From the NCBI GenBank assembly GCA_021799275.1, contig JAJZAT010000003.1, forward strand, positions 9,708 to 73,707: a stretch of 64,000 nucleotides of DNA, read 5' to 3'. This stretch comes from Bacillota bacterium. Its GTDB lineage: Bacteria > Bacillota > Sulfobacillia > JAJZYS01 > JAJYTV01. Each line of letters opens with the position of its first letter. Position 1 is the stretch's first letter. The position numbers and the translations under genes were made by a program. The notes beneath the pieces are model-generated. The model saw only the letters and a program-made list of their open reading frames with translations. It had not been told where the DNA came from and searched no databases. This document shows positions 1 through 64,000 of this stretch, piece after piece.

Positions 1-180
1 GAGGAGACCCGGGTGCCCCCAGCGTTCAACCGCAGACACCAGCCTCCCGGCGAGGCGCCGCTGCCCGCTCTGGTCGTCGACCCCCAGGACCTCGTTCCGC
101 CGCTCGACCGCCAGGGCGAGATCTCCGGGCGCAACCGCGCGACGCTCGCCCGCCTGCGCCAGATCTCGCCACTCCTCTGA
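1..180 (+). CDS. 3' end of an upstream gene (partial; C-terminal fragment ...RNRATLARLRQISPLL*)
   Basis: Frame 1 stays open from the window edge to a TGA at 178-180, with the strong GC3 bias typical of coding frames here. The product cannot be assigned from a 59-residue tail. Confidence 0.3.
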   Translation, partial: EETRVPPAFNRRHQPPGEAPLPALVVDPQDLVPPLDRQGEISGRNRATLARLRQISPLL

Positions 181-226
181 TCTGCCATGATCCGACAGGC
201 CGACGAGGCAGGAGTTCGTCCGCCAA

Positions 227-1384
227 GTGCGAACCGTGCCTCTTATGATGGGTTGCTGGCGAAAATGGGCGGCGGCGCCCGCCCTTGCCCTGCTCCTTGT
301 GTCGAACGTACCCGGAGGCACGGCGGCAGCCGCGTCTCTCACCGCACTCGAAAGTCAGCTGCACAGCGTGCACGTCAACCTCGTCGCGGACAAGGCCCAG
401 CAGGCGAAGCTGCAGGCCGAGGTCAACCAGTCCCAGGTGCTGCTCGGCCAGGTCGACCAGCAGCTCACCATCACGCAGCAGAACATCGCCGCCACCCGGG
501 CGGCCATTCTCGTGACCGAGAACAGGATCGGGACCGTTTCGCGGCGCCTCGCGCGGACGCGCGCGGCGTCGGAGATGCAGCAGGGCGGTCTCGACGCCGT
601 CCTGCTCTACACCCAGCAGTACGGGCCGATCGGCTACCTGGCGGTGCTGCTGCACGTCGCAAGCTTCGGCGAGTTCGTGACGCGGCTCGGCAACGTGATC
701 GAGGTGGCCACCTTCGAGCGCAGCATCGTGGAGAACCTCAACCACGACGCCGATCTCATCCACCACGACCTCGTCCTGCAGGACCAGGCGAAGGCGAAGT
801 ACGCCCGCCAGCAGGCGACGCTCGTGCGCCAGCGCGACCAGCAGGCGCAGGTGGCGAGTCAGCGGCGCCAGGTGCTCGCAACGCTGCAGAGCCAGCAGCA
901 GCAGATCAATAGCGTGGTGGCGGACGAACAGCAGCAGGGGCAGAAGCTGTGGGACGCGATCCAGCAGCTCAAGGCGGAGCTCGCGGACGGACAGTTGAGC
1001 TCCTCGCAGATCTTCTCCATCGTCAAGTCGATCTCGGCGATCTACGGCATCAATCCCCTTCTGATCATGGCCGTCATCCGGGAGGAGAGCGGCGGCAACA
1101 CCCACGCGGTCTCATCGGCCGGCGCGCAGGGCCTCATGCAGCTCATGCCGAGCACGGCCGCGGAGCTCGGGGTCACCGACGCCTTCAACGCGGAGCAGAA
1201 TGTGCACGGCGGCATCGCCTACCTCTCGTACCTGCTGAAGCTCTTCAACAACAACATTCCGTTCGCGCTGGCCGCGTACAATGCGGGCCCGAACGCCGTC
1301 AAGCAGTACGGCGGCATCCCGCCCTACCCCGAGACGCAGAACTATGTGAAGAACATCATGTACATGTACCAGCACGGCATCTGA
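227..1384 (+). CDS. secreted lytic transglycosylase (SLT domain) with N-terminal signal peptide and long coiled-coil region
   Basis: The C-terminal 120 residues carry the SLT/goose-lysozyme-like motifs (ES.GN..A.S.AGA.GLMQLMP.TA....V.D, AYNAGP..V). The N-terminus is hydrophobic (AAAPALALLLVS). The start is uncertain between GTG 227 and ATG 245/248. Confidence 0.8.
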   Translation: MRTVPLMMGCWRKWAAAPALALLLVSNVPGGTAAAASLTALESQLHSVHVNLVADKAQQAKLQAEVNQSQVLLGQVDQQLTITQQNIAATRAAILVTENRIGTVSRRLARTRAASEMQQGGLDAVLLYTQQYGPIGYLAVLLHVASFGEFVTRLGNVIEVATFERSIVENLNHDADLIHHDLVLQDQAKAKYARQQATLVRQRDQQAQVASQRRQVLATLQSQQQQINSVVADEQQQGQKLWDAIQQLKAELADGQLSSSQIFSIVKSISAIYGINPLLIMAVIREESGGNTHAVSSAGAQGLMQLMPSTAAELGVTDAFNAEQNVHGGIAYLSYLLKLFNNNIPFALAAYNAGPNAVKQYGGIPPYPETQNYVKNIMYMYQHGI

Positions 1385-1458
1385 TCTCCACCGTGCAGGA
1401 TCTTGGCACGGGACGCGAAAATGCCCAATAGATCCGTCCTCTGAGTGGAGGTCTAGCA

Positions 1459-2400
1459 TTGCGCGTCCTCGTGACCGGCGGGGCCGGCTTCATCGGCTCC
1501 AACACGGTAGATTACCTCGTGGCGCACGGCCATGAGGTCTCGGTCGTGGACAACCTCGTCACCGGTTTCCGCGAACAGGTACATCCGAAGGCGCACTTTC
1601 ACGAGGTCGACGTGACCGACGCGGAGAGGCTGGAGCGGGTCTTCGCCGCCGAGCGGCCCGAAGCGGTCATCCACCTCGCCGCGCAGATGGACGTGCGCGT
1701 CTCGACGCGCCGGCCGGCCTACGACGCCCAGGTGAACATCCTTGGCAGCCTCAACGTGATCACCTGCGCGGTGGGCGCCGGCACGCGCAAGATCGTCTAC
1801 GCGTCGAGCGGCGGCGCGATCTACGGCGAGCCGGACTACCTGCCCGTGCGGGAGGACCATCCGATCCGGCCGCTCTCGCAATACGGCGTGACGAAGCACA
1901 CCGTCGAGCACTACCTCTTCCTCTACGCCCATCTGCACGGTCTGCGCTACACCGCCCTGCGCTACGCGAACGTCTTCGGGCCGAGGCAGAACCCCGCCGG
2001 CGAGGCTGGCGTCGTGGCCATCTTCGGCCGCAGCATGCTCCTCGCGGAGCCGTGCCGCATCTTCGGCGACGGCGAGCAGACGCGGGACTACGTGTACGTG
2101 GGCGACGTCGTCGCAGCCAACGCGATGGCCCTCGGCGCGGGCGACAACGAGTCGGTCCACATCGGCACCGGCGTCGAGACCAGCGTCAACGAGCTGCACC
2201 GGGCGCTCTCCGAGATCTGCGGCAGCCGGCTCCCGGCCAGGTACGAGCCGGAGCGCCCGGGCGAGGTGCAGCGGATCTCGCTCGATCCCGCCCTGGCCGC
2301 CGAACGTCTCGGTTGGGCGCCAAAGGTGCCCATGAGCGAAGGACTCGAGCGCACGGTCGGATTCCTGAGGGAGCGGCAGGCGGCGGGCAGGCTCGCCTGA
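1459..2400 (+). CDS. NAD-dependent epimerase/dehydratase, UDP-hexose (Glc/GlcNAc) 4-epimerase GalE-like; candidate PelX-type epimerase
   Basis: N-terminal Rossmann motif VLVTGGAGFIGSN and the SDR catalytic motif (YAS...Y..TK).; ~313 aa as expected for GalE; TTG start preceded by GGAGG 7 nt upstream. Confidence 0.85.
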   Translation: MRVLVTGGAGFIGSNTVDYLVAHGHEVSVVDNLVTGFREQVHPKAHFHEVDVTDAERLERVFAAERPEAVIHLAAQMDVRVSTRRPAYDAQVNILGSLNVITCAVGAGTRKIVYASSGGAIYGEPDYLPVREDHPIRPLSQYGVTKHTVEHYLFLYAHLHGLRYTALRYANVFGPRQNPAGEAGVVAIFGRSMLLAEPCRIFGDGEQTRDYVYVGDVVAANAMALGAGDNESVHIGTGVETSVNELHRALSEICGSRLPARYEPERPGEVQRISLDPALAAERLGWAPKVPMSEGLERTVGFLRERQAAGRLA

Positions 2401-2419
2401 GGTCTTGTGGTCGGGCAAG

Positions 2420-2459
2420 GAACGAGGCGGGAAGACGTCGATGTCTTCCCGCCTCGTTC
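2420..2459. terminator. bidirectional intrinsic-terminator-like hairpin between convergent genes
   Basis: Perfect 17-bp inverted repeat GAACGAGGCGGGAAGAC / GTCTTCCCGCCTCGTTC with a 6-nt loop. It lies between the stop of the epimerase (2400, +) and the stop of the minus-strand gene at 2478. Confidence 0.6.
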
Positions 2460-2477
2460 TAGGTGCGGTACCAGGGG

Positions 2478-3266
2478 TCAGGGGGCAAGTTGCGCCGGGA
2501 ATCCGGCCACCGTCGCCACGCCAGACCAGAGACCCTGGTCCATGAGGTGGGACCCCGCAGGACCAAGCACACTGCCGCAGGCGGGATCCACCGTGAAGGT
2601 CCAGTTGCCCGCCTTGGCGATGAAGCGCACCGTCGCGGCCGCACCGAAATCGGCAAGGCAGCCGTGGGCGCCGCGCGTGTCCACGGGCAGCGCGTTCACG
2701 ACCGCGAGCAGGTGCCGCCAGGCGTCGGGAGTCCGCAGGGTGCGCGTGACCCAGGGCGAACTCGCCGACTGCCTCGCCCGCACCGTAACCTCCTCGAGCG
2801 TTGCCGGCACGATGCTCGCCTTCGGGCGGGCCGGTGCCACGATCAGCTCGCGGGCCAGCGAATAGACGCTCTTCCTGCCGTCCCGCTCCACCGTGAGCAG
2901 TACGGTGTCGTTCATGCCCGCTCCGCGCGTGAAGGACCAGTCCCAACTGGAGGTGCCCGAGCGGTTGCCCGCTGTGCCGTAGCCCTGCAGGCGGTAGCCG
3001 AGGTGCCTCAGGCGCGGCAGGTAGTAGGCGTAGAGCTCCTGTGGCGTCAGCGGCGCGACGTAGCTGCGGCTCGTCGTGTGGAGATACGGCGACGACACCG
3101 TCTCGTACGGCATCACCGCCACGCTGCTCGGCGCAGAGTTCTGCGGCGGGGCCACCAGAAAACCCGCCATCCTTTGAGGGGCGCCCGCCCTCGCCGCACC
3201 GAGCCAGGCTCCCCCGGCGAGGAGCACCATCGAGGCCAGGAACACGAGGTAGCGCCGACCTCGCAT
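2478..3266 (-). CDS. hypothetical secreted protein (signal peptide, ~262 aa)
   Basis: Start MRGRRYLVFLASMVLLAGGAWLGAARA has the n/h/c layout of a signal peptide. GGAGG-like SD upstream. The 506-aa tracker ORF is an N-terminal over-extension. No recognisable family. Confidence 0.5.
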   Translation of the reverse strand: MRGRRYLVFLASMVLLAGGAWLGAARAGAPQRMAGFLVAPPQNSAPSSVAVMPYETVSSPYLHTTSRSYVAPLTPQELYAYYLPRLRHLGYRLQGYGTAGNRSGTSSWDWSFTRGAGMNDTVLLTVERDGRKSVYSLARELIVAPARPKASIVPATLEEVTVRARQSASSPWVTRTLRTPDAWRHLLAVVNALPVDTRGAHGCLADFGAAATVRFIAKAGNWTFTVDPACGSVLGPAGSHLMDQGLWSGVATVAGFPAQLAP

Positions 3267-3394
3267 TGTCTCGTCCACCTTTCCTGCGAGCGGCGGGCCG
3301 CCGCGCCATGTTCTCGCCAGGAGAACACCTCGCCGCTGCGGCCGTGACGACGTGCCACCGGTCGTGCCCTGCCCGTCGTGTCTCCCCGCGAGAC

Positions 3395-4120
3395 TCAGCG
3401 CGCCGCGGTTGCCCCGAGCAGCACCACCGCCACAGATGCGAGCGCGATGAAGGGGCCGAAGGCGAAGGCGTCCCTGCCGGTCGCGCGACGCGTCAGCAGC
3501 AGACCAGCCGCATAGAGACCGCCGCAGAGGACCGCGAGGAAGAGCGTCGCGAGGCCCCGTTGCCAGCCGAGCATCAGGCCCACGACCCCAAGATACTTGA
3601 CGTCTCCGAGGCCGAATCCGCCTCGGCCGATCCATGCGATCAGGAATCCGATGCCGAGCAGCAGCAAGGCGCCTAGCGCGCCGGCCAGGTAGGCCGCGCC
3701 GCCCAGCGGCAAGAGCGCCAGGAGGCCCAGCACGGCGGCGACGAGCAGAAGGCGGTTCGGGATGATGCGTCGGCGCATGTCCACGGCGGCCACCGCAAGC
3801 CCCAGCCAAAGCACCAGGAGGTCGAGCGGAAGGGCCAGGCTGAAGCGGAGCCCGAAGAGCAGACCGCTGCCGCACACCGCGCCGAGCTCGAACCAGAGTT
3901 CCGAGCGGCGTGGCAGTGCGCCACACTGCCCGCAGCGGCCCCTGGCCGCGTGCCGCACGAGCGGCAGCTGTACCAGGGCCCCGAGTCGCCCGCCGCAATG
4001 CCGGCAGCGGGAGATCGCGGCGGCTCCGCCCTCGGCGAGGACTTCCACCAGCGGAATCAGGATGGCCGCGGCGGCATAGCCCACGAGCAGACCGAGACCC
4101 ACGGCCAGAAGTCCCTGCAA
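3395..4120 (-). CDS. prepilin peptidase (type IV leader peptidase, A24 family)
   Basis: N-terminal Zn-binding CxxC...CxxC (CRHCGG...CGQCG), a polytopic membrane domain and the catalytic-region motif GGFGLGDVKYLGVVG.; TTG start with GGAGGAGG SD 9 nt upstream. Sits directly downstream of the pelF-like gene. Confidence 0.8.
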   Translation of the reverse strand: MQGLLAVGLGLLVGYAAAAILIPLVEVLAEGGAAAISRCRHCGGRLGALVQLPLVRHAARGRCGQCGALPRRSELWFELGAVCGSGLLFGLRFSLALPLDLLVLWLGLAVAAVDMRRRIIPNRLLLVAAVLGLLALLPLGGAAYLAGALGALLLLGIGFLIAWIGRGGFGLGDVKYLGVVGLMLGWQRGLATLFLAVLCGGLYAAGLLLTRRATGRDAFAFGPFIALASVAVVLLGATAAR

Positions 4121-4156
4121 ACCGCCGGCCTCCTCCGCCTGACGTTCCGCGCTGGG

Positions 4157-5890
4157 CTAGGCGCTCTGTACCTGCGAGAGGATCCAGGCGCTCGCGTAAT
4201 GCTGGATGGCGGCCTCACCGGCACCGAGTTCCGCCTCGAGCGCCGCCACCTGACTCAGGATGGCCGGCGCCGCCGCGCCACCCGGTTCGACGTCGAGGGC
4301 GCGCTGAAACTGGTCGAGTGCGGCGATCGGTACCCCGAGGCGCAGCAGGGCGTAAGCCCTCTGCAAGTAAACGAGCAGACGGTTGGGCGGCACGGCAGGA
4401 TACCCGAACGACTCGTCTCCCGCGGCGACCGCGACCTCGCGCAGAGCCCTCTGCGCCAGCGCGCCGTAGAGCGATTCGTAGGCGCCCGTCGCCTTCTGGA
4501 TCGTGAAGAAGCTCAAGGCGCGCTCGCGCGCGGCCGCACCCAGCCGCTGCCGCAACTCTTCGTCCTGCAGGAGGATGATCATCGCCACCGCGAGCCGTTC
4601 CGGCTCGCGTGACGGCACCGTGATGCCGGTGTCGGCGAGGGCCTCGGCCGTGCCGCCGACGTCGGTGGCCACGATGGGCAGACCGCTCATCATGCCTTCG
4701 ATCACGGAGTACGGGAATGCCTCCGACACGCTCGACTGCACGAGGATGTCGGCCTGGCGGTAGAGCTCCGCCGCGTTCTGCGAGTGGCCCTGGAACAGGA
4801 CGACATCGTCGAGTCCCAACGCGTGGCGCAGTTCCAGCATCTGCTGGTGGTAGTCCTCCACCGCGACGGCCCCCCACACCTCGAGCTTGATGTCGGGGAA
4901 GTGGCCGTGCACGATCGCCATGGCCCGCAGCAGCGTCTCGATGTCCTTGTTCGGGTCGATGCGCGCGATGCTGAGGAGGCGCGGCGGACCGCCGTGCGAC
5001 TCCGGGTTCGGCGCGAAGACCTGCGGGGACACGCCGTTGTAGACGACGTCGATGCGCTCCTGTGGGGCGCCGAGGAGACGCTCCCAACGGGCGTTGAAGG
5101 CGCACACCGGGGTGATGCGATCCGCGAAGTGCAGGTTCGCCCGCACGATCGTGCGCACCGCGGCCAGGAGAAACCGCTTCGAGAAGCGGCTCATGTTGCT
5201 GCGTCCGACCGAGAGGTACTGCTCGCGCAGGTAGACGCCGTGCTCGGTCAGGAGGTAGGGCGTGCCGTACTCCACCTTGGCGACAATGCCCGCCATGCCG
5301 CAGAATGCGGCCGCGGACGAGTGCACGACGTCGACCTCCGGGATGGGCGTGTTGAGCACGGTGAAGAAGTGGTAGATCCAACCGAGCGCCTGGACCGCCT
5401 CGAACACGCTGGGCTCGGTCCAGGAGCCGGTCTCCGCAGCGTCGTGCAGGAAGTCTCGGAACGCCCGCCAGACGACTTCGGACTTGAACGTCTCGCGGTA
5501 GTCGAAGACCTGGAAGTGCCGGTGCATCGCCGCCAGGGCGTAGCCGACCGCCTCGGGGTCGTCGCCGCTCCGCCGCATCTGCTCGAGGAACGTCATCAGC
5601 TCGGGCAGGAAGCCTCTCGAGACCTCGTCGACCGTCGTGCGCTGCTTCTGCAGGAAGATCTCCGAGAACGGCATCTGCTCCTTGTGCTCGGACGGGTCCT
5701 GGGTACCCCAGAGCGGGATCGTGACCACCTGCCGCACGCTCTCAGGGAACTCGAAACGGCTGCGCACGAAGGGGTTCATGGCCACGGCGAAGACGGTGAA
5801 CTCCGCATCGCCCACCAGTTTGACCAGCGTGTCGCACCACGTGCTCACGCCGCCCAGATGATAGGGATAGGTGCCCTCGGTCGCGAGCAT
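4157..5890 (-). CDS. pelF: PelF-type glycosyltransferase (N-terminal DUF3492 + GT4/Glycos_transf_1) with ~90-aa C-terminal helical/TPR-like extension
   Basis: Start MLATEGTYPYHLGGVSTWCDTLV matches the DUF3492 signature that precedes the GT4 domain in PelF. The GT4 C-terminal part carries an E-x7-E-like region. ATG 5888-5890 has an AGGAAAG SD. The tracker ORF is over-extended by 62 codons. Confidence 0.7.
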   Translation of the reverse strand: MLATEGTYPYHLGGVSTWCDTLVKLVGDAEFTVFAVAMNPFVRSRFEFPESVRQVVTIPLWGTQDPSEHKEQMPFSEIFLQKQRTTVDEVSRGFLPELMTFLEQMRRSGDDPEAVGYALAAMHRHFQVFDYRETFKSEVVWRAFRDFLHDAAETGSWTEPSVFEAVQALGWIYHFFTVLNTPIPEVDVVHSSAAAFCGMAGIVAKVEYGTPYLLTEHGVYLREQYLSVGRSNMSRFSKRFLLAAVRTIVRANLHFADRITPVCAFNARWERLLGAPQERIDVVYNGVSPQVFAPNPESHGGPPRLLSIARIDPNKDIETLLRAMAIVHGHFPDIKLEVWGAVAVEDYHQQMLELRHALGLDDVVLFQGHSQNAAELYRQADILVQSSVSEAFPYSVIEGMMSGLPIVATDVGGTAEALADTGITVPSREPERLAVAMIILLQDEELRQRLGAAARERALSFFTIQKATGAYESLYGALAQRALREVAVAAGDESFGYPAVPPNRLLVYLQRAYALLRLGVPIAALDQFQRALDVEPGGAAAPAILSQVAALEAELGAGEAAIQHYASAWILSQVQSA

Positions 5891-5943
5891 GACCCGCACT
5901 TTCCTGGGCACTATCCATCCCCCTTTGTCGCACATCCGAAACC

Positions 5944-6047
5944 TTTGCCGCATCGAGACCCGTTGCAACTTGAAGTTTGGCACACAAAAACGAAGGCATT
6001 TTGCCCGTGTATGTCGTAGTTTGCCATGGTTATCCCGCATTTGGCAA
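5944..6047. promoter_or_regulatory. candidate operator array: four TTTGCC/TTGGCAA half-sites (5944, 6000, 6020, 6041) spaced ~20-21 bp in the divergent pelF / membrane-operon promoter region
   Basis: The AT-richer island between divergent starts 5890 (-) and 6082 (+) carries the repeated hexamer with helical-turn phasing. The last pair forms the inverted repeat TTGCCA-N15-TGGCAA. Confidence 0.3.
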
Positions 6048-6081
6048 TGCCGAGGGACAATCGCCAGGGGAGTCACCCGAG

Positions 6082-7689
6082 ATGAGCATCGCCAGGGGAG
6101 GTCGGGCCACCCGCACGTCCCGGACGGGTGAGGCCCGCGAGCGCCTCCTTCGCCAGGTGGTCGAGGCCAACGGCGACCTGCAGGATGTCATGGACGTGGC
6201 CGCCACGATCGAGTCGCTCGGCTGGAGCGACCGTCGCGTGGAGGACGTGTTCGGCATGCCCAGCGTGTTCGATCTCGCCGAGGACATCTACGCCGACTTC
6301 CTCGCCAGCGTCCGTACGGACCCGATACCGCCGCGCCACGATATGCGCTGGTACCATCTGCTGCGTCTCATCGCGGCCGACTTCTTCCACGGTCTTCTCT
6401 TCGCCCTGCCGATGGTCGTCTCGATCGCTGCGATGGTGATGCTGCACATCAGCATCTGGTCCTACCAGTACTACTCCGTCGCGCAGGCCACGGCGCTCGG
6501 CATCGCGACGTTCCTGAGTTTCGTCGTGACGGGCGGATTCACGCAGGCCATGGCCACGATCTATTACGTCCTGGTCGGCCTGCAGGAGGGGGACCTCGTC
6601 GAGCGCTCCCTCTACCAGATCATGCGCTGGGGCTTCGGCGCCGCCGTCGTGATCGCGATCGCCATCGTCGTCGCGGACTCGGTGTTCCCGATGTTCCCCT
6701 TCTCCCTGGCCTTCTTCATGGTCGTCTACATGATCATGCTGTCGCTGCTTTGGCTCGCGTACGCCAGCCTTTACGTTCTGCGGCGAGAGTACATGCTGAC
6801 CCTGCTGACGGTTGGCTCCATCCTGATCGCCTACTTCATGTGGCGCTTCGGACACAACGTCATCCTGGCGCAGGCGATGGCCATGGCCGCGGCGACCGGC
6901 GGGGCCGTGCTCTCCTGGCTCGTCATCTTCCGCCGCCAGACCCGCAAGTGGCAACACATCGGCCGCATCGTCAAGACCAGGACCTCGCAGCTCGCCTATG
7001 CCTCGGCGAGCTACTTCTTCTACGGCATCCTCTACTTCAGCTTTGTGTTCTCGGACCGCCTGGTCGCCTGGACCACGGCCACGTCGTTCCTGCCGTACAG
7101 CATCTGGTTCCGCGGGGAGTACGAGCTCGGCATGGACTGGGCGCTCTTCGCCCTCATCCTGCCGCTCGGCGCGACCGAGGCGTTCGTCGGCTATGTCATC
7201 CGCTGGCTGATGGTCGCGCAGCACCGCGTCACGGAGCGGAACGTGCAGAACCTGGCTGCCGCGATGCGCGCCGTCTACCTGCGCTGCGTGGCCGGCTTCG
7301 TCGGCGTCGCGGCGATCGGCATGGTCATGGTGCGCATCGGCCTCGCGATCGCCCGCCAGTACCCGATCCTGCGCAACGCGATCCCGATCCACGGCGTCGA
7401 GCCGTTCGTCTTCTCCTGGGCGAGTTTCGCCTACGTCGTCCTGGCGCTCGCGCTCTTCAACGTCCTCCTGATGTTCAGCCTCGCCTACCCCCAGCTGGCC
7501 CTCAGGTCGCTGCTCATCTCCCTTGCGGCCGACATCACGGTCGGCATCATCGCCACGCGTATTCTCGGCGCGTACCAGTTCGCCGTGGTCGGCCTCATCG
7601 CCGGCGTCATCTGCCTGGTCGTGCTGACCACGGTGGACGTGCTCCGGCTGCTGCCGCGCGTCGACTTCATGCTCTACCGCATGGCCTGA
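6082..7689 (+). CDS. 12-TM integral membrane protein, PelG-like / MOP-type putative exopolysaccharide exporter
   Basis: Twelve or so hydrophobic helices follow an ~90-aa cytoplasmic N-terminus. The N-terminal pattern W-Y-H-L-L-R-L-I-A-A-D-F-F-H-G-L-L-F-A is reminiscent of the PelG N-terminus. Divergently adjacent to pelF. ATG 6082 with GGGGAG SD. The function call is tentative. Confidence 0.55.
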   Translation: MSIARGGRATRTSRTGEARERLLRQVVEANGDLQDVMDVAATIESLGWSDRRVEDVFGMPSVFDLAEDIYADFLASVRTDPIPPRHDMRWYHLLRLIAADFFHGLLFALPMVVSIAAMVMLHISIWSYQYYSVAQATALGIATFLSFVVTGGFTQAMATIYYVLVGLQEGDLVERSLYQIMRWGFGAAVVIAIAIVVADSVFPMFPFSLAFFMVVYMIMLSLLWLAYASLYVLRREYMLTLLTVGSILIAYFMWRFGHNVILAQAMAMAAATGGAVLSWLVIFRRQTRKWQHIGRIVKTRTSQLAYASASYFFYGILYFSFVFSDRLVAWTTATSFLPYSIWFRGEYELGMDWALFALILPLGATEAFVGYVIRWLMVAQHRVTERNVQNLAAAMRAVYLRCVAGFVGVAAIGMVMVRIGLAIARQYPILRNAIPIHGVEPFVFSWASFAYVVLALALFNVLLMFSLAYPQLALRSLLISLAADITVGIIATRILGAYQFAVVGLIAGVICLVVLTTVDVLRLLPRVDFMLYRMA

Positions 7690-7700
7690 GGAGGTCGCGG

Positions 7701-9656
7701 ATGCCGCTCCCCCTTTCCATCGAACTCGATACCATGCTGAGGCTCGTGATCTGCGGACTCGTCCTCTTTTATCTCTGGCCGCGCTACGTCTTCGCCGTCG
7801 ACGGCGACGTCGCCCGCGCGGACCGCCTTGCCGGCTACGCCGCCCGCATGCTGCTGCTCGTGGCCGGAGCCGCATTGGGGCTCGCGGCGGTGCATGCCTT
7901 CAGCTGGTTCACCCTGGCGGTCCTGGTCTTCGCACCGCGCCTTCTGAAGGTGCAACCGGACACCGGCCAGGGCCGCGGCGTAGGGGTCGGGTCACGTCTT
8001 CTGGGCGATCTCGACCGGCTCGGCAGCCTGCCCCGCCGCGCGTGGGCCTTCCTGCGCAAGGGCCTGCAAGGGCCCTGGCGGGTCACGTGGAGGCCGTCCG
8101 TCTACGTTCTCGCCGGTGGTTTCCTGCTCGCTGTCCTGCTCGGCGTCTCCGCCTACCTGCGTCTCGCCCCTGCCTTCGCCCATGCGGGCATCGCGTTTTC
8201 CGACTCGAATGTGGTGCTCTACTGGGTGCAGGCGATCGGACAGCAGATCCTGTTTCCGAACGGCATCTACCCGGAGGGCTTCCACGCCGCCGTCGCTGGG
8301 CTCATGCGCCTCAGCGTCGCGAGCCCGATCGCGACCATCAAGTTCATCGGCCCGATCATCGGCGTCGCCATGGTCGGTTCGGTGGGATTCGCCGCCTACC
8401 GCCTGACCGGGCGTTTCGCTCCGGCCGCGGTCGCCATGCTGGTCTACGGCACGCTGCCGCACCTGCTGCCCTACATCTATCTGCGCCAGGCCGGCACCGA
8501 CTCGCAGGAGTTCGGCAACATGCTCGTGCTGCCGACGCTCTGGTTCGTCTACGCCTCCTGGGTGAAGCAGGGGAATTGGTATCGCGGCACCGCCATCGCC
8601 CTCTTGGCGATGGCGGCGCTCACCCATCCGATCGTCTCCCTCAACGCAGGTCTCGCGGCCGTCGCGGCGACAGTGGCCGCCTGGCTCACGGTGGGCGTGC
8701 GCTGGCAGACGCTGGGGTGGTGGTTGCGTTGGCTGCCAGTGGCGTTGGTATTGGCCGTGGCGCCGCTCGTCGTAGCCCTGGCGATCGGCATCCCCCTCAA
8801 CACCGCCAGCGTGGGATTCGCCGCGCAGACCACGGCCGCCGCAGCTCCGCCGATCACCACGCTGGACAAGCTCGCGCTGCTCTCGGCTTGCATGCTCCTG
8901 CTGGTCCGCGCCGTGCGCCTTGTCGCCAGGAGGGCTGAACGCGCAGATCTCGGTATGCCGCTAGCCGCCCTCCTGACCCTCGTCGCGGCCCTCGCCATCC
9001 AGGAGGCCGCGACGTTCGGCATCCACCTGCTGGCGCTGCAATCCCGTTCCGGCGAATTCGTCGCGCTCGCCGTTGCGCTCTGCCTCGGTATGAGCGTCTC
9101 GGCCGTGCAGGAACTGCTCGAGCTTGTCCGCCCCGCCTTCGGGCGCTGGGCGGGTCTGCTGCTTGCGGCGGGTGTGGTCGCGGGCGCCTGGGCCCAGAGC
9201 GCACCCCAGCCGTTCAACCCCTTTCCGACCTACCGCTGGCTGCCCGACGACTTCGTCGTGGCGTACGCCCGCATCGCGGCCACCCAGCCGAGCGGCAGCT
9301 GGCTCGCGGTATCGGACGACAGCGGCTTCGACTACGCGTACGGCCAGGGTCTCTTCATGACCGCCGCCGACTTTGCGCAACACGTCGGTACCAAGGGCCC
9401 TTGGCCGACCTACCACCACCCAGGCCAGGCGACCAGGCCCCTTGCCACACGTCATCTCTTCATCTTCGTCGACCGCCGCATCGTCGTGGCGCCGTCCTAC
9501 AGCACACCCACGGTGCCTCGCCGGCAGGCGGTGCAGAAGCTGATCCGCGGCTGGGTGAACCGCTGGGAGCGGACGCACGGCCCACTCCACGTCTACTTCC
9601 GTGGGCCCGACCTGACCGTTTACGAGTTGACAGCCCCGGGCTGGGGGTCGTCCTGA
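7701..9656 (+). CDS. large polytopic membrane protein, paralog A (651 aa): N-terminal TM bundle + C-terminal extracytoplasmic domain; uncharacterised (GT-C-like?)
   Basis: ATG 7701 with GGAGG SD, 12 nt after the stop of the upstream gene. ~60% identical to paralog B. Conserved N-terminus MPLPLxIELxT..RL..G.V.YLWPRYVF, first-loop motif FSDSNVVLYWVQ, C-terminal WLPDDFVVAY...SDDSGFDYAYGQG...LHVYFRGPDLTVYEL. Confidence 0.75.
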   Translation: MPLPLSIELDTMLRLVICGLVLFYLWPRYVFAVDGDVARADRLAGYAARMLLLVAGAALGLAAVHAFSWFTLAVLVFAPRLLKVQPDTGQGRGVGVGSRLLGDLDRLGSLPRRAWAFLRKGLQGPWRVTWRPSVYVLAGGFLLAVLLGVSAYLRLAPAFAHAGIAFSDSNVVLYWVQAIGQQILFPNGIYPEGFHAAVAGLMRLSVASPIATIKFIGPIIGVAMVGSVGFAAYRLTGRFAPAAVAMLVYGTLPHLLPYIYLRQAGTDSQEFGNMLVLPTLWFVYASWVKQGNWYRGTAIALLAMAALTHPIVSLNAGLAAVAATVAAWLTVGVRWQTLGWWLRWLPVALVLAVAPLVVALAIGIPLNTASVGFAAQTTAAAAPPITTLDKLALLSACMLLLVRAVRLVARRAERADLGMPLAALLTLVAALAIQEAATFGIHLLALQSRSGEFVALAVALCLGMSVSAVQELLELVRPAFGRWAGLLLAAGVVAGAWAQSAPQPFNPFPTYRWLPDDFVVAYARIAATQPSGSWLAVSDDSGFDYAYGQGLFMTAADFAQHVGTKGPWPTYHHPGQATRPLATRHLFIFVDRRIVVAPSYSTPTVPRRQAVQKLIRGWVNRWERTHGPLHVYFRGPDLTVYELTAPGWGSS

Positions 9657-9699
9657 ACGCCTCCCGCACCGACGTCGTCCACGCTGAAGGAGGACCAAG

Positions 9700-11679
9700 A
9701 TGCCCTTACCCCTGGGGATCGAGCTATCCACCCTCGCGCGTCTGATCCTCGGCGGAGCCGTCGTGCTCTACCTCTGGCCGCGCTACGTCTTTGGCAGGGT
9801 ACCGGACGCGCCGGGCGTCGACGCCGCCGTAGGCTACGTGGCCCGCATGGTCGTGGCGCTGATCGTGGCGGGGTATCTCCTGGTGGGGACGCACCTTTAC
9901 AGTTGGGTCACCCTCGTGATCCTCCTGGCGCTGCTCGGTTTCCTGCACCCGAGAACCTCTCTGAACCCGTACGAACTGAACAGGAGCAGCCGCCTCGCGG
10001 CCCGTCTGCTCACCGAGATCGACCTGCTCGGCAGCTGGCCCGCGCGGCTGCGCGAACGCCTAAAGGCCCGCCGCGGCGGCGATGACGGGACACGGCGCAG
10101 GCTCGGCGCCTACGAGCTGGTCGGAGGACTCGTGCTGCTGGCCGTCCTCGCCGTTTCCGCCTGGCTCAGGCTCGGATCGCCGCTGCAGCACGCTGCCATC
10201 CCATTCTCCGACTCCGACGTGGTCCTCTATTGGGTGCAGTCGATCGAGCAGCAGATCCTGTTCCCGAGCGGCATCTATCCTGAAGGCTTTCACATCGTGA
10301 TGGCCGATCTCATGCGCCTGACGGCGGCCAACCCGATCGTCACGGTGAAGTTCTTCGGCCCCCTGGTGGGCGTGGCGATGGTGCTGTCCGTCGGCTTCGC
10401 CACCTACCGCCTGACCGGCCGCCTCGCCCCCGCCGCGGTCGCCGTGCTGGTCTACGGCACCCTGCCCCACTTCCTCCCCTACGATTACCTGCGGCAGGTC
10501 GGCACGGACTCGCAGGAGTTCGGCAACGCCTTCGTCCTGCCGACGCTCTTCTTCGTCTACGCCTCCTGGGTCAACGACAAGGCATGGTATCGGGGCACGG
10601 CCGTGGCGCTACTCGCCATCACCGGGTTCACCCATCCGAACGTGGCCGTGAACGCGGCGCTGTCGGCGATCGCCGGCACCGTCGCGGCGTGGCTCGTCGC
10701 CGGCGTGCGCAAAGAGGCCCTGAGCTGGTACGTGCGCTGGACGTCGACCGCCATCGTGGTCGCCGTGCTGCCGATCATCATCGCGCTCGCCGTCGGCGTC
10801 CACCTGAACTCCTCCGGTGCCGGCTTCGCGACCGCCGTCAGCCATGCCCCGCCGCCGCCGATCAAGTGGGAGAACCTGCTCGCCATCGCGTCCGCCGTAG
10901 CGCTCGTCCTGGTCCGAGGGGTGCGCCTGATCGCCCGCCGCTGCGACCGCCTCGAGTTTGGGGCCCCGATCGCCGGGCTGCTCGCGCTCCTCGCCGCGCT
11001 CGCGGTCAGGGAGGCGGCGATGTTCGGCATCCATTCGGTGGCTCTGCTCTCGCGCTCCGGCGAGTTCGTCGCCCTGGCGGAGGCGCTGGCCTACGGCATG
11101 GGCCTTTCAGCCGTGCAGGAGGCCCTCGAACTTCTGCACGTGGCCACGGGCCGCTGGCTGGCGTTGGCGGGCGCGACCGCCCTCATCGCCTTCGGCTGGC
11201 TGCACTACCGCCCGCAGCCGTGGAACGCCTTCACCAGCTCACGCTGGCTGCCGGACGACTTCGTCGTGGCGTATGTCGACATCGGCTCGACGCTGCAGCG
11301 CGGCAACTGGCTCGCCGTCTCGGACGATAGCGGCTTCGACTACGCCTATGGCCAGGGCTACTTCCTGCGCGGTCCGGTCTTCCTCCAGCATGTCCCCACC
11401 ACGGGGGCCTGGCCGAGATACGTGTCCGGCGGAAGCTCAACGCCGTTCGCCGAGCACCACATCTTCATCTTCGTCGACAAGGGACTGAAGGTCGCCAAGG
11501 GTTACCAGTATGTCGTCAAGCCCCGCCGCGCGAAGGCCCAGGCGGCGATCCGCAAGTGGGTCGCCGGGTGGCAGGCCAGCCACGGTCCCTTGCACGTCTA
11601 TTTCCGCGGTCCGGACGTCACCGTCTACGAACTCTCGCGTTCGAGTGCCGCGCCGTCGCGCGCGGGCCGGGCCGACTGA
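9700..11679 (+). CDS. large polytopic membrane protein, paralog B (659 aa), tandem duplicate of paralog A
   Basis: ATG 9700 with AAGGAGGA SD. Same motif set as paralog A (FSDSDVVLYWVQ, YGTLPHFLPYDYLRQVGTDSQEFGN, LHVYFRGPDVTVYEL). Confidence 0.75.
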   Translation: MPLPLGIELSTLARLILGGAVVLYLWPRYVFGRVPDAPGVDAAVGYVARMVVALIVAGYLLVGTHLYSWVTLVILLALLGFLHPRTSLNPYELNRSSRLAARLLTEIDLLGSWPARLRERLKARRGGDDGTRRRLGAYELVGGLVLLAVLAVSAWLRLGSPLQHAAIPFSDSDVVLYWVQSIEQQILFPSGIYPEGFHIVMADLMRLTAANPIVTVKFFGPLVGVAMVLSVGFATYRLTGRLAPAAVAVLVYGTLPHFLPYDYLRQVGTDSQEFGNAFVLPTLFFVYASWVNDKAWYRGTAVALLAITGFTHPNVAVNAALSAIAGTVAAWLVAGVRKEALSWYVRWTSTAIVVAVLPIIIALAVGVHLNSSGAGFATAVSHAPPPPIKWENLLAIASAVALVLVRGVRLIARRCDRLEFGAPIAGLLALLAALAVREAAMFGIHSVALLSRSGEFVALAEALAYGMGLSAVQEALELLHVATGRWLALAGATALIAFGWLHYRPQPWNAFTSSRWLPDDFVVAYVDIGSTLQRGNWLAVSDDSGFDYAYGQGYFLRGPVFLQHVPTTGAWPRYVSGGSSTPFAEHHIFIFVDKGLKVAKGYQYVVKPRRAKAQAAIRKWVAGWQASHGPLHVYFRGPDVTVYELSRSSAAPSRAGRAD

Positions 11680-13634
11680 TGGCCGGCGCCGTGGCAACCG
11701 CCCTGCAGGTGACGATCGGCGTCCTGGTGGCGGTCCTGCTGCTGCCCTATCTGCTGGTGCGCCGCGACCACGGCCTCCGTCCCTTCGCGGCCCTCTGGCG
11801 CACGCTTGCGCTTGGCACGGCGGCATGGACGTCCCTCGGCTTCCTGCTGGCCGCTGCCTCCAGCGTGGAACTGGCCACCATCGGTCTCATCATCGCCTTC
11901 GCGGTCGGCCTCGCGGCCTACATGCGCCGCCGTCGCGGCAGCCTTGCGGTCCAGACCCAGCGCCGCAACCAGCAGACGGCGAAGCTGCTGGACGCCATGG
12001 ACCCCGAAGGCGAGCATTCCTTCCTCTCCCTGGCCGCCGACGCCATGCGCCAGCTTGGGGCATGGCTCGGCAGGGTCGGGCGCTCCTTCATCCAGGCCGA
12101 CGTGCTGCTCACTTGCCTCGCCCTCGCCGTGATCGCGGCGCGCCAGTTCGCCCCGCTTCTGGCGCAGGCCGCCCCGGGCACGCCAGCAGGCTATGTGCAG
12201 TTGCTCGCCACCAAAGACATCGCCTTGAACCTCGGCCTCTACCAGTCGGGCGTCTACCCGTTCGGCGTGCCGGTCCTGGCGGCGCTCGTCGCGACCACCT
12301 TCTTCTTCGACCCGCTCAACGTGCTGCGTTTCCTCGGGCCCCTCGTGGCCCTCCTCCTGCCGCTGGCCGGCGGCTTCCTGGCCATGGAGATCGCGGACAG
12401 CGGCTGGGCCGTCTTCGCCACCGTGGTGCTGATCGGCTTCTCCTTCTTCCCCGCGATCGGCCCAGGCTCCGTGACCACCTGGCATCCGCTCGCGCTGCAC
12501 TTCGCGGCCATCTTCGTCCTGGCCGAGCTGGGCTTCAGCCTGCGCGCCCTGCGTCGCGACTCGCCGACCGACGCCGCGCTCGCGGGCGTCGCGGGCTTCG
12601 TCGCCGTCATGGCGCAGCCCCTGGCCTGGCCCTACGCCGTCGGCAGCGCCATCCTGATCTGCCTGCCATGGCTGCGCGGCCACCGCATGGCGCTGCGGCT
12701 CATCGGCCGCATCCTGCTCGGCAGCCTGGTCGGACTCGTACCGGTGGCCATCGGCCTCGTGGGCCACCATGCCATCAACACGCTCCTCATGGCGCCGCAA
12801 GCCCTGCCGAGCCAGCCCGTGCCAACCTGGCTCTCCGGCTGGAGCGGCCTGGCGCTGCTACTGTTGGCCGGCGCCATGGTGACGGTCGCCGCGCTCATGC
12901 GCTGGCAGTCGCTGGGGAACGACGCGCCGCTCTACTTGGGCATCGGCCTTCTGCTGGCCTGCCTCGGTGTCGTCGGTGCCCTGCCGCTGCAGGGTGTCTG
13001 GCGGACTCCCCTAGCCCTTGGCGACTTCCTCGGACTCCTGGCCGTACCCCTCGTCGTCGGCTACGCCTTCTCGCTCGTGGCGAATCGCCTATCCTATCCT
13101 TCGGCCGCCCATGGCCTGGCCGCCCTGGCACTCGCCGCCTGCCTCGCGGTGGGGATTCTACCGCCGCAGCCTTTGGCGCGCTATGAGGTGCCCGGCTCGG
13201 AGGAGGTGCTGCAGCAGATCTCCGGCTCGTTCGAGGCGTACCAGTGGACCGTCATCTCGCCCACGGAGCAGTACAGCGAACTCCTGGGCAAAGGTTGGCA
13301 TGTGGAGCTGACGCAGTTCCTCTCGAAACTGCCGCTCTCGGTCGCGCGGGACGCCAGGATCAAGCCCTACGCCTGGCCGCATCTGGCCATTTTGACGTCG
13401 GACACGTTCCTCTACGTGCCCCGTGTCACCGCCGACGGCGTGCGGCCGACGGCCGGCGATCTGAAGCTCCCCGTGCCGCAGTCGCTGCAGGCCGCCGAGA
13501 ACGTGGGCCCGGCAGGCGCCGTGCTCGATGCGCACGCCTACGCCTGGGCCATGGCCTACCATCATGCCCATCCGGCGACATCGAGCATCTATTACCGCAA
13601 GCCGGACCTTCTGGTGCTCTGGATCCGTCAGTGA
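11679..13634 (+). CDS. large polytopic membrane protein, distant paralog C (651 aa)
   Basis: ATG overlaps the TGA of paralog B (ATGA coupling at 11678-11681). Same size and architecture. The C-terminus retains a Y-Y-R-K-P-D-L-L-V motif comparable to YFRGPDLTVYEL of A and B. Confidence 0.7.
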   Translation: MAGAVATALQVTIGVLVAVLLLPYLLVRRDHGLRPFAALWRTLALGTAAWTSLGFLLAAASSVELATIGLIIAFAVGLAAYMRRRRGSLAVQTQRRNQQTAKLLDAMDPEGEHSFLSLAADAMRQLGAWLGRVGRSFIQADVLLTCLALAVIAARQFAPLLAQAAPGTPAGYVQLLATKDIALNLGLYQSGVYPFGVPVLAALVATTFFFDPLNVLRFLGPLVALLLPLAGGFLAMEIADSGWAVFATVVLIGFSFFPAIGPGSVTTWHPLALHFAAIFVLAELGFSLRALRRDSPTDAALAGVAGFVAVMAQPLAWPYAVGSAILICLPWLRGHRMALRLIGRILLGSLVGLVPVAIGLVGHHAINTLLMAPQALPSQPVPTWLSGWSGLALLLLAGAMVTVAALMRWQSLGNDAPLYLGIGLLLACLGVVGALPLQGVWRTPLALGDFLGLLAVPLVVGYAFSLVANRLSYPSAAHGLAALALAACLAVGILPPQPLARYEVPGSEEVLQQISGSFEAYQWTVISPTEQYSELLGKGWHVELTQFLSKLPLSVARDARIKPYAWPHLAILTSDTFLYVPRVTADGVRPTAGDLKLPVPQSLQAAENVGPAGAVLDAHAYAWAMAYHHAHPATSSIYYRKPDLLVLWIRQ

Positions 13635-14506
13635 CCGGCCGGAACCAGCCTATCGCCGCTGAACGCCCAGGTCTCGAGCGGCTGCCGGGCAAGGTCCGGA
13701 ACCTGGGGGCCCATCGGCACGAACGTCACCTGGCGCAGGAGGTCCCCGAGCAGCCGCCGCAGGTGGCCGCGGCCGAAGCCCATGCTGAAACGGGCCACGG
13801 CCCCGGCGGAGGCCGGTAGCGACCAGCCCGCCGGGGCCACTTCCCACGGATGGGCGTAGAGTACCCGCGGCGCGCCGCCTCTGAGCGCGGCGACCACCAG
13901 GGCCGACGGCAGGAGACGCCAGTAGATGCCCCCCGCGACCGGCACGCGCAGGCCGAACCAGGACTGCACCGCCGGCGGCAGCTCCAGGATCGAGCCGGAA
14001 CCGGCCTGGGCCTGCAGTCGGTAGGGTGACGCAGGGGCGCCGGCCACGCCGTAGAGCGGCGTGCGCAGCGGAAAGACGCTCGAGTCGTAGCGAAAGCCGA
14101 GATCGGAGAGGGCCTCGACCGCCCAGGCGCTGCGCGGGGTGAGCGACCAGGTGGCCGCCCGGTAGCCCTGGACGCCGGTGCCCGCAAGGTCCTCGAGGAT
14201 CGCCTTGGCGTCCTTGACCTCGCGGCGGAAGCGTTCCTCCCCGATCTGCCAGAGGAGGTCGTGCGTAAGGCCGTGGCAGGCTACCTCGTGTCCGGCCGCC
14301 GCGATCGCCCGGACGCTTTCGGGCAGTTCGCGGGCCAGGCCGCCGAGCACGAAGAACGTCGCCCTCGCGCCATGCGCGGCCAGGAGCCCCAAGACCGCGT
14401 CGAGCTCCCGGCGCGCGAAGTCGGGCTGTGGGGCGACGGGCGCCGTTGCCAGCGTGGCGTCGTACCAGTGCTCGACATCGATCGAGAGCATGTGTGGCCC
14501 TACCAT
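13628..14506 (-). CDS. polysaccharide deacetylase family protein (CE4/PuuE-like fold with C-terminal DUF3473)
   Basis: N-terminus MLSIDVEHWYD resembles the TIGR03006/DUF3473 deacetylase subfamily (SVDVEDYF). Has the His pair ACHGLTHD. The 3' end overlaps paralog C convergently by 7 nt. Start M125 of the tracker ORF, with an AGGTGA SD. Confidence 0.7.
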   Translation of the reverse strand: MVGPHMLSIDVEHWYDATLATAPVAPQPDFARRELDAVLGLLAAHGARATFFVLGGLARELPESVRAIAAAGHEVACHGLTHDLLWQIGEERFRREVKDAKAILEDLAGTGVQGYRAATWSLTPRSAWAVEALSDLGFRYDSSVFPLRTPLYGVAGAPASPYRLQAQAGSGSILELPPAVQSWFGLRVPVAGGIYWRLLPSALVVAALRGGAPRVLYAHPWEVAPAGWSLPASAGAVARFSMGFGRGHLRRLLGDLLRQVTFVPMGPQVPDLARQPLETWAFSGDRLVPAGH

Positions 14507-15630
14507 CGCATCACCTGCCGCCATGTCCCGATATCGAAGAGGTGGCCCAGCACGGCGAGCAGGAAGCCCCCGACGGGCCCGAGGTCGCCCGGGTCGACGA
14601 TGTCGTCCACCAGCCGCTCGCCGGGCAGGCGCCTCGGCGCACCCTTGGCGAGACCACGCAGCGGGTGGCGCAGGAGATGCAGGAGGTCCGACGGCAGAGA
14701 CCAGCGGCAAAGCACTGCGGTATCGTAGGCTGCCGGCCCGCTCACGGTCTGTCCGAGCGCAAGTTCCGCCCAAAGCCGGGGGAAGTCCACCCCCGCCGCC
14801 ACCGCGAGCCCCAGGGACGCCCAGGGCCTCGGGTTGATCTCCAGAAGCTGTGGTGAGCCGTCGGGTGCTTCGAGCCATTCCACCTCGGCGAGTCCCGTCC
14901 AGCCGATCGGCTGCAGCAGCTGGCGCGACAGCCCGACAAGATCGTCCCGCACCACGCTGCGCTGCAGGGTGCTCGTGCCGTGCTCCCCTGGGAACCAGCG
15001 CAGCTCCTCCTGGCAGAACGTGGCCCTAAGACTCCCATCCCTGGCGTAAAGGAGGCCCACGTCGAACTTGCGTCCGCGCGGCAGGCGCCGCTGCACGAGA
15101 TGCCCTCGGAGGTCCGCGGGCAGGGCTTCGAGATGCTGCGGCAGATAGCGCACGCCGCGTCCCCCGGAACCCACGCGGGGCCGCAGCACGACTTCCCCCC
15201 CGAGCATGGCCCTGGCGTCGGCTAAGTCCCCTTCCGTCCCGACCGGAACGCTCTCGGGATGGGGTACGCCGGCCCGGACGGCGAGTTCCATCGTGCGCCA
15301 CTTGTCGCGGCCAATCTCGAACTGCTCCGCCGTCGGCAGGAGGCTCTTCGCCGTCAGCGCGTCGCCGCAGGCGATCGCGGCCGCGGTGGAGAGGTCGTCC
15401 ATCGGCAGCACGAGATCCACCTCTGCCGCGACGGCGAGAAGCCAGTCCTGGAATGCGGCACTCCCCGGTCGCGGGCTCCTCAGGGCCCGGCCGGCGTATC
15501 GGGACCACCGTGCGAGGCTGAACGTCGTATCGTCGGCGACCCACGGCTCATAGCCCGCCCGGCCCAGAGAGCGTGCGGCCACGAGCGTCTTGCGCTGCAG
15601 TCCATCGGTGAGGAGCACCCTCACCTTCAT
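14500..15630 (-). CDS. ATP-grasp domain protein (carboxylate-amine ligase-like)
   Basis: ATP-grasp central and C-terminal motifs (VLRPRVGSGGRGV..., LLEINPRP). Overlaps the deacetylase start by 7 nt and the GT2 gene by 4 nt, so the three are translationally coupled. Confidence 0.65.
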   Translation of the reverse strand: MKVRVLLTDGLQRKTLVAARSLGRAGYEPWVADDTTFSLARWSRYAGRALRSPRPGSAAFQDWLLAVAAEVDLVLPMDDLSTAAAIACGDALTAKSLLPTAEQFEIGRDKWRTMELAVRAGVPHPESVPVGTEGDLADARAMLGGEVVLRPRVGSGGRGVRYLPQHLEALPADLRGHLVQRRLPRGRKFDVGLLYARDGSLRATFCQEELRWFPGEHGTSTLQRSVVRDDLVGLSRQLLQPIGWTGLAEVEWLEAPDGSPQLLEINPRPWASLGLAVAAGVDFPRLWAELALGQTVSGPAAYDTAVLCRWSLPSDLLHLLRHPLRGLAKGAPRRLPGERLVDDIVDPGDLGPVGGFLLAVLGHLFDIGTWRQVMRW

Positions 15631-16406
15631 ACAGGGGCGGCCCGGCGCATGATCTCAGGCAGGCAGGTCACCTCGTAGGAATCCTCCGGCGGCCTGCGCC
15701 GGCGCAGGCCGAACGTGACGCGCAGGAAGGCGATCAGGCCCATGGACATGTTGTTCAACCCGTCCCGGATCCGAGCCCCCTTGCGGTAGAACGCCACCCT
15801 CGTCGGCATGGTGTTGTCCATCTTCCAGCCGCGCCGAACCGGCAGGATGCCCAGTTCTTGCGCGCAGCCGTAATTTCGTCCGGTGAAGTACGGCATGATG
15901 TCAGCGATGACCTTGAGGCGCATGAGGCGGAAGCCGCACTCGATGTCCCGGAACATGTAACCCGTCAAGAGGCTGGCCCAGAGCGAGAGGCCCCAGTTGC
16001 CGATGCGCTTGCTGAGCGGGTAACCGGAGAGGTCCCTTTGGCCGAGCAGCACGTCCGCGCCACGCTCCTCGATGCTCCGTACGGCGGGCCCCGCCTCTTC
16101 CGGGATATGCTGGCCGTCGGCGTCCATCGTGATGACGATGTCCTCGGCCCCCAGAACGCCGAGGCGCATCAGGCCGAGCAGATAGTCGAATCCGGTCCGC
16201 AAGGCGCCAGACATGCCGCGGTTCGCCGGATGCGTCAGGAGCGCCACCTTGCCATGCGTCTGGCACCAGGTGCGCACCAATCTGCTCGAGGTGTCGCGCG
16301 AACCGTCGTCGACAACGACCAGGAGATCCGCGAACGGCTCCGCCCGGTGAAGCACGTCCACGATGGTGCGCTCCTCGTTGTAGGTAGGGATCAGAAACAC
16401 GACCAT
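15627..16406 (-). CDS. glycosyltransferase family 2 (Dpm1/polyprenyl-phosphate sugar transferase-like)
   Basis: VVFLIPTYNEE..I..VL, VVVDDGSRD and DADGQH motifs typical of GT2 DXD enzymes. Confidence 0.8.
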   Translation of the reverse strand: MVVFLIPTYNEERTIVDVLHRAEPFADLLVVVDDGSRDTSSRLVRTWCQTHGKVALLTHPANRGMSGALRTGFDYLLGLMRLGVLGAEDIVITMDADGQHIPEEAGPAVRSIEERGADVLLGQRDLSGYPLSKRIGNWGLSLWASLLTGYMFRDIECGFRLMRLKVIADIMPYFTGRNYGCAQELGILPVRRGWKMDNTMPTRVAFYRKGARIRDGLNNMSMGLIAFLRVTFGLRRRRPPEDSYEVTCLPEIMRRAAPV

Positions 16407-16488
16407 ACGTTACCTCTGCGGGCAACTCCGCCCGCTTTACTTAACCTTGGCGACGAATTACGCCAAAATTGGACAAATTCCTCCGTCC

Positions 16489-17286
16489 TCAGCGCCCCAG
16501 CGCGACGCGGCCATCCACCGTGCGGACGCCGCGGGCGTAGTCGAGGGGCGCGGCATAGGAAAGAAAGCCGTAGCGCTTCGACAGGTCGTCCAGTACGCGC
16601 AAGCGCGGGGCCGCCGCCGCATCGTCCGGGATCTCGCTCAAAAGCATCGGCGTGATGCCTTCCTGGCGCACCACCTTGGCGATCTGCTCCAGAACCATCC
16701 GCAGCCAAGGCCCTGTCGTCTCGTCCGGATCGAAGCTGCCCTCCCAGCAGACGCCGTCGATCAGCTGGGCGACGAGCGGTAGCAGCAGGAAAATGCCATT
16801 GTTCTGCAGCAGCAGCCGGTCGCCAACGGCCTGGCGCACGCCGCGCACGAGATCGGCCGCGGCGGGCAGCAGCCAGCCTGACCTGTCCTGGACGAGCTGA
16901 TCCTCGACGTCGCCGAGGTTGTCGAGAAAGACGCCGTCCCAACCCTCGCCGACCAGGCGGCTCGCCTCCCGCAGCACGTGCTCGCGCCAGGGGCGCGCGC
17001 GAGGGTCGACGACGTAGGTGTCGAACTGCTCGCGCCGCCAGGGACCCTCTCCCGCGCGCAGCAGCTGGCGTTCTGCGACGCCGATGCGGTTCAAGGTCGC
17101 CCGCGTCGCCTCCATGGCGGAGAGATAGGCGATGCAGCGCACGCCATGGCTTCTAAGGGCCTGGACATCCTCGCGCCGCCACCCGGCGGGCTCCAGGATG
17201 GCGATGTCGTACGACGAGATCTCCGGCAGCGGACCGTATCCGTAATACACGACAAACGTGCGGCCTCGCAGTCGGGGTGCGCGCAC
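16489..17286 (-). CDS. GH114-like glycoside hydrolase (TIM barrel; PelA-hydrolase/Ega3-like endo-alpha-1,4-polygalactosaminidase family)
   Basis: Motifs VVYYG, CIAYLSAME and DGVFLDNLGDV resemble the GH114 conserved blocks (vicYfSaG..., DGvFLDnvD). No signal peptide is evident, so the call is moderate. Confidence 0.55.
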   Translation of the reverse strand: MRAPRLRGRTFVVYYGYGPLPEISSYDIAILEPAGWRREDVQALRSHGVRCIAYLSAMEATRATLNRIGVAERQLLRAGEGPWRREQFDTYVVDPRARPWREHVLREASRLVGEGWDGVFLDNLGDVEDQLVQDRSGWLLPAAADLVRGVRQAVGDRLLLQNNGIFLLLPLVAQLIDGVCWEGSFDPDETTGPWLRMVLEQIAKVVRQEGITPMLLSEIPDDAAAAPRLRVLDDLSKRYGFLSYAAPLDYARGVRTVDGRVALGR

Positions 17287-17313
17287 ATCGTGCCCTCCTT
17301 TGACGTCTCCTGG

Positions 17314-18924
17314 CTAGGCGCCCTGTTCGATGGGCAGGATGCCGCGATCGGCGAAGATCTCGATCAAGGCCCCCACCATATCGGGATCGAGCTGGCTGCC
17401 GGCGATGAGCTGCATCTCCCTGAGCGCCCTGGCGGGCGGCAGAGCCGCGCGGTACGTGCGGGCGGAGGTGCGCGCGACGTAGACCTCGGCGCACGCCACG
17501 ATGCGGGCGAAGAGATCGATGTCGGTGCCCGCGAGGCCGTCCGGGTAGCCCTGGCCGTCCCAGCGCTCGTGGTGATGGCGCACCGCGAGCACGACGCCTG
17601 CCGGCACGACGTCCCCGGGCAGCCCCGACAGCAGGTTCGCGCCGACGACGGGATGCTGCTGGATGACCGTGCGGCTCTCGGCGCTCAGGCCGCCCCTGGT
17701 CTTCGGCAGGTCTAGGGCGACCGACACCATGCCGACGTCATGCAGCCGTCCGGCGAGGTGGAGCGCCTCGACCTGCGACGACTCGAGCCTCAGCCGCCTG
17801 CCGATGTCGCGCGCCACCTCCGCGACGCGCTTCGAATGGTCGTGGCTGAGGTCCTCCGCCGCGTCGAGCAGATCGGCCGCCGACAGCAGCGACTGAAGGT
17901 AGCTCTGGCCGAGACTGAACGTGTAGAGATGGCTGCCGATCGTACGCCGCAGGCTCTGCGAAAGGGAGGTCAGCACGAAGGTCACGCGCTCGCTCAGCTC
18001 GGGGCGGATCGCGAGGCCGTAACCCACCGCGCCGCCTCGCGTGTCCTCGCGCACGGACACGAGCGCGAAACCCTGGTAGCCGAGCTGGGCGACGCCGTCC
18101 GGCAGGTCCGGCGCGACCCAGAGCCCCGCCCGCAGACTGGGCAGACGCCGCGGGTCGAGGGCGAAAAACAGCTGTTCCCCGCCACCCATCCGCCAGATGT
18201 CCTCGACGACATCGTCATGCCAGGCGACGCAGTAGCCGGCCCCCGCCTCGATCGCCTCGCCGCCGAGGCGCGCGACCAGGCCAAGGAGCTTGTCCGACTG
18301 CAACGTGAACTCCGACGCCAGCTGCTTCGTGGTGCTCTCCACGGCGACGCGCTCGCCTTCCGCGGTCGTGTCGTCGAGCGCGAGCAGGACCTGCAGCATC
18401 GGCTCAAGCCGAGCGCCGTAGGAAAGGAGGAGCTTGCGCTCGGGCTCCGCCACGTGCTGGCGGCGCGCCAGCGCTGCGCGCAACAGGACGCGCGGCCCCA
18501 CGCCGAGCGACAGGTACGGGTCACCCTGCGGCCCATCCTCCTGGCAGGTCAGGCCGGCGCGGCCAGGCGGCAGTTCGAGCGGCGCCTGCCGGATCGGCGC
18601 ACCGGCGACCAGTCCGGCGTAGTTGATGCCTACCTGCGGCGTGCCTGTCTCCGCACGGGTCAGGCGCAACTGCAGCGGCGCGCCTTCGGCCGGCGCGACA
18701 TAGGCGTAGTAGCCGTCGGCGGGCAGGAGGTCCGCCAGCCCTACAAGCGCGTAGAGAAGGATTTCCGCCACGTCGTAGGGCGGTGCCACCTTGGCGCGCA
18801 GTGCGTCCCACACCTCGTCCACGGTGGCCCTGCGCCCGCGAGGTCGGCTGAAGAGGCTTGCGCCGGCGAGCGCGGCATAGGAAAGCCACTGGGCGTGCAA
18901 CAGTCCATCAACTCCAACGCTCAA
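17314..18924 (-). CDS. HD-GYP domain c-di-GMP phosphodiesterase with ~330-aa N-terminal uncharacterised sensory domain
   Basis: HD motif (LSHDHSKRVA, HDVG) and the canonical HHERWDGQGYP signature. ATGA overlap with the upstream membrane-protein gene. Confidence 0.8.
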   Translation of the reverse strand: MSVGVDGLLHAQWLSYAALAGASLFSRPRGRRATVDEVWDALRAKVAPPYDVAEILLYALVGLADLLPADGYYAYVAPAEGAPLQLRLTRAETGTPQVGINYAGLVAGAPIRQAPLELPPGRAGLTCQEDGPQGDPYLSLGVGPRVLLRAALARRQHVAEPERKLLLSYGARLEPMLQVLLALDDTTAEGERVAVESTTKQLASEFTLQSDKLLGLVARLGGEAIEAGAGYCVAWHDDVVEDIWRMGGGEQLFFALDPRRLPSLRAGLWVAPDLPDGVAQLGYQGFALVSVREDTRGGAVGYGLAIRPELSERVTFVLTSLSQSLRRTIGSHLYTFSLGQSYLQSLLSAADLLDAAEDLSHDHSKRVAEVARDIGRRLRLESSQVEALHLAGRLHDVGMVSVALDLPKTRGGLSAESRTVIQQHPVVGANLLSGLPGDVVPAGVVLAVRHHHERWDGQGYPDGLAGTDIDLFARIVACAEVYVARTSARTYRAALPPARALREMQLIAGSQLDPDMVGALIEIFADRGILPIEQGA

Positions 18925-20120
18925 TTCGCCAAGGCCCCCGACGATTCCCTACCTTGGCGGCCGGATGCGGCGGAGCGCAGGCCGAGGGCAATAACCGCGC
19001 CGGCGCCGACCAGCTGGGCCAGAACGTAGCCGAGGATCAGCGAGTCGGGGCCGCCCGCCAAGGTGAGGCTCCATGCCACCCAGGCAACGCAGGTGGCCAG
19101 GATCGGCCACCAGTTGTGCAGCGAGCGCTGCGCGTCGGCGCCGCTCCAGAGATAGCTGGCGGCAAGGGCGCAGGTGCCGAGGAAATAGAGCGCCAGGACC
19201 CAGCCCGGCTCCCTGACGCCCATCAGCCGCATGGCGAACTCGCCGATCGCGAAGGCGATCATCACGCTGACGACCGCGATGATCCCGATGGCGAGACTGC
19301 CCTCGCTGCGTCGCGAGCGGCCCCAGCCCTCGTCACCGACCGCCATCAGCACCAGGGGCTGGGCTAGGTAGAAGGGAGCCTTCCCGAGCAGGGCGATCAC
19401 CGCGAAGCCCGCCGCGCGCGCCGCACCGAGATGCAGCGTCGCCGCCAGCACGTCGACGGACAGCCAGGCGGTCACCGCGAGCGCGACCCAGCCGGACGCC
19501 CAGGGCGTCGCCTTGATCGGGCGGATCGCCGCCTGATCTCGGGTCCTGTACGGCAGCAAGACCCCGACGGCGCCGAGCACAAGGAAGCTCAGCACCTGGA
19601 TCCAGAGTACGGCAAGGCCGCCGCCCGACCGGTGTCCCACCGCGAGGATGCCGACAAAGCGGCCGACGTTCGGCAGCATGTTGACGACCGCCGACCCGAC
19701 GAACGACGCGCGTCCGATCAGCACGCCCGTCGCCACGGCCGGCATGTAGCTCGAGAGCGGCACGAGCAGCGCGACCGGCAGCACCCATGTACCGGGAAAG
19801 CGGCCGGCGAACAGGAGCATCGCCATGCCGCTCAAGAGACCGGCAACGAGAAACGCCACCTGGACGAAGGGCAGGTGGCGGCGCCACTTCGGTGACAGGC
19901 CGGCCCACGTCGCCACGGGCAGGCTGATGAGCGCCGCGGGCAGGCCGATGGTCGATCCGGCGCCCAAGGCCGCCAGAACCTGCGCCAGGACCTGCGGTCC
20001 GTAGAAGATGTCGATCAGCAGGTTGAAGCCGTACGAGACGACGCCGGACAGCAGCGATACGGCGAAGATGATCAGCGTGGTGCGGCTCACGATCGGACGC
20101 GATGCGGTGCCATGCCTCAC
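18921..20120 (-). CDS. polytopic membrane protein (~12 TM, 399 aa), possibly Wzx/MOP-like polysaccharide flippase or polymerase
   Basis: Uniformly hydrophobic with ≥10 predicted helices. Embedded in the EPS operon and translationally coupled on both sides. The function is inferred from context only. Confidence 0.5.
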   Translation of the reverse strand: MRHGTASRPIVSRTTLIIFAVSLLSGVVSYGFNLLIDIFYGPQVLAQVLAALGAGSTIGLPAALISLPVATWAGLSPKWRRHLPFVQVAFLVAGLLSGMAMLLFAGRFPGTWVLPVALLVPLSSYMPAVATGVLIGRASFVGSAVVNMLPNVGRFVGILAVGHRSGGGLAVLWIQVLSFLVLGAVGVLLPYRTRDQAAIRPIKATPWASGWVALAVTAWLSVDVLAATLHLGAARAAGFAVIALLGKAPFYLAQPLVLMAVGDEGWGRSRRSEGSLAIGIIAVVSVMIAFAIGEFAMRLMGVREPGWVLALYFLGTCALAASYLWSGADAQRSLHNWWPILATCVAWVAWSLTLAGGPDSLILGYVLAQLVGAGAVIALGLRSAASGRQGRESSGALAN

Positions 20121-22252
20121 TGGCCGTCCTCCGGCAGGGTCATGTAGACGATCATCTCCGGCAAGAGCCCCATGGCCTCCACCTCGGCGACCAGCTCGGG
20201 CGTGATGCGGGTGCCCTGGGCGGCGACGAGACGGCCCTCCTGGCCCACGAGGTCGCGCCCGACGACCTTGCCGGCGATGAATGCCAGGATGTTCAGCCCC
20301 GATGCTCCCGCCACCACCTTGGGTTCGGCGGCGGCCGCGGCGGGCCGCTGCCTTGGACGCGACGGAGGGGTTTGCGGCCTTGGCGCCTGCGGTCTCGCCG
20401 GCTCGGTCCTAGGCGTCTGTGGCCCACGCGGGGGTTGCCCCACCTGCAGCGGCGCAGACCCTGCGTCGCCGCTCTCGCCCGGCAGCTGCCAAGCGGGCCG
20501 CGGAAGCTCCTCCGGCCAGAGCGCCTCAGCGACCGTCTCAGCCTTCCCCGCGGCCGGCGCTTCCTCGGAATGCGGCTCAAGACTCGTCTTCGCTTGGTTC
20601 ACGGGCGGCTGCTCCTCACGCGCGACCGATGGGGGTGGTGCCAGGGGCAGATCTCCGCCGCCTCCCGGATGCGCTGCCGGTTGGCCCTGTACGGCCATCC
20701 CCGGGCTGTCGCCCGCCGGACGGGAACTGGCTGCAACGGACTCCTCCGGCGCCGTGCCGTCCTCGGGGCCGATCTCGCCAGGAACTGAACCTGAGGCGGT
20801 CGGCTCAGGCGTCGCCTCGGCGGCGTCGTGGCCCGCACGGTCGAGGCCGGGCTCTTCAGCCGCATGGGCGGAGGACAGCGGCGCGGCCTGCCCGTCCTCG
20901 GAGCTCGCGGCACAGTCCGGAGCGATCGCCAAAGGCGGCGCTTCGGGCGCCTCCGGCTCCTGCGACGTGGGGGGCTCCGAAAACCCAGCCGCGAAGGGCA
21001 GGTCGTCCGCCTGGGGCTCGGCCAGCGGCGCATCCCGCAGATCGCCAGCCTCGTGCGAATCTTCGGCCTGCGATGGGCCATCGGGCTCGTCCTGCGGCTG
21101 GGGGAGTCCGGCGGTGGCAGGCATGGGCGGCTGGTCGGCCGTCTCGACAGCCTGGGGCTCCTCAGCCGGCGCGTCCCCAGCCGGCGCGGAGGTCCCCGGA
21201 AGCGCAGGATCCACCGCTTCGTAGTTGTTCTCTGCGCCTGACTCCGGGGGCTGGCTTCCCTCTGCCTGGGGCGGCACCACCCGCAGGATCTCGCCACGCG
21301 GCGCGTCCCCTGGCGCATTGCTCGCGGGGAGGCTGCCCTCCGCATCGGGCAGGTCGGCCCACTCCGCCGCCGCGGTCTCGTCCGCAGCGTTCCCAGGCAG
21401 GATCTCCTTCTCGTCATGCGTCTGGGACTTCGGCGGCAGCGCAACCGAAAACAGCACCCGGGTAGACTCCTCAGGTACCTCCTCGACGGCGAGCAGGCGA
21501 TACTTGTCGCGCAAGAGCACCATGCCCTGGCGCAAAGCCACCACGTCGCCTGCCGGGATCACCCCGGACCCTTCCTCGCTCTCCGCCACAAACCCCAGCA
21601 CCCGCGGCGGCGGTCCGCTCACCACCACGCCAGTCAGGTAGCCGAACGGGGCACCTCCCCGTACCTGCAGCCGGACGGCGCGCTCGGGCAGCAGGAACAG
21701 GGTGCGCTCGCCCGAGAGCCGCCGAACGGGTAGGTCCCCGGGCGGCTGCGCGAGCAGCGCAGCAGCGACGTCGGCGAATTCGGTCGAGGTCCCGAGGGCG
21801 TCGTCGATGGCCCCCCCCACCACCCGTTCGATTCCCGCGGCCAGCCTGCGCAGTTCCTGCTCCGCGACGGAGATGGCCCGGTCGACCTCCGGCAGGAACC
21901 CCTCGAGCCGCGCGCGTTCCTGCTTGTGCAAAGTTTCAAGATGGGAAACTTCCTCGCGCACGCCGGTGTCTATGACCGCAGCGTTCCCGCGGGCCAGTTC
22001 GAGCTGGTGGGACAGGCGCTCGCGATCGAGGCGCAGGCGCCGCAAGAGATCCTCAAGCGCGTCCCGCCGCGCCAGGGTACGAATGATGCGCTCGCGCTGG
22101 TCCGCCTCGACCACCGCGAAGGCCTCGCTCGCCCCCTGCTGCTCCGCCTCCATGCGCGTAGCCAGTTCGAGCACGTCGGCGCGGTTAAAACCAAACAGGC
22201 CCAGCGGCAGCCGCTGGACCCTGAACCGTGGTCGAGAACCCCTTGACGCCAC
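20117..22252 (-). CDS. DivIVA domain-containing protein with ~450-aa acidic Pro/Ala/Glu-rich disordered linker and conserved C-terminal domain
   Basis: N-terminus FRVQRLPLGLFGFNRADVLELATRMEAE resembles the DivIVA N-terminal domain (F.....RGY...EV..FL), followed by coiled-coil. The central region is low-complexity (PEAPEAPP, APAGDAPAEEP...). The C-terminal ~70 aa are conserved-looking. Confidence 0.6.
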   Translation of the reverse strand: MASRGSRPRFRVQRLPLGLFGFNRADVLELATRMEAEQQGASEAFAVVEADQRERIIRTLARRDALEDLLRRLRLDRERLSHQLELARGNAAVIDTGVREEVSHLETLHKQERARLEGFLPEVDRAISVAEQELRRLAAGIERVVGGAIDDALGTSTEFADVAAALLAQPPGDLPVRRLSGERTLFLLPERAVRLQVRGGAPFGYLTGVVVSGPPPRVLGFVAESEEGSGVIPAGDVVALRQGMVLLRDKYRLLAVEEVPEESTRVLFSVALPPKSQTHDEKEILPGNAADETAAAEWADLPDAEGSLPASNAPGDAPRGEILRVVPPQAEGSQPPESGAENNYEAVDPALPGTSAPAGDAPAEEPQAVETADQPPMPATAGLPQPQDEPDGPSQAEDSHEAGDLRDAPLAEPQADDLPFAAGFSEPPTSQEPEAPEAPPLAIAPDCAASSEDGQAAPLSSAHAAEEPGLDRAGHDAAEATPEPTASGSVPGEIGPEDGTAPEESVAASSRPAGDSPGMAVQGQPAAHPGGGGDLPLAPPPSVAREEQPPVNQAKTSLEPHSEEAPAAGKAETVAEALWPEELPRPAWQLPGESGDAGSAPLQVGQPPRGPQTPRTEPARPQAPRPQTPPSRPRQRPAAAAAEPKVVAGASGLNILAFIAGKVVGRDLVGQEGRLVAAQGTRITPELVAEVEAMGLLPEMIVYMTLPEDGQ

Positions 22253-22254
22253 GC

Positions 22255-22809
22255 CTAAGCCCCTGCCTTCTCCTGACGTGTCGCCTCTTCCCCGGTCTGT
22301 TCGGGCAAAGGCGCCGTCGCCGGCGCTGCCTCACGTTCCGCCTGCCCCGGTTCCTCCGCGACAGGCAAGGTCTCGATCTGCGTCAACGCGCGCCGCACCG
22401 CGGCAGCCACGTCGTCCCGCAGGACGTGGAGCATCTGCCGCCGATGCGCGAGCGCAAGTTCCCGGCGCGCGATCTCGCCAAGGAGCGCCGCCTCCTCTTC
22501 ACCGAAGGCGGCCTTGGCGCTTTGGAGCATCTGCATGCCGCGCGCGCCGAGTTCGTCGAGAAGAGCCAGTAGGATCTGCCGCTGCTCTTGCTCGGCGGCA
22601 ACGAGCGCCTCCGCGTCGCGCAGCGCCTGCGCGGCCGCGTTGAACTGGTTCGACAGCTCCGTCAGTTGCCGCTCCCGTGCCTCCTGCGCCGCCAGAGCCT
22701 CACGTTCGAGCGTCTCGAACAAGGCGAACGTGGGACGCCTGCGGTAGCCTATAAGAGCCCTCCGCAACGCAAGTTCCACGTTTCCAACACCTCTTCGCTG
22801 ACGCTTCAT
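22255..22809 (-). CDS. hypothetical coiled-coil protein (184 aa)
   Basis: Start MKRQRRGVGNVELALRRAL, with heptad-like E/A/L/R/Q-rich sequence. The tracker ORF is over-extended into an AT-richer promoter region. Immediately upstream of the DivIVA-domain gene. Confidence 0.45.
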   Translation of the reverse strand: MKRQRRGVGNVELALRRALIGYRRRPTFALFETLEREALAAQEARERQLTELSNQFNAAAQALRDAEALVAAEQEQRQILLALLDELGARGMQMLQSAKAAFGEEEAALLGEIARRELALAHRRQMLHVLRDDVAAAVRRALTQIETLPVAEEPGQAEREAAPATAPLPEQTGEEATRQEKAGA

Positions 22810-23209
22810 GGCGATAAAGCAGATCGCCCAATGACCATACGGCGATTTGCCTGCGTTGATTCTACTCCATCCGTCAAGTTCCTGCAGCACTTTCCTCGCA
22901 TGGCAGACCCGCCGGCGTGCCGCCACCACTGCCTGCGCCAGCCATTTGCATCCGTCCGTCCCGCCGATGCGCCCCGGCGATGAAATAGACCGACTGGTCC
23001 CAGGCGTCCTGACGATACGAGGCGGGCAACGTCAAGCCAGAACCGCCCACGGATTCGCCATGGCCCGGAACACGACCCCCAACAGATAGCGGGCCGCGGC
23101 GTCCAGCCCGAGCGGCAGCATGTTCCGCATGACCCGCTGGCGGTGTGCAGACGGCGCAGCCCAAGTCTCTGGGATCGCAGACGAGGAGAGCGTTGTCGCT
23201 CGTCACGCG

Positions 23210-23920
23210 CTAACGGTAGCTGTAGGTCACCTGCACGGACACCTGCACCTGCTGGTTGCCTGTGGCGATGGGCGCCGAGGCTGCGGTCTTCGCAAGGGAG
23301 AACGCGATCGGCTGGGGCGTCTGGGTGCTCGTGAGGCGCACGCTGCGCACGCCGCCCAGGGTGACGCTCAGTTCCTTGGCCTCGGCGAGCGCCTGGCGCT
23401 TCGCGGCCTTGATGGCCGCCTGCACGGCCTGCTGCTGCCCGGCGTTCGGGTCGGCGGTCATCAGTTGCAGTCCGTTCAGCTGATTGGCGCCGGCCGCGGT
23501 CGCCGCGGTGACCACCGCACCAAGCCTCGCAAGGTCCCGTGTGGTCACGGTGAACTGCTCCTGCGCCTGGTAGCCCTGCAACTGGCCGTTCGGTCCGTAG
23601 TTCTGGCTGAGGTTCAAGTTGGACGTCTGTACGTCCGCCGCCTGAACGCCATCCTTGCCGACCGCCCGCAGCAGGCTCGACGCCACCGCCGAAAGCTTCT
23701 GCAAGGCGGCCGGGGCGGTCGGGGCCGTCTCTTGCGCGCCGAGATTGATCTGGGCCTCGTCCGGCTGGACCCACGAGATACCGCTGGACGTCACCGTAAG
23801 CTGCCCCTGCGACGCGCCGGACGCGCTTCGCGCTCCTCCCCCCGCCAGAAAGCCGATGCCGAGCACCACGCAGAGCACCACCAGGGCAAGCACCGCCTCG
23901 GACCACCGCGGCCAGGTCAT
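23210..23920 (-). CDS. SIMPL domain-containing protein (DUF541; secreted/periplasmic)
   Basis: Start MTWPRWSEAVLALVVLCVVLGIG (signal/anchor), C-terminal QVQVSVQVTYSY typical of SIMPL. GGGGAGGA SD. The tracker's 383/524-aa ORFs are over-extended or wrong-frame. Confidence 0.75.
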   Translation of the reverse strand: MTWPRWSEAVLALVVLCVVLGIGFLAGGGARSASGASQGQLTVTSSGISWVQPDEAQINLGAQETAPTAPAALQKLSAVASSLLRAVGKDGVQAADVQTSNLNLSQNYGPNGQLQGYQAQEQFTVTTRDLARLGAVVTAATAAGANQLNGLQLMTADPNAGQQQAVQAAIKAAKRQALAEAKELSVTLGGVRSVRLTSTQTPQPIAFSLAKTAASAPIATGNQQVQVSVQVTYSYR

Positions 23921-23976
23921 CTCGAGTCCTCCCCTCGCAGTCGTCCTGAGTACACCCGAAGGTTCCCGCCGTGACG

Positions 23977-25005
23977 CTAGGGGCTGAGGTGCACCGTCTT
24001 GATCGGCATCCAGCGGCCGGCAGGCCCCGACGCCAGGAGTTCGAGTTCCGGGGTGCCCCCCGGCACCGGGTCGAACAGGAGGGACACCTGATAGCCGCCG
24101 GGCACGCGGCGCACGGTGCGCTGGACCGGACGCTGCAGGCCCTGCGGGCTCGCAAGCGCGATCGCCTGGGCCGCCGCAGCCTTCTGGACGATGAGGTTCG
24201 CCGCAACCCCCCGCTCGCCAAGATCCAGCGAGACGAGGCGCACACCGGCAAGGCCCGTCGCCTGGCTGTCCGGCGCAAGACGCCACTGGCCCTCGGCCGC
24301 CGCTCCCGGCGGCAAGGGCAGCAGGACGGCGATGCCGTACCCACGCGGCAACCTGTACCAACCCGGCGCGAGCCCGGCAAAGCGCAGCAGCTCCACGCCG
24401 CGGCTCGCGCTGGCCGCGATCCTCAGCTCACGGCCGGCGAGGTCCTGAACTACAACCGACCGCCCGACCGGTGCCGCCGGGGCGGACAACGCGAGCACAT
24501 CGCCCGCGAGCCACACGGGCCGCACCTTCACCTGCCCGAGGTCACCGCTCAAGGTGATCTGGACCGGGACTCCGTGCGCAGCCGTGGTCCCCAGCACGGC
24601 GGCGCCGTTCCGCGTCGTGGCCGCCTTCGGCATGGCGGTGGGCGCCACCGTCGCGAAGGCAGCTTGGGCACGAAGGGCTGCGCGCCGAGAAACCGGTGCC
24701 ACCGTGGGCGTCACGGTGCTCACGGCCACAGGGGCGGGTAGCCTTGCCAGGAGCAGCGCGAGCAGGGCTGCCGCGGCGGCGCCGGGCCACACCCAGGCGG
24801 CGCGGCCGCGGCGAGAGGGTGGCATCAGCTCCAAAAGAAAGGCGTCCTCGTCGTCGGGCCAATTTGGTTCGCCGAGCCCGCGGATGGCCTGCGCGAGCTC
24901 CAAAGCCTCGGCCACGATCGGGTCCTCGGACGGTAAAGGGGCCTCGCCCAGGGCGAGCCGGTCCAACGCGGCGTCGATCGCCCGCAGGCGACGGTCCTCG
25001 TCCAT
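23977..25005 (-). CDS. putative membrane-anchored anti-sigma factor (cytoplasmic N-domain, single TM, ~230-aa extracytoplasmic domain)
   Basis: Lies directly downstream (3-nt gap) of the ECF sigma gene. The N-terminal ~60 aa are acidic and helical, followed by a hydrophobic helix AAWVWPGAAAAALLALLLARL. AGGGGAGGGG SD. Confidence 0.55.
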   Translation of the reverse strand: MDEDRRLRAIDAALDRLALGEAPLPSEDPIVAEALELAQAIRGLGEPNWPDDEDAFLLELMPPSRRGRAAWVWPGAAAAALLALLLARLPAPVAVSTVTPTVAPVSRRAALRAQAAFATVAPTAMPKAATTRNGAAVLGTTAAHGVPVQITLSGDLGQVKVRPVWLAGDVLALSAPAAPVGRSVVVQDLAGRELRIAASASRGVELLRFAGLAPGWYRLPRGYGIAVLLPLPPGAAAEGQWRLAPDSQATGLAGVRLVSLDLGERGVAANLIVQKAAAAQAIALASPQGLQRPVQRTVRRVPGGYQVSLLFDPVPGGTPELELLASGPAGRWMPIKTVHLSP

Positions 25006-25007
25006 GC

Positions 25008-25553
25008 TCACCCCTCCCCTCCCGCCGGTTCCGCCGCCAGCATGCCGCGCAGACGGATCAGGGCACGATACTGCAGCGCACGCACCGCTTCGGGCGAGCG
25101 TCCGAGCTCGCGACCGGCCTCCGCCGCGCTCTGGCCCTCGAGCAGCCGGAGTTCCAGCACCCTGCGCTGGTCCGGCTCGAGCGCGCCGAGCGCCGCCTTG
25201 AGCCGCTCGGCCTCCTCGCTCGCGAGCAGATGCTGCTCGGCGGAGGGACCCGGGTCCGCTCGCCGCTCCTCGGTGAGCTCCACCGCAGGATGGCGGTGGC
25301 TGTCCCGCAGCCTGTTGCGGCAAAGGTTCAAGGCGACCGTGCGCAGGTAAGGCCCGAGGCGTTCACCCTCGAACCGATCGATTTGGCGCCAGAAGCGCAG
25401 GAACGTCTCCTGTGTCAGATCCTCGGCCTCCGCGCGGTTGCCGAGGCGACGATAGACGACGCGGTACACCGCCTGCCAGTGCAGGCGGCACAGTTCCGCG
25501 GCCGCATCGCGAGCGCCGGCCTTCGCACGGCGGATCAGGTCGCCTTCCTCCAT
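25008..25553 (-). CDS. RNA polymerase ECF-type sigma-70 factor
   Basis: Region 2 motif (DLTQETFLRFW) and region 4 helix-turn-helix (EGQSAAEAGRELGRSPEAVRALQYRALIRLR). Confidence 0.85.
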   Translation of the reverse strand: MEEGDLIRRAKAGARDAAAELCRLHWQAVYRVVYRRLGNRAEAEDLTQETFLRFWRQIDRFEGERLGPYLRTVALNLCRNRLRDSHRHPAVELTEERRADPGPSAEQHLLASEEAERLKAALGALEPDQRRVLELRLLEGQSAAEAGRELGRSPEAVRALQYRALIRLRGMLAAEPAGGEG

Positions 25554-25726
25554 CGTCTTGCCGCGTCACCGCCGATCGATGAACACCTTCACGCCGCCTG
25601 CGTGACGTTCGGCAGGAATCCACCCGCCGTCAGCGGAATGCCATGTCCTGATATCGCGCCACGCAGCGCTTCCGCGGACCACGGAACAACTCCTGCCGCA
25701 GCGTGCGGCCATCGCGGGAGGAAGAC

Positions 25727-26501
25727 CTTGAGAAAGCCGGACTACGACGACGTCATCGAACGCCTGCATGCGGTAGCGGACGACTACGGCGGCCAGTTGA
25801 CGCAGTATGCCGAAGCAGACGGTTACCCGCTCTACCACCTCGATCTGCCCGGCCCGGAGGGCGCCCCGCGCTTCCTGCTCTCGGCGGGCATCCATGGCGA
25901 AGAGCCCGGCTCCACGACAGGCTTTCTTGCCTGGGGCGAACACGATCTCGCCAAGTGGCTGCACATCTTCCACATCGAGGCCTTTCCCTGCCTGAATCCC
26001 TGGGGCTTCGAGCGGGGCATCCGCTACGACGCCATGGAGCGCGACCTCAACCGCTGCTTCAAGGACGACCCCGCGCCGCCGGCCGTGCAGATGGTGCGCA
26101 GCCTGACCGAGGGCAAGCGCTACGCCATGGCCGTCGACATGCACGAGGACTGCGACTACTACGGCTTCTACGTCTACGAGCGGCGCGAGCGTGGACCGAA
26201 CGTCGCGCCCGCGCTGCTGCAGCGCATCGCCCTCGAGGGCCCGCTCTCCTATGGCGAGGAGGGCGACGACCCGCCCATCGACCAGGGACTCGTCCGCATG
26301 CAGTGGCCGAACGACAAGACGCTCGTGCAGCTGGCGGCCGAGCGTCCGAAGTGGCCCCTGGCCTTCTACCTCTACCATGTGGCGGACCACGTCATCACCG
26401 TGGAGACTCCCGGCCTGCAGCCACTGGACGTACGTGTGCGCATGCAGCGGGCGGCGGCGGAGACGGCTCTCTCCTTCACGCAGCGACGGCTGGGGCTTTA
26501 A
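25727..26501 (+). CDS. M14 family zinc carboxypeptidase, MpaA-like (gamma-D-Glu-mDAP murein peptide amidase-like)
   Basis: Zinc-ligand region LLSAGIHGEEPGST, with size (~258 aa) and layout like MpaA. TTG start 25727 with GGGAGGAAG SD. The 601-aa tracker ORF is a run-on from antisense of the sigma gene. Confidence 0.6.
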
Positions 26502-26601
26502 GATAGGCCCGGGCCGTTTCGCTCGGCTCGATACTTCCCCAAATGTATCGACGCAGGATTGCGGCACGTTCCACATCGACCTGGAGGTGGCACCCGTGAC
26601 C

Positions 26602-27984
26602 ATGTCCCCGGACGGCTGGCCCCTGGCGGAACCCTACAAGACGAAGATGATCGAATGGATCCGCCTGCTCGAGCCCACGGAGCGCGAAGCCGCCCTGCGG
26701 CGCGCCGGCTACAACCCCTTCAAGCTGCTCGCCCAGGAAGTCTACATCGACCTCCTGACCGACTCGGGCACGTCCGCGATGAGCCAGGAGCAGTGGGGCG
26801 CCCTGATGCGCGGCGACGAGTCTTACGCCGGTTCCCTGAGCTTTCAGGAGCTGGAGCGCTCGGTTGGCGACGTGCTCGGCTTCCCGCTGGTCCTGCCCAC
26901 CCACCAGGGGCGCGCCGCCGAGCACGTGCTCTTCCGCGCCCTCGCCCACCCAGGCGACATCGTGCCGAACAACCTGCACTTCGACACGACGAAGGCCCAC
27001 GTACTCACGGCGGGAGCCACGCCGCTCGACATCGTGATCAAGGAAGGCGAGGACCCGGAAGGCGACTACCCGTTCAAGGGCAACCTCGATCTCGAGCGCC
27101 TCGAAGCCCTCTTGCGCGATCAGGGCGACAAGGTGCCCGTCGTCATGGCCACGGTGACTTCGAACAACAACGGCGGCCAGCCGGTGTCGCTCGAGAACCT
27201 GCGCGCCGTGAGCGAGATCGCGCACCGCTACGGCAAGCCCTTCTTCCTGGACGCGGCGCGCTTCGCCGAGAACGCGTACCTGATCCAGCAGCGCGAGGCG
27301 GGCCAGGCGTCGCGCAGCGTCGCGGACATCGCGCGCGAGATGATGTCCTATGCCGACGGCTGCACGATGTCCGCCAAGAAGGACCCCATGGTGAACATCG
27401 GCGGTTTCGTCGCGCTTCGCGACGAGGACCTCTACCGTCGCCTGCGCGACTTCGGCATCCTCTACGAAGGCTACGCCACCTACGGCGGCCTGGCCGGACG
27501 CGATCTCGCCGCCCTCGCCCAAGGCATCCGCGAAGCGGTCTTCGAACCCCACCTGAGCTACCGCGTCGCGCAGGTCGGGCAGCTGCACGCCGCGCTGCGC
27601 GAGTATGGCGTACCGGTGATGTCGCCTGCCGGCGGCCACGGCGTCTACATCGACGCCGGCCGCATGTTCGATCACCTCAGGCGCGACGTGTTCCCGGGCT
27701 GGGCGCTCAGCGTCGAGCTTTACCGGGAGCGCGGCATCCGCTGCGTCGAGATCGGCACCGTGCTGGCCGGACGTGACCCGCGTACCGGCGAGCACGACTA
27801 CCCGCCGCTTGATCTCGTGCGCCTCGCGATTCCGCGCCGCGTGTACAGCCAGGCCCACCTCGCGCAGGTGGCCGAGGCCGCGCGCCGGATTCTCCTGCGA
27901 CGGCACGACGTGCCGGGCTACCGCTTCACCTACGAGCCACCGACGTTGCGTCATTTCGCGGCCGAATTCGAGCCGCTTGGCTGA
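26602..27984 (+). CDS. tnaA: tryptophanase / tyrosine phenol-lyase family beta-eliminating lyase (most likely tryptophanase)
   Basis: Collinear similarity to TnaA throughout: YKTKMIE...GYN.F.L....V.IDLLTDSGT.AMS..QW.ALM.GDE.Y, PTHQGR.AE, the lysine region SAKKD.MV..GG, and C-terminal FTYEP..LRHF. GGAGGTGG SD. It could instead be tpl. Confidence 0.8.
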   Translation: MSPDGWPLAEPYKTKMIEWIRLLEPTEREAALRRAGYNPFKLLAQEVYIDLLTDSGTSAMSQEQWGALMRGDESYAGSLSFQELERSVGDVLGFPLVLPTHQGRAAEHVLFRALAHPGDIVPNNLHFDTTKAHVLTAGATPLDIVIKEGEDPEGDYPFKGNLDLERLEALLRDQGDKVPVVMATVTSNNNGGQPVSLENLRAVSEIAHRYGKPFFLDAARFAENAYLIQQREAGQASRSVADIAREMMSYADGCTMSAKKDPMVNIGGFVALRDEDLYRRLRDFGILYEGYATYGGLAGRDLAALAQGIREAVFEPHLSYRVAQVGQLHAALREYGVPVMSPAGGHGVYIDAGRMFDHLRRDVFPGWALSVELYRERGIRCVEIGTVLAGRDPRTGEHDYPPLDLVRLAIPRRVYSQAHLAQVAEAARRILLRRHDVPGYRFTYEPPTLRHFAAEFEPLG

Positions 27985-28056
27985 CGGCCGCCAGTCCTGC
28001 CGCACGTCCCCTGCGTTCCGCGCCGCATGGCGGCGGAGACTGTCGCTTGAGGAGGT

Positions 28057-28245
28057 ATGAAGGCATTGGCGAAACTCATGAGCGACAGGCTCCGTGCCCA
28101 ACTGGGCCAGCGGCTGGGCGTGAACGAAGAACTCGTGCGGCGTGAAGGCTGGGGGGCGATCCCCACGCGTACGTGCGGCTCGCTCGTGCGGGCCGCGGTC
28201 GAGGTGGCCGAAGAATCCATGCGGCAAAGGCAACCGCGTCGCTAG
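28057..28245 (+). CDS. small hypothetical protein (62 aa)
   Basis: ORF between tryptophanase and a strong terminator hairpin. GAGGAGG immediately upstream, but the spacing is suboptimal. No family recognised. Confidence 0.25.
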   Translation: MKALAKLMSDRLRAQLGQRLGVNEELVRREGWGAIPTRTCGSLVRAAVEVAEESMRQRQPRR

Positions 28246-28261
28246 TACCCTTGCGCGATCC

Positions 28262-28292
28262 AGGCGGGACCGTCTTGCGGACGGTCCCGCCT
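28262..28292 (+). terminator. intrinsic-terminator-like hairpin (13-bp perfect stem AGGCGGGACCGTC / GACGGTCCCGCCT, 5-nt loop) followed by CTCTTGCGTC
   Basis: Inverted repeat read directly from the sequence. Lies downstream of tnaA/small ORF and upstream of the lexA promoter. Confidence 0.5.
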
Positions 28293-28330
28293 CTTGCGTC
28301 AATATGGTAGCGTGAGATCGAATCCGCGTG

Positions 28331-28359
28331 TTGTATCGCCGCAATGTATTTGGTATATT
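28331..28359 (+). promoter_or_regulatory. sigma-70-type promoter candidate for lexA (TTGTAT - 17 nt - TATATT)
   Basis: Near-consensus -35/-10 hexamers with a 17-nt spacer inside a conspicuously AT-rich patch ~110 nt upstream of lexA in a 70% GC genome. A flanking imperfect dyad CGAATCCGCGTGTTG lies at 28318-28332. Confidence 0.4.
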
Positions 28360-28468
28360 CTGGATCATCGGCGTGATCGCGTGTCCGTGCCCGGCACAGG
28401 GCGGGTGGCTCTGCAGGAATTCCGCTGTCGGACGTTGCAATTGGTCCCCCACGGGAGAGGATGTCGCA

Positions 28469-29089
28469 ATGCCGCGTAAGCGCTCGCACGACCGCGAAGA
28501 GAAAATTCTCGCCTTCATCCGGGAAAGCACCGAAGAGCAGGGCTATCCGCCTTCGATCCGCGAGATCTGCCAGGCGGCCGGTCTCAAGTCGACATCGACG
28601 GTCCACAGTTACCTGCAGCGGCTCGAGCAGTCCGGGCTCATCCGCCGCAATGGGCAGAAGAGCCGGACGATCGAGCTCGTGGGCGAGCGTCCCCGCCTGG
28701 TTCGCCTCCCGCTGGTCGGCAAGGTTGCGGCCGGCAAGCCGATCCTGGCGGAGGAGCTGCGGGAGGGCGACGTCACGCTGCCGGCCGACCTGGTCGGACC
28801 GGGCGAGCACTTCCTTCTGCGCGTGCGTGGCGACTCCATGACCGGTCGCGGCATCTTCGACGGCGACCTCGTGATCGTGCGCCAGCAGAGCTCGGCGGAA
28901 CGCGGCTCGCTCGTCGTCGCGCTGATCGACGGCGAGGCGACCGTCAAGCAACTCGAGCGCGACGGCACCGCCTGGATCCTGCGCGCGGCGAATCCCGCCT
29001 ACGCCGACATGCGCCCGCGCGACCTCAGCATCGTCGGCCGCGTCGTGGGGCTCTTGCGCATGTACAGCGCGGCGCAGGCCATTCGCTGA
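28469..29089 (+). CDS. lexA: LexA transcriptional repressor (S24 peptidase)
   Basis: N-terminal winged helix-turn-helix (EEQGYPPSIREICQAAGLKSTSTVHSYLQRLE), Ala-Gly cleavage-site region (VAAGKP), catalytic Ser (GDSM) and Lys (EATVKQL). GGGAGAGG SD. Confidence 0.9.
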   Translation: MPRKRSHDREEKILAFIRESTEEQGYPPSIREICQAAGLKSTSTVHSYLQRLEQSGLIRRNGQKSRTIELVGERPRLVRLPLVGKVAAGKPILAEELREGDVTLPADLVGPGEHFLLRVRGDSMTGRGIFDGDLVIVRQQSSAERGSLVVALIDGEATVKQLERDGTAWILRAANPAYADMRPRDLSIVGRVVGLLRMYSAAQAIR

Positions 29090-29322
29090 TCCACTGCTCT
29101 TCGCCCAGGGGCCGCCGGGCCACATGCCCGCGGCCCCTTCGTCATGTCCACGATGCTTGGCCAAAATTCCTTGCCGTGACACCTCCCCACTCGTCCTGCT
29201 CGCGTGCGCCCGCACCTGCGGCACGCTTGGAGTTGCCGCAAAGTGGGATCGTTCGGCTGGGGCAGGAAGTTCCGGTGTTCACCGGGCGCGTGCGCAGTAT
29301 CCTGGAAAGCGGAGGCTGTGCG

Positions 29323-29838
29323 ATGCGTCCAAAGGCGATACTTCTCGCGACAGTGGCGGGTATGGTCTTCCTTGGCGGCTGCGGCCAGGCACCACCGACA
29401 CCCGAAGCCGCCGTGAGGCAGTTTATGGGGCCGGAAAGCCACCCCGTCTTCCTCGGCGAGAATTTGCCGTTGCAGGGCGGTCAACTCGCCGTGTTCTACA
29501 AACTCTCGGGATCGACGGCGTACGCCGTTGTTCGGAGGCAGTCCGCGGGATGGCGTGAGCTTGGCAGCGGCTCCGGCTTCGGGTCGACGGCCGCTTGCGG
29601 TTGGGCGGCCTCCTCACGTGATGGAGTGACCTACATCGCCGGGCAGTTTTCCGCTGCGCCCGTGCCGTATTCGGTGCATGTGACGGCCGCCCACACGTTC
29701 CGGACCGGCCTTAGCGAGAACCTGTCCATGTACGTGCCTGTCGACGGCCATGGCTTTTGGGCCGTCCGCCTGCCCTTCAATTCCGGCAACGTGCCCATCG
29801 TAGGTCTCACACATCACGGAACCGTGCGGTGCAATTGA
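29323..29838 (+). CDS. hypothetical lipoprotein (171 aa)
   Basis: Signal peptide with lipobox (LATVAGMVFLGGCGQ). GGAGG SD. No family recognised. Confidence 0.5.
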   Translation: MRPKAILLATVAGMVFLGGCGQAPPTPEAAVRQFMGPESHPVFLGENLPLQGGQLAVFYKLSGSTAYAVVRRQSAGWRELGSGSGFGSTAACGWAASSRDGVTYIAGQFSAAPVPYSVHVTAAHTFRTGLSENLSMYVPVDGHGFWAVRLPFNSGNVPIVGLTHHGTVRCN

Positions 29839-30074
29839 CGCGGGCAGCCTCCAGGCCCTCTTTGGCCGCAAGACGGTCTCGCGATGGCGGACGTCGGTCG
29901 TCAGCACGGGATGGACCGCTAAAGAGAACCCACCATCCACCAGCGGTCAGGCGGACCTGCTTGCCGGTCGGATGGGCCGTAAGTCGGCCCCGAGGACGCA
30001 TCCCATACGTCGCGACCAGGTGAGACGAGGGCCGCCATTCCAAGCATCCCAGCAGTTCGCTAAGTGTCAGCATC

Positions 30075-30100
30075 GGCCCGTGCGCAGCCGCGCACGGGCC
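30075..30100. other. stable hairpin (11-bp perfect stem GGCCCGTGCGC / GCGCACGGGCC, loop AGCC) inside a 570-bp non-coding region upstream of arcA
   Basis: Read directly from the sequence. No T-tract follows, so its role is unclear (terminator, attenuator or structured RNA). Confidence 0.35.
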
Positions 30101-30408
30101 GAGTTCCAATCTGGGGGTCCGCTCTCGACGTTGGCCCGGACATGGTCGTCGTCGACGGGCTAGCGCATGCATCTCCTGCATAAGGTGCGACGCGGGGTCG
30201 GACAGGGGCTCAGATGATCGCTGCCGCCGGGACCCCCTGGCCACCAGACAGCCCGCGCCAACCCCCGGTTGCCGCATAGGCTGGGAGCACGGTCCGATTC
30301 CGGCCACCAAGGGCGTCGCTACGGCGATGCCCGCTTCCCTTCCCCAGGCGGACCGTCCCTTGGCGTCCGATCAGATTCCCCAGGCCCACGTGAGGAAGCG
30401 ACCCGAAG

Positions 30409-31644
30409 ATGAACCAACTGGTGTCCGTAACGTCCGAGATCGGTCTCCTGGAGGCCGTCGTCGTGCACAGGCCGGGTCGCGAGATCGACAACCTGACCCC
30501 TGACGCCATGACCTCCCTGCTGTTCGACGACATCCCCTACCTCCCCGCCATGCAGCGGGAGCACGACCGTTTCGTCGAGGTCCTGCGGCAGCGGGGCGCC
30601 CAGGTGCTCTACCTCAAGGACCTCGTGCGCGACTCGCTGCGGGACGAAGCGGTGCGCGACGCCTTCCTCGACCAGTTCCTTCGGGAGAGCGGCGTGCAGG
30701 AGACGCGGGTGTTCTCGCGACTCAAGGCGCATCTCGTCTCCCTGGCGGCGGCGGATCTCGTGGACACGCTGATGGCCGGCGTGGCACGGCGTGACCTCGC
30801 CGAAGGCAGCCGCGACCATCTGAGCGATCTCGTGGCCGACCAGTCGCTCTTCCACCTTGAACCGATACCGAACCTCTACTTCACCCGGGACCCCGCCGCC
30901 GTGATCGGGCAGGGATTGTCGCTCAGCAGCATGCGCTGGCCGGCTCGCCGGCGCGAGACCCTGCTCATGCAGGTCGTGGCCGAGCACCACCAGCTCTTCC
31001 GCGATCTCCCCATCTGGTTCGACCGTGGGCACGTCTCGCCCATGGAGGGCGGCGACCAGCTCGTACTGTCGCCCGAGGTGCTCTTCGTCGGCATCAGCGA
31101 GCGCACGTCGGCGGACTCTGTCGAGCGCCTGGCGCGCCGCCTGCTCGCTGCCCCCGGCACCATGCGCACCGTGGTCGCGGTCGAGATCCCGAAGCTGCGC
31201 AGCAGCATGCACCTCGACACCGTCTTCACCCAGGTGGACCTCGACAAGTTCACGATCCATCCCGATGTGCTGGCGGGCAGCAGACGCCTTGGCCTCTTTG
31301 TCCTGGACATGGGCCCGGACGAGGACCTGCGCATCCGTCCCCACGACGACCTCGCGTCCCTGCTGACGTCCCTGCTGCACCTCGCAGAGGTGGATCTCAT
31401 CCCTTGCGGCGGCGGTGACCGGGTCGCGGCGTCGCGCGAGCAGTGGAACGACGCCTCCAATACGTTCGCCGTTGCGCCAGGTGTCGTGCTGGCCTACGAC
31501 CGCAACAGCATTTCGAACGCCGTGCTCCGCCGTCACGGCGTCGAGGTGATCGAGATCCCGAGTTCGGAGCTCAGCCGCGGCCGCGGCGGACCGCGCTGCA
31601 TGAGCATGCCGCTGCGGCGGCGCCCTGTCGCCGCAAGGTCCTAG
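30409..31644 (+). CDS. arcA: arginine deiminase
   Basis: N-terminus V.SEIG.L..V..H.PG.E..NL.P.....LLFDDI, catalytic C-terminal GGPRCMSMPL. 411 aa. Confidence 0.9.
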   Translation: MNQLVSVTSEIGLLEAVVVHRPGREIDNLTPDAMTSLLFDDIPYLPAMQREHDRFVEVLRQRGAQVLYLKDLVRDSLRDEAVRDAFLDQFLRESGVQETRVFSRLKAHLVSLAAADLVDTLMAGVARRDLAEGSRDHLSDLVADQSLFHLEPIPNLYFTRDPAAVIGQGLSLSSMRWPARRRETLLMQVVAEHHQLFRDLPIWFDRGHVSPMEGGDQLVLSPEVLFVGISERTSADSVERLARRLLAAPGTMRTVVAVEIPKLRSSMHLDTVFTQVDLDKFTIHPDVLAGSRRLGLFVLDMGPDEDLRIRPHDDLASLLTSLLHLAEVDLIPCGGGDRVAASREQWNDASNTFAVAPGVVLAYDRNSISNAVLRRHGVEVIEIPSSELSRGRGGPRCMSMPLRRRPVAARS

Positions 31645-31660
31645 GAAAGGTGGTCCCGGC

Positions 31661-32653
31661 ATGGGCCTGAATCTGCACGGCCGCAGCATCCTCGAACCCG
31701 CCGACCTCAGCCCGGAGGAACTTGACTACATCCTCGATCTCTCCGACGAGCTCAAACTGCTCAAGGCAGCCGGCAACCTGAGGCCGATCCTGCGGGGAAA
31801 GTCGGTCGCCCTGCTCTTCGAGAAGCCGTCGACCCGCACGCGCTGCGCCTTCGCCGTCGCCTGCGCGGAACTCGGCGCCCACCCCGAGTTCCTGGGCAAG
31901 GACGAGATCCACTTCGGCAAAAAGGAATCCGTGCGCGACACCGCGCGGGTGCTCGGCCGGCTGTTCGACGCGATCGAGTACCGCGGCTTCGACCACGCCA
32001 CCGTGCAGGGCCTGGCGCGCGACGCCGGCGTGCCGGTCTACAACGGCCTCACCGACCTCTGGCACCCCACCCAGGTGCTCGCGGACCTGATGACGCTCCG
32101 GAGCCACGTCGGCTCCCTGCGCCATGCGCGCCTCGCCTACCTTGGCGACGCGCGCAACAACATGGGCAACAGCCTCCTCGTGGCCGCAGCCCAGGCCGGC
32201 CTCGACTTCCGCATCGCCGCGCCGGCGGATCTCCTGCCAAGCCAGGACGTCGTGCGGGCGGCGGAGGTTCTGGCGGCCCAGACGGGGGCCCGTCTGAGCG
32301 TCGGCGAGAGCGTCCGCGAGGCGGTGCGCGGCGCCGACGCGATCTACACGGACGTCTGGACCTCCATGGGCGAAGAGGCGAAACTCTCCGAACGCATCGC
32401 CCTGCTGAGGCCTTATCAGGTCACCGCGGACGTGCTCGCGGCGAGCGGCAATCCCGACGTCCTCTTCATGCACTGCCTGCCCGCGATCCACGACAGCCGC
32501 ACTGCCCTGGGGCGGGAGGTCCGGGAGAAGTACGGCATGGAGGGTCTCGAGGTGACGGACGAGGTCTTCGAGAGCAGGCACTCGGTCGTGTTCGAACAGG
32601 CCGAGAACCGCCTGCACACCATCGGCGCGCTGCTCGTCTCGACGCTTGCCTGA
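31661..32653 (+). CDS. arcB: ornithine carbamoyltransferase (catabolic)
   Basis: STRTR carbamoyl-phosphate-binding motif and the HCLP motif. AAAGGTGG SD. 330 aa. Confidence 0.9.
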   Translation: MGLNLHGRSILEPADLSPEELDYILDLSDELKLLKAAGNLRPILRGKSVALLFEKPSTRTRCAFAVACAELGAHPEFLGKDEIHFGKKESVRDTARVLGRLFDAIEYRGFDHATVQGLARDAGVPVYNGLTDLWHPTQVLADLMTLRSHVGSLRHARLAYLGDARNNMGNSLLVAAAQAGLDFRIAAPADLLPSQDVVRAAEVLAAQTGARLSVGESVREAVRGADAIYTDVWTSMGEEAKLSERIALLRPYQVTADVLAASGNPDVLFMHCLPAIHDSRTALGREVREKYGMEGLEVTDEVFESRHSVVFEQAENRLHTIGALLVSTLA

Positions 32654-32756
32654 AAGAAGGGTGACCCTGGAGCCGGCCCGCGGCACACCAGCCCTGCACG
32701 CCGGTTCCCTGGGCCCCTGCCCCGGTTCCGCAGTCGAACAGACGAAGGTGAACGTC

Positions 32757-33704
32757 GTGCCTGAGCTCGTGGTCGTCGCCCTCGGCGGCAATGCCATCGC
32801 CGAACGGGAGCGTGTGCGGGCGGAGCAGCAGGTGGAAAGGGTGCGCCAGACCGCGGACGCCATCGTGGAGATCGTCGAGGAGGGCTACAGGGTCTGCCTC
32901 GCCCACGGCAACGGCCCGCAGGTGGGGTCGATCGTCCTGCAGCAGCACGCTGCCGATTCCGGGAAGACCCCGGCGATGCCGCTCGACGTCTGCGGCGCGA
33001 TGAGCCAGGGCATGATCGGCTACTGGCTGCAGCAGGCCCTGCAGGAGTCGCTTGAGGTCCGGGGCCTCGGAGCGCCGTGCGCCACGGTCATCTCGAGGAC
33101 CCTCGTGGACCCGGCCGACCCGGCGTTCCAACACCCGACCAAGCCGATCGGCCCCTTCTACGGGGCTGAGGAAGCGCAGGCCCTCGCGCGGGAGAGCGGT
33201 CACATCTTCCGGGAAGACTCAGGCCGCGGCTATCGCCGCGTGGTGCCCTCTCCCCGCCCCGTCGAGATCCTCGAACTCCAGGCCGTGCGGCATCTCCTAA
33301 ACGAGGGTTGCCTCGTCATCGCCGCAGGCGGCGGCGGCATCCCGGTGCTGCGGCATCCCGACACCCGCCGCTGCCAGGGCGTCGAGGCGGTCATCGACAA
33401 GGATCTCGCCGCGGCCACCCTGGCCGACCAGCTCGACGCGGACGTCCTTCTGATCCTCACGTCCGTACCGGGCGCCGCCCTCCATTTCGGTCGGCGCGAC
33501 CAGACCTACCTGGGCCAGGTGACGATCCCCGAGCTCGAGGGCCACGTCCGCGACGGCGAGTTCGCCCCCGGCAGCATGCTGCCGAAGGTCGAGGCATGCA
33601 TCGGTTTCGTCCGGGGACGCAGGCAGCGTCGCGCCGCGATCGCCACCATCGAGGACGCCGTCGCGGCGCTCCACGGACAGACTGGCACGCAGGTGCGGCC
33701 TTGA
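32757..33704 (+). CDS. arcC: carbamate kinase
   Basis: Start (V)PELVVVALGGNAI matches the carbamate kinase N-terminus. Has the motif GNGPQVG and C-terminal GSMLPKVEA. GTG 32757 with an AAGGTGA SD is preferred over GTG 32748. Confidence 0.85.
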   Translation: MPELVVVALGGNAIAERERVRAEQQVERVRQTADAIVEIVEEGYRVCLAHGNGPQVGSIVLQQHAADSGKTPAMPLDVCGAMSQGMIGYWLQQALQESLEVRGLGAPCATVISRTLVDPADPAFQHPTKPIGPFYGAEEAQALARESGHIFREDSGRGYRRVVPSPRPVEILELQAVRHLLNEGCLVIAAGGGGIPVLRHPDTRRCQGVEAVIDKDLAAATLADQLDADVLLILTSVPGAALHFGRRDQTYLGQVTIPELEGHVRDGEFAPGSMLPKVEACIGFVRGRRQRRAAIATIEDAVAALHGQTGTQVRP

Positions 33705-33707
33705 CCG

Positions 33708-35051
33708 TCAGTAGGACATCAGGTACTGCTCGATCTCCCAGCCGTGCACCTGCGCCTCGTAGATCTGCCACTCGATCTCCTTGGCCTCGAGGATCTGCCG
33801 TGTGATGTGCTCGCCCAGGGCCGCGCGCACGAGCTCGTCCCCGCGCAGGGCGCGGGCGGCCGCCCCGAGCGTGCGCGGCAGTTCCTCGATGCCGAGTTCG
33901 CGCTGCTCCTCGCGTGTCAGGCGGTACATGTCCCTCGGCACCGGCGGCGGCGGCTCGAGCGCCCGCTGCACCCCGTCCAGCCCGGCCGCCAGCGTCGCGG
34001 CCAACACGAGATAAGGGTTGCAGGACGGGTCCGGCGAGCGCAGCTCGATGCGCGTGCGCTCGCCCCGCTCGTCCGGCACGCGGACGAGCGGGCTGCGGTT
34101 CGAGAGCGACCAGGCGATGTGGATCGGCGCCTCGTAGCCGGGCTGCAGACGCTTGTACGAATTGACGAGCGGATTCGCGACCAGCGTCAGTCCGCGAGCG
34201 TGCGCCATCACGCCGGCGATGAAGTGGCGGGCGGTGTCCGACAGTCCGTCCGCGGCCTCAAACGCCGCGAAGGCGTTGTGCCCGCCCTGCCAAAGCGCGA
34301 GGTGCAGGTGCAGTCCGGAGCCGTTGATGCCGAAGACCGGCTTGGGCATGAAGGTGGCATGCAGCCCGTGCTCGCGCGCCACGATGCGCGCGACGATGCG
34401 GAACGTGGCGAGGAGGTCCGCCGCCTCCAGGGCCGGCAGCTCCTTGAAGTCGATCTCGTGCTGTCCCGGCGACACTTCGTGGTGCGCGGCCTCCACGGCG
34501 ACGCCCATGGCGGAGAGCTGGCTGACGATGTCCGCCCGGGCACGCTCCCCGGCGTCGGCAGGCGAGAGATCGAAGTAGCCGGACTGGTCCGTCGTCTCCG
34601 CCCGCACACGCCCGTCCGGTCCGACCGGGAACAGGAAGAATTCCGGCTCGGCGCCTGCGCGGAACGCGAAACCGGCCGCCTCGGCCGCCGCTAGCTGCCG
34701 CCGCAACGCCGTGCGCGGGCAGCCGCCGAACGGGCTGCCGTCCGGCCGCACGATGTCGCAGAGGAGGCGCGCCGTCTCGGGCTGCCAGGGATAGCGCAGG
34801 TAGGTCCCGGGATCGGGACGCAGGAACATGTCCGACTCCTCGATGCGCACAAAGCCCTCGATCGACGAGCCGTCGAACACGATGCCCTCCTCGAGGGCGC
34901 GCGGCAGTTCGCTGCGGGGGATGCTCACGCTCTTCATCGTGCCGAGGATGTCAGTGAACTGCAGCTGGACGACCTCGATGCCCTGCTCGCCGGCGAGATG
35001 CAGCACATCCTGGGCCGTGTGGGACGCCAATGTCTCAGCCCCTTCGTCCAC
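33708..35051 (-). CDS. glnA: glutamine synthetase type I
   Basis: Beta-grasp N-domain (VQLQFTDILG..K), catalytic-domain motifs (GSGLHLHLAL, NPYLV, SYKRL). 447 aa. The stop is convergent with the arcC stop (3-nt gap). Confidence 0.9.
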   Translation of the reverse strand: MDEGAETLASHTAQDVLHLAGEQGIEVVQLQFTDILGTMKSVSIPRSELPRALEEGIVFDGSSIEGFVRIEESDMFLRPDPGTYLRYPWQPETARLLCDIVRPDGSPFGGCPRTALRRQLAAAEAAGFAFRAGAEPEFFLFPVGPDGRVRAETTDQSGYFDLSPADAGERARADIVSQLSAMGVAVEAAHHEVSPGQHEIDFKELPALEAADLLATFRIVARIVAREHGLHATFMPKPVFGINGSGLHLHLALWQGGHNAFAAFEAADGLSDTARHFIAGVMAHARGLTLVANPLVNSYKRLQPGYEAPIHIAWSLSNRSPLVRVPDERGERTRIELRSPDPSCNPYLVLAATLAAGLDGVQRALEPPPPVPRDMYRLTREEQRELGIEELPRTLGAAARALRGDELVRAALGEHITRQILEAKEIEWQIYEAQVHGWEIEQYLMSY

Positions 35052-35082
35052 AATCTAGCATCATTCGCCCCGCCCTGGCGAT

Positions 35083-35595
35083 CTAGCGACCGGCGAGGAT
35101 CTGCCCCCCGGGGCGCAGGCGCGCCATCAGGATCTCGTCCACGTAAGCGCCGGCACTGATGAGGCTGCCGCGCTTGCGCCCCTCGGCCTCGAAGCCGAGA
35201 CGCTCATAGAGGCCCTGGGCGCGCGGGTTGGTCGCCAGCACCGTCAGCTCCACCCGCTCCAGCATCAGCCAGTTGTCGGCGAGATCAAGCAGCTGATGGA
35301 GCAAGGTCGTTCCGACGCCCTGTCCGTGTCGCCCTGCGTCCACGGCAAGGAACAGGTGCCCGACGTGCGCCTCCCGCCCTTGCATGCGGCGAAGGCCGGC
35401 GTAGCCGACCAGGAGGCCGTCCACCTCGGCCACGAAGTAGTGCATGTCCGGTCCCAGGCGCCCCAGGTACTCCGCCAGCTGGTCCACGCGGTCGCTCGGC
35501 TGCCGCATGATGTACGGCAGCACCTCGGGCTGCAGCATGATCGCATGCAGCGCCGGGGCGTCCGAGACGCGCACAGGTCGTATCGCGAGCTCCAT
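35083..35595 (-). CDS. GNAT family N-acetyltransferase
   Basis: Acetyl-CoA-binding motif region (RHGQGVGTTLL..L.D.A) and C-terminal RLGFE. 170 aa. Confidence 0.8.
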   Translation of the reverse strand: MELAIRPVRVSDAPALHAIMLQPEVLPYIMRQPSDRVDQLAEYLGRLGPDMHYFVAEVDGLLVGYAGLRRMQGREAHVGHLFLAVDAGRHGQGVGTTLLHQLLDLADNWLMLERVELTVLATNPRAQGLYERLGFEAEGRKRGSLISAGAYVDEILMARLRPGGQILAGR

Positions 35596-35646
35596 CGTCC
35601 CACCTCAGGAGGTCGTTCGACACGCAGCGCGAGGAGTCCCCTGTCC

Positions 35647-36102
35647 TCAGGTCAAGCGGAAGATCAGCCAGACGGCCGAGATGAAGAGGCTGAGGACGCG
35701 GACGAACTCGGAGACCCAAAAGAGCGGGCTCAGGTGGCGCAGCTCCCCGCCGCCCCGCAGCCATCCCGCCACCAATGCCCCCAGGAAGCCGCCGTAGAGC
35801 GTCGCCGTCTGGTTGCCCGACAGCACGAGCCCGAGCCCCGCACCCAGGAGACCACCGGCGAGCGGCAGCCAGCGTGGCAGGCCGCGTCCGAGGCCGTTGT
35901 CGCGCAGGGCGGACTGCATGATGCTTTCGAAGACCAGCGCGACCAGCCAGAGTGCCCCGATCTCGAGGAAGTAGCGCGTGCCGAGCGCGCCCACGACGCG
36001 CGCCAGTACAAGGCCGAGGCCGATGAGCCAATGGCCGTGGCGGTATCCCGCGAGCACCAGGAGCCAGCCGAACGCGACCGACGTCGCGAGCAGGAAGGTC
36101 AC
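35647..36102 (-). CDS. small 4-TM membrane protein, hypothetical
   Basis: Four hydrophobic segments. Sits between the ynbB-like and GNAT genes on the same strand. No family recognised. Confidence 0.45.
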   Translation of the reverse strand: MTFLLATSVAFGWLLVLAGYRHGHWLIGLGLVLARVVGALGTRYFLEIGALWLVALVFESIMQSALRDNGLGRGLPRWLPLAGGLLGAGLGLVLSGNQTATLYGGFLGALVAGWLRGGGELRHLSPLFWVSEFVRVLSLFISAVWLIFRLT

Positions 36103-36142
36103 ATCGCGTCACCCGCTTACGCCTATGCGTCCGCGGCTAGTC

Positions 36143-37354
36143 TCAGGCCTTCCCGGAGGCCGCAGCGAAGGCGAGATCCAGAGCGAGCGTCGCGTACGCG
36201 ACCGAGACGCCGCCCTGCAGGTAACCATCCCACGGTGGCCGCATCGGCGCGTCGATACTGAGTTCGAGCGATGCGCCGCTGATGAAGGTCCCGCCCGCCA
36301 TCAGCACCGGATCCGGGTAACCCGGCAGGGCCTCCGGCTCGGGCAGCGCCCGGCTCTCGACCGGCGAAGCCGCCTGCAGGGCCGCTGCGAAGCGCAGGAG
36401 CCGCTCGCGCTCCCCGAAGCCGATCAGCTGCACGATGTCGCCGCGCGCGGCACCCGGCAGCGGGTCGACGTGCCAGCCGAGAGCCTGCGCATAGGCCGCC
36501 GCGTAGTCCGCGGCCGCCAAGGCTTCGGCCACCGCCTGCGGCGCGAGATAGAGACCCTGGAAGAGTTCCCGCTTGCCACCGGGAAACGCCCCCACGTCCG
36601 AGCCCAGGCCTGGCGCCGTGACCCTGTCCGCGACGGCCTCGACCAGCTCCTGGCGGCCCGCGACGTACCCCCCGCCCGGCGCCAGCCCACCGCCGGGGTT
36701 CTTCGTCAAGGAGCCGACGAGAAGGTCGGCGGCCGGCTCGCGCACATCCACGAACTCGCCGTAGCAGTTGTCCACGACCGACACGACGCCGGCCTTGCGG
36801 CACGCCTCGAGGGCTGGGTCAAGGTCCGACGGGCGCAGGGAGGGGCGTCGCGCGTAGCCGCGCGAGCGCTGGAACAGCACCGCCTGCGTCTTCTGGCCAA
36901 GCGCGGCCTTGAGCGCCTCGGCATCGAGTCCCTGCGCCATCGGCAGCACCCGCACCTCGATACCCCACTCCCGGAAGGAGCGCGGCGTCGGCCGCAGGCC
37001 GAGCACCGACCGCATGGTGTCGTAGGGCTCGCCCGTCGCGACGAGGAGTTCGCCGCCGGGGCGCAGGACGCCCCAGAGGGCGAGCGCGATGGCGTGCGTT
37101 CCCGACGCGATCTGCGGCCGGACCAGGGCGGCCTCGCAGCCGAAGGCCGCGGCGAACACCCGGCCAAGGCTTTCGCGGCCGCGGTCGCCATAGCCGTAGC
37201 CGACCGAAGGCGCGAAGTCGAATTCGGCCACGCCGGCGTCGCGGAACGCCTGGAGGACGCGGGCGGCGTTGTGCCGTGCAAGCCGCAAGCCCCGCTCCTG
37301 CGCGGAAGCGAGGGCCTCCTCGGCTGCCCGCCTGGCCGGCAGGACGCTATCCAT
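36143..37354 (-). CDS. PLP-dependent Cys/Met-metabolism-family enzyme, YnbB / aluminium-resistance-protein family
   Basis: GYGYGD.GRE motif, ...KNPGGGLAPGGGY.... Overlaps the hflX stop by 8 nt, as in the Bacillus hflX-ynbB arrangement. Confidence 0.7.
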   Translation of the reverse strand: MDSVLPARRAAEEALASAQERGLRLARHNAARVLQAFRDAGVAEFDFAPSVGYGYGDRGRESLGRVFAAAFGCEAALVRPQIASGTHAIALALWGVLRPGGELLVATGEPYDTMRSVLGLRPTPRSFREWGIEVRVLPMAQGLDAEALKAALGQKTQAVLFQRSRGYARRPSLRPSDLDPALEACRKAGVVSVVDNCYGEFVDVREPAADLLVGSLTKNPGGGLAPGGGYVAGRQELVEAVADRVTAPGLGSDVGAFPGGKRELFQGLYLAPQAVAEALAAADYAAAYAQALGWHVDPLPGAARGDIVQLIGFGERERLLRFAAALQAASPVESRALPEPEALPGYPDPVLMAGGTFISGASLELSIDAPMRPPWDGYLQGGVSVAYATLALDLAFAAASGKA

Positions 37355-38570
37355 GCAGTTCGGCCGCGATCCGGCCCGCCCACGCCCGGTCGATCAACGT
37401 CTCCACGCGGACAACCGTATCGTCCGCCTCCTCCGCCAGGATCTCGCCATGGGCCCGCACCTGCGCCAGGATGTCGCCACGGCTGAGCGGGATGGCGAAC
37501 CTGCGGACCACCCTGCGCTCCGAGAGTCTTGCCGCGATGGCGGCCACAAGCTCCGCGACGCCCGTGCCGGCCAGGGCGGAGACCTGCAGGCCGGGCAGTT
37601 CCGCCGCGGATCCCGCCAGGCGGTCCACCTTGTTGAACACCTCGATCTGCGGCAGGTCCCCGGCGCCGATGGCCTCGAGGGTGGCCTGCACGGCATCCAT
37701 CTGCCGGGCCCATTCCGGATGCGACGCGTCGACGACGTGCAGCAGCAGATCGGCGAACACCGTCTCCTCGAGGGTCGCCCTGAACGCCGCGACGAGTTCG
37801 GTCGGCAGGTCCTGCACGAAGCCCACCGTGTCCGTCAGGAGCGCCTCCTGCCGGCCAGGCAGGCGCAGTTTGCGCGTCAGGGGATCCAAGGTCGCGAACA
37901 GCCGGTCCTCCCCGCCGCCGCCGCCCTGCGTCAAGGCATGCAGCAAGGTGCTCTTGCCCGCGTTCGTGTAGCCGACGAGGGCGATGCGCGGCAGGTCGTG
38001 CCGCTCCTGGCGCGATACCGCCCGCTGCCGCTCCACGGCCGCCAACCTGCGCTCGATCTCGGCGATGCGCTGGCGCAGCCGGCGCCGATCGGTCTCGAGC
38101 TTCGACTCGCCGGGTCCGCGCGTGCCGATGCCGCCGCCGAGCCGCGACAGGCTGCCGGCCGACCGTCTCAGCCGCGGCAGGAGGTAGGAGAGCTGTGCCA
38201 GTTCCACCTGCAGCTTGCCCTCCTGACTCAGCGCTCGCTGGGCGAAGATATCAAGGATCAAGGCGGTGCGGTCCACGATCTTCAGCTGCGTCACGCGTTC
38301 GAGCTCCCGCTCCTGGCGGGCGCTGAGCGCCTGCGCCGCGACGAGGATGGTGGCCCCGAGTTCCGCCGCGTCCTGCGCCACCTCCTGGAGTCGGCCCGAC
38401 CCGAGGTAGCCGCGCGGATCCGGCTGCGGCAGGTTCTGCACGATCTCCCCCGCCACCTCCGCCCCCGCGGCTTCGCAGAGGCCGCGCAGTTCCTCGAGGT
38501 AGAAGCTGAGGTCGGCGCCGCGCCTGGGTCCCGCGTATACCACGAGTGCGCGCTCGGGCAGTTCAGGCAT
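37347..38570 (-). CDS. hflX: GTPase HflX
   Basis: HflX N-domain (DRTALILDIFAQRA...KLQVELAQL) and G-domain (GYTNAGKSTLL, DTVGF, NKVD). ATG 38568-38570 with AAGGAGAT SD. The tracker ORF is over-extended by 158 codons. Confidence 0.9.
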   Translation of the reverse strand: MPELPERALVVYAGPRRGADLSFYLEELRGLCEAAGAEVAGEIVQNLPQPDPRGYLGSGRLQEVAQDAAELGATILVAAQALSARQERELERVTQLKIVDRTALILDIFAQRALSQEGKLQVELAQLSYLLPRLRRSAGSLSRLGGGIGTRGPGESKLETDRRRLRQRIAEIERRLAAVERQRAVSRQERHDLPRIALVGYTNAGKSTLLHALTQGGGGGEDRLFATLDPLTRKLRLPGRQEALLTDTVGFVQDLPTELVAAFRATLEETVFADLLLHVVDASHPEWARQMDAVQATLEAIGAGDLPQIEVFNKVDRLAGSAAELPGLQVSALAGTGVAELVAAIAARLSERRVVRRFAIPLSRGDILAQVRAHGEILAEEADDTVVRVETLIDRAWAGRIAAELHG

Positions 38571-38696
38571 AGGCGATCTCCTTGTCTCTTGGCGAAGTAC
38601 AGCCGGCTGGCGATTCCGGTTCGAAGCCAGCGAGGGATGTCCGCGATCGACCTCGAAGATCGATTTTAGACCGTTTGAGCCAGGAGGCGACAAGCG

Positions 38697-40484
38697 TTGC
38701 GGGCATTTCGCCCTAGGGACATCTTCCACCTGCGCCGCCTGAGCGATGTCGCCATCGCCCCGGACGGCCAGACCGTCGCTTACAGTCTTGCCGAAGCGGA
38801 CCAACGCTCCAGCGGCTACTCGAGTTCCATCTACCGGCTCGGCCTCGACGATCGCACGCCGAGATCGCTTACGCACGGCGCCCGCGACCGCAGGCCGTGG
38901 TACGCCCCGGACGGCCGGCATCTCGCTTTTCTGCGCCAGGACGCGGGTGCCGACCAGGTCCATCTGCTCCCGCTGTCCGGCGGTGAGGCCCTGCAGCTCA
39001 CGGCGCTGGGACACGGCGTCAGCGACTATGCCTGGGGCCCGCATGGGCGCCAGATGGCCGTTCTCTCACCGGTCGGACCAGGTGGTCGGACCGCCCGGCA
39101 GCTCTACCGCTTCGACCTCGACGGCACGTGGCGACAGCTGAGCGACGATGATCTCGACCACCGTGACCCTACCTTCGCGCCCGGAGGGCGCCATATCGCC
39201 TGCGTCCTCGTGGCCCCGGACGGCTCCGCCGCCATCGCGCTGGTACCCGTCGACGGTGGCAGCTGGCACCGTCTCACGCCCTGGGCCCATAGCTGGGCCA
39301 GACCCGTGTTCTCGCCGGACGGCGAAGCGATCTACGCCCTCGGGACGACCGAGGGTGAGGGGCCGGCCCTGTGGCGGATCGAACTGCGCGGCGCATCCGG
39401 GATGGTTTCGCAGGCACCGTGGCCTGACGCCTTTTTCCCCTACCTGATGCCGGGCCGCCAGACCAGCCCGGACCTCTTCGTGACCGGCGACGGCCAGTCG
39501 CTCCTGGGTCTCCTGCACACCCCGGAGGCCGACGTGCTGGCGCGTTGCAGCCTGCCGCTCGGGCGGTGGCACGTCGAGCAGACCCATGGCCTCAGGATCC
39601 AGTCGTTCGCCGCGAACGCGTCGGGCGAGCGGACCGTGTTGCTGGCCGGCCCGCCGGACCAGCCGCCGGAGATCCTGCTGCGCGACGAGAACGGCCGTGT
39701 CGCCCTGCGCAGCGATCACCACGAGCTACTGCTTGCCGATGTGGCGTTCACGCCGCCAAGTCCCGTCGGGCGAACGGCCTGTGGAGCCGCCCTGCTGCTG
39801 CCCCCCACACAAACGGCCGCGCCGCTTGCGGTGATCCTGGGCGATGTCGGGGATGCCGCCACCGGCGGCTCGTCGAGCCTGCTTGCGCAGGTTCTCTGTG
39901 GCCGCGGCGTCGCCGTCCTGCGCGTACCGCTCGAGCCCGCGGAGATGTCGCGGGCCGTACGCGAGCCGGGGCGCACCGAGGCGCGGGTGCGCGACCTGGT
40001 GGCGGACGTCGTGCAGGGACATGCGGTCGACGGCTCGAGGCTCGCGCTCCTCGGTGAGGGCCGGGCCGGATACCTCGCCCTCCTGCTGCTCACCCTGTCG
40101 AGCACCTTCCTGGCTGCGGCGACCCTGGGCGCGCCGACGGATCTCGTCAGCCTATGGGGCAGCGGCGATCTGCCTTCGGCCACTGGCATCGACGATCTGC
40201 CGCCACCCTGGCAGGTGCCAGGGCCATACCTCGAGGGTTCGCCCCTGCTGCGGGCCAACCGCATCGAAGCGGCCCTGCTGCTCCTGCATGGGCAGGAGGA
40301 CGGCGTCGTGCCGGCGGATCAGGCGCGGGAGCTCGCCCGCGCGCTCGCAACGCTGGGACGGGAAGTCCGCTGCGAGATCTATCCAGGTCTCGGGCACGAG
40401 CCGCTCCACGCAGCGCCTTTGCGCCTGCAGGCGCAGATTCTGGACGTCGCGGCCGGCTTCATCGCCGATCAGCTGGCACGGTAG
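38697..40484 (+). CDS. S9 family serine peptidase (acylaminoacyl-peptidase/prolyl-oligopeptidase-like; beta-propeller + alpha/beta hydrolase)
   Basis: N-terminal repeats (P.ISPDG...A..., W.PDG, FSPDG), C-terminal hydrolase domain with HG.ED..VP. TTG start with AGGAGG SD. Confidence 0.7.
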   Translation: MRAFRPRDIFHLRRLSDVAIAPDGQTVAYSLAEADQRSSGYSSSIYRLGLDDRTPRSLTHGARDRRPWYAPDGRHLAFLRQDAGADQVHLLPLSGGEALQLTALGHGVSDYAWGPHGRQMAVLSPVGPGGRTARQLYRFDLDGTWRQLSDDDLDHRDPTFAPGGRHIACVLVAPDGSAAIALVPVDGGSWHRLTPWAHSWARPVFSPDGEAIYALGTTEGEGPALWRIELRGASGMVSQAPWPDAFFPYLMPGRQTSPDLFVTGDGQSLLGLLHTPEADVLARCSLPLGRWHVEQTHGLRIQSFAANASGERTVLLAGPPDQPPEILLRDENGRVALRSDHHELLLADVAFTPPSPVGRTACGAALLLPPTQTAAPLAVILGDVGDAATGGSSSLLAQVLCGRGVAVLRVPLEPAEMSRAVREPGRTEARVRDLVADVVQGHAVDGSRLALLGEGRAGYLALLLLTLSSTFLAAATLGAPTDLVSLWGSGDLPSATGIDDLPPPWQVPGPYLEGSPLLRANRIEAALLLLHGQEDGVVPADQARELARALATLGREVRCEIYPGLGHEPLHAAPLRLQAQILDVAAGFIADQLAR

Positions 40485-41053
40485 AGCCGATAGCCCTTGT
40501 CCATGGCAACATCGTCGACGCGGCTGAAGTGCCTCGAGAGTTCGTCGCGCAGGCTGCGGGCGCCCTGGTCCTTGCGCACCACCACCCAGAGCGAGCCACC
40601 CGGCAGCAGGTGTTCCCGGCTCCCCCCCAGCCAGGGATAGTAGACCTTCTTGCCGGCACGGATCGGCGGGTTCAGCAGAATGAGGTCGAAACGCTCGTCA
40701 CCGATCGCCGAAAGGCCGTCGCCCAGCACGACGCGATGCTCGACGCCAAAGCGTTCGAGGTTGCGCTCACAGAGAGCGGCAGCCCGCGCATTGCTCTCGA
40801 CCGCCCAGACCTCCGCCTTGTGGCGGTGGCCGACGACGACCCCAACGGGGCCCCAACCGGCACCGAGGTCCAGGACGCGCGCGGCGGGCCAGGCAGCGGC
40901 GTGCTCGATGAGAAGCCTCGATCCTTCGTCGAGACCGGACTTGCCAAAGACGCCCGCGTCGGTGGTGCAGCGGTATTCCTCACCAAACACCGTGAAGCGC
41001 ACCTCCCGCTTCTGGGAAGCCACGCCGGGTTCCGCGCTGAAATAGTGCTCCAA
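40469..41053 (-). CDS. class I SAM-dependent methyltransferase (RsmC/RlmG-like small methyltransferase domain)
   Basis: VLDLGAGWGPVG (SAM-binding motif I), NPP(I/F) motif LILLNPPIRAG. Confidence 0.75.
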   Translation of the reverse strand: MEHYFSAEPGVASQKREVRFTVFGEEYRCTTDAGVFGKSGLDEGSRLLIEHAAAWPAARVLDLGAGWGPVGVVVGHRHKAEVWAVESNARAAALCERNLERFGVEHRVVLGDGLSAIGDERFDLILLNPPIRAGKKVYYPWLGGSREHLLPGGSLWVVVRKDQGARSLRDELSRHFSRVDDVAMDKGYRLYRAS

Positions 41054-41285
41054 GGTGCTTCCTCCCCCTCGCTATCCTGGCCGAACAGGGTGCTCCCCGT
41101 TGTACGCCGGCATGCCCGTCTACACCGCTCCGGGCCCGGGGCGCCTACTGCGACGGACAGGGTTGCCCGAAGAACTGCATACACTTATCCAATCTGGAGG
41201 TTTTGTGCGGGGCAAGGTAGAAGAAGAAACATCACTCAGGTGGCAGATTAGGCTCGCGGCTGCCGCAGTGCAAGGGGGAACCGGC

Positions 41286-42290
41286 GTGGAGGTGCGCAGG
41301 CTCGGCGCATCCGGTCTCAAAGTCAGCCGTTTGGGACTTGGCACGATGACATTCGGCCTCCAGTCGGACCGGAAGACGTCGTTTCAGATCCTTGACAGGG
41401 CAGTGGCGGCCGGGGTGTCGTTCATCGACACGGCCGACGTGTATCCCCTGGGGAGAACGCGTTCGGAGTTCGGGCTGACCGAGGAGATCCTCGGTGAGTG
41501 GCTCAAGGGGCACAGGCAGGAAGTCGTTCTGGCCACGAAGTGCCATGGCGTCATGGGTCCTGGACTCAACGATCAAGGACTCGGCCGCAAGCACATCATG
41601 GAGGCGGTCGAGGCCAGCCTGCGACGCCTTCGTACCGACTATCTCGACCTCTACCAGGCCCACCAGTTCGATCGAGCCACGCCGCTCGAGGAAACGCTCA
41701 GGGCTTTCGATGATCTTATCCGGCAAGGCAAGGTGCGCTATGTCGGCGTCTCCAACTGGCCTGCGTACCAGGTCCAGAGATCTCTCGCGATCGCCGATCG
41801 AAGGGATTTCGACCCGCTCGTGAGCGTGCAGCCACGCTATAACCTGCTCTACAGGGCGATCGAGACGGAGCTCGTTCCGCTCTGCCGGGAAGCTGGCGTC
41901 GGCATCATCGCCTACAACCCGCTGGCCGGTGGATTCTTGACCGGCCGCTACCGCCGGGGCCAGGAGGTCGAGCCGGGGACGCGCTTCGCGCTCGGCGGGA
42001 TCGCCAAGCCGGGCGAGCGCTATCGTGGCCGCTACTGGAACGAGGCCGCGTTCGCCGCGGTGGAGACTTTCCGCACCTTCTGCGCCAACCGCGGCTGGGA
42101 CATGGCGACGACGGCGGTGCGCTGGGTCATGCACCAGCCAGGCGTGAGCGTCGCACTGATCGGGGCGAGCCGCCCCGATCAACTTGAGCAGTCGCTTGCG
42201 GCCTCGGCCTTGGGCCCCCTCGGCCCTGAGGAACTCCAGGAGCTCGACGATCTCTGGTACCAGCTTCCGCGGCAGAAGGTGGAAGAGTAA
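41286..42290 (+). CDS. aldo/keto reductase
   Basis: Start (M)EVRRLGASGLKVSRLGLGTMTFG, with catalytic-tetrad context (DTADVY...LATK). GTG 41286 with AGGGGGA SD. The tracker ORF is over-extended. Confidence 0.85.
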   Translation: MEVRRLGASGLKVSRLGLGTMTFGLQSDRKTSFQILDRAVAAGVSFIDTADVYPLGRTRSEFGLTEEILGEWLKGHRQEVVLATKCHGVMGPGLNDQGLGRKHIMEAVEASLRRLRTDYLDLYQAHQFDRATPLEETLRAFDDLIRQGKVRYVGVSNWPAYQVQRSLAIADRRDFDPLVSVQPRYNLLYRAIETELVPLCREAGVGIIAYNPLAGGFLTGRYRRGQEVEPGTRFALGGIAKPGERYRGRYWNEAAFAAVETFRTFCANRGWDMATTAVRWVMHQPGVSVALIGASRPDQLEQSLAASALGPLGPEELQELDDLWYQLPRQKVEE

Positions 42291-42359
42291 GATGCAGGAG
42301 CCGACGGGTTGTGTCGCCCGGACTCTGGTATTATCCCCCTCTTTGTGTAGAATTGTGCC

Positions 42360-43058
42360 ATGAGTGACACCGAACTATCCCTCAAGGGACATCGCCAATC
42401 GGTTCGCGATCTCATCTACGTCTCGCTACGGACGGCCATATCGCGCGGTGCCCTGGCGCCGGGCCAGATGTTGTCGGAGGAGCAGCTCTCGTCGTCGCTC
42501 AACGTCAGCCGCACGCCGCTGCGGGAAGCCTTGCAAAGACTGACCACGGAGGGACTCATTGAAAGGGCCGACAATGGCCGGATCAACGTCAAAAACGTAT
42601 CGCTGAGGGAAGCGACCCAACTGTACGCGGTGCGCTCCGTCCTCGAGCAACTGGCAGCCCGGGAAGCGTGCCTGAACATGACGTCGGAGGGCCTCGCGCG
42701 GCTCGAGAGGGCCTATGGGCAGATGCTCACCGACGAGAACGACCCGTCGAAGGACGTCGCCGACAGCGGCGGCAGCTTCCACGCGATCCTGCACCAGATT
42801 GCGGACAATCCGATCAACCTGCGTCTGCTCGCAAATCTCCAGGTGCTCATCTCGCGCTATCGCTACCTGAGCACTGGCAGGGCGAAGAGGACGCACCACG
42901 CGGTCGAGGAGCACGAGGGCATTCTGAGAGCTCTCGCCGCCTGCGACGCCGACGCGGCGGCGGAGGCCATGCGCATCCACATCGAGGAAAGCTTCGCCTC
43001 CGTCCGCAGCGCCCTGGTCGCTCTCGAGGAGTCCCAGCGATTCAAGGTGTCGGAGTAG
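42360..43058 (+). CDS. GntR family transcriptional regulator (FadR/FCD subfamily)
   Basis: N-terminal winged helix-turn-helix (LSEEQLSSSLNVSRTPLREALQRL), helical FCD-type C-domain. Confidence 0.85.
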   Translation: MSDTELSLKGHRQSVRDLIYVSLRTAISRGALAPGQMLSEEQLSSSLNVSRTPLREALQRLTTEGLIERADNGRINVKNVSLREATQLYAVRSVLEQLAAREACLNMTSEGLARLERAYGQMLTDENDPSKDVADSGGSFHAILHQIADNPINLRLLANLQVLISRYRYLSTGRAKRTHHAVEEHEGILRALAACDADAAAEAMRIHIEESFASVRSALVALEESQRFKVSE

Positions 43059-43980
43059 CCGAAGCATGGCGCAGCGCCGCGGTTAGTGCCTCGACGAATC
43101 CGGTCGCGTCTCCCACGATCCCGACGTCCGCCACATGAAAGATGGGCGCGCCGGGATCTTTGTTCACAGCGAGCATGTGCTTCGCATATACCCCAGAAAC
43201 GTGCTGCGGGGCACCCGAAATGCCGATCGCCAAGTAGATCTCGGGGCGCACGGTGTTGCCCGTCTGCCCGATCTGCTCTTCCGGTCCGGCCCAGCCTGCC
43301 TCCACTGCTGCGAGGGTGGCGCCCACGTTCGCATCCAGAAACTCGGCCAGTGGGGTCAGCTTCTCGAAGGACTCCAGGCGGCCAAGGCCCAAGCCACCGG
43401 AGACGATGTAGCGGGCCATATCGATGCCGGACGCCTGGCTCGCCCGTCGCTCCACGGTTGTCCAGGCGGGCTCCGCTGCCTCCAGCCAGGCTACGTCCCT
43501 GGCGGGCGCCGCGGCCCGCAGCGCACCGTTCTCCACGTCCTCCCGGTCTCGCAAGGTGGCCACCAGCGGTAGGCGCACCACCTCGATCTCCGCCTCAGCA
43601 CGACCGGCGAACGGCTTCATCGCAGCGCAAAGCGTGCCGTCCTCCCCCTGGTTCACGCTGTCGCAACCGGTCAGGCACGAGCCCTCGAGTCCCACGGCGA
43701 GTCCGGCCGCGATCTCACGTTGCAGGTTCCCGTCCCGGAGGTAGATGGCGTGCAGCCGACCGCCTTCGATCTGGGGCAGAATGTTCCTCACCACCTCGCG
43801 AGCGGCGGCAGACGGCGGTGCCTCAAAGATCAGCGCCGTGTCGCCCGTCCACGCCTCCCGCGGCGGGACGAGCCAGATGCCGAGGATCTCCTCCAGAGGA
43901 AAACGCCCGGCGAGAGTCGTCGGCAAGGCGGCATCCGCGGGGCTCAGCACGATGGCGCCGATCACTGGGCGGACCTCCAT
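43042..43980 (-). CDS. etfA: electron transfer flavoprotein alpha subunit
   Basis: C-terminal FAD-binding signature PEIYLAIGISGAPQH..G. Confidence 0.85.
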   Translation of the reverse strand: MEVRPVIGAIVLSPADAALPTTLAGRFPLEEILGIWLVPPREAWTGDTALIFEAPPSAAAREVVRNILPQIEGGRLHAIYLRDGNLQREIAAGLAVGLEGSCLTGCDSVNQGEDGTLCAAMKPFAGRAEAEIEVVRLPLVATLRDREDVENGALRAAAPARDVAWLEAAEPAWTTVERRASQASGIDMARYIVSGGLGLGRLESFEKLTPLAEFLDANVGATLAAVEAGWAGPEEQIGQTGNTVRPEIYLAIGISGAPQHVSGVYAKHMLAVNKDPGAPIFHVADVGIVGDATGFVEALTAALRHASATPTP

Positions 43981-44726
43981 TCTGCGAGCACGTCCAGGGC
44001 CTTCGCTACCTGCTCCTCGAGCGTGCCATCGAGCAACCTACAGTTCTTCTGCGGTCGCGGCGCCTTCTCGAGCCTGGCAAGGGAGAGCGCCGGCACTACT
44101 TCCACCGTCTCGACCAGCACCTCGCGGCGCTTCGCGGCGATCATGTCCTTGAGCTTCGGCTGGCGCAGCTTGAGGTGGGGAATCATCGTGACGCTGGCGA
44201 CAAAGGGCAGCGGCAAGCGCACGGTCTCCTCGGTGTGCTCGTCCACCACGTGGTCGACGAGCATTTCGCCCTTCCCGTCCGGGTTCACACTCAGGAGGCG
44301 GGGCACGAACGGCACGCCCATGAGCGCAGCGAGCGCAGGCCCGAAGATACCCTGATCCCAGTCCCCGGACTGCTCACCGACCAAGACGACATCCGGCTGA
44401 CCGGTACCCGCGAGGTGTGCTGCTAGAGCGCGCGCCGCCGTCATGCTGTCCAATGCGCAGTCGACGTCGATGCGCCGCGCGTCGTCCACGAGGTAGGTCA
44501 AGGCGACGCGCAGGGCTTCCGTCGCGTCCTTGGGACCGATCGCGACGCAGCGCACCCGGGTCTCCAGCAGATGGTCCCGCAGGGCGAGTGCCACCTCAAG
44601 GCTGATCTTGTCGAAGAGGCCCACTGTGTGGGGCACACGCGCGCCCGGCCGGCCGTCCTCGAAGGTGAGGAGGGCGTCGGGAAGCTCGGGGTCCGGAATC
44701 CACTTGAGGGTAACGAGGATATCCAA
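43962..44726 (-). CDS. etfB: electron transfer flavoprotein beta subunit
   Basis: Start MDILVTLKWIPDPE, typical EtfB. Overlaps etfA. Confidence 0.85.
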   Translation of the reverse strand: MDILVTLKWIPDPELPDALLTFEDGRPGARVPHTVGLFDKISLEVALALRDHLLETRVRCVAIGPKDATEALRVALTYLVDDARRIDVDCALDSMTAARALAAHLAGTGQPDVVLVGEQSGDWDQGIFGPALAALMGVPFVPRLLSVNPDGKGEMLVDHVVDEHTEETVRLPLPFVASVTMIPHLKLRQPKLKDMIAAKRREVLVETVEVVPALSLARLEKAPRPQKNCRLLDGTLEEQVAKALDVLAEWRSAQ

Positions 44727-44809
44727 CTCGAGACCCCTCCGTTCTTCAGGTCCTGAGGCTCCCGACCTGGCGGGAGCCTCAGGAAGGTTCGCGGGAACCG
44801 ATACGTGGC

Positions 44810-46216
44810 CTAGCCCCTGCCCGCAGCGAAGTCCGCGGCGTTGCGGCCTGCGATGCGGCCGTACACGGCACCCCTTAGGAACGACGTGGCCCCGGGATAC
44901 TTGCCGTAGTAGAGCCCGGTGATCTCGCCCGCCGCATAGAGTCCCGGGATCGGCCGATCGTCGCGGTCGAGCACCCGGCTTTCGGTGTCGGTCGCGATGC
45001 CGCCGTAGGTGAAGACGATCGAGCAGACGAGAGGCCAGGCCACGTAAGGCGTCTTCGTCAATGGCATGGCCCAGTTGGACTTCGCGGGTGCGATGCCGCG
45101 CGCTGCGTTGCCGTCTTTGCGCAGCGGCTGGAAGTCGGCGGTCGCGTTGTGGGCCGCTGCTCTGTTGTAGTCCTCCATGGTGCGGGAGAGGGCTGCGGCC
45201 GGTAGGCCGAGCTTCTCCGCTAGCTCCTCCACTGTGGCGGCTGTGACCGGCTCGACATCGGTGCCCAGCGCGTGATGGTAATTCGGGATCTCGAACACCT
45301 GCTGGTCGCAGATGCAGTAGGCCGTCTGGCCGGGCTGGGTCAGGAACGTGCGGGAGATCCGCTCGTAGGTCTCGTCGATGCTGTCCTCGCCCTCGTCGAC
45401 AAAGCGCTCGCCCAGCTTGTTGACGAGGATGCCGTACGGGAAAAGCATGACGACCGCCTCCGGCATCCTGCTGCGCGGGTCCACAGGCTCCGCGTGGAAC
45501 GAGTTGTACTCGCCCGCGGGCTTGGCGCCGAGCGCAAGGGCCGCCTCGATCCCCTCGCCCTTGTTCTGTTCGCCGCCAGGAGAGATGTTGCGCAACCGAT
45601 GCACCGGGTGTGGGAAGTACCGGGCCAGCATCTCGGGGTTCCCCTCGAAGCCGCCCGACGCCAGCACGACCGCCTTGGTCCCGATGGTCGCCGGGCCCTG
45701 CTGGGTGCCGACCTGTACGCCCACGATCCCGCCGCTCTCGTAGACAATGTGCTGGAAGGCCGTCTCGTAGAGGATTTCGACGCCGTACGACTCGACCTTG
45801 TCGGCAAGCCTCTCGACGACGGCCTTGCCACCCCCGACCGGCAGCAGGCGGGGACGCGCAGCCGTAAGGAAGATCGTCGGCAGGTGCTCGAACGCGACGC
45901 CCTGCTGCGCCAGCCAGTCGAGCGCGGCGGGCGCCTCGGCGGCCAGCCTGCGTACGATCTTCTCATCGCTGTAACCTTCGGAGAAGGCCATCATGTCCTC
46001 GACGAAGTGCTCGCTGACCGTGTTGTTGTCGGCCATGCGCAGATAGGCTCCGGTCCACCGCGAACTGCCGCCGCGCATCTCGCGCGAAGAGCGCTCAAGC
46101 ACCGCGATCGACACGTCCTCCGCCCCGGCCTCCACCAGCTGCTCGACGCAGGCCAGCGCCGTCGAGAGTCCCGCAACGCCCGCTCCGACGACGATGATGT
46201 CGTAATGCCCTTCCAT
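44810..46216 (-). CDS. FAD-binding dehydrogenase, TcuA-like (tricarballylate dehydrogenase family / FAD_binding_2)
   Basis: N-terminal YDIIVVGAGVAG. Collinear with TcuA, including DEGED and the C-terminal FTYGG...LYAAGE..G..YG...GRIAGRNAA. Confidence 0.7.
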   Translation of the reverse strand: MEGHYDIIVVGAGVAGLSTALACVEQLVEAGAEDVSIAVLERSSREMRGGSSRWTGAYLRMADNNTVSEHFVEDMMAFSEGYSDEKIVRRLAAEAPAALDWLAQQGVAFEHLPTIFLTAARPRLLPVGGGKAVVERLADKVESYGVEILYETAFQHIVYESGGIVGVQVGTQQGPATIGTKAVVLASGGFEGNPEMLARYFPHPVHRLRNISPGGEQNKGEGIEAALALGAKPAGEYNSFHAEPVDPRSRMPEAVVMLFPYGILVNKLGERFVDEGEDSIDETYERISRTFLTQPGQTAYCICDQQVFEIPNYHHALGTDVEPVTAATVEELAEKLGLPAAALSRTMEDYNRAAAHNATADFQPLRKDGNAARGIAPAKSNWAMPLTKTPYVAWPLVCSIVFTYGGIATDTESRVLDRDDRPIPGLYAAGEITGLYYGKYPGATSFLRGAVYGRIAGRNAADFAAGRG

Positions 46217-46243
46217 CGCTCCCGTGCCTCCTTCAGCCGAAAT

Positions 46244-46924
46244 CTAGAACGTACGCCGTCCGCCGATCTCCGGCACCCAACACTCGGCACCCTGCCGCTC
46301 CCGGCGCAGCGCCTCGACGAACGGTTCCGCCGTCGGCACGAGGGCCGGGAAGGTGCCGTAGTGCAGCGGCAGGGCCAGCCGCGCGCCGAGGTAGGTGACC
46401 GCCCGCGCCGCGGCCCCAGGGCCCATGGTGAAGTGGTCGCCGATCGGCACCATGGCCAGGTCGATGGCGTACATCTCGCCGTAGAGCCCAAGATCCGAGA
46501 AGAGCGCGGTGTCCCCGAGGTGGGCGAAGGTGAATCCGTCCACCTTGACGATGTAGCCGCTGGCGAGGCCGCTACGCGAGGTGTGCAGGGCTGGGATCAT
46601 GGTGACTTCGACGCCATCCGCGAGCCTCCGCGTGCCGCCCAGGTTCATCGTGAGGAAGGCATCCTCGGCGACGCCCTCCTCGCGGGACAGCCGCGCCAGC
46701 GTCTCCGGTTGGGTCACGATCTTGGCTCCGCTCTTGGCGAAGGCCGGGACGTCCTGCACGTGATCCCAGTGATCGTGCGTGACAAGCGCGAATCCGGGAT
46801 GCTCAGGTGCTGCCGCCTTCGCCACGGGGCTCTTGCTGTACCAAGGATCAATCACGAGGCAAAGGCCCTGCGCATTGCGCACTTCCACCGTGGAGTGCGC
46901 TACCCAGGTGATCTCGACGGACAT
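46244..46924 (-). CDS. MBL-fold metallo-hydrolase
   Basis: HxHxDH-type motif (THDHWDH). Second ATG chosen because it has an AGGAG SD. Confidence 0.7.
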   Translation of the reverse strand: MSVEITWVAHSTVEVRNAQGLCLVIDPWYSKSPVAKAAAPEHPGFALVTHDHWDHVQDVPAFAKSGAKIVTQPETLARLSREEGVAEDAFLTMNLGGTRRLADGVEVTMIPALHTSRSGLASGYIVKVDGFTFAHLGDTALFSDLGLYGEMYAIDLAMVPIGDHFTMGPGAAARAVTYLGARLALPLHYGTFPALVPTAEPFVEALRRERQGAECWVPEIGGRRTF

Positions 46925-46955
46925 CTCTCCACTCCTCATCGAGCCGACTTGGCAA

Positions 46956-47732
46956 TCACCATGCGGTCCAGCCGCCGTCGGCGAAGATCACCTGGCCGGT
47001 GACGTAATCCGACGCGGCGGTGGCCAGGAAGACGACGAGACCGCGCAGGTCCGTCTCCGGGTTGCCCAGCCGCCCTAGGAAGGTCCTCTGCCGCATCCAC
47101 TCGAGCCGGTCGGGCTGCGCCCCGAGCGGTCCCGTCATCTGGGTCGGGTAGAAGACGCCGGGAGCGACGCAGTTGACCTGGATGTTGTGCTTGCCCCATT
47201 CCAGCGCGAGTCCTCGCGTCAGGTTGGCAACCCCCGCCTTGGAGGCGTAGTAGGCGGACTCGGGCAAGGGGCCCACGATGTTCGTGTAGAGCGTCGACGT
47301 GTTGATGACCTTGCCGCGCTTCTGCCTGACCATCTCGCGGGCGACGCGGCGGTCGACAAGCCACGTGCCGGTCAGGTTGATGTCCACGATGCGCTGCCAC
47401 TCGGGCAGGGTCATCTCGAACGCATCCTTGCGCAGCATCACGCCGGCGTGGTGCACAAGGACATCGATCTTGCCGAACGTGTCCAAGGCCGCCGTGACCA
47501 TCGCATCGACCGCGCCTTCGTCGGCAACGTCGACGAAGCCGATCTCGGCGTGCCGCCCCAGGCCCTCGACCGCCGCCTTGGTCCGCTCAAGGTCTTCCTT
47601 CCTTGACGCCTGGTCGGCGAGGTATACATCCGAGCCGTGTTCCGCAAGGGCAAGCGCCGAATGGTAGCCGAGCCCGCCCGCAGACGCGCCTGTAACGAGG
47701 GACACCTGGCCTGTCAGATCAAACTGGTTCAT
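46956..47732 (-). CDS. SDR family oxidoreductase
   Basis: TGASAGGLG and YYASKAG motifs. Confidence 0.85.
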   Translation of the reverse strand: MNQFDLTGQVSLVTGASAGGLGYHSALALAEHGSDVYLADQASRKEDLERTKAAVEGLGRHAEIGFVDVADEGAVDAMVTAALDTFGKIDVLVHHAGVMLRKDAFEMTLPEWQRIVDINLTGTWLVDRRVAREMVRQKRGKVINTSTLYTNIVGPLPESAYYASKAGVANLTRGLALEWGKHNIQVNCVAPGVFYPTQMTGPLGAQPDRLEWMRQRTFLGRLGNPETDLRGLVVFLATAASDYVTGQVIFADGGWTAW

Positions 47733-47851
47733 CGAATCGCCTCCTGTGTAGACCGGAGCCTGCGGGTCGTATCATGGGATCTCGCCTTCGCTCGGCCGGG
47801 TCAGGCAGCAGCCGCTTCACTTCCTCGTCGCCTCGCCTCCTGACATCCGGC

Positions 47852-48370
47852 TCACGCCTGGTCGGTGCGCCGCCAGCCTCCCCCCGCGAGTAGCCAGGGC
47901 AGGAGCCCCCCTTGCGCCACCATGTCCATCAGGAAGGCCGGCAGGGGTGTGGCCTGGATCTCGGCCTGCGTGCGAACGTTGCGTACGCGGCCGTGCTCGA
48001 GGTCGACTTCCAGCCGGTCGCCTGTCCGGGCGAAGCCCGCGATGCCCGGGACCTCCAGGGCGACGAGACCGTTGTTGAACGCGTTGCGGTAGAAGTTGCG
48101 GGCGATCGACTCCGCGAACACCGCCGCCACGCCCGCATGCCTCAGTCCGATCGCGGCGTGCTCGCGCGACGATCCCGAACCGAAGCTGCGTCCGGCCACG
48201 ACGAAGTCGCCCGCCTCCACCCTGCGGGAGAAGTCCGGCATGACGCCCTCCATGATGTGGGCAGCCCAGACCGAAGGGTCGCGGTCGACCAGGTACATCG
48301 ACGGAATGATGGCGTCCGTGTCCACGTCATCGCCGAAAGTCCATGCCATTCCTACGCGGATTGTCTCCAT
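47852..48370 (-). CDS. aconitase-family small subunit (3-isopropylmalate/homoaconitate/methylaconitate dehydratase small subunit, LeuD-like)
   Basis: GDDVDTDAIIP and GRSFGSGSSRE motifs. Confidence 0.8.
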   Translation of the reverse strand: METIRVGMAWTFGDDVDTDAIIPSMYLVDRDPSVWAAHIMEGVMPDFSRRVEAGDFVVAGRSFGSGSSREHAAIGLRHAGVAAVFAESIARNFYRNAFNNGLVALEVPGIAGFARTGDRLEVDLEHGRVRNVRTQAEIQATPLPAFLMDMVAQGGLLPWLLAGGGWRRTDQA

Positions 48371-48373
48371 GCT

Positions 48374-49618
48374 CTACACCTCCCCCGCCGCGCGGATCTC
48401 CCCAGCAATCGCGGAGGCCGCGACCGTCGCCGGTGACGCAAGATAGACCTGCGAATCCGGGTGGCCAGATCTCCCGCGAAAGTTGCGGTTCTGCGTCGAG
48501 ATCCGCACCTCGCCCCGGGCGAGCGTTCCCTCGTGGATGCCGGGACAGGAGCCGCAGCCCGGCGAGCACACCACGGCCCCGGCGTCGGTGAACACCTCCA
48601 TCAGCCCCTCCGCCAACGCCTGACGGTACTCCCGCACGGTGGCGGGAGTTACGAGAAGGCGCACGTCCCGGTGAATGCGTCGCCCACGCAGCACCTCGGC
48701 GGCCACCCTGAGATCCTCGATCGTGCCGTGGGTGCAGCTGCCCAGGTAGGCCTGGTCGATGCGGATGCCGCGCACCTCCCCAAGGGGGTGGACGTTCGCC
48801 GGATTGGGCGGGGTCGACACGACAGGTTCGAAGTTGCCCGCATCGTAGTGGTGCACGGCCTCGAAGCCGGCGTCAGGGTCGCTCTCGAGTTCAGCGCACG
48901 GCTTGCCGTGGGCGGCGTGGTAGTTGCGCGTCACCTCGTCCACGGCGACAATGCCGTTTTTGGCCCCGAATTCGGTCGAAAGATTGCAGAGCGTCATGCG
49001 ACCCGGAATCCCCATGCCCCTGATCGTCGTTCCCGCCCACTCGATCGCCTTGTAGGTCGCGGCGTGCCGTCCGTGCTCCCCCAGAAGCCTGAGACCGACG
49101 TCCATCGCCATGACCGCCGGCGGCAGCTCCCCATCGATCTCGAAGCGGATGGTGGGCGGCACGCGCATCCAGGTCCTGCCGGTCGCGAAAACGGCTGCAA
49201 CGTCCGTCGGCCCAAGCGCCACGGCTAGCGCGCCGATCGCACCGGACGTGTTGGTGTGGGAGTCGGTCGCAACCAGGATGTCCCCGGCGCCGAGCAGGCC
49301 GCTGTCGAGAAAGAACTGGTGCTTGATGCCGTAGTCCGTCACCGTCCGAAGACCATGCTCTCTGGAGAACGCCACGAGCCCGCGCACAATCTCCGCCTCG
49401 TCCAGCCCCGAGGGCGGCATGTAATGGTCCGAGATGGCGATCGCGCGTTCTGGATCCCATGGCTTGCCACCCAGGCGATCGAACGTTTCGGCGAAGATCG
49501 AGAACTGGACGTCATCGATGCTGGCTAGGTCCACATCGACCACGACGAGGTCTCCCGGCTGCACGTGCTCGTGTCCGGAACGTCTCGCCAAGATCTTCTC
49601 GGTGATCGTCATGCCCAT
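48374..49618 (-). CDS. aconitase-family large subunit (LeuC-like dehydratase)
   Basis: MTITEKIL start, and Fe-S cysteine ligands (SCTHG, CSPGCGSCPG). Confidence 0.85.
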   Translation of the reverse strand: MGMTITEKILARRSGHEHVQPGDLVVVDVDLASIDDVQFSIFAETFDRLGGKPWDPERAIAISDHYMPPSGLDEAEIVRGLVAFSREHGLRTVTDYGIKHQFFLDSGLLGAGDILVATDSHTNTSGAIGALAVALGPTDVAAVFATGRTWMRVPPTIRFEIDGELPPAVMAMDVGLRLLGEHGRHAATYKAIEWAGTTIRGMGIPGRMTLCNLSTEFGAKNGIVAVDEVTRNYHAAHGKPCAELESDPDAGFEAVHHYDAGNFEPVVSTPPNPANVHPLGEVRGIRIDQAYLGSCTHGTIEDLRVAAEVLRGRRIHRDVRLLVTPATVREYRQALAEGLMEVFTDAGAVVCSPGCGSCPGIHEGTLARGEVRISTQNRNFRGRSGHPDSQVYLASPATVAASAIAGEIRAAGEV

Positions 49619-49657
49619 GGGCGTGGTCTCCTTTCGTCGGTTCGTGATCCGCCCAGC

Positions 49658-50908
49658 CTAGCCGGGCAGCGGTGCGGCCGCCTCGCCCAGGCGCGGCAGA
49701 TCCCGCTTCGTCGCGACCAGCCACGCCACGATCAGACCCGCGAGGCCCAGCCAGAGGGCGAGCGCAAACCACGCGTCGCTGAAGCGGTGCGTCAGGTCGA
49801 TGACATGGCCGAAGAGGGGTGGATAAAGCGCGGAACCGAGGAACGAAGCTGCTGACGGCCAGCTCATGGCCTCGCCGGAACGGGCCAGTGGCACGCATTC
49901 AGCCGCCCAGAGATTGGTCGTCGAAGACCAGCCGATCGTGCCCAGCCCCAGCAGGAAGAGCACGACAAGTACCGGGATGACGCCGATGCCGTGCGGCAGG
50001 AGCGCAACGCCGGCGCTGGCGAGGCTGGCCAGGAACGCGAGGGCGATCAGGACAGGTGCCCTCCGGCCACCGGCGAAATCGGTCAAGGTGCCCGCCATCA
50101 GGCGCCCGGTGATTCCGCCCACCTGGGCCACCGCCAGACCTAGCCCACCCAGCGCCGTCGTCCAGCCAAGGTTCGCGTGCAGATCCGGAATGATGTAGGC
50201 GATCACGGTGTACTGGCCCGACACGAGCATCCAGCTCAGCAGAGTCGGCCAGATGGCAGGCAGGATCCCACTGAGCGCCTGCCCTCCCGCGGCTCGGGAC
50301 TGCCACTTGCGAGGCAGCTGGAAGAAGAAGACTGCGCTCGTCAGGACCAGCACCAGCGCTAGGCCCACCCAGACCAGGCGCAGCGGCAGGCGGGTGAGCG
50401 CAAAGGGTAGGAGGAGTGCAGCCAGGATGCCGCCGATAGGCACACCCGTCTGGCGAAGCGACATCACCAGGCCGCGCGCCGAATGGCGGAAGCCTTCGAA
50501 GATCGAGCGGGAACTCGAGAGCGGCACTGCGGCGGATGTGACGCCAATCGCGAACAGCACGGCGAGGAGCGGTACGTAGGATCTAATCAGCCCGGCCAGA
50601 ACGACGAACACGGCCATCACGGCCACGCCTCGCGTCAGCAGCCAGCGGGGACCGCGACGATCCACCAGCCGGCCAGCGACGAGCATCCCAACGAAGACGC
50701 CGGCGAGGGTCGCCGAGGACAGGAGACCCATCTGGCTGAGGTCCAGGTTCATGTTGGCCCGGATGCGCAGGGAGATGATGGCGACGCCCTGCTGGACGAG
50801 TGCGGCGCCCATCTGGGCCATGATGCCCGTGGCGAGCAGGGCAAGCGCCTGCGGGGGCACGTTCAGAAGCGTCCTGGGCGTCGACATGTCTCTCTCACCT
50901 GTCTGCAA
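49658..50908 (-). CDS. MFS transporter
   Basis: Twelve-TM profile with an MFS loop 2-3 motif (GRLVDRRGPR). Confidence 0.8.
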   Translation of the reverse strand: MQTGERDMSTPRTLLNVPPQALALLATGIMAQMGAALVQQGVAIISLRIRANMNLDLSQMGLLSSATLAGVFVGMLVAGRLVDRRGPRWLLTRGVAVMAVFVVLAGLIRSYVPLLAVLFAIGVTSAAVPLSSSRSIFEGFRHSARGLVMSLRQTGVPIGGILAALLLPFALTRLPLRLVWVGLALVLVLTSAVFFFQLPRKWQSRAAGGQALSGILPAIWPTLLSWMLVSGQYTVIAYIIPDLHANLGWTTALGGLGLAVAQVGGITGRLMAGTLTDFAGGRRAPVLIALAFLASLASAGVALLPHGIGVIPVLVVLFLLGLGTIGWSSTTNLWAAECVPLARSGEAMSWPSAASFLGSALYPPLFGHVIDLTHRFSDAWFALALWLGLAGLIVAWLVATKRDLPRLGEAAAPLPG

Positions 50909-50917
50909 GGTTGGGAA

Positions 50918-51745
50918 CTACGCTTCGAGCAGGCGTCTCGGCGTCTCGCAAGCCATGCGGCGGATGGCCGCGTGCGCGATGCCTGCGACGGCGAGGCGGC
51001 GCAGGAACGCGGCAAAGCCCTCGATGGGATCGCCGTGATCCTGGCGACCAAGATCGCTCGACAGCACGATCTGCTTCTCGCCGACGCCGCGGATGGCGGC
51101 CACGAGATCCAGCTCCGCGACAGCCTTCGGCTCCGCCAGTACCGTGGCACAGTGCTCGATCCAAGCGCCGAGTCCGGCGAGCGTCCGCTGGGCCTCCAGC
51201 GGGAGGTCCGGCCCTACGCGCCGGTTCATGGCGTGCGTCACCACCACCTTGCGGACCCCGATGGCTGTGGCGTGCCGCACCAGCGGCATGAGTTCGGTGG
51301 CGGGCAGGTGCCCCGTCGCGAGGATCATGTCGTGGTCGCGGATCAGCTCGAGGATCTCCGGCATGCCCGGCAGGAGCTTCGCTGGATCGTCCTCCCGCGT
51401 GACCCGCAAGTGTCCGGAGGTCGGCATCCAGACCACTTTCCCGCCGAGTCGTGCAGCGACGTCGACGGCTCTCGGATTGAGGCCGCCGTTCGGCGGATCG
51501 AGCGTGATGCCGCCGGCGATGACGAGCGTCGGGTGCCTCTGCGCCACCACCTGCGCCAGTGGTGCCGTGCCGAAACTGTGGCTCTTGAAGACGAAACCGC
51601 CCATGCCGTGCCGCTCCGCCTGCGCCGCAGCCTCCTCTACGTCGTAGAAACGCGACACGTACGGGTCTGGACCGAGGTGCAGGTGAAGGTCGATGGCCCC
51701 CGTCAGAGTCGCCTCAGCCGGCATTCCCGCTCCCTCCATCCGCAT
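50918..51745 (-). CDS. amidohydrolase-family metal-dependent hydrolase (TIM barrel)
   Basis: IDLHLHLGPD N-terminal metal-binding His pair, with distal H/D ligands. The start may be the internal MPAEATL. Confidence 0.6.
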   Translation of the reverse strand: MRMEGAGMPAEATLTGAIDLHLHLGPDPYVSRFYDVEEAAAQAERHGMGGFVFKSHSFGTAPLAQVVAQRHPTLVIAGGITLDPPNGGLNPRAVDVAARLGGKVVWMPTSGHLRVTREDDPAKLLPGMPEILELIRDHDMILATGHLPATELMPLVRHATAIGVRKVVVTHAMNRRVGPDLPLEAQRTLAGLGAWIEHCATVLAEPKAVAELDLVAAIRGVGEKQIVLSSDLGRQDHGDPIEGFAAFLRRLAVAGIAHAAIRRMACETPRRLLEA

Positions 51746-52625
51746 CGGCCAGGAGAGCGTCGAGCGCGAGATCGACGCGGTCGAACGGCCTCTCGTGCCA
51801 GGCCGGGTCGCGCGAGGCCAGGTAACGCAGGCGGCCCTTGGTCGCCCTCGTCATCTCCGCCGGCACCCCAAGCTCCTCGAGGAACGCCTCGACCTCCTCC
51901 ATCTCGCCCACGCGTCGTCCGGCATGCTGGAGGCTGCCGCAGACGAAACGCTGCACCAGGTTGTCGAAGTCCCTCTGGTGGATCGACGCATCGATACCGC
52001 GCAGCACCTGCTCCTCCACGCCAGCCCTCCGAGCGGCCCAGAGCGCCTCGATCAGCAACATCGCGAACCCTTTCATGACAACACTTCTGGCCATCTTCAG
52101 GGTCGCGGCCATGCCGACTCTATCTCCCACCACGTCCACCTCGGCTCCATACGGCGCGAGCATCCCGGCCGCCTCGGCCGCGCAGGGCCCGGACAATGTC
52201 AGGGTGATGCGGCCGGACGAGGCAGGCGCGCCCATGATCGCTCCGTCAGCCGTGCGTACACCTCGCGCCTCGAGGGTCTGCGCGACGGTCGCCTTCGTCT
52301 TGGGGCCGACCGAGTTGACATCGAGGAACAGCTGCGGCCCGGCCAGGAATCCCGCGATGGCCGCGGCGACTCCCTGTGCGCCTTGGGGGCTCACGGCGCT
52401 CACGACAAGGTCGAGCCCCGCGGCGAAGGCGGCCGGATCCTCGTAGAACGCGACACCCACCCGCCGCGCTCGCTCGGCCGCGCGGTCCGGGTCCGCTCCT
52501 GGGCGCCCGCCGAGGTAGAGGGCCCGGACCTGCCTCTGCGGAAGTCCTCCCTCGACCAGTGCCCTGGCGTAGGACGAGCCAACCTCGCCCAGGCCGATGA
52601 ATCCTACCTTCGGATGCATGGCCAT
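51714..52625 (-). CDS. NAD(P)-binding dehydrogenase (6-phosphogluconate/3-hydroxyisobutyrate dehydrogenase-like N-domain)
   Basis: KVGFIGLGEVG Rossmann motif. Confidence 0.7.
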   Translation of the reverse strand: MAMHPKVGFIGLGEVGSSYARALVEGGLPQRQVRALYLGGRPGADPDRAAERARRVGVAFYEDPAAFAAGLDLVVSAVSPQGAQGVAAAIAGFLAGPQLFLDVNSVGPKTKATVAQTLEARGVRTADGAIMGAPASSGRITLTLSGPCAAEAAGMLAPYGAEVDVVGDRVGMAATLKMARSVVMKGFAMLLIEALWAARRAGVEEQVLRGIDASIHQRDFDNLVQRFVCGSLQHAGRRVGEMEEVEAFLEELGVPAEMTRATKGRLRYLASRDPAWHERPFDRVDLALDALLADADGGSGNAG

Positions 52626-52630
52626 CCTCC

Positions 52631-53437
52631 TCAGGGTGTCGCCGAGCGCGGCCAGTCGTAGGCGCGGTCCAGTTCGTCCAGGCGGCCTTCCGGCGGACTC
52701 TTCGAGAAGTAGCTGACCCGCGCGTGGCGGAGCCCCGTTAGCTGCTGCAGTCCAACCATCATCTCCGCAGTCTTGAGCGTGGCGGCCAGACCGTCCACGA
52801 TCGGCACATCGCCAATGCGCCTGAGGTCCGCCTTCTGGATCACTGCGTTCAGCACAGCCTCGCCCGGGATCACCACCTCGACCCCCAGTTGCGCGAGCTC
52901 CCGAACCTTCGCCTCGAGTCGCTCTACCACAGGCCCTGGGTGGTCGAAGCCCTTCGACACCTCGGCGAACTCCATGCCGAGCCAGTGGGCACCGACGAAC
53001 TGGCCGCCAAGCCCGTAGCGCCGGACGTTCGCGTCGTAGAGAGGCACGAGTTCCTTGATCATGCAGACGATGGCGAAGCGATAGCCGGACATGGCGGCCA
53101 CCTGCATGCTGGACTGCCCGTAGCCGACCACCGGAATATCTACGAGGGTGCGCGCCTCGACGAGCCCCGCGTCCGGCAGGGTGCTGATCATGAAGCCGTC
53201 GTAGCCTTCACGCTCAGCCTGGCGGACGTTGCGCAGGATCTGCTGCGCGTGCAGGCCCTGCACGTAGACGTAGCGGATGTCTTCGCCGGGGTAGGCGGTG
53301 AGGTAGGTGCCCGGGTCCATGCCGTGCATCACCACTTCCGTTCCGGGAGCGGCCAGGCGGCGAAACTCCCGCTGGAGCACCGCCCGATAGGCCGGCACGC
53401 TGTCGAGCACGGTGAAGCTCTGGTGCCAAAGTTTCAT
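52631..53437 (-). CDS. Asp/Glu/hydantoin racemase family protein (maleate isomerase/arylmalonate decarboxylase-like), paralog 1
   Basis: Start MKLWHQSF; conserved segments (REGYDGFMIS, IPVVG, LGVEVVIPGEAVLN) are shared with its neighbour. GGAGGT SD. Confidence 0.65.
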   Translation of the reverse strand: MKLWHQSFTVLDSVPAYRAVLQREFRRLAAPGTEVVMHGMDPGTYLTAYPGEDIRYVYVQGLHAQQILRNVRQAEREGYDGFMISTLPDAGLVEARTLVDIPVVGYGQSSMQVAAMSGYRFAIVCMIKELVPLYDANVRRYGLGGQFVGAHWLGMEFAEVSKGFDHPGPVVERLEAKVRELAQLGVEVVIPGEAVLNAVIQKADLRRIGDVPIVDGLAATLKTAEMMVGLQQLTGLRHARVSYFSKSPPEGRLDELDRAYDWPRSATP

Positions 53438-53477
53438 TGCTCTGACCTCCGAGGAGCCGGAATGTCATGCCGTGATC

Positions 53478-54269
53478 TCAGCGGTAGATCTCGTCGCCGT
53501 AGAAGCGGCGGACCTCCTCGAGCACGCCTCCCGTCGGGGGCGCGTAGGTCAGCGCCTTGCTCGTGAAGGTACCCAGGATGCCCTGCAGCTTCACGGCCAT
53601 CTCGCCCGTCTTGATCAGGGCCGGAACCCCGTCCAGGATTGGCGCCCCGTCGATGTCGCGGATGCCGTTGCGGCTTAGAAGTTGCATCACGACGCCACCG
53701 GCCGCGATCAGCACCTCCGCCCCATCGGCGATGCACCTGCGCCCTGCGTCGGTGAACTGCGCGACGATGGCGTCCTGCGCCGGTCCGGGCTCGAACCCGT
53801 CGCCGAGCGAGGTGATCTTGGGAATGCTCATGCGCTGGACCGATGCGAGCTGTTCCGTTAGGCCGTAGTAGCGGATGTTCTCGAGGATGCGGGTGGCGAA
53901 TTTGGGGTTGATCGTGATCATGCCGTAGCGCCGGCCCATCATGCAGGCGAGATGAAGACTCGTCTCGCAGAGGCCAAGGGCTGGGATTCGGACGAGCTCG
54001 CGGATTTCGTGCAGGCCGGGATCGGCGATGTTGCCGAGCAGGAAGGCGTCGAATCCCTCGCGCTCGGCTCGTACGGCGTTCTCGATCACCTCCGAGGTGT
54101 CGAGGTACTGGATGTAGCGGTAGTCGTCAGCGACGCCGCCGCCGCGCTCGATGCCGTGGACCTCGATCTCCGTCCCCGGATCGATGGCGCTCCGTATCGT
54201 CGCCCGCAAGGTCTCAGCGTAGGGGCCGAATTCCGTGGCTCGTGCGAAGCTCTGGTACCAAAGACGCAT
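53478..54269 (-). CDS. Asp/Glu/hydantoin racemase family protein, paralog 2
   Basis: Start MRLWYQSF. Parallel motif set to paralog 1 (REGFDAFLLG, IPALG, GAEVLIAAGGVV). GGAGGG SD. Confidence 0.65.
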   Translation of the reverse strand: MRLWYQSFARATEFGPYAETLRATIRSAIDPGTEIEVHGIERGGGVADDYRYIQYLDTSEVIENAVRAEREGFDAFLLGNIADPGLHEIRELVRIPALGLCETSLHLACMMGRRYGMITINPKFATRILENIRYYGLTEQLASVQRMSIPKITSLGDGFEPGPAQDAIVAQFTDAGRRCIADGAEVLIAAGGVVMQLLSRNGIRDIDGAPILDGVPALIKTGEMAVKLQGILGTFTSKALTYAPPTGGVLEEVRRFYGDEIYR

Positions 54270-54316
54270 GACGTGACCCTCCACTTCGTTATCTCTGGCC
54301 GCCCTGAAAGCGGCCG

Positions 54317-55810
54317 CTAGACCACGTCGCTACCGGCCTTGTGATGACGCCTGGTAATCAGGGCGTGGACAAGGCTCGCGACCGAGAGCAGCAGGAAAGC
54401 GAGCGCGATCGGCCGCGTGAAGATGGCCGACCAGAGCGAGCCATAGACCTGTAGGGCCTGGTAGAGGTTGGTTTCCAAGATCGGCCCTAGGATCAGGCCG
54501 AGCAGAAGCGGCACAGTGCTGATGCCCATGGACCTCAGCCCGTAGCCGAGCAGTCCCGCGAGCAGGGCTGTCAGCACGTCGAACCAGTTGTTGTTCACGG
54601 CGAACGCCCCGACCAGGGCCACGACGGTCACGATCGGCAGCAGGAAGCGCGTCGGCACGAGCGCGAGCTTGGCCGTCCATCGCGCGGCGAAGAGACCGAT
54701 CACCAGCATCAGGATGTTGGCGACGAATGCGCCAGCGAAAATCGTGTAGACGAACGGTGCGTGCTGCATGAACAACGTCGGCCCAGGCTGCAGCCCGTGC
54801 AGCGTCAGGGCGGCGATGATAATCACCGTATCGACGCTGCCGGGGATGCCCAGCGTGAAGGCCGGGATGAGGCCCGAGAGCACGGCCGCGTTCGCCCCGG
54901 TGTCCGAGGCGATGACTCCGTCAATGTTCCCCTCGCCGAACGGCGGGTCAGACTTGTTGACACGACGGGCTTCGTTGTACGTGATGAAGCTCGAGATGGT
55001 TGGCCCGGCGCCGGGGTGGATGCCCATGAACACCCCGATGACGGCGGAGCGGACGAAGTTGAACCAATGCCGGGACCAGTCCTGGGCGCGAAACAGAAAG
55101 AGGTCCCGTTCCTGGCTCGGCTCGACCTGCACGATGCGCGGGCGCCTGTGCCGGATCAGATTGATCAGCTCCGGGAAGGTGAACAGCCCGATCAGGGCAG
55201 GAATCAGCGAAATTCCACTCAGGAGGTTCGGGGTGAAGGCGAAGCGCGGGAACCCGGAAGGAGCGAAGCCGACCGTCCCGATGAAAAGACCGATCAGCAC
55301 GGAGATGATGCTCTTCGAGAGCGTGCCCCGCGTGATCGAGACCACCAGCGTGAGGCCGAACGAAGCGAAGGCGAAGATCTCCGCCGGGCCCAGATAGATC
55401 ACGACGTTGCCGATCAGTGGCGCGACGAAGAGGAGCGCGATCGCCGCCGCGATGCTGCCCACGAACGCGCCGATGATGGACGTTCGGATCGCCCGCTGGG
55501 CGTGGCCCTGCATGGCGAGCGGATGGCCGTCCAGCAGCGTCGCCGCTGCCGCGGATGTGCCCGGGATATTCATCACGACGGCGGGGACGGCGCCGGCCCA
55601 GACGGCGGCGTTCCAGATCGCGATCAGGAGCAGCACCGCCGAGACGGCCGGCATGCCGTAGGAGAGCGGCAGGAGCATCGTCATGGCGGCGGCTCCCGTG
55701 AGTCCCGGGAGCGATGCGAACACGATGCCGATCACGACGCCGAGCGCCATCAAGCCGATGTTCAGCGGTGTAAGGCTTGCCGCGAAGCCTTGCAGGATCA
55801 GGTGAGTCAC
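54317..55810 (-). CDS. tctA: tripartite tricarboxylate transporter permease TctA
   Basis: ~500-aa polytopic protein with a Gly-rich internal repeat structure typical of TctA. Confidence 0.8.
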   Translation of the reverse strand: MTHLILQGFAASLTPLNIGLMALGVVIGIVFASLPGLTGAAAMTMLLPLSYGMPAVSAVLLLIAIWNAAVWAGAVPAVVMNIPGTSAAAATLLDGHPLAMQGHAQRAIRTSIIGAFVGSIAAAIALLFVAPLIGNVVIYLGPAEIFAFASFGLTLVVSITRGTLSKSIISVLIGLFIGTVGFAPSGFPRFAFTPNLLSGISLIPALIGLFTFPELINLIRHRRPRIVQVEPSQERDLFLFRAQDWSRHWFNFVRSAVIGVFMGIHPGAGPTISSFITYNEARRVNKSDPPFGEGNIDGVIASDTGANAAVLSGLIPAFTLGIPGSVDTVIIIAALTLHGLQPGPTLFMQHAPFVYTIFAGAFVANILMLVIGLFAARWTAKLALVPTRFLLPIVTVVALVGAFAVNNNWFDVLTALLAGLLGYGLRSMGISTVPLLLGLILGPILETNLYQALQVYGSLWSAIFTRPIALAFLLLSVASLVHALITRRHHKAGSDVV

Positions 55811-55820
55811 CGAATCTCCC

Positions 55821-56279
55821 TCATCTCAAGAAGAACCCTCTCGGCAAAGGCAAGTAGAGGAAGGACTGAAACACCACATACAGGAGCGCGGTCAGCACGA
55901 CCGGCAGCGCGATGATCATCCAGATGCGGCGTTCGCCGTTCAAGACCACGAGGATCGCCGAGAAGATGAACACCGCTGGCAGGGTGCCGATCCAATTCCA
56001 CGAGAGAATGAACAGCATGGTGAGCCCGATATAGATCACGACCGGCCACATGGCGCCGCGCTCAGGCTCGGGCTGCGTGGCCGCCTCCTCCCGCTCCTGG
56101 TCCTGCCGGCTAGCCCTGAACGATTGGTAGAGCCCGACGGCGGCCAAGATGGCGAGAAGCGTGAGCACGATGTGGGGATAGGCCCCGTCCTGCAAGGCGT
56201 ACGAGCGGCTCACGTAGATCAGGACGGCAGCAGCCAGGATCATGGCGGCGTAGCCGACCTTCTCCCCGAGTCTCGTCAC
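55821..56279 (-). CDS. tctB: tripartite tricarboxylate transporter small membrane subunit TctB
   Basis: 152-aa, 4-TM protein sitting between tctC and tctA. Confidence 0.65.
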   Translation of the reverse strand: MTRLGEKVGYAAMILAAAVLIYVSRSYALQDGAYPHIVLTLLAILAAVGLYQSFRASRQDQEREEAATQPEPERGAMWPVVIYIGLTMLFILSWNWIGTLPAVFIFSAILVVLNGERRIWMIIALPVVLTALLYVVFQSFLYLPLPRGFFLR

Positions 56280-56479
56280 CCCGATACCCCCTCTTCAGCC
56301 AGGGTCGAAGCGGGGAGAAGGTACGCAACGCCAAGGGGCCGCGTCCTCCACCCTGCAGCCTCGTCGCTCATTTGCACCCCGGGCGGACGGGCAGGGGCTC
56401 CCCTGCCCGCCTCAGCTCGGGTGTTCTCCAGCCCGACTCCCCGGCCCATCGCGCGGCCGAAGGGTTAAGGGCCGACCTC

Positions 56480-57472
56480 CTACTTGGCTACGCCCAGCCT
56501 CTTGAAGAGTTGGCCGTCCGACTTGTACTCGCTGTAGATCAGCTTGGTCGTCTGCGCGGAGTTCAGGTAGTCGACGGTGATGCCGATCTTTGCGAAGTTG
56601 GCCTTGAGCTCGGGCGACTTGGCGGCCTCGGCCAACGCCTTATCGAGCACATTCATCACGTACTGCGGGGTCTTGGCCGGAGCCGCGAGGCCCTGCCACA
56701 CGCCGACGGCAACCGGGTAGCCCTGCTGCTCGAACGTAGGAGCGTTCGGGAAGATGGGTGACCGCTTCGGCGCCGACGTCGCCAGGATGCGCACCTTGCC
56801 GGCGCGGACGTCCGACAGGACCTCACCCGTGTTGTTGTAGCTGAAGCTCGTTCGACCGGCGAGCGCGGACAGCAGTTCGGCCGGTCCGCCGGTAAAGCCG
56901 CTCACGGTCGTGAACTTGAGGTGCGCGTCGTACGCGAACTCCGCACCCATCACGTCCGTACTGGGCCAGCCGGCCGTGAACGGAGCCTTCAGCTTGTTGG
57001 GGTGCTTGCGGGCGTAGGCGACCAGTTGCTTCAAGGTCTTGAATGGGCTCGTTACGGGGACGTCCAGGTAGTTGGGAATGTACGTGATCTGGCCGACATA
57101 CTTGAAGCTTTGCGGTCCGAACGGTACCCCCTTCTCGATCCAGGGCGCATCGATGATGCCCGGCGAGTCGAAGAACAGGGTGTAGCCGTCGGCCACGGAG
57201 TCCGACGCGACGCTCGTGCCGGTGATGCTACCGGCACCCGGGATGTCCGAAACGATGACAGGCACCTTGAGTTCCTGCTGCAGGATCGGCGCCAGCGCCC
57301 TCGCCGTCTGGTCCACGCCACCACCCGCGGCGTACGGGACGATGATCTCGATCGGCCGCGTCGGGTACTGAGGTACGGCGGCGCTCGCGATCGGAAGGGC
57401 CATGAGCGTCGTCGATGCCGCGAACACCAGGGCGGCGGATACACCTACTCCGGCACGAAACTTGCAAGCCAT
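56480..57472 (-). CDS. tctC: tripartite tricarboxylate transporter substrate-binding protein TctC (Bug family)
   Basis: Signal peptide plus Bug-family length (~330 aa) and motifs (PGAGG, C-terminal Y..S). Confidence 0.8.
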   Translation of the reverse strand: MACKFRAGVGVSAALVFAASTTLMALPIASAAVPQYPTRPIEIIVPYAAGGGVDQTARALAPILQQELKVPVIVSDIPGAGSITGTSVASDSVADGYTLFFDSPGIIDAPWIEKGVPFGPQSFKYVGQITYIPNYLDVPVTSPFKTLKQLVAYARKHPNKLKAPFTAGWPSTDVMGAEFAYDAHLKFTTVSGFTGGPAELLSALAGRTSFSYNNTGEVLSDVRAGKVRILATSAPKRSPIFPNAPTFEQQGYPVAVGVWQGLAAPAKTPQYVMNVLDKALAEAAKSPELKANFAKIGITVDYLNSAQTTKLIYSEYKSDGQLFKRLGVAK

Positions 57473-57596
57473 ACGGTTACCTCCCCCGCTTCATTCCGTC
57501 TCCATCCGGGAACCGCGCAGACCTGGAATTCGGCGTGCTGCGTCACCCCCCTAAAGGACCAGGGCCGGCCAGCGGCCGGGAACACGACAAAACGGG

Positions 57597-58976
57597 CTAC
57601 GCGATGGCCCGCGCGGCCCCTCGGCCCGCGATGCGGCCGAAGACCGTCGCCTTGCCAAGCGACGTACCCGTCATGTATGCGGCGCCATGGAACCCGCCCA
57701 TGACCTCGCCAGCGGCGTAGAGGCCCGGGATCGAATCCCCGAAGATGTCGAGGACCCTCGCGTCTTCGTCGACCGTGATGCCCGCATAGGTGGCGATGAT
57801 GGCCGACGTGGACGGATAGGCGTAGAACGGCGGTTCCTCCAGGGTAGCGAGGGACCCGAACCGGTGGGTGAGGTGCTTTCGCCCGAGAGGATCGTCGAGG
57901 CCCTCGCGAACCATCTCGTTGTAGCTCTCCACCGTCTTTTTGAGCCTTCCGGGGTCGATCCCGATCTTACCGGCGAGTTCCTCGAGGCTGGGCGCCGTAA
58001 TCAACCGACCCTCGGTGATGCGGCGATGGAAGTCGAACATGGGATAGCCCGGCACGCTCTGACGCATCACGGCCTCGTCGAAGATCTGGAAGCCGAGCGC
58101 GTCCTCCTGCTCTAGACAGGCATCGCCGAGCAGCTTGTAGTCGAGCGACTCGTCGACGAATCGGCGGCCCTGCTTGTTCACGGCGATGGCGCCCTTGTAG
58201 ACCGCCATGCAGGCTGTGTGATGGCCTGACTGCGCCTGCGGGTGATTCCCGAAGGTTCCCTTCACGTAAGGCATATCCCTAAGGCCTGCGCCAAGCTGCC
58301 AGGCCATCCTGAGGCCGTCACCGTAGTTGCCTAGTCCCCCGAGGCGCAGCGCACGCTCCTTGCCGGGCGCGAACGCCGCGATCATCTCCTTGTTCTGGCA
58401 GAAGCCGCCGCTCGTGAGCACGACTCCGCGCTCTGCCCTGAGGAAGAACTCCTGGTCTCCCTCGTGCGCCCGGACAGCGACGACTCTACCCGTCTCGTGG
58501 TCTTGCACGAGACGATCGGCCGTCACGCCGGTGACCACGGTGAGGTTCGGCACCTGACGCGCCGCGGCGTGCAGAAGGTCGATCACCCGCCTCGGATTGG
58601 ACGGATGCGATCGCGGCACCGACTGTCCCGAGGCCGCCTGGACCTGTCCAAACTCGATCCCGTGCTCCCGGAGCCAATGGTAGGCAGCAAGGTTGTCTCT
58701 TACGTAGCGATCGACCAACCTGAGGTCGTTGCGGTGCTGCCCGACCTGGATCAGATCCTCGCGCAGCAGCTCGGGCGAGTCCTCGATCCCCTGGGCGGCT
58801 TGCAGGTCGGTGCCGGTGAAGCAGAACGAGCCGCCGCTCATCACGGTGCTGCCGCCCACTTCGTCCTGCTTCTCGCACAGGAGCACCTCGATACCTTGCT
58901 CGGCCGCCGTGAGGGCAGCCACAAAGCCCGCTAGTCCCGCTCCGACGACCACGACCGCACTCTGCAACTCTTCCAT
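57597..58976 (-). CDS. FAD-dependent oxidoreductase (fumarate reductase/succinate dehydrogenase flavoprotein-like, FAD_binding_2)
   Basis: VVVVGAGLAG N-terminus, the GG...TGTD region, and C-terminal LYAAGEVMGG. Confidence 0.8.
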   Translation of the reverse strand: MEELQSAVVVVGAGLAGFVAALTAAEQGIEVLLCEKQDEVGGSTVMSGGSFCFTGTDLQAAQGIEDSPELLREDLIQVGQHRNDLRLVDRYVRDNLAAYHWLREHGIEFGQVQAASGQSVPRSHPSNPRRVIDLLHAAARQVPNLTVVTGVTADRLVQDHETGRVVAVRAHEGDQEFFLRAERGVVLTSGGFCQNKEMIAAFAPGKERALRLGGLGNYGDGLRMAWQLGAGLRDMPYVKGTFGNHPQAQSGHHTACMAVYKGAIAVNKQGRRFVDESLDYKLLGDACLEQEDALGFQIFDEAVMRQSVPGYPMFDFHRRITEGRLITAPSLEELAGKIGIDPGRLKKTVESYNEMVREGLDDPLGRKHLTHRFGSLATLEEPPFYAYPSTSAIIATYAGITVDEDARVLDIFGDSIPGLYAAGEVMGGFHGAAYMTGTSLGKATVFGRIAGRGAARAIA

Positions 58977-59024
58977 GCGCGTCTCCCTCCGCCTCGAGGA
59001 CTCTGCGCCGGTTCGCCTGGCGGT

Positions 59025-59918
59025 TCAGACCTTCACGACGAACCGCCGCTCGAGATCGAAGATGCCTGGCAGGCCGAGCAGCTCGTTGATCTCCTCGAAC
59101 GAGACCGCGAGGTCGCTGCGGTCGGGGACCGTGTCGGCCCGGACGGTTGTCTCGAACGCCTGGAGGGCGTTGATCATGCCCTGGATGGTCGCCGCCGTAA
59201 GCATGCGGGGATACTCCACCACCGCGGCGCCGAGTTCCTGAAGGCGCTTGGGCGACAAGAGCGGCGTGGTCCGCCGGGACCGGATGCCGAACCCCATGTT
59301 GATCGCGACGGGCTTCTCCACGTTGCGGCAGAAGGTGGCGATGTCGTCCTCAGACAGCAGGGCGTCGGCGAAGAGGAGGCTCGCTCCCGCTTCGCCGTAC
59401 AGGTTTGCGCGGCGGATCGCCTCGGCGATGCCGAGCGGGGCGGCGGCGTCCGTCCTGGCCTTGATCACGAACTCAGAATCGCGACGCGCCTCGACCGCGG
59501 CGTGGATCTTCTCCACCATCTCCTCGGCCGGGATGACCTCCTTGCCGGCCATGTGCCCGCAGCGCTTCGGCCAGGTCTGGTCCTCGAGCATCAGACCGGC
59601 CGCACCGGCGTCCTCGAAGTCCCGCACGGCGTGGTACACGTTCACCGCGTTGCCGTAGCCTGTGTCTCCGTCTGCGATTAGCGGCATGTCGGTGATGCGG
59701 GCCAACATGCGGACCGCGTCGAGGTTCTGCTGCAGGCCCATGAGCCCGACGTCCGGGTAGCCGTAGCGGCTTTCCGACACTCCCGCGCCGGTGATGAGGG
59801 CCGCCTTGTAACCACGGCGCTCGGAGACCAGGGCGCTGAAGGCGTCGAACACGCCCGGCGCGATGAGGATCTCCGGTGCCTCGATCAGGCTCCTCAGTCG
59901 TCTTGAACGCTCACTCAC
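59025..59918 (-). CDS. isocitrate lyase/PEP mutase family protein (2-methylisocitrate lyase / carboxyvinyl-carboxyphosphonate phosphorylmutase-like)
   Basis: DGDTGYGN and EDQ..PKRCGH motifs of the ICL/PEPM superfamily. Confidence 0.8.
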   Translation of the reverse strand: MSERSRRLRSLIEAPEILIAPGVFDAFSALVSERRGYKAALITGAGVSESRYGYPDVGLMGLQQNLDAVRMLARITDMPLIADGDTGYGNAVNVYHAVRDFEDAGAAGLMLEDQTWPKRCGHMAGKEVIPAEEMVEKIHAAVEARRDSEFVIKARTDAAAPLGIAEAIRRANLYGEAGASLLFADALLSEDDIATFCRNVEKPVAINMGFGIRSRRTTPLLSPKRLQELGAAVVEYPRMLTAATIQGMINALQAFETTVRADTVPDRSDLAVSFEEINELLGLPGIFDLERRFVVKV

Positions 59919-59952
59919 GTCGACGAGCCTCCTCGTTTTGCCACCGCCCGGA

Positions 59953-60648
59953 TCAACCTTTGAGCCCCGCCGGTCGACCCCAGCCCAGCAGCTCGATCTC
60001 GCTGCCCACCACCGCGGCCCTGCCGGCCGGCGATGCCACGAACCAGACCGCCTCCGCCACCGTCGCCGGCTCCATCCAGGTGGCCGCCTCCTCCGGCTTG
60101 ACGAAGGGCCTGGTCATCTCCGTCAAGACCGGTCCGGGACTGATCGCCGCGAACTGGATTCCCTGACCGCGGAACTCCTCCGACAGCGACTTCGTCAGAC
60201 CTAGAAGCCCCCACTTCGAGGCGATGTAGGCACTGCGTTTCACGCCCGCCATGCGGGACCAGATGGAGCAGATGTTGATCACCGTCCCGCCGCCGCGCCT
60301 GAGCATACCTGGCAGCACCGCCCGCGCCGTCGTGGCGGCGCCGGCCAGGTTGACGTCGATGATGCGATTCCAGCGTTCGGTCGGGAGGTCGAGAAAATCG
60401 TCGTACTGGGCAAGCCCCGCCGCGTTGACAAGGCAGCCGACTTGACCAAGCTCCGCCTGCGTGGCGGCGAGCGCTGCCGCGACGTCCCCCTCGTCGGTGA
60501 TGTCGCACAGGAGGCTCTGCACCGCAGGCTCCGCCCCCGTCAGGGTCTTGACGTCCCAAACGCTGACCGGCCAACCCTCACGGGTAAACCGCTGCACGAT
60601 CGCCTTGCCGATATCCCCTGCGCCGCCGGCCACCACCAACGCGTCCAT
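59953..60648 (-). CDS. SDR family oxidoreductase
   Basis: Start MDALVVAGGAGDIGKAI, with YIASK catalytic motif. GGAGGTG SD. The tracker ORF is over-extended. Confidence 0.75.
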   Translation of the reverse strand: MDALVVAGGAGDIGKAIVQRFTREGWPVSVWDVKTLTGAEPAVQSLLCDITDEGDVAAALAATQAELGQVGCLVNAAGLAQYDDFLDLPTERWNRIIDVNLAGAATTARAVLPGMLRRGGGTVINICSIWSRMAGVKRSAYIASKWGLLGLTKSLSEEFRGQGIQFAAISPGPVLTEMTRPFVKPEEAATWMEPATVAEAVWFVASPAGRAAVVGSEIELLGWGRPAGLKG

Positions 60649-60947
60649 CCCTGTGCACCTCCAGGTGCCACATCGTCGCATCCACGAACCCGAGGCCGCT
60701 GCCGACCTGTGCCATGGCAGGCCTGCCGACTTCCACCTCTGTCGGTCACTTCTGCATTCTTGTATACATCTCCTGCTGCACGGAAATTTCTTTTTACCAC
60801 TCTGCACCGATTTGAGCCAAGGCCCGCTGCTAGCTTTGGGCGCTAGCCTCCGCATCCGGGCGGCCGAGGACTGCTTGCCGTCCGGTCACCTTTCTTTCGG
60901 TCGTTCGGCTGCTCCCCTGGCCGCATGGCCCCGTTCGAGACAAACGG

Positions 60948-61724
60948 CTAACGATAGACCTCGCGGTCGAAGATGCGGAAGTCATGGGGCGGCAGCAGCC
61001 GGCCCCCGAGACGCTCGAGTTGCAGGAAGGTCTCGTAATAGTCGGCAAGGCTGTAGTGGTGAGTGTCCGGAATGTGCGGCCATGCCGGCGGCTTGCCCTC
61101 CCAGTTCTCGTAGAGCGGGACGTTGTCGCTGGGCAGGACGTAGAGTCCCGTCGCCGCCTGGACCGTCACGGTCTGCATGCCTGGCGTGTGACCGGGCGAG
61201 AGCATGACGCCGAGACCCGGCATCAGCTCGCGGTCCCCGTCGATCACGTCCCATGCCGTTCTTGCCCAGGGCGGCGTGCGTCCCACGACGAATGAGTCGT
61301 AGCTTCTGGCGTGCCAGGGCAGCGGTGCCGCAGCGTAGCGAAGTTCCCTACCCTGCACGACGAAGCGCGCCTCGGGCAGGAGATCGAGGCCGTAGCAGTG
61401 GTCCCAGTGCAGGTGGCTGAGGATCACGAGACCGATCGACTTCGGGTCGACGCCGAGCGCGTCGAGCCGGGTCAGAAGATGCTGCTCGGGCGGCCGCTCG
61501 AACGGATGGTGATCGTCATGGGCTGTCAGCGGGTCGTCACAGCCTGTGTCCACCAGCACGCGCGTGTCGCCCTTCTCCAGCAGGAACGCCGTGACTGGCA
61601 CGTCGAGGGCTTCCGGGCTCCCGCCAGCGTAGAGGAAACTCGAGCGCTTGCGATGCAAGGTGCCAATCCAGAGCGGGCGGATCGTCCAGTCCAAGTGCTC
61701 GCCTCCTTCGAGGGTTCGGCGCAA
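60948..61724 (-). CDS. MBL-fold metallo-hydrolase, N-acyl-homoserine-lactonase-like
   Basis: HLHWDH motif and the later D/H ligands. AiiA-like size (~258 aa). Confidence 0.65.
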   Translation of the reverse strand: MRRTLEGGEHLDWTIRPLWIGTLHRKRSSFLYAGGSPEALDVPVTAFLLEKGDTRVLVDTGCDDPLTAHDDHHPFERPPEQHLLTRLDALGVDPKSIGLVILSHLHWDHCYGLDLLPEARFVVQGRELRYAAAPLPWHARSYDSFVVGRTPPWARTAWDVIDGDRELMPGLGVMLSPGHTPGMQTVTVQAATGLYVLPSDNVPLYENWEGKPPAWPHIPDTHHYSLADYYETFLQLERLGGRLLPPHDFRIFDREVYR

Positions 61725-61726
61725 GA

Positions 61727-63067
61727 TCAGTCGGCCAGTAGGGCGGTCAGTTCCCCAATACCGGCCACGTCCTCGAGGTGTGCGACGGCGTCCCGGATCG
61801 CGTCGAGACGGGACGTCGGAAACCTGGTTCCGGCGAGACTAAGGAACTTGCGCCAGTGGTCTTCCGGCGTCATCGGATTCTGCAAGGAGCCCTTCGGGTA
61901 GTCCACCTGTGCCTCAAACGACTCGCCGGAATCCAGCTTGACGCGAAGGTTACAGGAGACGCCGCGGGACAGGCCGGGATCGGCCTCGAACTGCAGCATG
62001 CGAGACAGACGCTGTACCTCGGGGAGCGCAATGAACTCTTCCTGGAACTGGTCGAGGAAGGCGGCGCCCTCCACTAGAGCCACCGCCACGGCGTGGTTCA
62101 GGCTGACCTGCGCCTCGTGATGGCTGCGCGGGCTGCGAATCTGGTGGTAGTGGGCCCAGGCCGGATGGCGGTAGATCGTCAGCTCCCGGATCTCCGCAAG
62201 CCGCCCTGCGACCTGCCGCCGCAGCTCAAGCGCGCAGTCGACCGCGTTGTGGATCGGCCTTGCGCAGGCATAGGCCTTGTACTCGATCCGCACGGGGTAC
62301 TCCGTACCGAGGCGGTCGACGAGTGCTCGCGGATCGCCCCCACCTGTGAAAGCCTTGAGGACGCCCCTCTCACCTTCGAAGATGGTGTCGGCACCGGTAT
62401 AGCCGCGCCGCGCTAGGCGCGCCGCCACGACGCCGTTCTGAGCCGCCGGTCCGGGGTTGATGCGCTTCTGCATCGAGGGTCCGTACATCTCCATGAGTCC
62501 GGCGGCGTGCGCTCCGGCGATGCCAAAGGTGCTGGCCACCTGCTCTGGCGAAAGCCCTTCGACGCGTGCCGCCGCCGCGGCGGCGCCAAACACGCCACAG
62601 GTGGCGGTACTGTGGAAGCCACGGTCGCGCATGGCCGGGTTGGCCGCGTTCGAGACGCGCGCCATGACTTCGCTGCCGGCGGCGGCGGCCAGGAGGTATC
62701 CCTTGCCGCCGAGCCCCGCCGCCTCTGTCGCCGCGAGCGCGGCCGACAGCACCGGTGGGCTGAAATGGAACAGCGCGAGGTCGTCGACGTCGTCGAGTTC
62801 GATGCTGTGGGCTGCCACCGCGTTCGCGAACGCCGCCGCCTGCGCGCTCACCTGCGCGCCGGAGCCGATGATCGTGGCTTCAGGTCGGGCCGCGCCATAC
62901 TCCGTCTGGAATCCCGCCACGATGCGCGCGGAATCGGTCAAGGAGCCCCGCAGGGCCACGCCGAGATAGTCCAGGGTGAGGACCTTGAGTTCCTCGATGA
63001 GCGGCGTCGGAACGTCCTCGAACCTGAGGCTCGCGACATGGTCCGCTAGTTGCAGGGTCTCGTGCAA
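61727..63067 (-). CDS. MmgE/PrpD family protein (2-methylcitrate dehydratase / cis-aconitate decarboxylase family)
   Basis: Family-typical N-terminal helical domain, length (~446 aa), and collinear resemblance to PrpD. Confidence 0.8.
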   Translation of the reverse strand: MHETLQLADHVASLRFEDVPTPLIEELKVLTLDYLGVALRGSLTDSARIVAGFQTEYGAARPEATIIGSGAQVSAQAAAFANAVAAHSIELDDVDDLALFHFSPPVLSAALAATEAAGLGGKGYLLAAAAGSEVMARVSNAANPAMRDRGFHSTATCGVFGAAAAAARVEGLSPEQVASTFGIAGAHAAGLMEMYGPSMQKRINPGPAAQNGVVAARLARRGYTGADTIFEGERGVLKAFTGGGDPRALVDRLGTEYPVRIEYKAYACARPIHNAVDCALELRRQVAGRLAEIRELTIYRHPAWAHYHQIRSPRSHHEAQVSLNHAVAVALVEGAAFLDQFQEEFIALPEVQRLSRMLQFEADPGLSRGVSCNLRVKLDSGESFEAQVDYPKGSLQNPMTPEDHWRKFLSLAGTRFPTSRLDAIRDAVAHLEDVAGIGELTALLAD

Positions 63068-63116
63068 TCGGGTTCCCTCCTCTGTGACACAGTGGCGATG
63101 GACGGAGCGCTCGAAC

Positions 63117-63983
63117 TCAGTGCCGCCGGGACTCTCTCGCCGGGCCCTCCTCCCCTTGGGCCGGCAGCGCGATGGCTGTCAGCCAGGCGTCACGGATCGC
63201 CGTAAGAAAATCTCCCGGCTGGTTGCAGTCACCGACGAGTACATAGGACATCCCGAGATCCTCGAGCACAGGCACGACGGAGCGTTCCGGCCGCACCCCC
63301 ATCGCCAGCACGAGGAAGTCGCCGCCGTCGAGCGTTCGCCGCTCCCCCTCGACGGTCAGTTGCAGGCTGCTGCCCTCGACCCTGTCCACCCTGGCGTCCG
63401 TAATCATCGCGACCCCCTGCGCCCGTAGCCGCAGGAGGAGGTCGGCTCGGTTGTTACGGGGCATGCTCGCCGCGATCTTCGGCAACATCTCGAGGACGGT
63501 CACGTGGCAGCCCCTCCCCGCGAGGACTTCGGCTGTCTCCACGCCCACGAGCCCCCCGCCGACGATGGTCACGCGCGCGCCAGGCGGGATGCGACCCTGC
63601 TCTGCAAGCACCTCCCAGGCAGTAAGGCAGGGCACTTCCGTCTGCTCGAACAGCGCAGGCCTGACAGGCGTCGCGCCTGTGGCCACGATCACGTGGTCCG
63701 GGGCGAATTCCCGCAAGGCCTGTGGGGTCGGACTGACGCCCAACCGAACCGGCACCCCAAGGTTCTGCAGCTGCTGCCAGCGATAGCTCCAGACACCGCG
63801 GACTTCTTCCTTGTGTGGAGGCACAAGGGCCAGGACGAGTTGGCCGCCGGGCTGCTGCCGTCGTTCCCAAACCTCGACGCTGTGTCCCTGGGCCGCGAGA
63901 TGACGCGCCGCCTCGACGCCGGCGACGCCGGCGCCGATCACTAGGACGCGTCTGGGCTGGTGCGGCAGTGCCTCTTTCGCCAC
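63117..63983 (-). CDS. FAD/NAD(P)-binding pyridine-nucleotide-disulfide-type oxidoreductase
   Basis: RRVLVIGAGVAG and a second Rossmann motif TIVGGGLVG. Apparent GTG start near the window edge. The reading frame stays open beyond it, so the N-terminus may extend past the window. Confidence 0.65.
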   Translation of the reverse strand: MAKEALPHQPRRVLVIGAGVAGVEAARHLAAQGHSVEVWERRQQPGGQLVLALVPPHKEEVRGVWSYRWQQLQNLGVPVRLGVSPTPQALREFAPDHVIVATGATPVRPALFEQTEVPCLTAWEVLAEQGRIPPGARVTIVGGGLVGVETAEVLAGRGCHVTVLEMLPKIAASMPRNNRADLLLRLRAQGVAMITDARVDRVEGSSLQLTVEGERRTLDGGDFLVLAMGVRPERSVVPVLEDLGMSYVLVGDCNQPGDFLTAIRDAWLTAIALPAQGEEGPARESRRH

Positions 63984-64000
63984 CTGAGGCTCGGCGCTTT

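Follow-up and report, generated by a model that had tools for sequence, protein, structure and literature searches.

The comparative analysis of a 64,000-nucleotide stretch of DNA from a Bacillota bacterium (hereafter, the window) has revealed that the 21 genes running on one strand from position 43042 to the window end form a genuine catabolic island that is conserved and brings together three recurring enzyme sets. We tentatively propose, with a probability of about 0.45, that the island serves to take up, and to degrade independently of CoA, C5-C7 di- or tricarboxylic acids that are branched or unsaturated and have a succinate backbone; the likely substrate types would be itaconate, citraconate or an alkylsuccinate, possibly as lactones. 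That these genes serve the catabolism of small carboxylic acids, branched or unsaturated, and that as a whole they have no textbook counterpart, had been suggested by the first-pass annotation, and our findings agree with it.

Layout and extent of the island

Protein families were assigned by Pfam and NCBIfam profile searches of the window proteins, which reproduced every gene family named earlier (Table 1). As had also been claimed, all genes from 43042 onward lie on the minus strand: the list of open reading frames, filtered by GC3, gives an unbroken run of 21 genes, and the single plus-strand frame with coding-like GC3 in this region (54750-55397) is the shadow of tctA. Unlike the island, the window's first 42 kb change strand repeatedly. 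Five intergenic gaps of 83-299 nt occur within the island. The host is a high-GC Bacillota MAG, and one LeuC-like homologue (53% identical) is named Limnochordales, at most a hint of affiliation.

The island had been taken to end at the window edge, which does not hold: contig L003 matches window positions 58370-64000 at 100% identity and continues for 3998 nt past the edge, where it carries the remainder of the OYE/FadH-type gene as well as genes for a PrpF-family protein, a third Asp_Glu_race protein and a further FAD_binding_2 protein. The island reaches at least 4 kb past the window edge; in full, it is composite and about 25-27 kb long, its window portion being 21 kb. The last gene of the window, previously described as an FAD/NAD oxidoreductase, does carry a Pyr_redox_2 domain, but it is not a whole gene: the full product has 678 residues (Oxidored_FMN and Pyr_redox_2), of which residues ~380-678 are in the window, aligning with positions 378-640 of the long FadH/OYE models. 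The full gene is present in L001 and L003, and its first 8 nt also form the end of the upstream PrpF-family gene, which is Mii-like.

Table 1. Features of the island and its boundary, in window coordinates (scores in bits where a cut-off is given).
Position	Strand	Feature	Evidence
42360..43058	+	GntR/FCD transcription regulator (gntR)	Pfam GntR + FCD
43042..43980	-	Electron transfer flavoprotein alpha subunit (etfA)	Pfam ETF_alpha 6.8e-28
43962..44726	-	Electron transfer flavoprotein beta subunit (etfB)	Pfam ETF 3.5e-15; start codon uncertain
44752..44783	-	Perfect 13-bp-stem hairpin between TcuA-like gene and etfB	ViennaRNA fold -27.3 kcal/mol
44810..46216	-	TcuA-like soluble FAD dehydrogenase (FAD_binding_2)	NF006130 TcuA 368.3 vs cut-off 369
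46244..46939	-	MBL1, MBL-fold metal-dependent hydrolase, PRK00685/UPF0173 type	NF001911 169.8 vs cut-off 144
46956..47732	-	SDR oxidoreductase 1 (SDR1)	adh_short_C2 1.1e-54
47852..48370	-	LeuCD/DmdAB-type Fe-S hydratase, small subunit	TIGR02087 'LeuD/DmdB family' 174.4 vs cut-off 109
48374..49618	-	LeuCD/DmdAB-type Fe-S hydratase, large subunit (LeuC/HacA-type)	NF001614 481.6 vs cut-off 385
49658..50908	-	MFS transporter, second uptake system	MFS_1 1.4e-35
50918..51724	-	DUF6282 protein, amidohydrolase-superfamily metal hydrolase	PF19799 1.6e-51
51714..52625	-	NAD(P)-dependent dehydrogenase (NAD_binding_2 + DUF1932)	Pfam
52631..53437	-	Rac2, racemase-superfamily paralogue	Asp_Glu_race 3.5e-23
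53478..54272	-	Rac1, racemase-superfamily paralogue	Asp_Glu_race 1.6e-22
54317..55810	-	TctA, membrane part of tripartite tricarboxylate-type transporter	Pfam TctA 2.5e-126
55821..56279	-	TctB, membrane part of tripartite tricarboxylate-type transporter	Pfam TctB 3.3e-17
56386..56411	-	GC-rich hairpin just downstream of tctC	Fold -23.1 kcal/mol
56480..57472	-	TctC solute-binding protein	Pfam TctC 2.2e-40
57597..58976	-	FAD2, soluble fumarate-reductase/urocanate-reductase-like flavoenzyme	FAD_binding_2 2.7e-63
59025..59918	-	PrpB/petal-death-protein-like C-C lyase (ICL/PEP-mutase superfamily)	PEP_mutase 4e-51
59953..60648	-	SDR oxidoreductase 2 (SDR2), 231 aa	Pfam; 300-aa ORF over-extended
60750..60768	-	Conserved 19-nt motif TGTATACAAGAATGCAGAA with 8-bp palindrome	In 299-bp gap upstream of SDR2
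60948..61694	-	MBL2, lactonase-like MBL hydrolase, 248 aa	Lactamase_B 3.4e-20
61727..63067	-	MmgE/PrpD-family protein, uncharacterised widely distributed clade	Pfam
63117..64000	-	OYE/FadH-type Fe-S flavoenzyme (enoate-reductase class), C-terminal FAD/NAD(P) part	Runs off window

Conservation and recurring sub-modules

Synteny of the whole island, including gntR and the aldo-keto reductase (AKR) gene upstream of it (about 41300-42290), extends to relatives whose proteins are 64-94% identical in amino-acid sequence; all of these relatives belong to one narrow Bacillota lineage, and recent common descent could therefore account for part of the synteny. Outside this lineage, the genes recur in other phyla as three separate sub-modules: A, which comprises racemase-like, Mii-like, OYE, PrpB-like lyase, MBL lactonase-like and IDS-epimerase/CAD-like MmgE/PrpD genes, together with TctC and GntR; B, the LeuCD-like hydratase with the PrpB-like lyase; and C, which comprises TcuA-like, SDR, racemase-like and fumarate-reductase-like FAD genes. 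The gene-neighbourhood comparison proposed earlier thus bears out co-occurrence in relatives, and beyond the lineage only at the level of these sub-modules; likewise, the single 21-kb island stands as a syntenic whole, but not as an indivisible unit, since in the relative L092 MBL2 and SDR2 are separated by an inserted opposite-strand pair of MFS and aminotransferase genes, and one more FAD gene is present.

Sub-module A, the core of the island, was counted at 36 loci with an MmgE/PrpD orthologue (50-55% identity) and at least 6 kb of flank each, i.e. 35 metagenome contigs and one Oleispirillum genome locus (L094). A PrpB-like lyase accompanies the MmgE/PrpD orthologue in 21 of the 36, the OYE/FadH orthologue (50-58% identity) lies beside it in 20, MBL2 is next to it in 19 and the Mii-like PrpF (59-66% identity) co-occurs in 15; a GntR/FCD gene accompanies the module in 13 and a TctC gene flanks it in 11 of these distant loci. 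In L158 and L161, the order (GntR, Rac1-like, PrpF, OYE, PrpB-like, MBL2, PrpD-like, TctC) is close to that of the window, and two cultured organisms, Salirhabdus salicampi and Oleispirillum naphthae, also have the core set. At the distant loci, ETF, MBL1, LeuCD, MFS and DUF1932 dehydrogenase genes never adjoin the core module.

In all three contexts found for the LeuCD-like orthologues (61-65% identity), a PrpB-like lyase gene comes next. Among their neighbours are FAD_binding_2, GntR and Asp_Glu_race genes, and also isochorismatase-family and Amidohydro_1 genes, and one context (L183) holds a citrate-synthase gene and PrpD fragments. On a Variovorax SRS16 plasmid, TcuA-like (44%), SDR, Rac2-like (44%) and FAD2-like (50% identity) genes adjoin one another, MmgE/PrpD and TctC, in a cluster that includes an isochorismatase-family hydrolase; genes of both island halves therefore co-occur elsewhere.

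Enzymes of the core module

The MmgE/PrpD protein scores 24.9 bits against the PrpD model (cut-off 575), its closest solved relatives being IDS epimerase (1e-33) and cis-aconitate decarboxylase (CAD; 1e-30). Its orthologues (50-66% identity) are found in Bacillota, Chloroflexota, Alphaproteobacteria and Acidobacteriota, and H87, E90, H101, H152, K201 and K264 are invariant. The known enzymes of the MmgE/PrpD family, one of them a methylsuccinate epimerase that belongs to itaconate clusters, all have substrates with a C4-1,4-dicarboxylate substructure on which they act (PMC12290011).

The PrpF-family protein, encoded just beyond the window, is 54.5% identical to the 3-methylitaconate isomerase (Mii) of Eubacterium barkeri, which also accepts itaconate (PMC4720413); it matches Mii (3g7k) at E 2.7e-117, as opposed to 1e-66 for PrpF, and scores 267.3 against the PrpF equivalog model (cut-off 440.55). 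In the alignment, the equivalents of Mii Lys62 and Cys96 are kept, and the protein is, judging from its sequence, Mii-like rather than PrpF- or aconitate-isomerase-like.

The PrpB-like lyase falls under the PrpB cut-off (238.5 vs 354.4); its best solved relative is the petal death protein (1zlp, 3.8e-57), and it has a KRCGH loop at residue 118. The best relatives of MBL2 are 4-pyridoxolactonase and AiiA-type lactonases, yet it scores far under their cut-offs, while the closest solved relatives of the OYE/FadH-type enzyme are 2-naphthoyl-CoA reductase (6qkg) and FadH (1ps9). Rac1 and Rac2 resemble hydantoin/allantoin racemases but are without both catalytic cysteines: Asn and Ala replace the pair in Rac1 (alignments to allantoin racemase 3qvj), Thr and Gly in Rac2, and the Rac1 substitutions recur in the 45-46%-identical homologues that adjoin the Mii-like gene in L158 and L161.

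Enzymes outside the core

The TcuA-like enzyme clearly fails a second TcuA model (TIGR02485, 221 vs 372.55 bits), and database records annotated tcuA are just about 34% identical to it. Its closest plasmid homologues (41-46% identity) adjoin genes for an aldehyde dehydrogenase, a CoA transferase and a CitE-like lyase, with neither TcuB nor ETF beside them. The reported absence of TcuB is upheld, as the Pfam scan of the window proteins found no TcuB-like (CCG/Fe-S) protein; directly downstream of the TcuA-like gene lie the ETF genes, of which etfA is confined to the island version of this lineage and etfB is called at 254 to 287 aa in relatives. FAD2 is related to the solved structures 1qo8 (2.2e-56) and urocanate reductase 6t85 (8.7e-53), and a 71%-identical paralogue occurs at the far upstream end of the island.

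The large hydratase subunit retains the cluster-cysteine motifs GSC (293) and C-x2-C (355) and belongs to its own orthologous group (58-68% identity), from which the biosynthetic archaeal-type LeuC/HacA, about 47% identical, is distinct; the small subunit scores below the LeuD and HacB cut-offs, and SDR1 reaches no NCBIfam equivalog cut-off. The DUF6282 protein conserves HxH, K, H, H and D; its AF2 model (pLDDT 95.4) matches only amidohydrolase TIM barrels in Foldseek, at 12-17% identity and with no specific amidase among them. Its distant homologues flank MmgE/PrpD orthologues in 12 of 83 loci, almost never alongside the MBL2 type. The best solved relatives of the DUF1932 dehydrogenase, 4ezb and 3qsg, are both uncharacterised.

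Regulator and conserved motif

With 3' ends that overlap, gntR and etfA converge, so the regulator gene faces the island and is not divergent from a promoter; its position and orientation are identical in the relatives L006 and L007. The 19-nt motif upstream of SDR2 is a unique match (0 expected by chance), found at the matching place in L001, L007 and L092, and represents a candidate GntR operator or promoter element. In L092, a second copy precedes the first island gene by about 85 bp, and in L006 TGTATACA occurs upstream of the AKR-gntR pair; the corresponding site of the window is degenerate (TGCATACA, 41176-41183), with one palindrome mismatch. Across relatives, a conserved motif containing TGTATACA marks the promoter of the regulator as well as two promoters of the island, and the GntR/FCD protein would pair with sites of this type. 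The regulator, noted earlier at the boundary, belongs to the island: the operator-like motif ties its promoter to island promoters in relatives.

Proposed route and alternative explanations

We infer the substrate, the order of the steps, the redox partners and the pairing of regulator and operator; what the analysis shows directly is the gene content, its conservation and sub-modules, the active-site motifs, a similarity at the level of Mii and the DNA motif that the promoters share. The acid would be taken up by TctABC and/or the MFS carrier, and lactone rings would be opened by MBL2 and/or the DUF6282 enzyme. The MmgE/PrpD protein may dehydrate or epimerise the succinate backbone, while the Mii-like isomerase would move an exo-methylene double bond into the chain, converting the itaconate type to the citraconate type. 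The TcuA-like and fumarate-reductase-like FAD enzymes would feed saturated alkylsuccinate-type acids into the pool of unsaturated acids, their electrons passing to ETF in place of TcuB, and the OYE/FadH-type enzyme may remove a double bond standing in the way of hydrolysis or hydration. Water would then be added to an alkylmaleate by the LeuCD-like hydratase, and the resulting 2-hydroxy acid would be cleaved by the PrpB/petal-death-like lyase to pyruvate (or glyoxylate) and acetate, propionate or succinate. Control would lie with the GntR/FCD protein, acting through operators of the TGTATACA type on its own promoter and on at least two of the island's. Such a route parallels the Mii, DmdAB and Dml logic of E. 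barkeri, ending in pyruvate and a short acid.

Several observations sit uneasily with this branched-acid route: the whole island is confined to one lineage, and the distant core loci have no ETF, MBL1, LeuCD, MFS or DUF1932 dehydrogenase gene next to the module; an NAD(P)H-dependent OYE reductase and up to four FAD dehydrogenases are awkward in one catabolic route, and may point to several substrates; Rac1 and Rac2 have lost their cysteines, and members of the core module are uncharacterised; the tripartite transporter and the near-cut-off TcuA score also fit a tricarboxylate; the regulator's own site in the window carries the mismatch; and distant DUF6282 homologues also have unrelated neighbours.

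It is unlikely that several unrelated, separately regulated pathways, with no common substrate class, simply follow one another on a single strand in this lineage. Such a reading would fit the lack of co-conservation of the three sub-modules beyond the lineage, the two transporters, the five gaps, the hairpins after the TcuA-like gene and tctC, and the insertion and additional FAD gene of L092; however, the Variovorax cluster and the LeuCD-like contexts bring genes from separate parts of the island together in distant organisms, all the enzyme families act on succinate-backbone acids, and L092 carries the motif at two island promoters, with a related palindrome at the regulator's operon. Distinctly unlikely is the utilisation of tricarballylate or aconitate, in which the TcuA-like enzyme would make cis-aconitate, ETF would replace TcuB and TctABC would import. 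The TcuA score, the transporter and the adjacent ETF genes in a TcuB-less window agree with it, as does the ability of PrpF-family enzymes to isomerise aconitates (PMC5690661, PMC4720413). Against it stand the second TcuA model, the low identity to annotated tcuA records, the neighbours of the closest homologues, the Mii-like character of the PrpF-family member and the position of the TcuA-like and ETF genes outside the conserved core. Moreover, cis-aconitate feeds straight into the TCA cycle, which would leave no need for some twenty further enzymes.

The degradation of a cyclic amide or N-heterocycle (hydantoin-, pyridone- or maleimide-like), modelled on the full nicotinate fermentation pathway, in which OYE and ring-opening amidohydrolases would lead to an alkylmaleate for the hydratase-lyase pair, is very unlikely: the racemase-like and amidohydrolase-fold proteins, the reductase-to-hydrolase logic and the isochorismatase-family and Amidohydro_1 neighbours elsewhere are in its favour, but the racemase-like proteins are without both cysteines, the transporters are of carboxylate type, DUF6282 has no specific amidase match, and the Pfam and NCBIfam searches found no molybdenum hydroxylase, B12 mutase, isochorismatase-type amidase or Amidohydro_1 in the island. 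A variant 2-methylcitrate cycle for propionate can hardly be maintained; all four enzyme superfamilies of the AcnD/PrpF-type cycle (PrpD, PrpF, aconitase-like hydratase, PrpB) are present, and the L183 context would suit it, but the PrpD, PrpB and PrpF equivalog scores given above largely refute it, neither the island nor its relatives have a methylcitrate synthase or propionyl-CoA synthetase, and the dedicated importers point to an external acid. Among the substrates suggested earlier, the itaconate type is retained, while tricarballylate, aconitate and methylcitrate become less likely: the Mii-like PrpF-family member, the non-PrpD MmgE/PrpD protein and the TcuA-like neighbourhoods with neither TcuB nor ETF favour itaconate, citraconate or an alkylsuccinate over a tricarboxylate. 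The core gene set of the island, for which no function has been described, is present across several phyla.

Extent, gene content and surroundings of the island

An ORF listing combined with a GC3 filter has placed all the genes from position 43042 to the window end on the minus strand, as the first-pass annotation had stated: the island contains 21 consecutive genes, and the lone plus-strand ORF with coding-like GC3 inside its span is a shadow ORF within tctA. The gene-family calls of that annotation have all been reproduced with Pfam and NCBIfam, and the absence of TcuB that it described holds: among the window proteins put through Pfam, not one is TcuB-like. The last gene, described there as an FAD/NAD oxidoreductase, belongs to the family named, but is not a whole gene: the product of 63117-64000 aligns only to approximately positions 378-640 of long FadH/OYE-type models, and represents the C-terminal portion of a protein of 678 aa that combines Oxidored_FMN with Pyr_redox_2. 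Contig L003, which overlaps the window end, is 100% identical to window positions 58370-64000 and continues for 3998 nt beyond; this extension encodes the remainder of the OYE gene, a PrpF-family gene whose 3′ end overlaps the start of the OYE gene by 8 nt, a third Asp_Glu_race gene (Rac3) and an FAD_binding_2 gene that is 71% identical to FAD2, the FAD enzyme encoded at 57597-58976 of the window. The positions of the features discussed here are listed in the table.

Coordinates of the features discussed in the text (window positions, or positions on the named locus or contig)
Feature	Sequence	Position	Strand	Remarks
Five long ORFs	window	5974-7689, 9688-13634, 18921-22330		495-767 aa, coding-like GC3
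LexA repressor gene	window	28316-29089		
Arginine deiminase, ornithine carbamoyltransferase and carbamate kinase genes	window	30394-33704	plus	complete set
Degenerate motif site	window	41176-41183		reads TGCATACA; upstream of AKR-gntR
GntR/FCD gene	window	42360-43058	plus	convergent with etfA
Hairpin	window	44752-44783		after the TcuA-like gene; -27.3 kcal/mol, GC-rich, without T-run
Racemase-fold genes	window	52631-54272		Rac2 and Rac1
Hairpin	window	56386-56411		after tctC; -23.1 kcal/mol, GC-rich, without T-run
TctC gene	window	56480-57472		
19-nt motif TGTATACAAGAATGCAGAA	window	60750-60768		299-nt gap upstream of SDR2; unique match, 0 expected by chance
Racemase-fold gene	L003	841-1632		Rac3
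PrpF-family (Mii-like) gene	L003	1681-2853		just beyond the window
Racemase-fold gene	L158	~3835-4626		
Racemase-fold gene	L161	~3727-4518		
Motif	L001	~4717		
Motif	L007	~890		
Motif	L092	~4256, ~15485		
MFS transporter and aminotransferase genes	L092	12283-15254	opposite to island	between MBL2 and SDR2
Motif	L006	~20784		

The G+C content of the window is ~66-72%. Its first 42 kb show repeated strand changes and contain housekeeping genes, namely those for SLT, glycosyltransferases, LexA, the arginine deiminase set, GlnA and HflX; LexA and the arginine deiminase set form an ordinary chromosomal context, and place the island on the chromosome. Amid the glycosyltransferase and HD-domain genes of this region are the five long ORFs of the table, for which there was no Pfam match, and Rfam and tRNA scans across the window gave zero matches. 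The N-terminus of TctC resembles a Sec signal peptide that ends in ASAA, without a lipobox Cys at the cleavage site, a feature that one would not normally expect in the solute-binding protein of a monoderm Bacillota and that may agree with an envelope of the diderm type.

Conservation of the island in close and distant relatives

The full gene order, including the convergent GntR gene and the aldo-keto reductase (AKR) gene behind it, recurs in three related assemblies, with amino-acid identities of 64-94%, compared through contigs L006 and L092 (both from GCA_021845645.1), L007 and L008. Contig L092 exposes the upstream boundary, where the first island gene encodes an FAD_binding_2 protein and is divergent from another aldo-keto reductase gene. 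On the same contig, an MFS transporter and an aminotransferase gene are inserted on the opposite strand between the genes of MBL2 (the lactonase-like MBL hydrolase) and SDR2, and an additional FAD_binding_2 gene (471 aa) follows the lyase gene; the island is thus not rigid, having gained or lost genes within the lineage.

Our comparison of more distant neighbourhoods was anchored on three proteins: DUF6282, the MmgE/PrpD protein and the LeuC-like protein. At 79 of the 80 loci of DUF6282 homologues (33-41% identical), the other island genes are absent, save for scattered weak matches to paralogue-rich families (SDRs and a few singles); this confines the whole island to one lineage, and DUF6282 was rejected as an uninformative anchor.

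The MmgE/PrpD orthologous group is large (50-66% identity), with members in Bacillota, Chloroflexota, Alphaproteobacteria and Acidobacteriota. Neighbours were counted at 36 loci with a flank of at least 6 kb, i.e. 35 metagenome contigs and the Oleispirillum genome locus; with identities to the window proteins in parentheses, they are a second MmgE/PrpD paralogue at 28 loci (23-36%), the PrpB-like lyase at 21 (34-42%), OYE/FadH at 20 (50-58%), an MBL2-type hydrolase at 19 (26-32%), a PrpF-family protein at 15 (59-66%), GntR/FCD at 13 (27-33%) and TctC at 11 (26-30%), while ETF, MBL1 (the PRK00685-type hydrolase), LeuD, MFS and the DUF1932 dehydrogenase occur at none of the 36. Two of the distant loci, L158 and L161, come near the window order, with GntR, a Rac1-like protein (45%), PrpF, OYE, the PrpB-like lyase, MBL2, a PrpD-like protein and TctC in succession, and the cultured species Salirhabdus salicampi and Oleispirillum naphthae carry versions of the core with TTT or TRAP uptake. 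DUF6282 homologues lie beside the MmgE/PrpD anchor at 12 of 83 loci, almost never alongside MBL2; that the two hardly ever occur together suggests that they are alternative hydrolases. A paralogue-rich version of the core module is seen in three metagenome contigs (L106, L134 and L143), where four to six MmgE/PrpD paralogues stand in a row with DUF6282, an OYE-type protein (39-40%) and the PrpB-like lyase. Homologues of Rac1 and the MmgE/PrpD protein at 30-36% identity on Pukyongiella, Rhodococcus and Deinococcus plasmids were rejected as paralogues that belong to unrelated clusters.

The LeuC-like orthologous group is small (58-68% identity, and ~47% to biosynthetic archaeal-type LeuC/HacA). 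In all three orthologue contexts (L183-L185), a gene for the PrpB-like lyase comes after the LeuCD-like pair at a distance of less than 3 kb, the corresponding distance in the window being 9 kb; FAD_binding_2, GntR/FCD, Asp_Glu_race, isochorismatase-family and Amidohydro_1 genes surround these orthologues. More remote LeuCD-like pairs (40-42%), on a Peribacillus frigoritolerans plasmid (L177) and on Haloferax volcanii pHV4 (L179), are accompanied by a CaiB-type CoA transferase and an HMG-CoA-lyase-family gene, and in Peribacillus also by an Asp/Glu racemase, a tartrate dehydrogenase and an SLC13 permease; these clusters look like a CoA-dependent counterpart for similar acids. On a plasmid of Variovorax sp. 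SRS16, genes for a TcuA-like protein (44%), an SDR, a Rac2-like protein (44%) and an FAD2-like protein (50%) are consecutive, and the row adjoins an MmgE/PrpD gene and three tctC genes.

Conserved co-occurrence, which the first-pass annotation had proposed as a check, is thus not seen for the whole island outside one lineage, but is seen in other phyla for three sub-modules: the MmgE/PrpD core, the LeuCD-like pair with the PrpB-like lyase, and the row of TcuA-like, SDR, Rac2-like and FAD2-like genes. As judged from these gene neighbourhoods, the island is a lineage-specific fusion of three recurring sub-modules, whose members cross-associate in other phyla.

The isomerase, the MmgE/PrpD protein, the hydratase and the lyase

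The PrpF-family protein is 54.5% identical to the 3-methylitaconate isomerase (Mii) of E. barkeri (3g7k) over 369 positions (E 2.7e-117); this full-length similarity is above that to PrpF (E ~1e-66 to 4e-66; 267.3 bits against an equivalog cut-off of 440.55) and to LigU (~1e-54 to 2e-54), as well as that to GalD, which places the protein in the Mii clade. The positions aligned to Lys62 and Cys96 of Mii, which Velarde et al. reportedly described in 2009 as catalytic, are kept (LTSKLAI and CGNIS). The reaction of Mii is the conversion of methylitaconate to dimethylmaleate, with itaconate as a further substrate (PMC4720413).

The MmgE/PrpD protein carries both Pfam domains of its family, scores 24.9 bits with the PrpD model against a cut-off of 575, so that it is no PrpD, and has IDS epimerase and cis-aconitate decarboxylase as its nearest solved relatives. 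Residues H87, E90, H101, H152, K201 and K264 are invariant across 25 orthologues, and match by residue number the dicarboxylate-binding set of methylsuccinate isomerase (His88, Glu91, His102, His152, Lys202 and Lys266; PMC12290011). All characterised members of the family act on a C4-1,4-dicarboxylate substructure (PMC12290011).

Both LeuCD-like subunits pass subfamily models (481.6 against 385 bits and 174.4 against 109 bits), one of which is named "LeuD/DmdB family" in NCBIfam, and fall below the LeuC, LeuD, HacA and HacB equivalog cut-offs. The hydratase has the Cys motifs of the Fe-S cluster and a two-subunit architecture, and neither leuA nor leuB is found near its genes. The LeuD-type specificity loop (SMYLVDRDP in the window) varies from one catabolic homologue to another and therefore permits no inference on alkyl versus carboxyalkyl substrates. 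For the PrpB-like lyase, the nearest solved relative is petal death protein (3.8e-57), followed by the methylisocitrate lyases; the enzyme scores 238.5 bits with the PrpB model (cut-off 354.4) and has the loop KRCGH at residues 118-122; in the ICL/PEP-mutase superfamily, a K(K/R)CGH loop with its Cys marks the lyases, as opposed to the mutase-type loop.

Flavoproteins, racemase-fold proteins and DUF6282

The TcuA-like protein is just below the threshold of one TcuA-related model (NF006130, 368.3 bits against 369) and far below that of another (TIGR02485, 221.3 against 372.55). Records annotated tcuA are ~34% identical to it, and its closest homologues occur in non-TcuA contexts; the nearest ones on plasmids adjoin an aldehyde dehydrogenase, a CoA transferase and a CitE-like lyase, and neither TcuB nor ETF. 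FAD2 is similar to soluble fumarate and urocanate reductases.

In Rac1 and Rac3, Asn and Ala replace the catalytic Cys79 and Cys184 of allantoin racemase (3qvj), while Rac2 has Thr and Gly at the positions of the Cys pair. The Asn/Ala pattern also occurs in the 45%-identical homologues of L158 and L161, which come from other environments, and its conservation at this distance implies a non-racemase function: the fold-family membership given by Pfam stands, but racemase chemistry is doubtful on the basis of these residues. DUF6282 conserves the amidohydrolase residues HxH, Lys, His, His and Asp, and the Foldseek matches of its confident model are mostly TIM barrels of the amidohydrolase superfamily, with a few PHP-family and other barrels and no specific match to an amidohydrolase subfamily; the model confidently predicts an amidohydrolase-fold barrel.

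A candidate operator

The 19-nt motif located upstream of SDR2 has the consensus TGTATACA(A/G)GAATGCAGAA, with a perfect 8-bp palindrome, and keeps this location in L001, L007 and L092, i.e. in four genomes together with the window. In L092, a second copy precedes the first island gene by ~85 nt, and TGTATACA occurs upstream of the AKR-gntR pair in L006; the corresponding site of the window is degenerate. A GT..AC palindrome is the usual shape of GntR operators; the motif is a candidate GntR/FCD operator, and we infer from its sequence and placement that the GntR protein encoded at the boundary may bind it. In the distant loci L093 and L185, module genes are preceded by a "GTATAC" core, which was rejected as too weak. 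A consensus scan for sigma-70 promoters and intrinsic terminators returned nothing above the shuffled expectation; the two hairpins of the table may be attenuators or mRNA-stabilising elements.

A proposed CoA-independent scheme and its alternatives

The reading that we favour, with a probability of roughly 0.45, is a class-level model in which the island encodes a CoA-independent scheme for acids with a succinate backbone; for the substrate and the order of the steps, as well as the coupling to ETF, we infer the following. Uptake would proceed via TctABC or the MFS carrier, and lactone forms would be opened by MBL2 or DUF6282; the MmgE/PrpD protein would dehydrate or epimerise the acid, the Mii-like isomerase would shift the double bond from exo to endo, the TcuA-like and FAD2-type flavoenzymes would dehydrogenate saturated analogues with ETF as the acceptor, and the OYE-type reductase would take out an obstructing double bond; finally, the LeuCD-like hydratase would add water, and the PrpB-like lyase would cleave a C-C bond to yield pyruvate or glyoxylate and a short acid.

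By analogy, the isomerase-hydratase-lyase core appears to mirror the lower part of the nicotinate fermentation of E. barkeri, for which Alhapel et al. reportedly described in 2006 the order Mii, DmdAB, Dml: a Mii-like isomerase, a LeuCD-type "LeuD/DmdB" hydratase and a lyase with the KRCGH loop are all present, the likeness to DmdAB and Dml being one of family membership, with the hydratase-lyase pair conserved in other lineages. In contrast to E. barkeri, the island lacks nicotinate dehydrogenase, 6-hydroxynicotinate reductase, enamidase, 2-(hydroxymethyl)glutarate dehydrogenase and dehydratase and the B12-dependent mutase, and has in addition an OYE-type reductase, MmgE/PrpD, a lactonase-like MBL hydrolase, up to four FAD_binding_2 enzymes, ETF, racemase-like proteins and a TTT transporter. 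The itaconate/methylsuccinate cluster of Pseudomonas and Cupriavidus comprises Ict, Ich, Ccl, methylsuccinyl-CoA dehydrogenase, an MmgE/PrpD methylsuccinate isomerase and 2-hydroxyparaconate lactonase (PMC12290011, PMC9875883). The island shares with it an MmgE/PrpD enzyme, a lactonase, the theme of branched C5 dicarboxylates and a flavin dehydrogenation that presumably feeds ETF, but its lactonase has the MBL rather than the VOC/glyoxalase fold, and its MmgE/PrpD protein has Asp where methylsuccinate isomerase has Tyr148, as compared by residue number. The island also lacks the CoA transferase, enoyl-CoA hydratase, CoA-ester lyase and acyl-CoA dehydrogenase, an absence that points to CoA-independent logic.

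That unrelated pathways merely lie side by side is unlikely, being weakened by the cross-module neighbours in Variovorax and in the LeuCD contexts and by the common 19-nt motif. A tricarballylate or aconitate route with ETF in place of TcuB would account for a soluble FAD_binding_2 dehydrogenase at the TcuA threshold and for polycarboxylate import, both reminiscent of TcuABC of Salmonella enterica; here, however, ETF genes are adjacent and TctABC/MFS are present, while the island, its relatives and the window proteins covered by the Pfam scan contain neither TcuB nor TcuC. Bona fide TcuABC membership was rejected in view of the equivalog scores and the partner genes that are lacking, and the route has a low probability, because the remaining enzymes are not needed for aconitate and the TcuA-like protein and ETF are outside the conserved core.

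Somewhat less probable still is a route for a cyclic amide or an N-heterocycle, against which stand the racemase-like proteins without catalytic cysteines and an island without an amidase-type partner. The 2-methylcitrate cycle has in common with the island the MmgE/PrpD, PrpF, aconitase and ICL/PEP-mutase superfamilies and an end in pyruvate and an acid, but its hydratase is AcnB or AcnD and not of the LeuCD type; with the PrpD, PrpB and PrpF equivalog cut-offs missed by far, and PrpC and PrpE absent from the window island, L001, L003, L006, L007 and L092, membership in the cycle was rejected, and even a variant of it is very improbable.

Returning to the CoA-independent scheme, a lactone-acid version of it is chemically self-consistent: an aconate or paraconate-type lactone would be reduced by OYE, and ring opening by the MBL enzyme would give 2-(hydroxymethyl)succinate, which the MmgE/PrpD enzyme would dehydrate to itaconate; the Mii-like enzyme would convert itaconate to citraconate, the second MmgE/PrpD paralogue, or in the window the LeuCD-like enzyme, would convert citraconate to citramalate, and the lyase would yield pyruvate and acetate. 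The FAD dehydrogenases, with ETF instead of TcuB, would be the extension of this route in the present lineage, and the Cys-less racemase-fold proteins would have a new, non-racemase role in it. A wider claim, to which this version belongs, is that the conserved core of racemase-like protein, Mii-like isomerase, OYE/FadH reductase, PrpB-like lyase, MBL lactonase and IDS-epimerase/CAD-like MmgE/PrpD protein, with TctC/TRAP uptake and GntR/FCD, constitutes an undescribed multi-phylum, CoA-independent route for itaconate-derived or related lactone acids, with Cys-less racemase-fold proteins and ETF in new roles; a search of the accessible literature found no paper on the core gene set or gene combination. 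We regard this claim, together with its lactone-acid version, as rather unlikely.

Significance

Itaconate and its relatives citraconate, mesaconate, methylsuccinate, 2-hydroxyparaconate and 2-hydroxymethylsuccinate are of interest as immunometabolites, as products of fungi and as building blocks of polymers. For their breakdown in bacteria, the one established route depends on CoA (PMC12290011, PMC9875883); the conserved combination of a Mii-like isomerase with an MmgE/PrpD clade that is uncharacterised, an enoate-reductase-type enzyme, a lactonase and a PrpB-like lyase points to another route that is free of CoA. Since both the enzyme families and the general logic are familiar, no new category of system is involved. 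The model can be tested directly in the cultured carriers Salirhabdus salicampi, Bacillus oleivorans and Oleispirillum naphthae. If true, it would give functions to the MmgE/PrpD clade, the Cys-less racemase-fold proteins, DUF6282 and DUF1932; the island also suggests that TcuA-type flavoenzymes may pass their electrons to ETF as an alternative acceptor.
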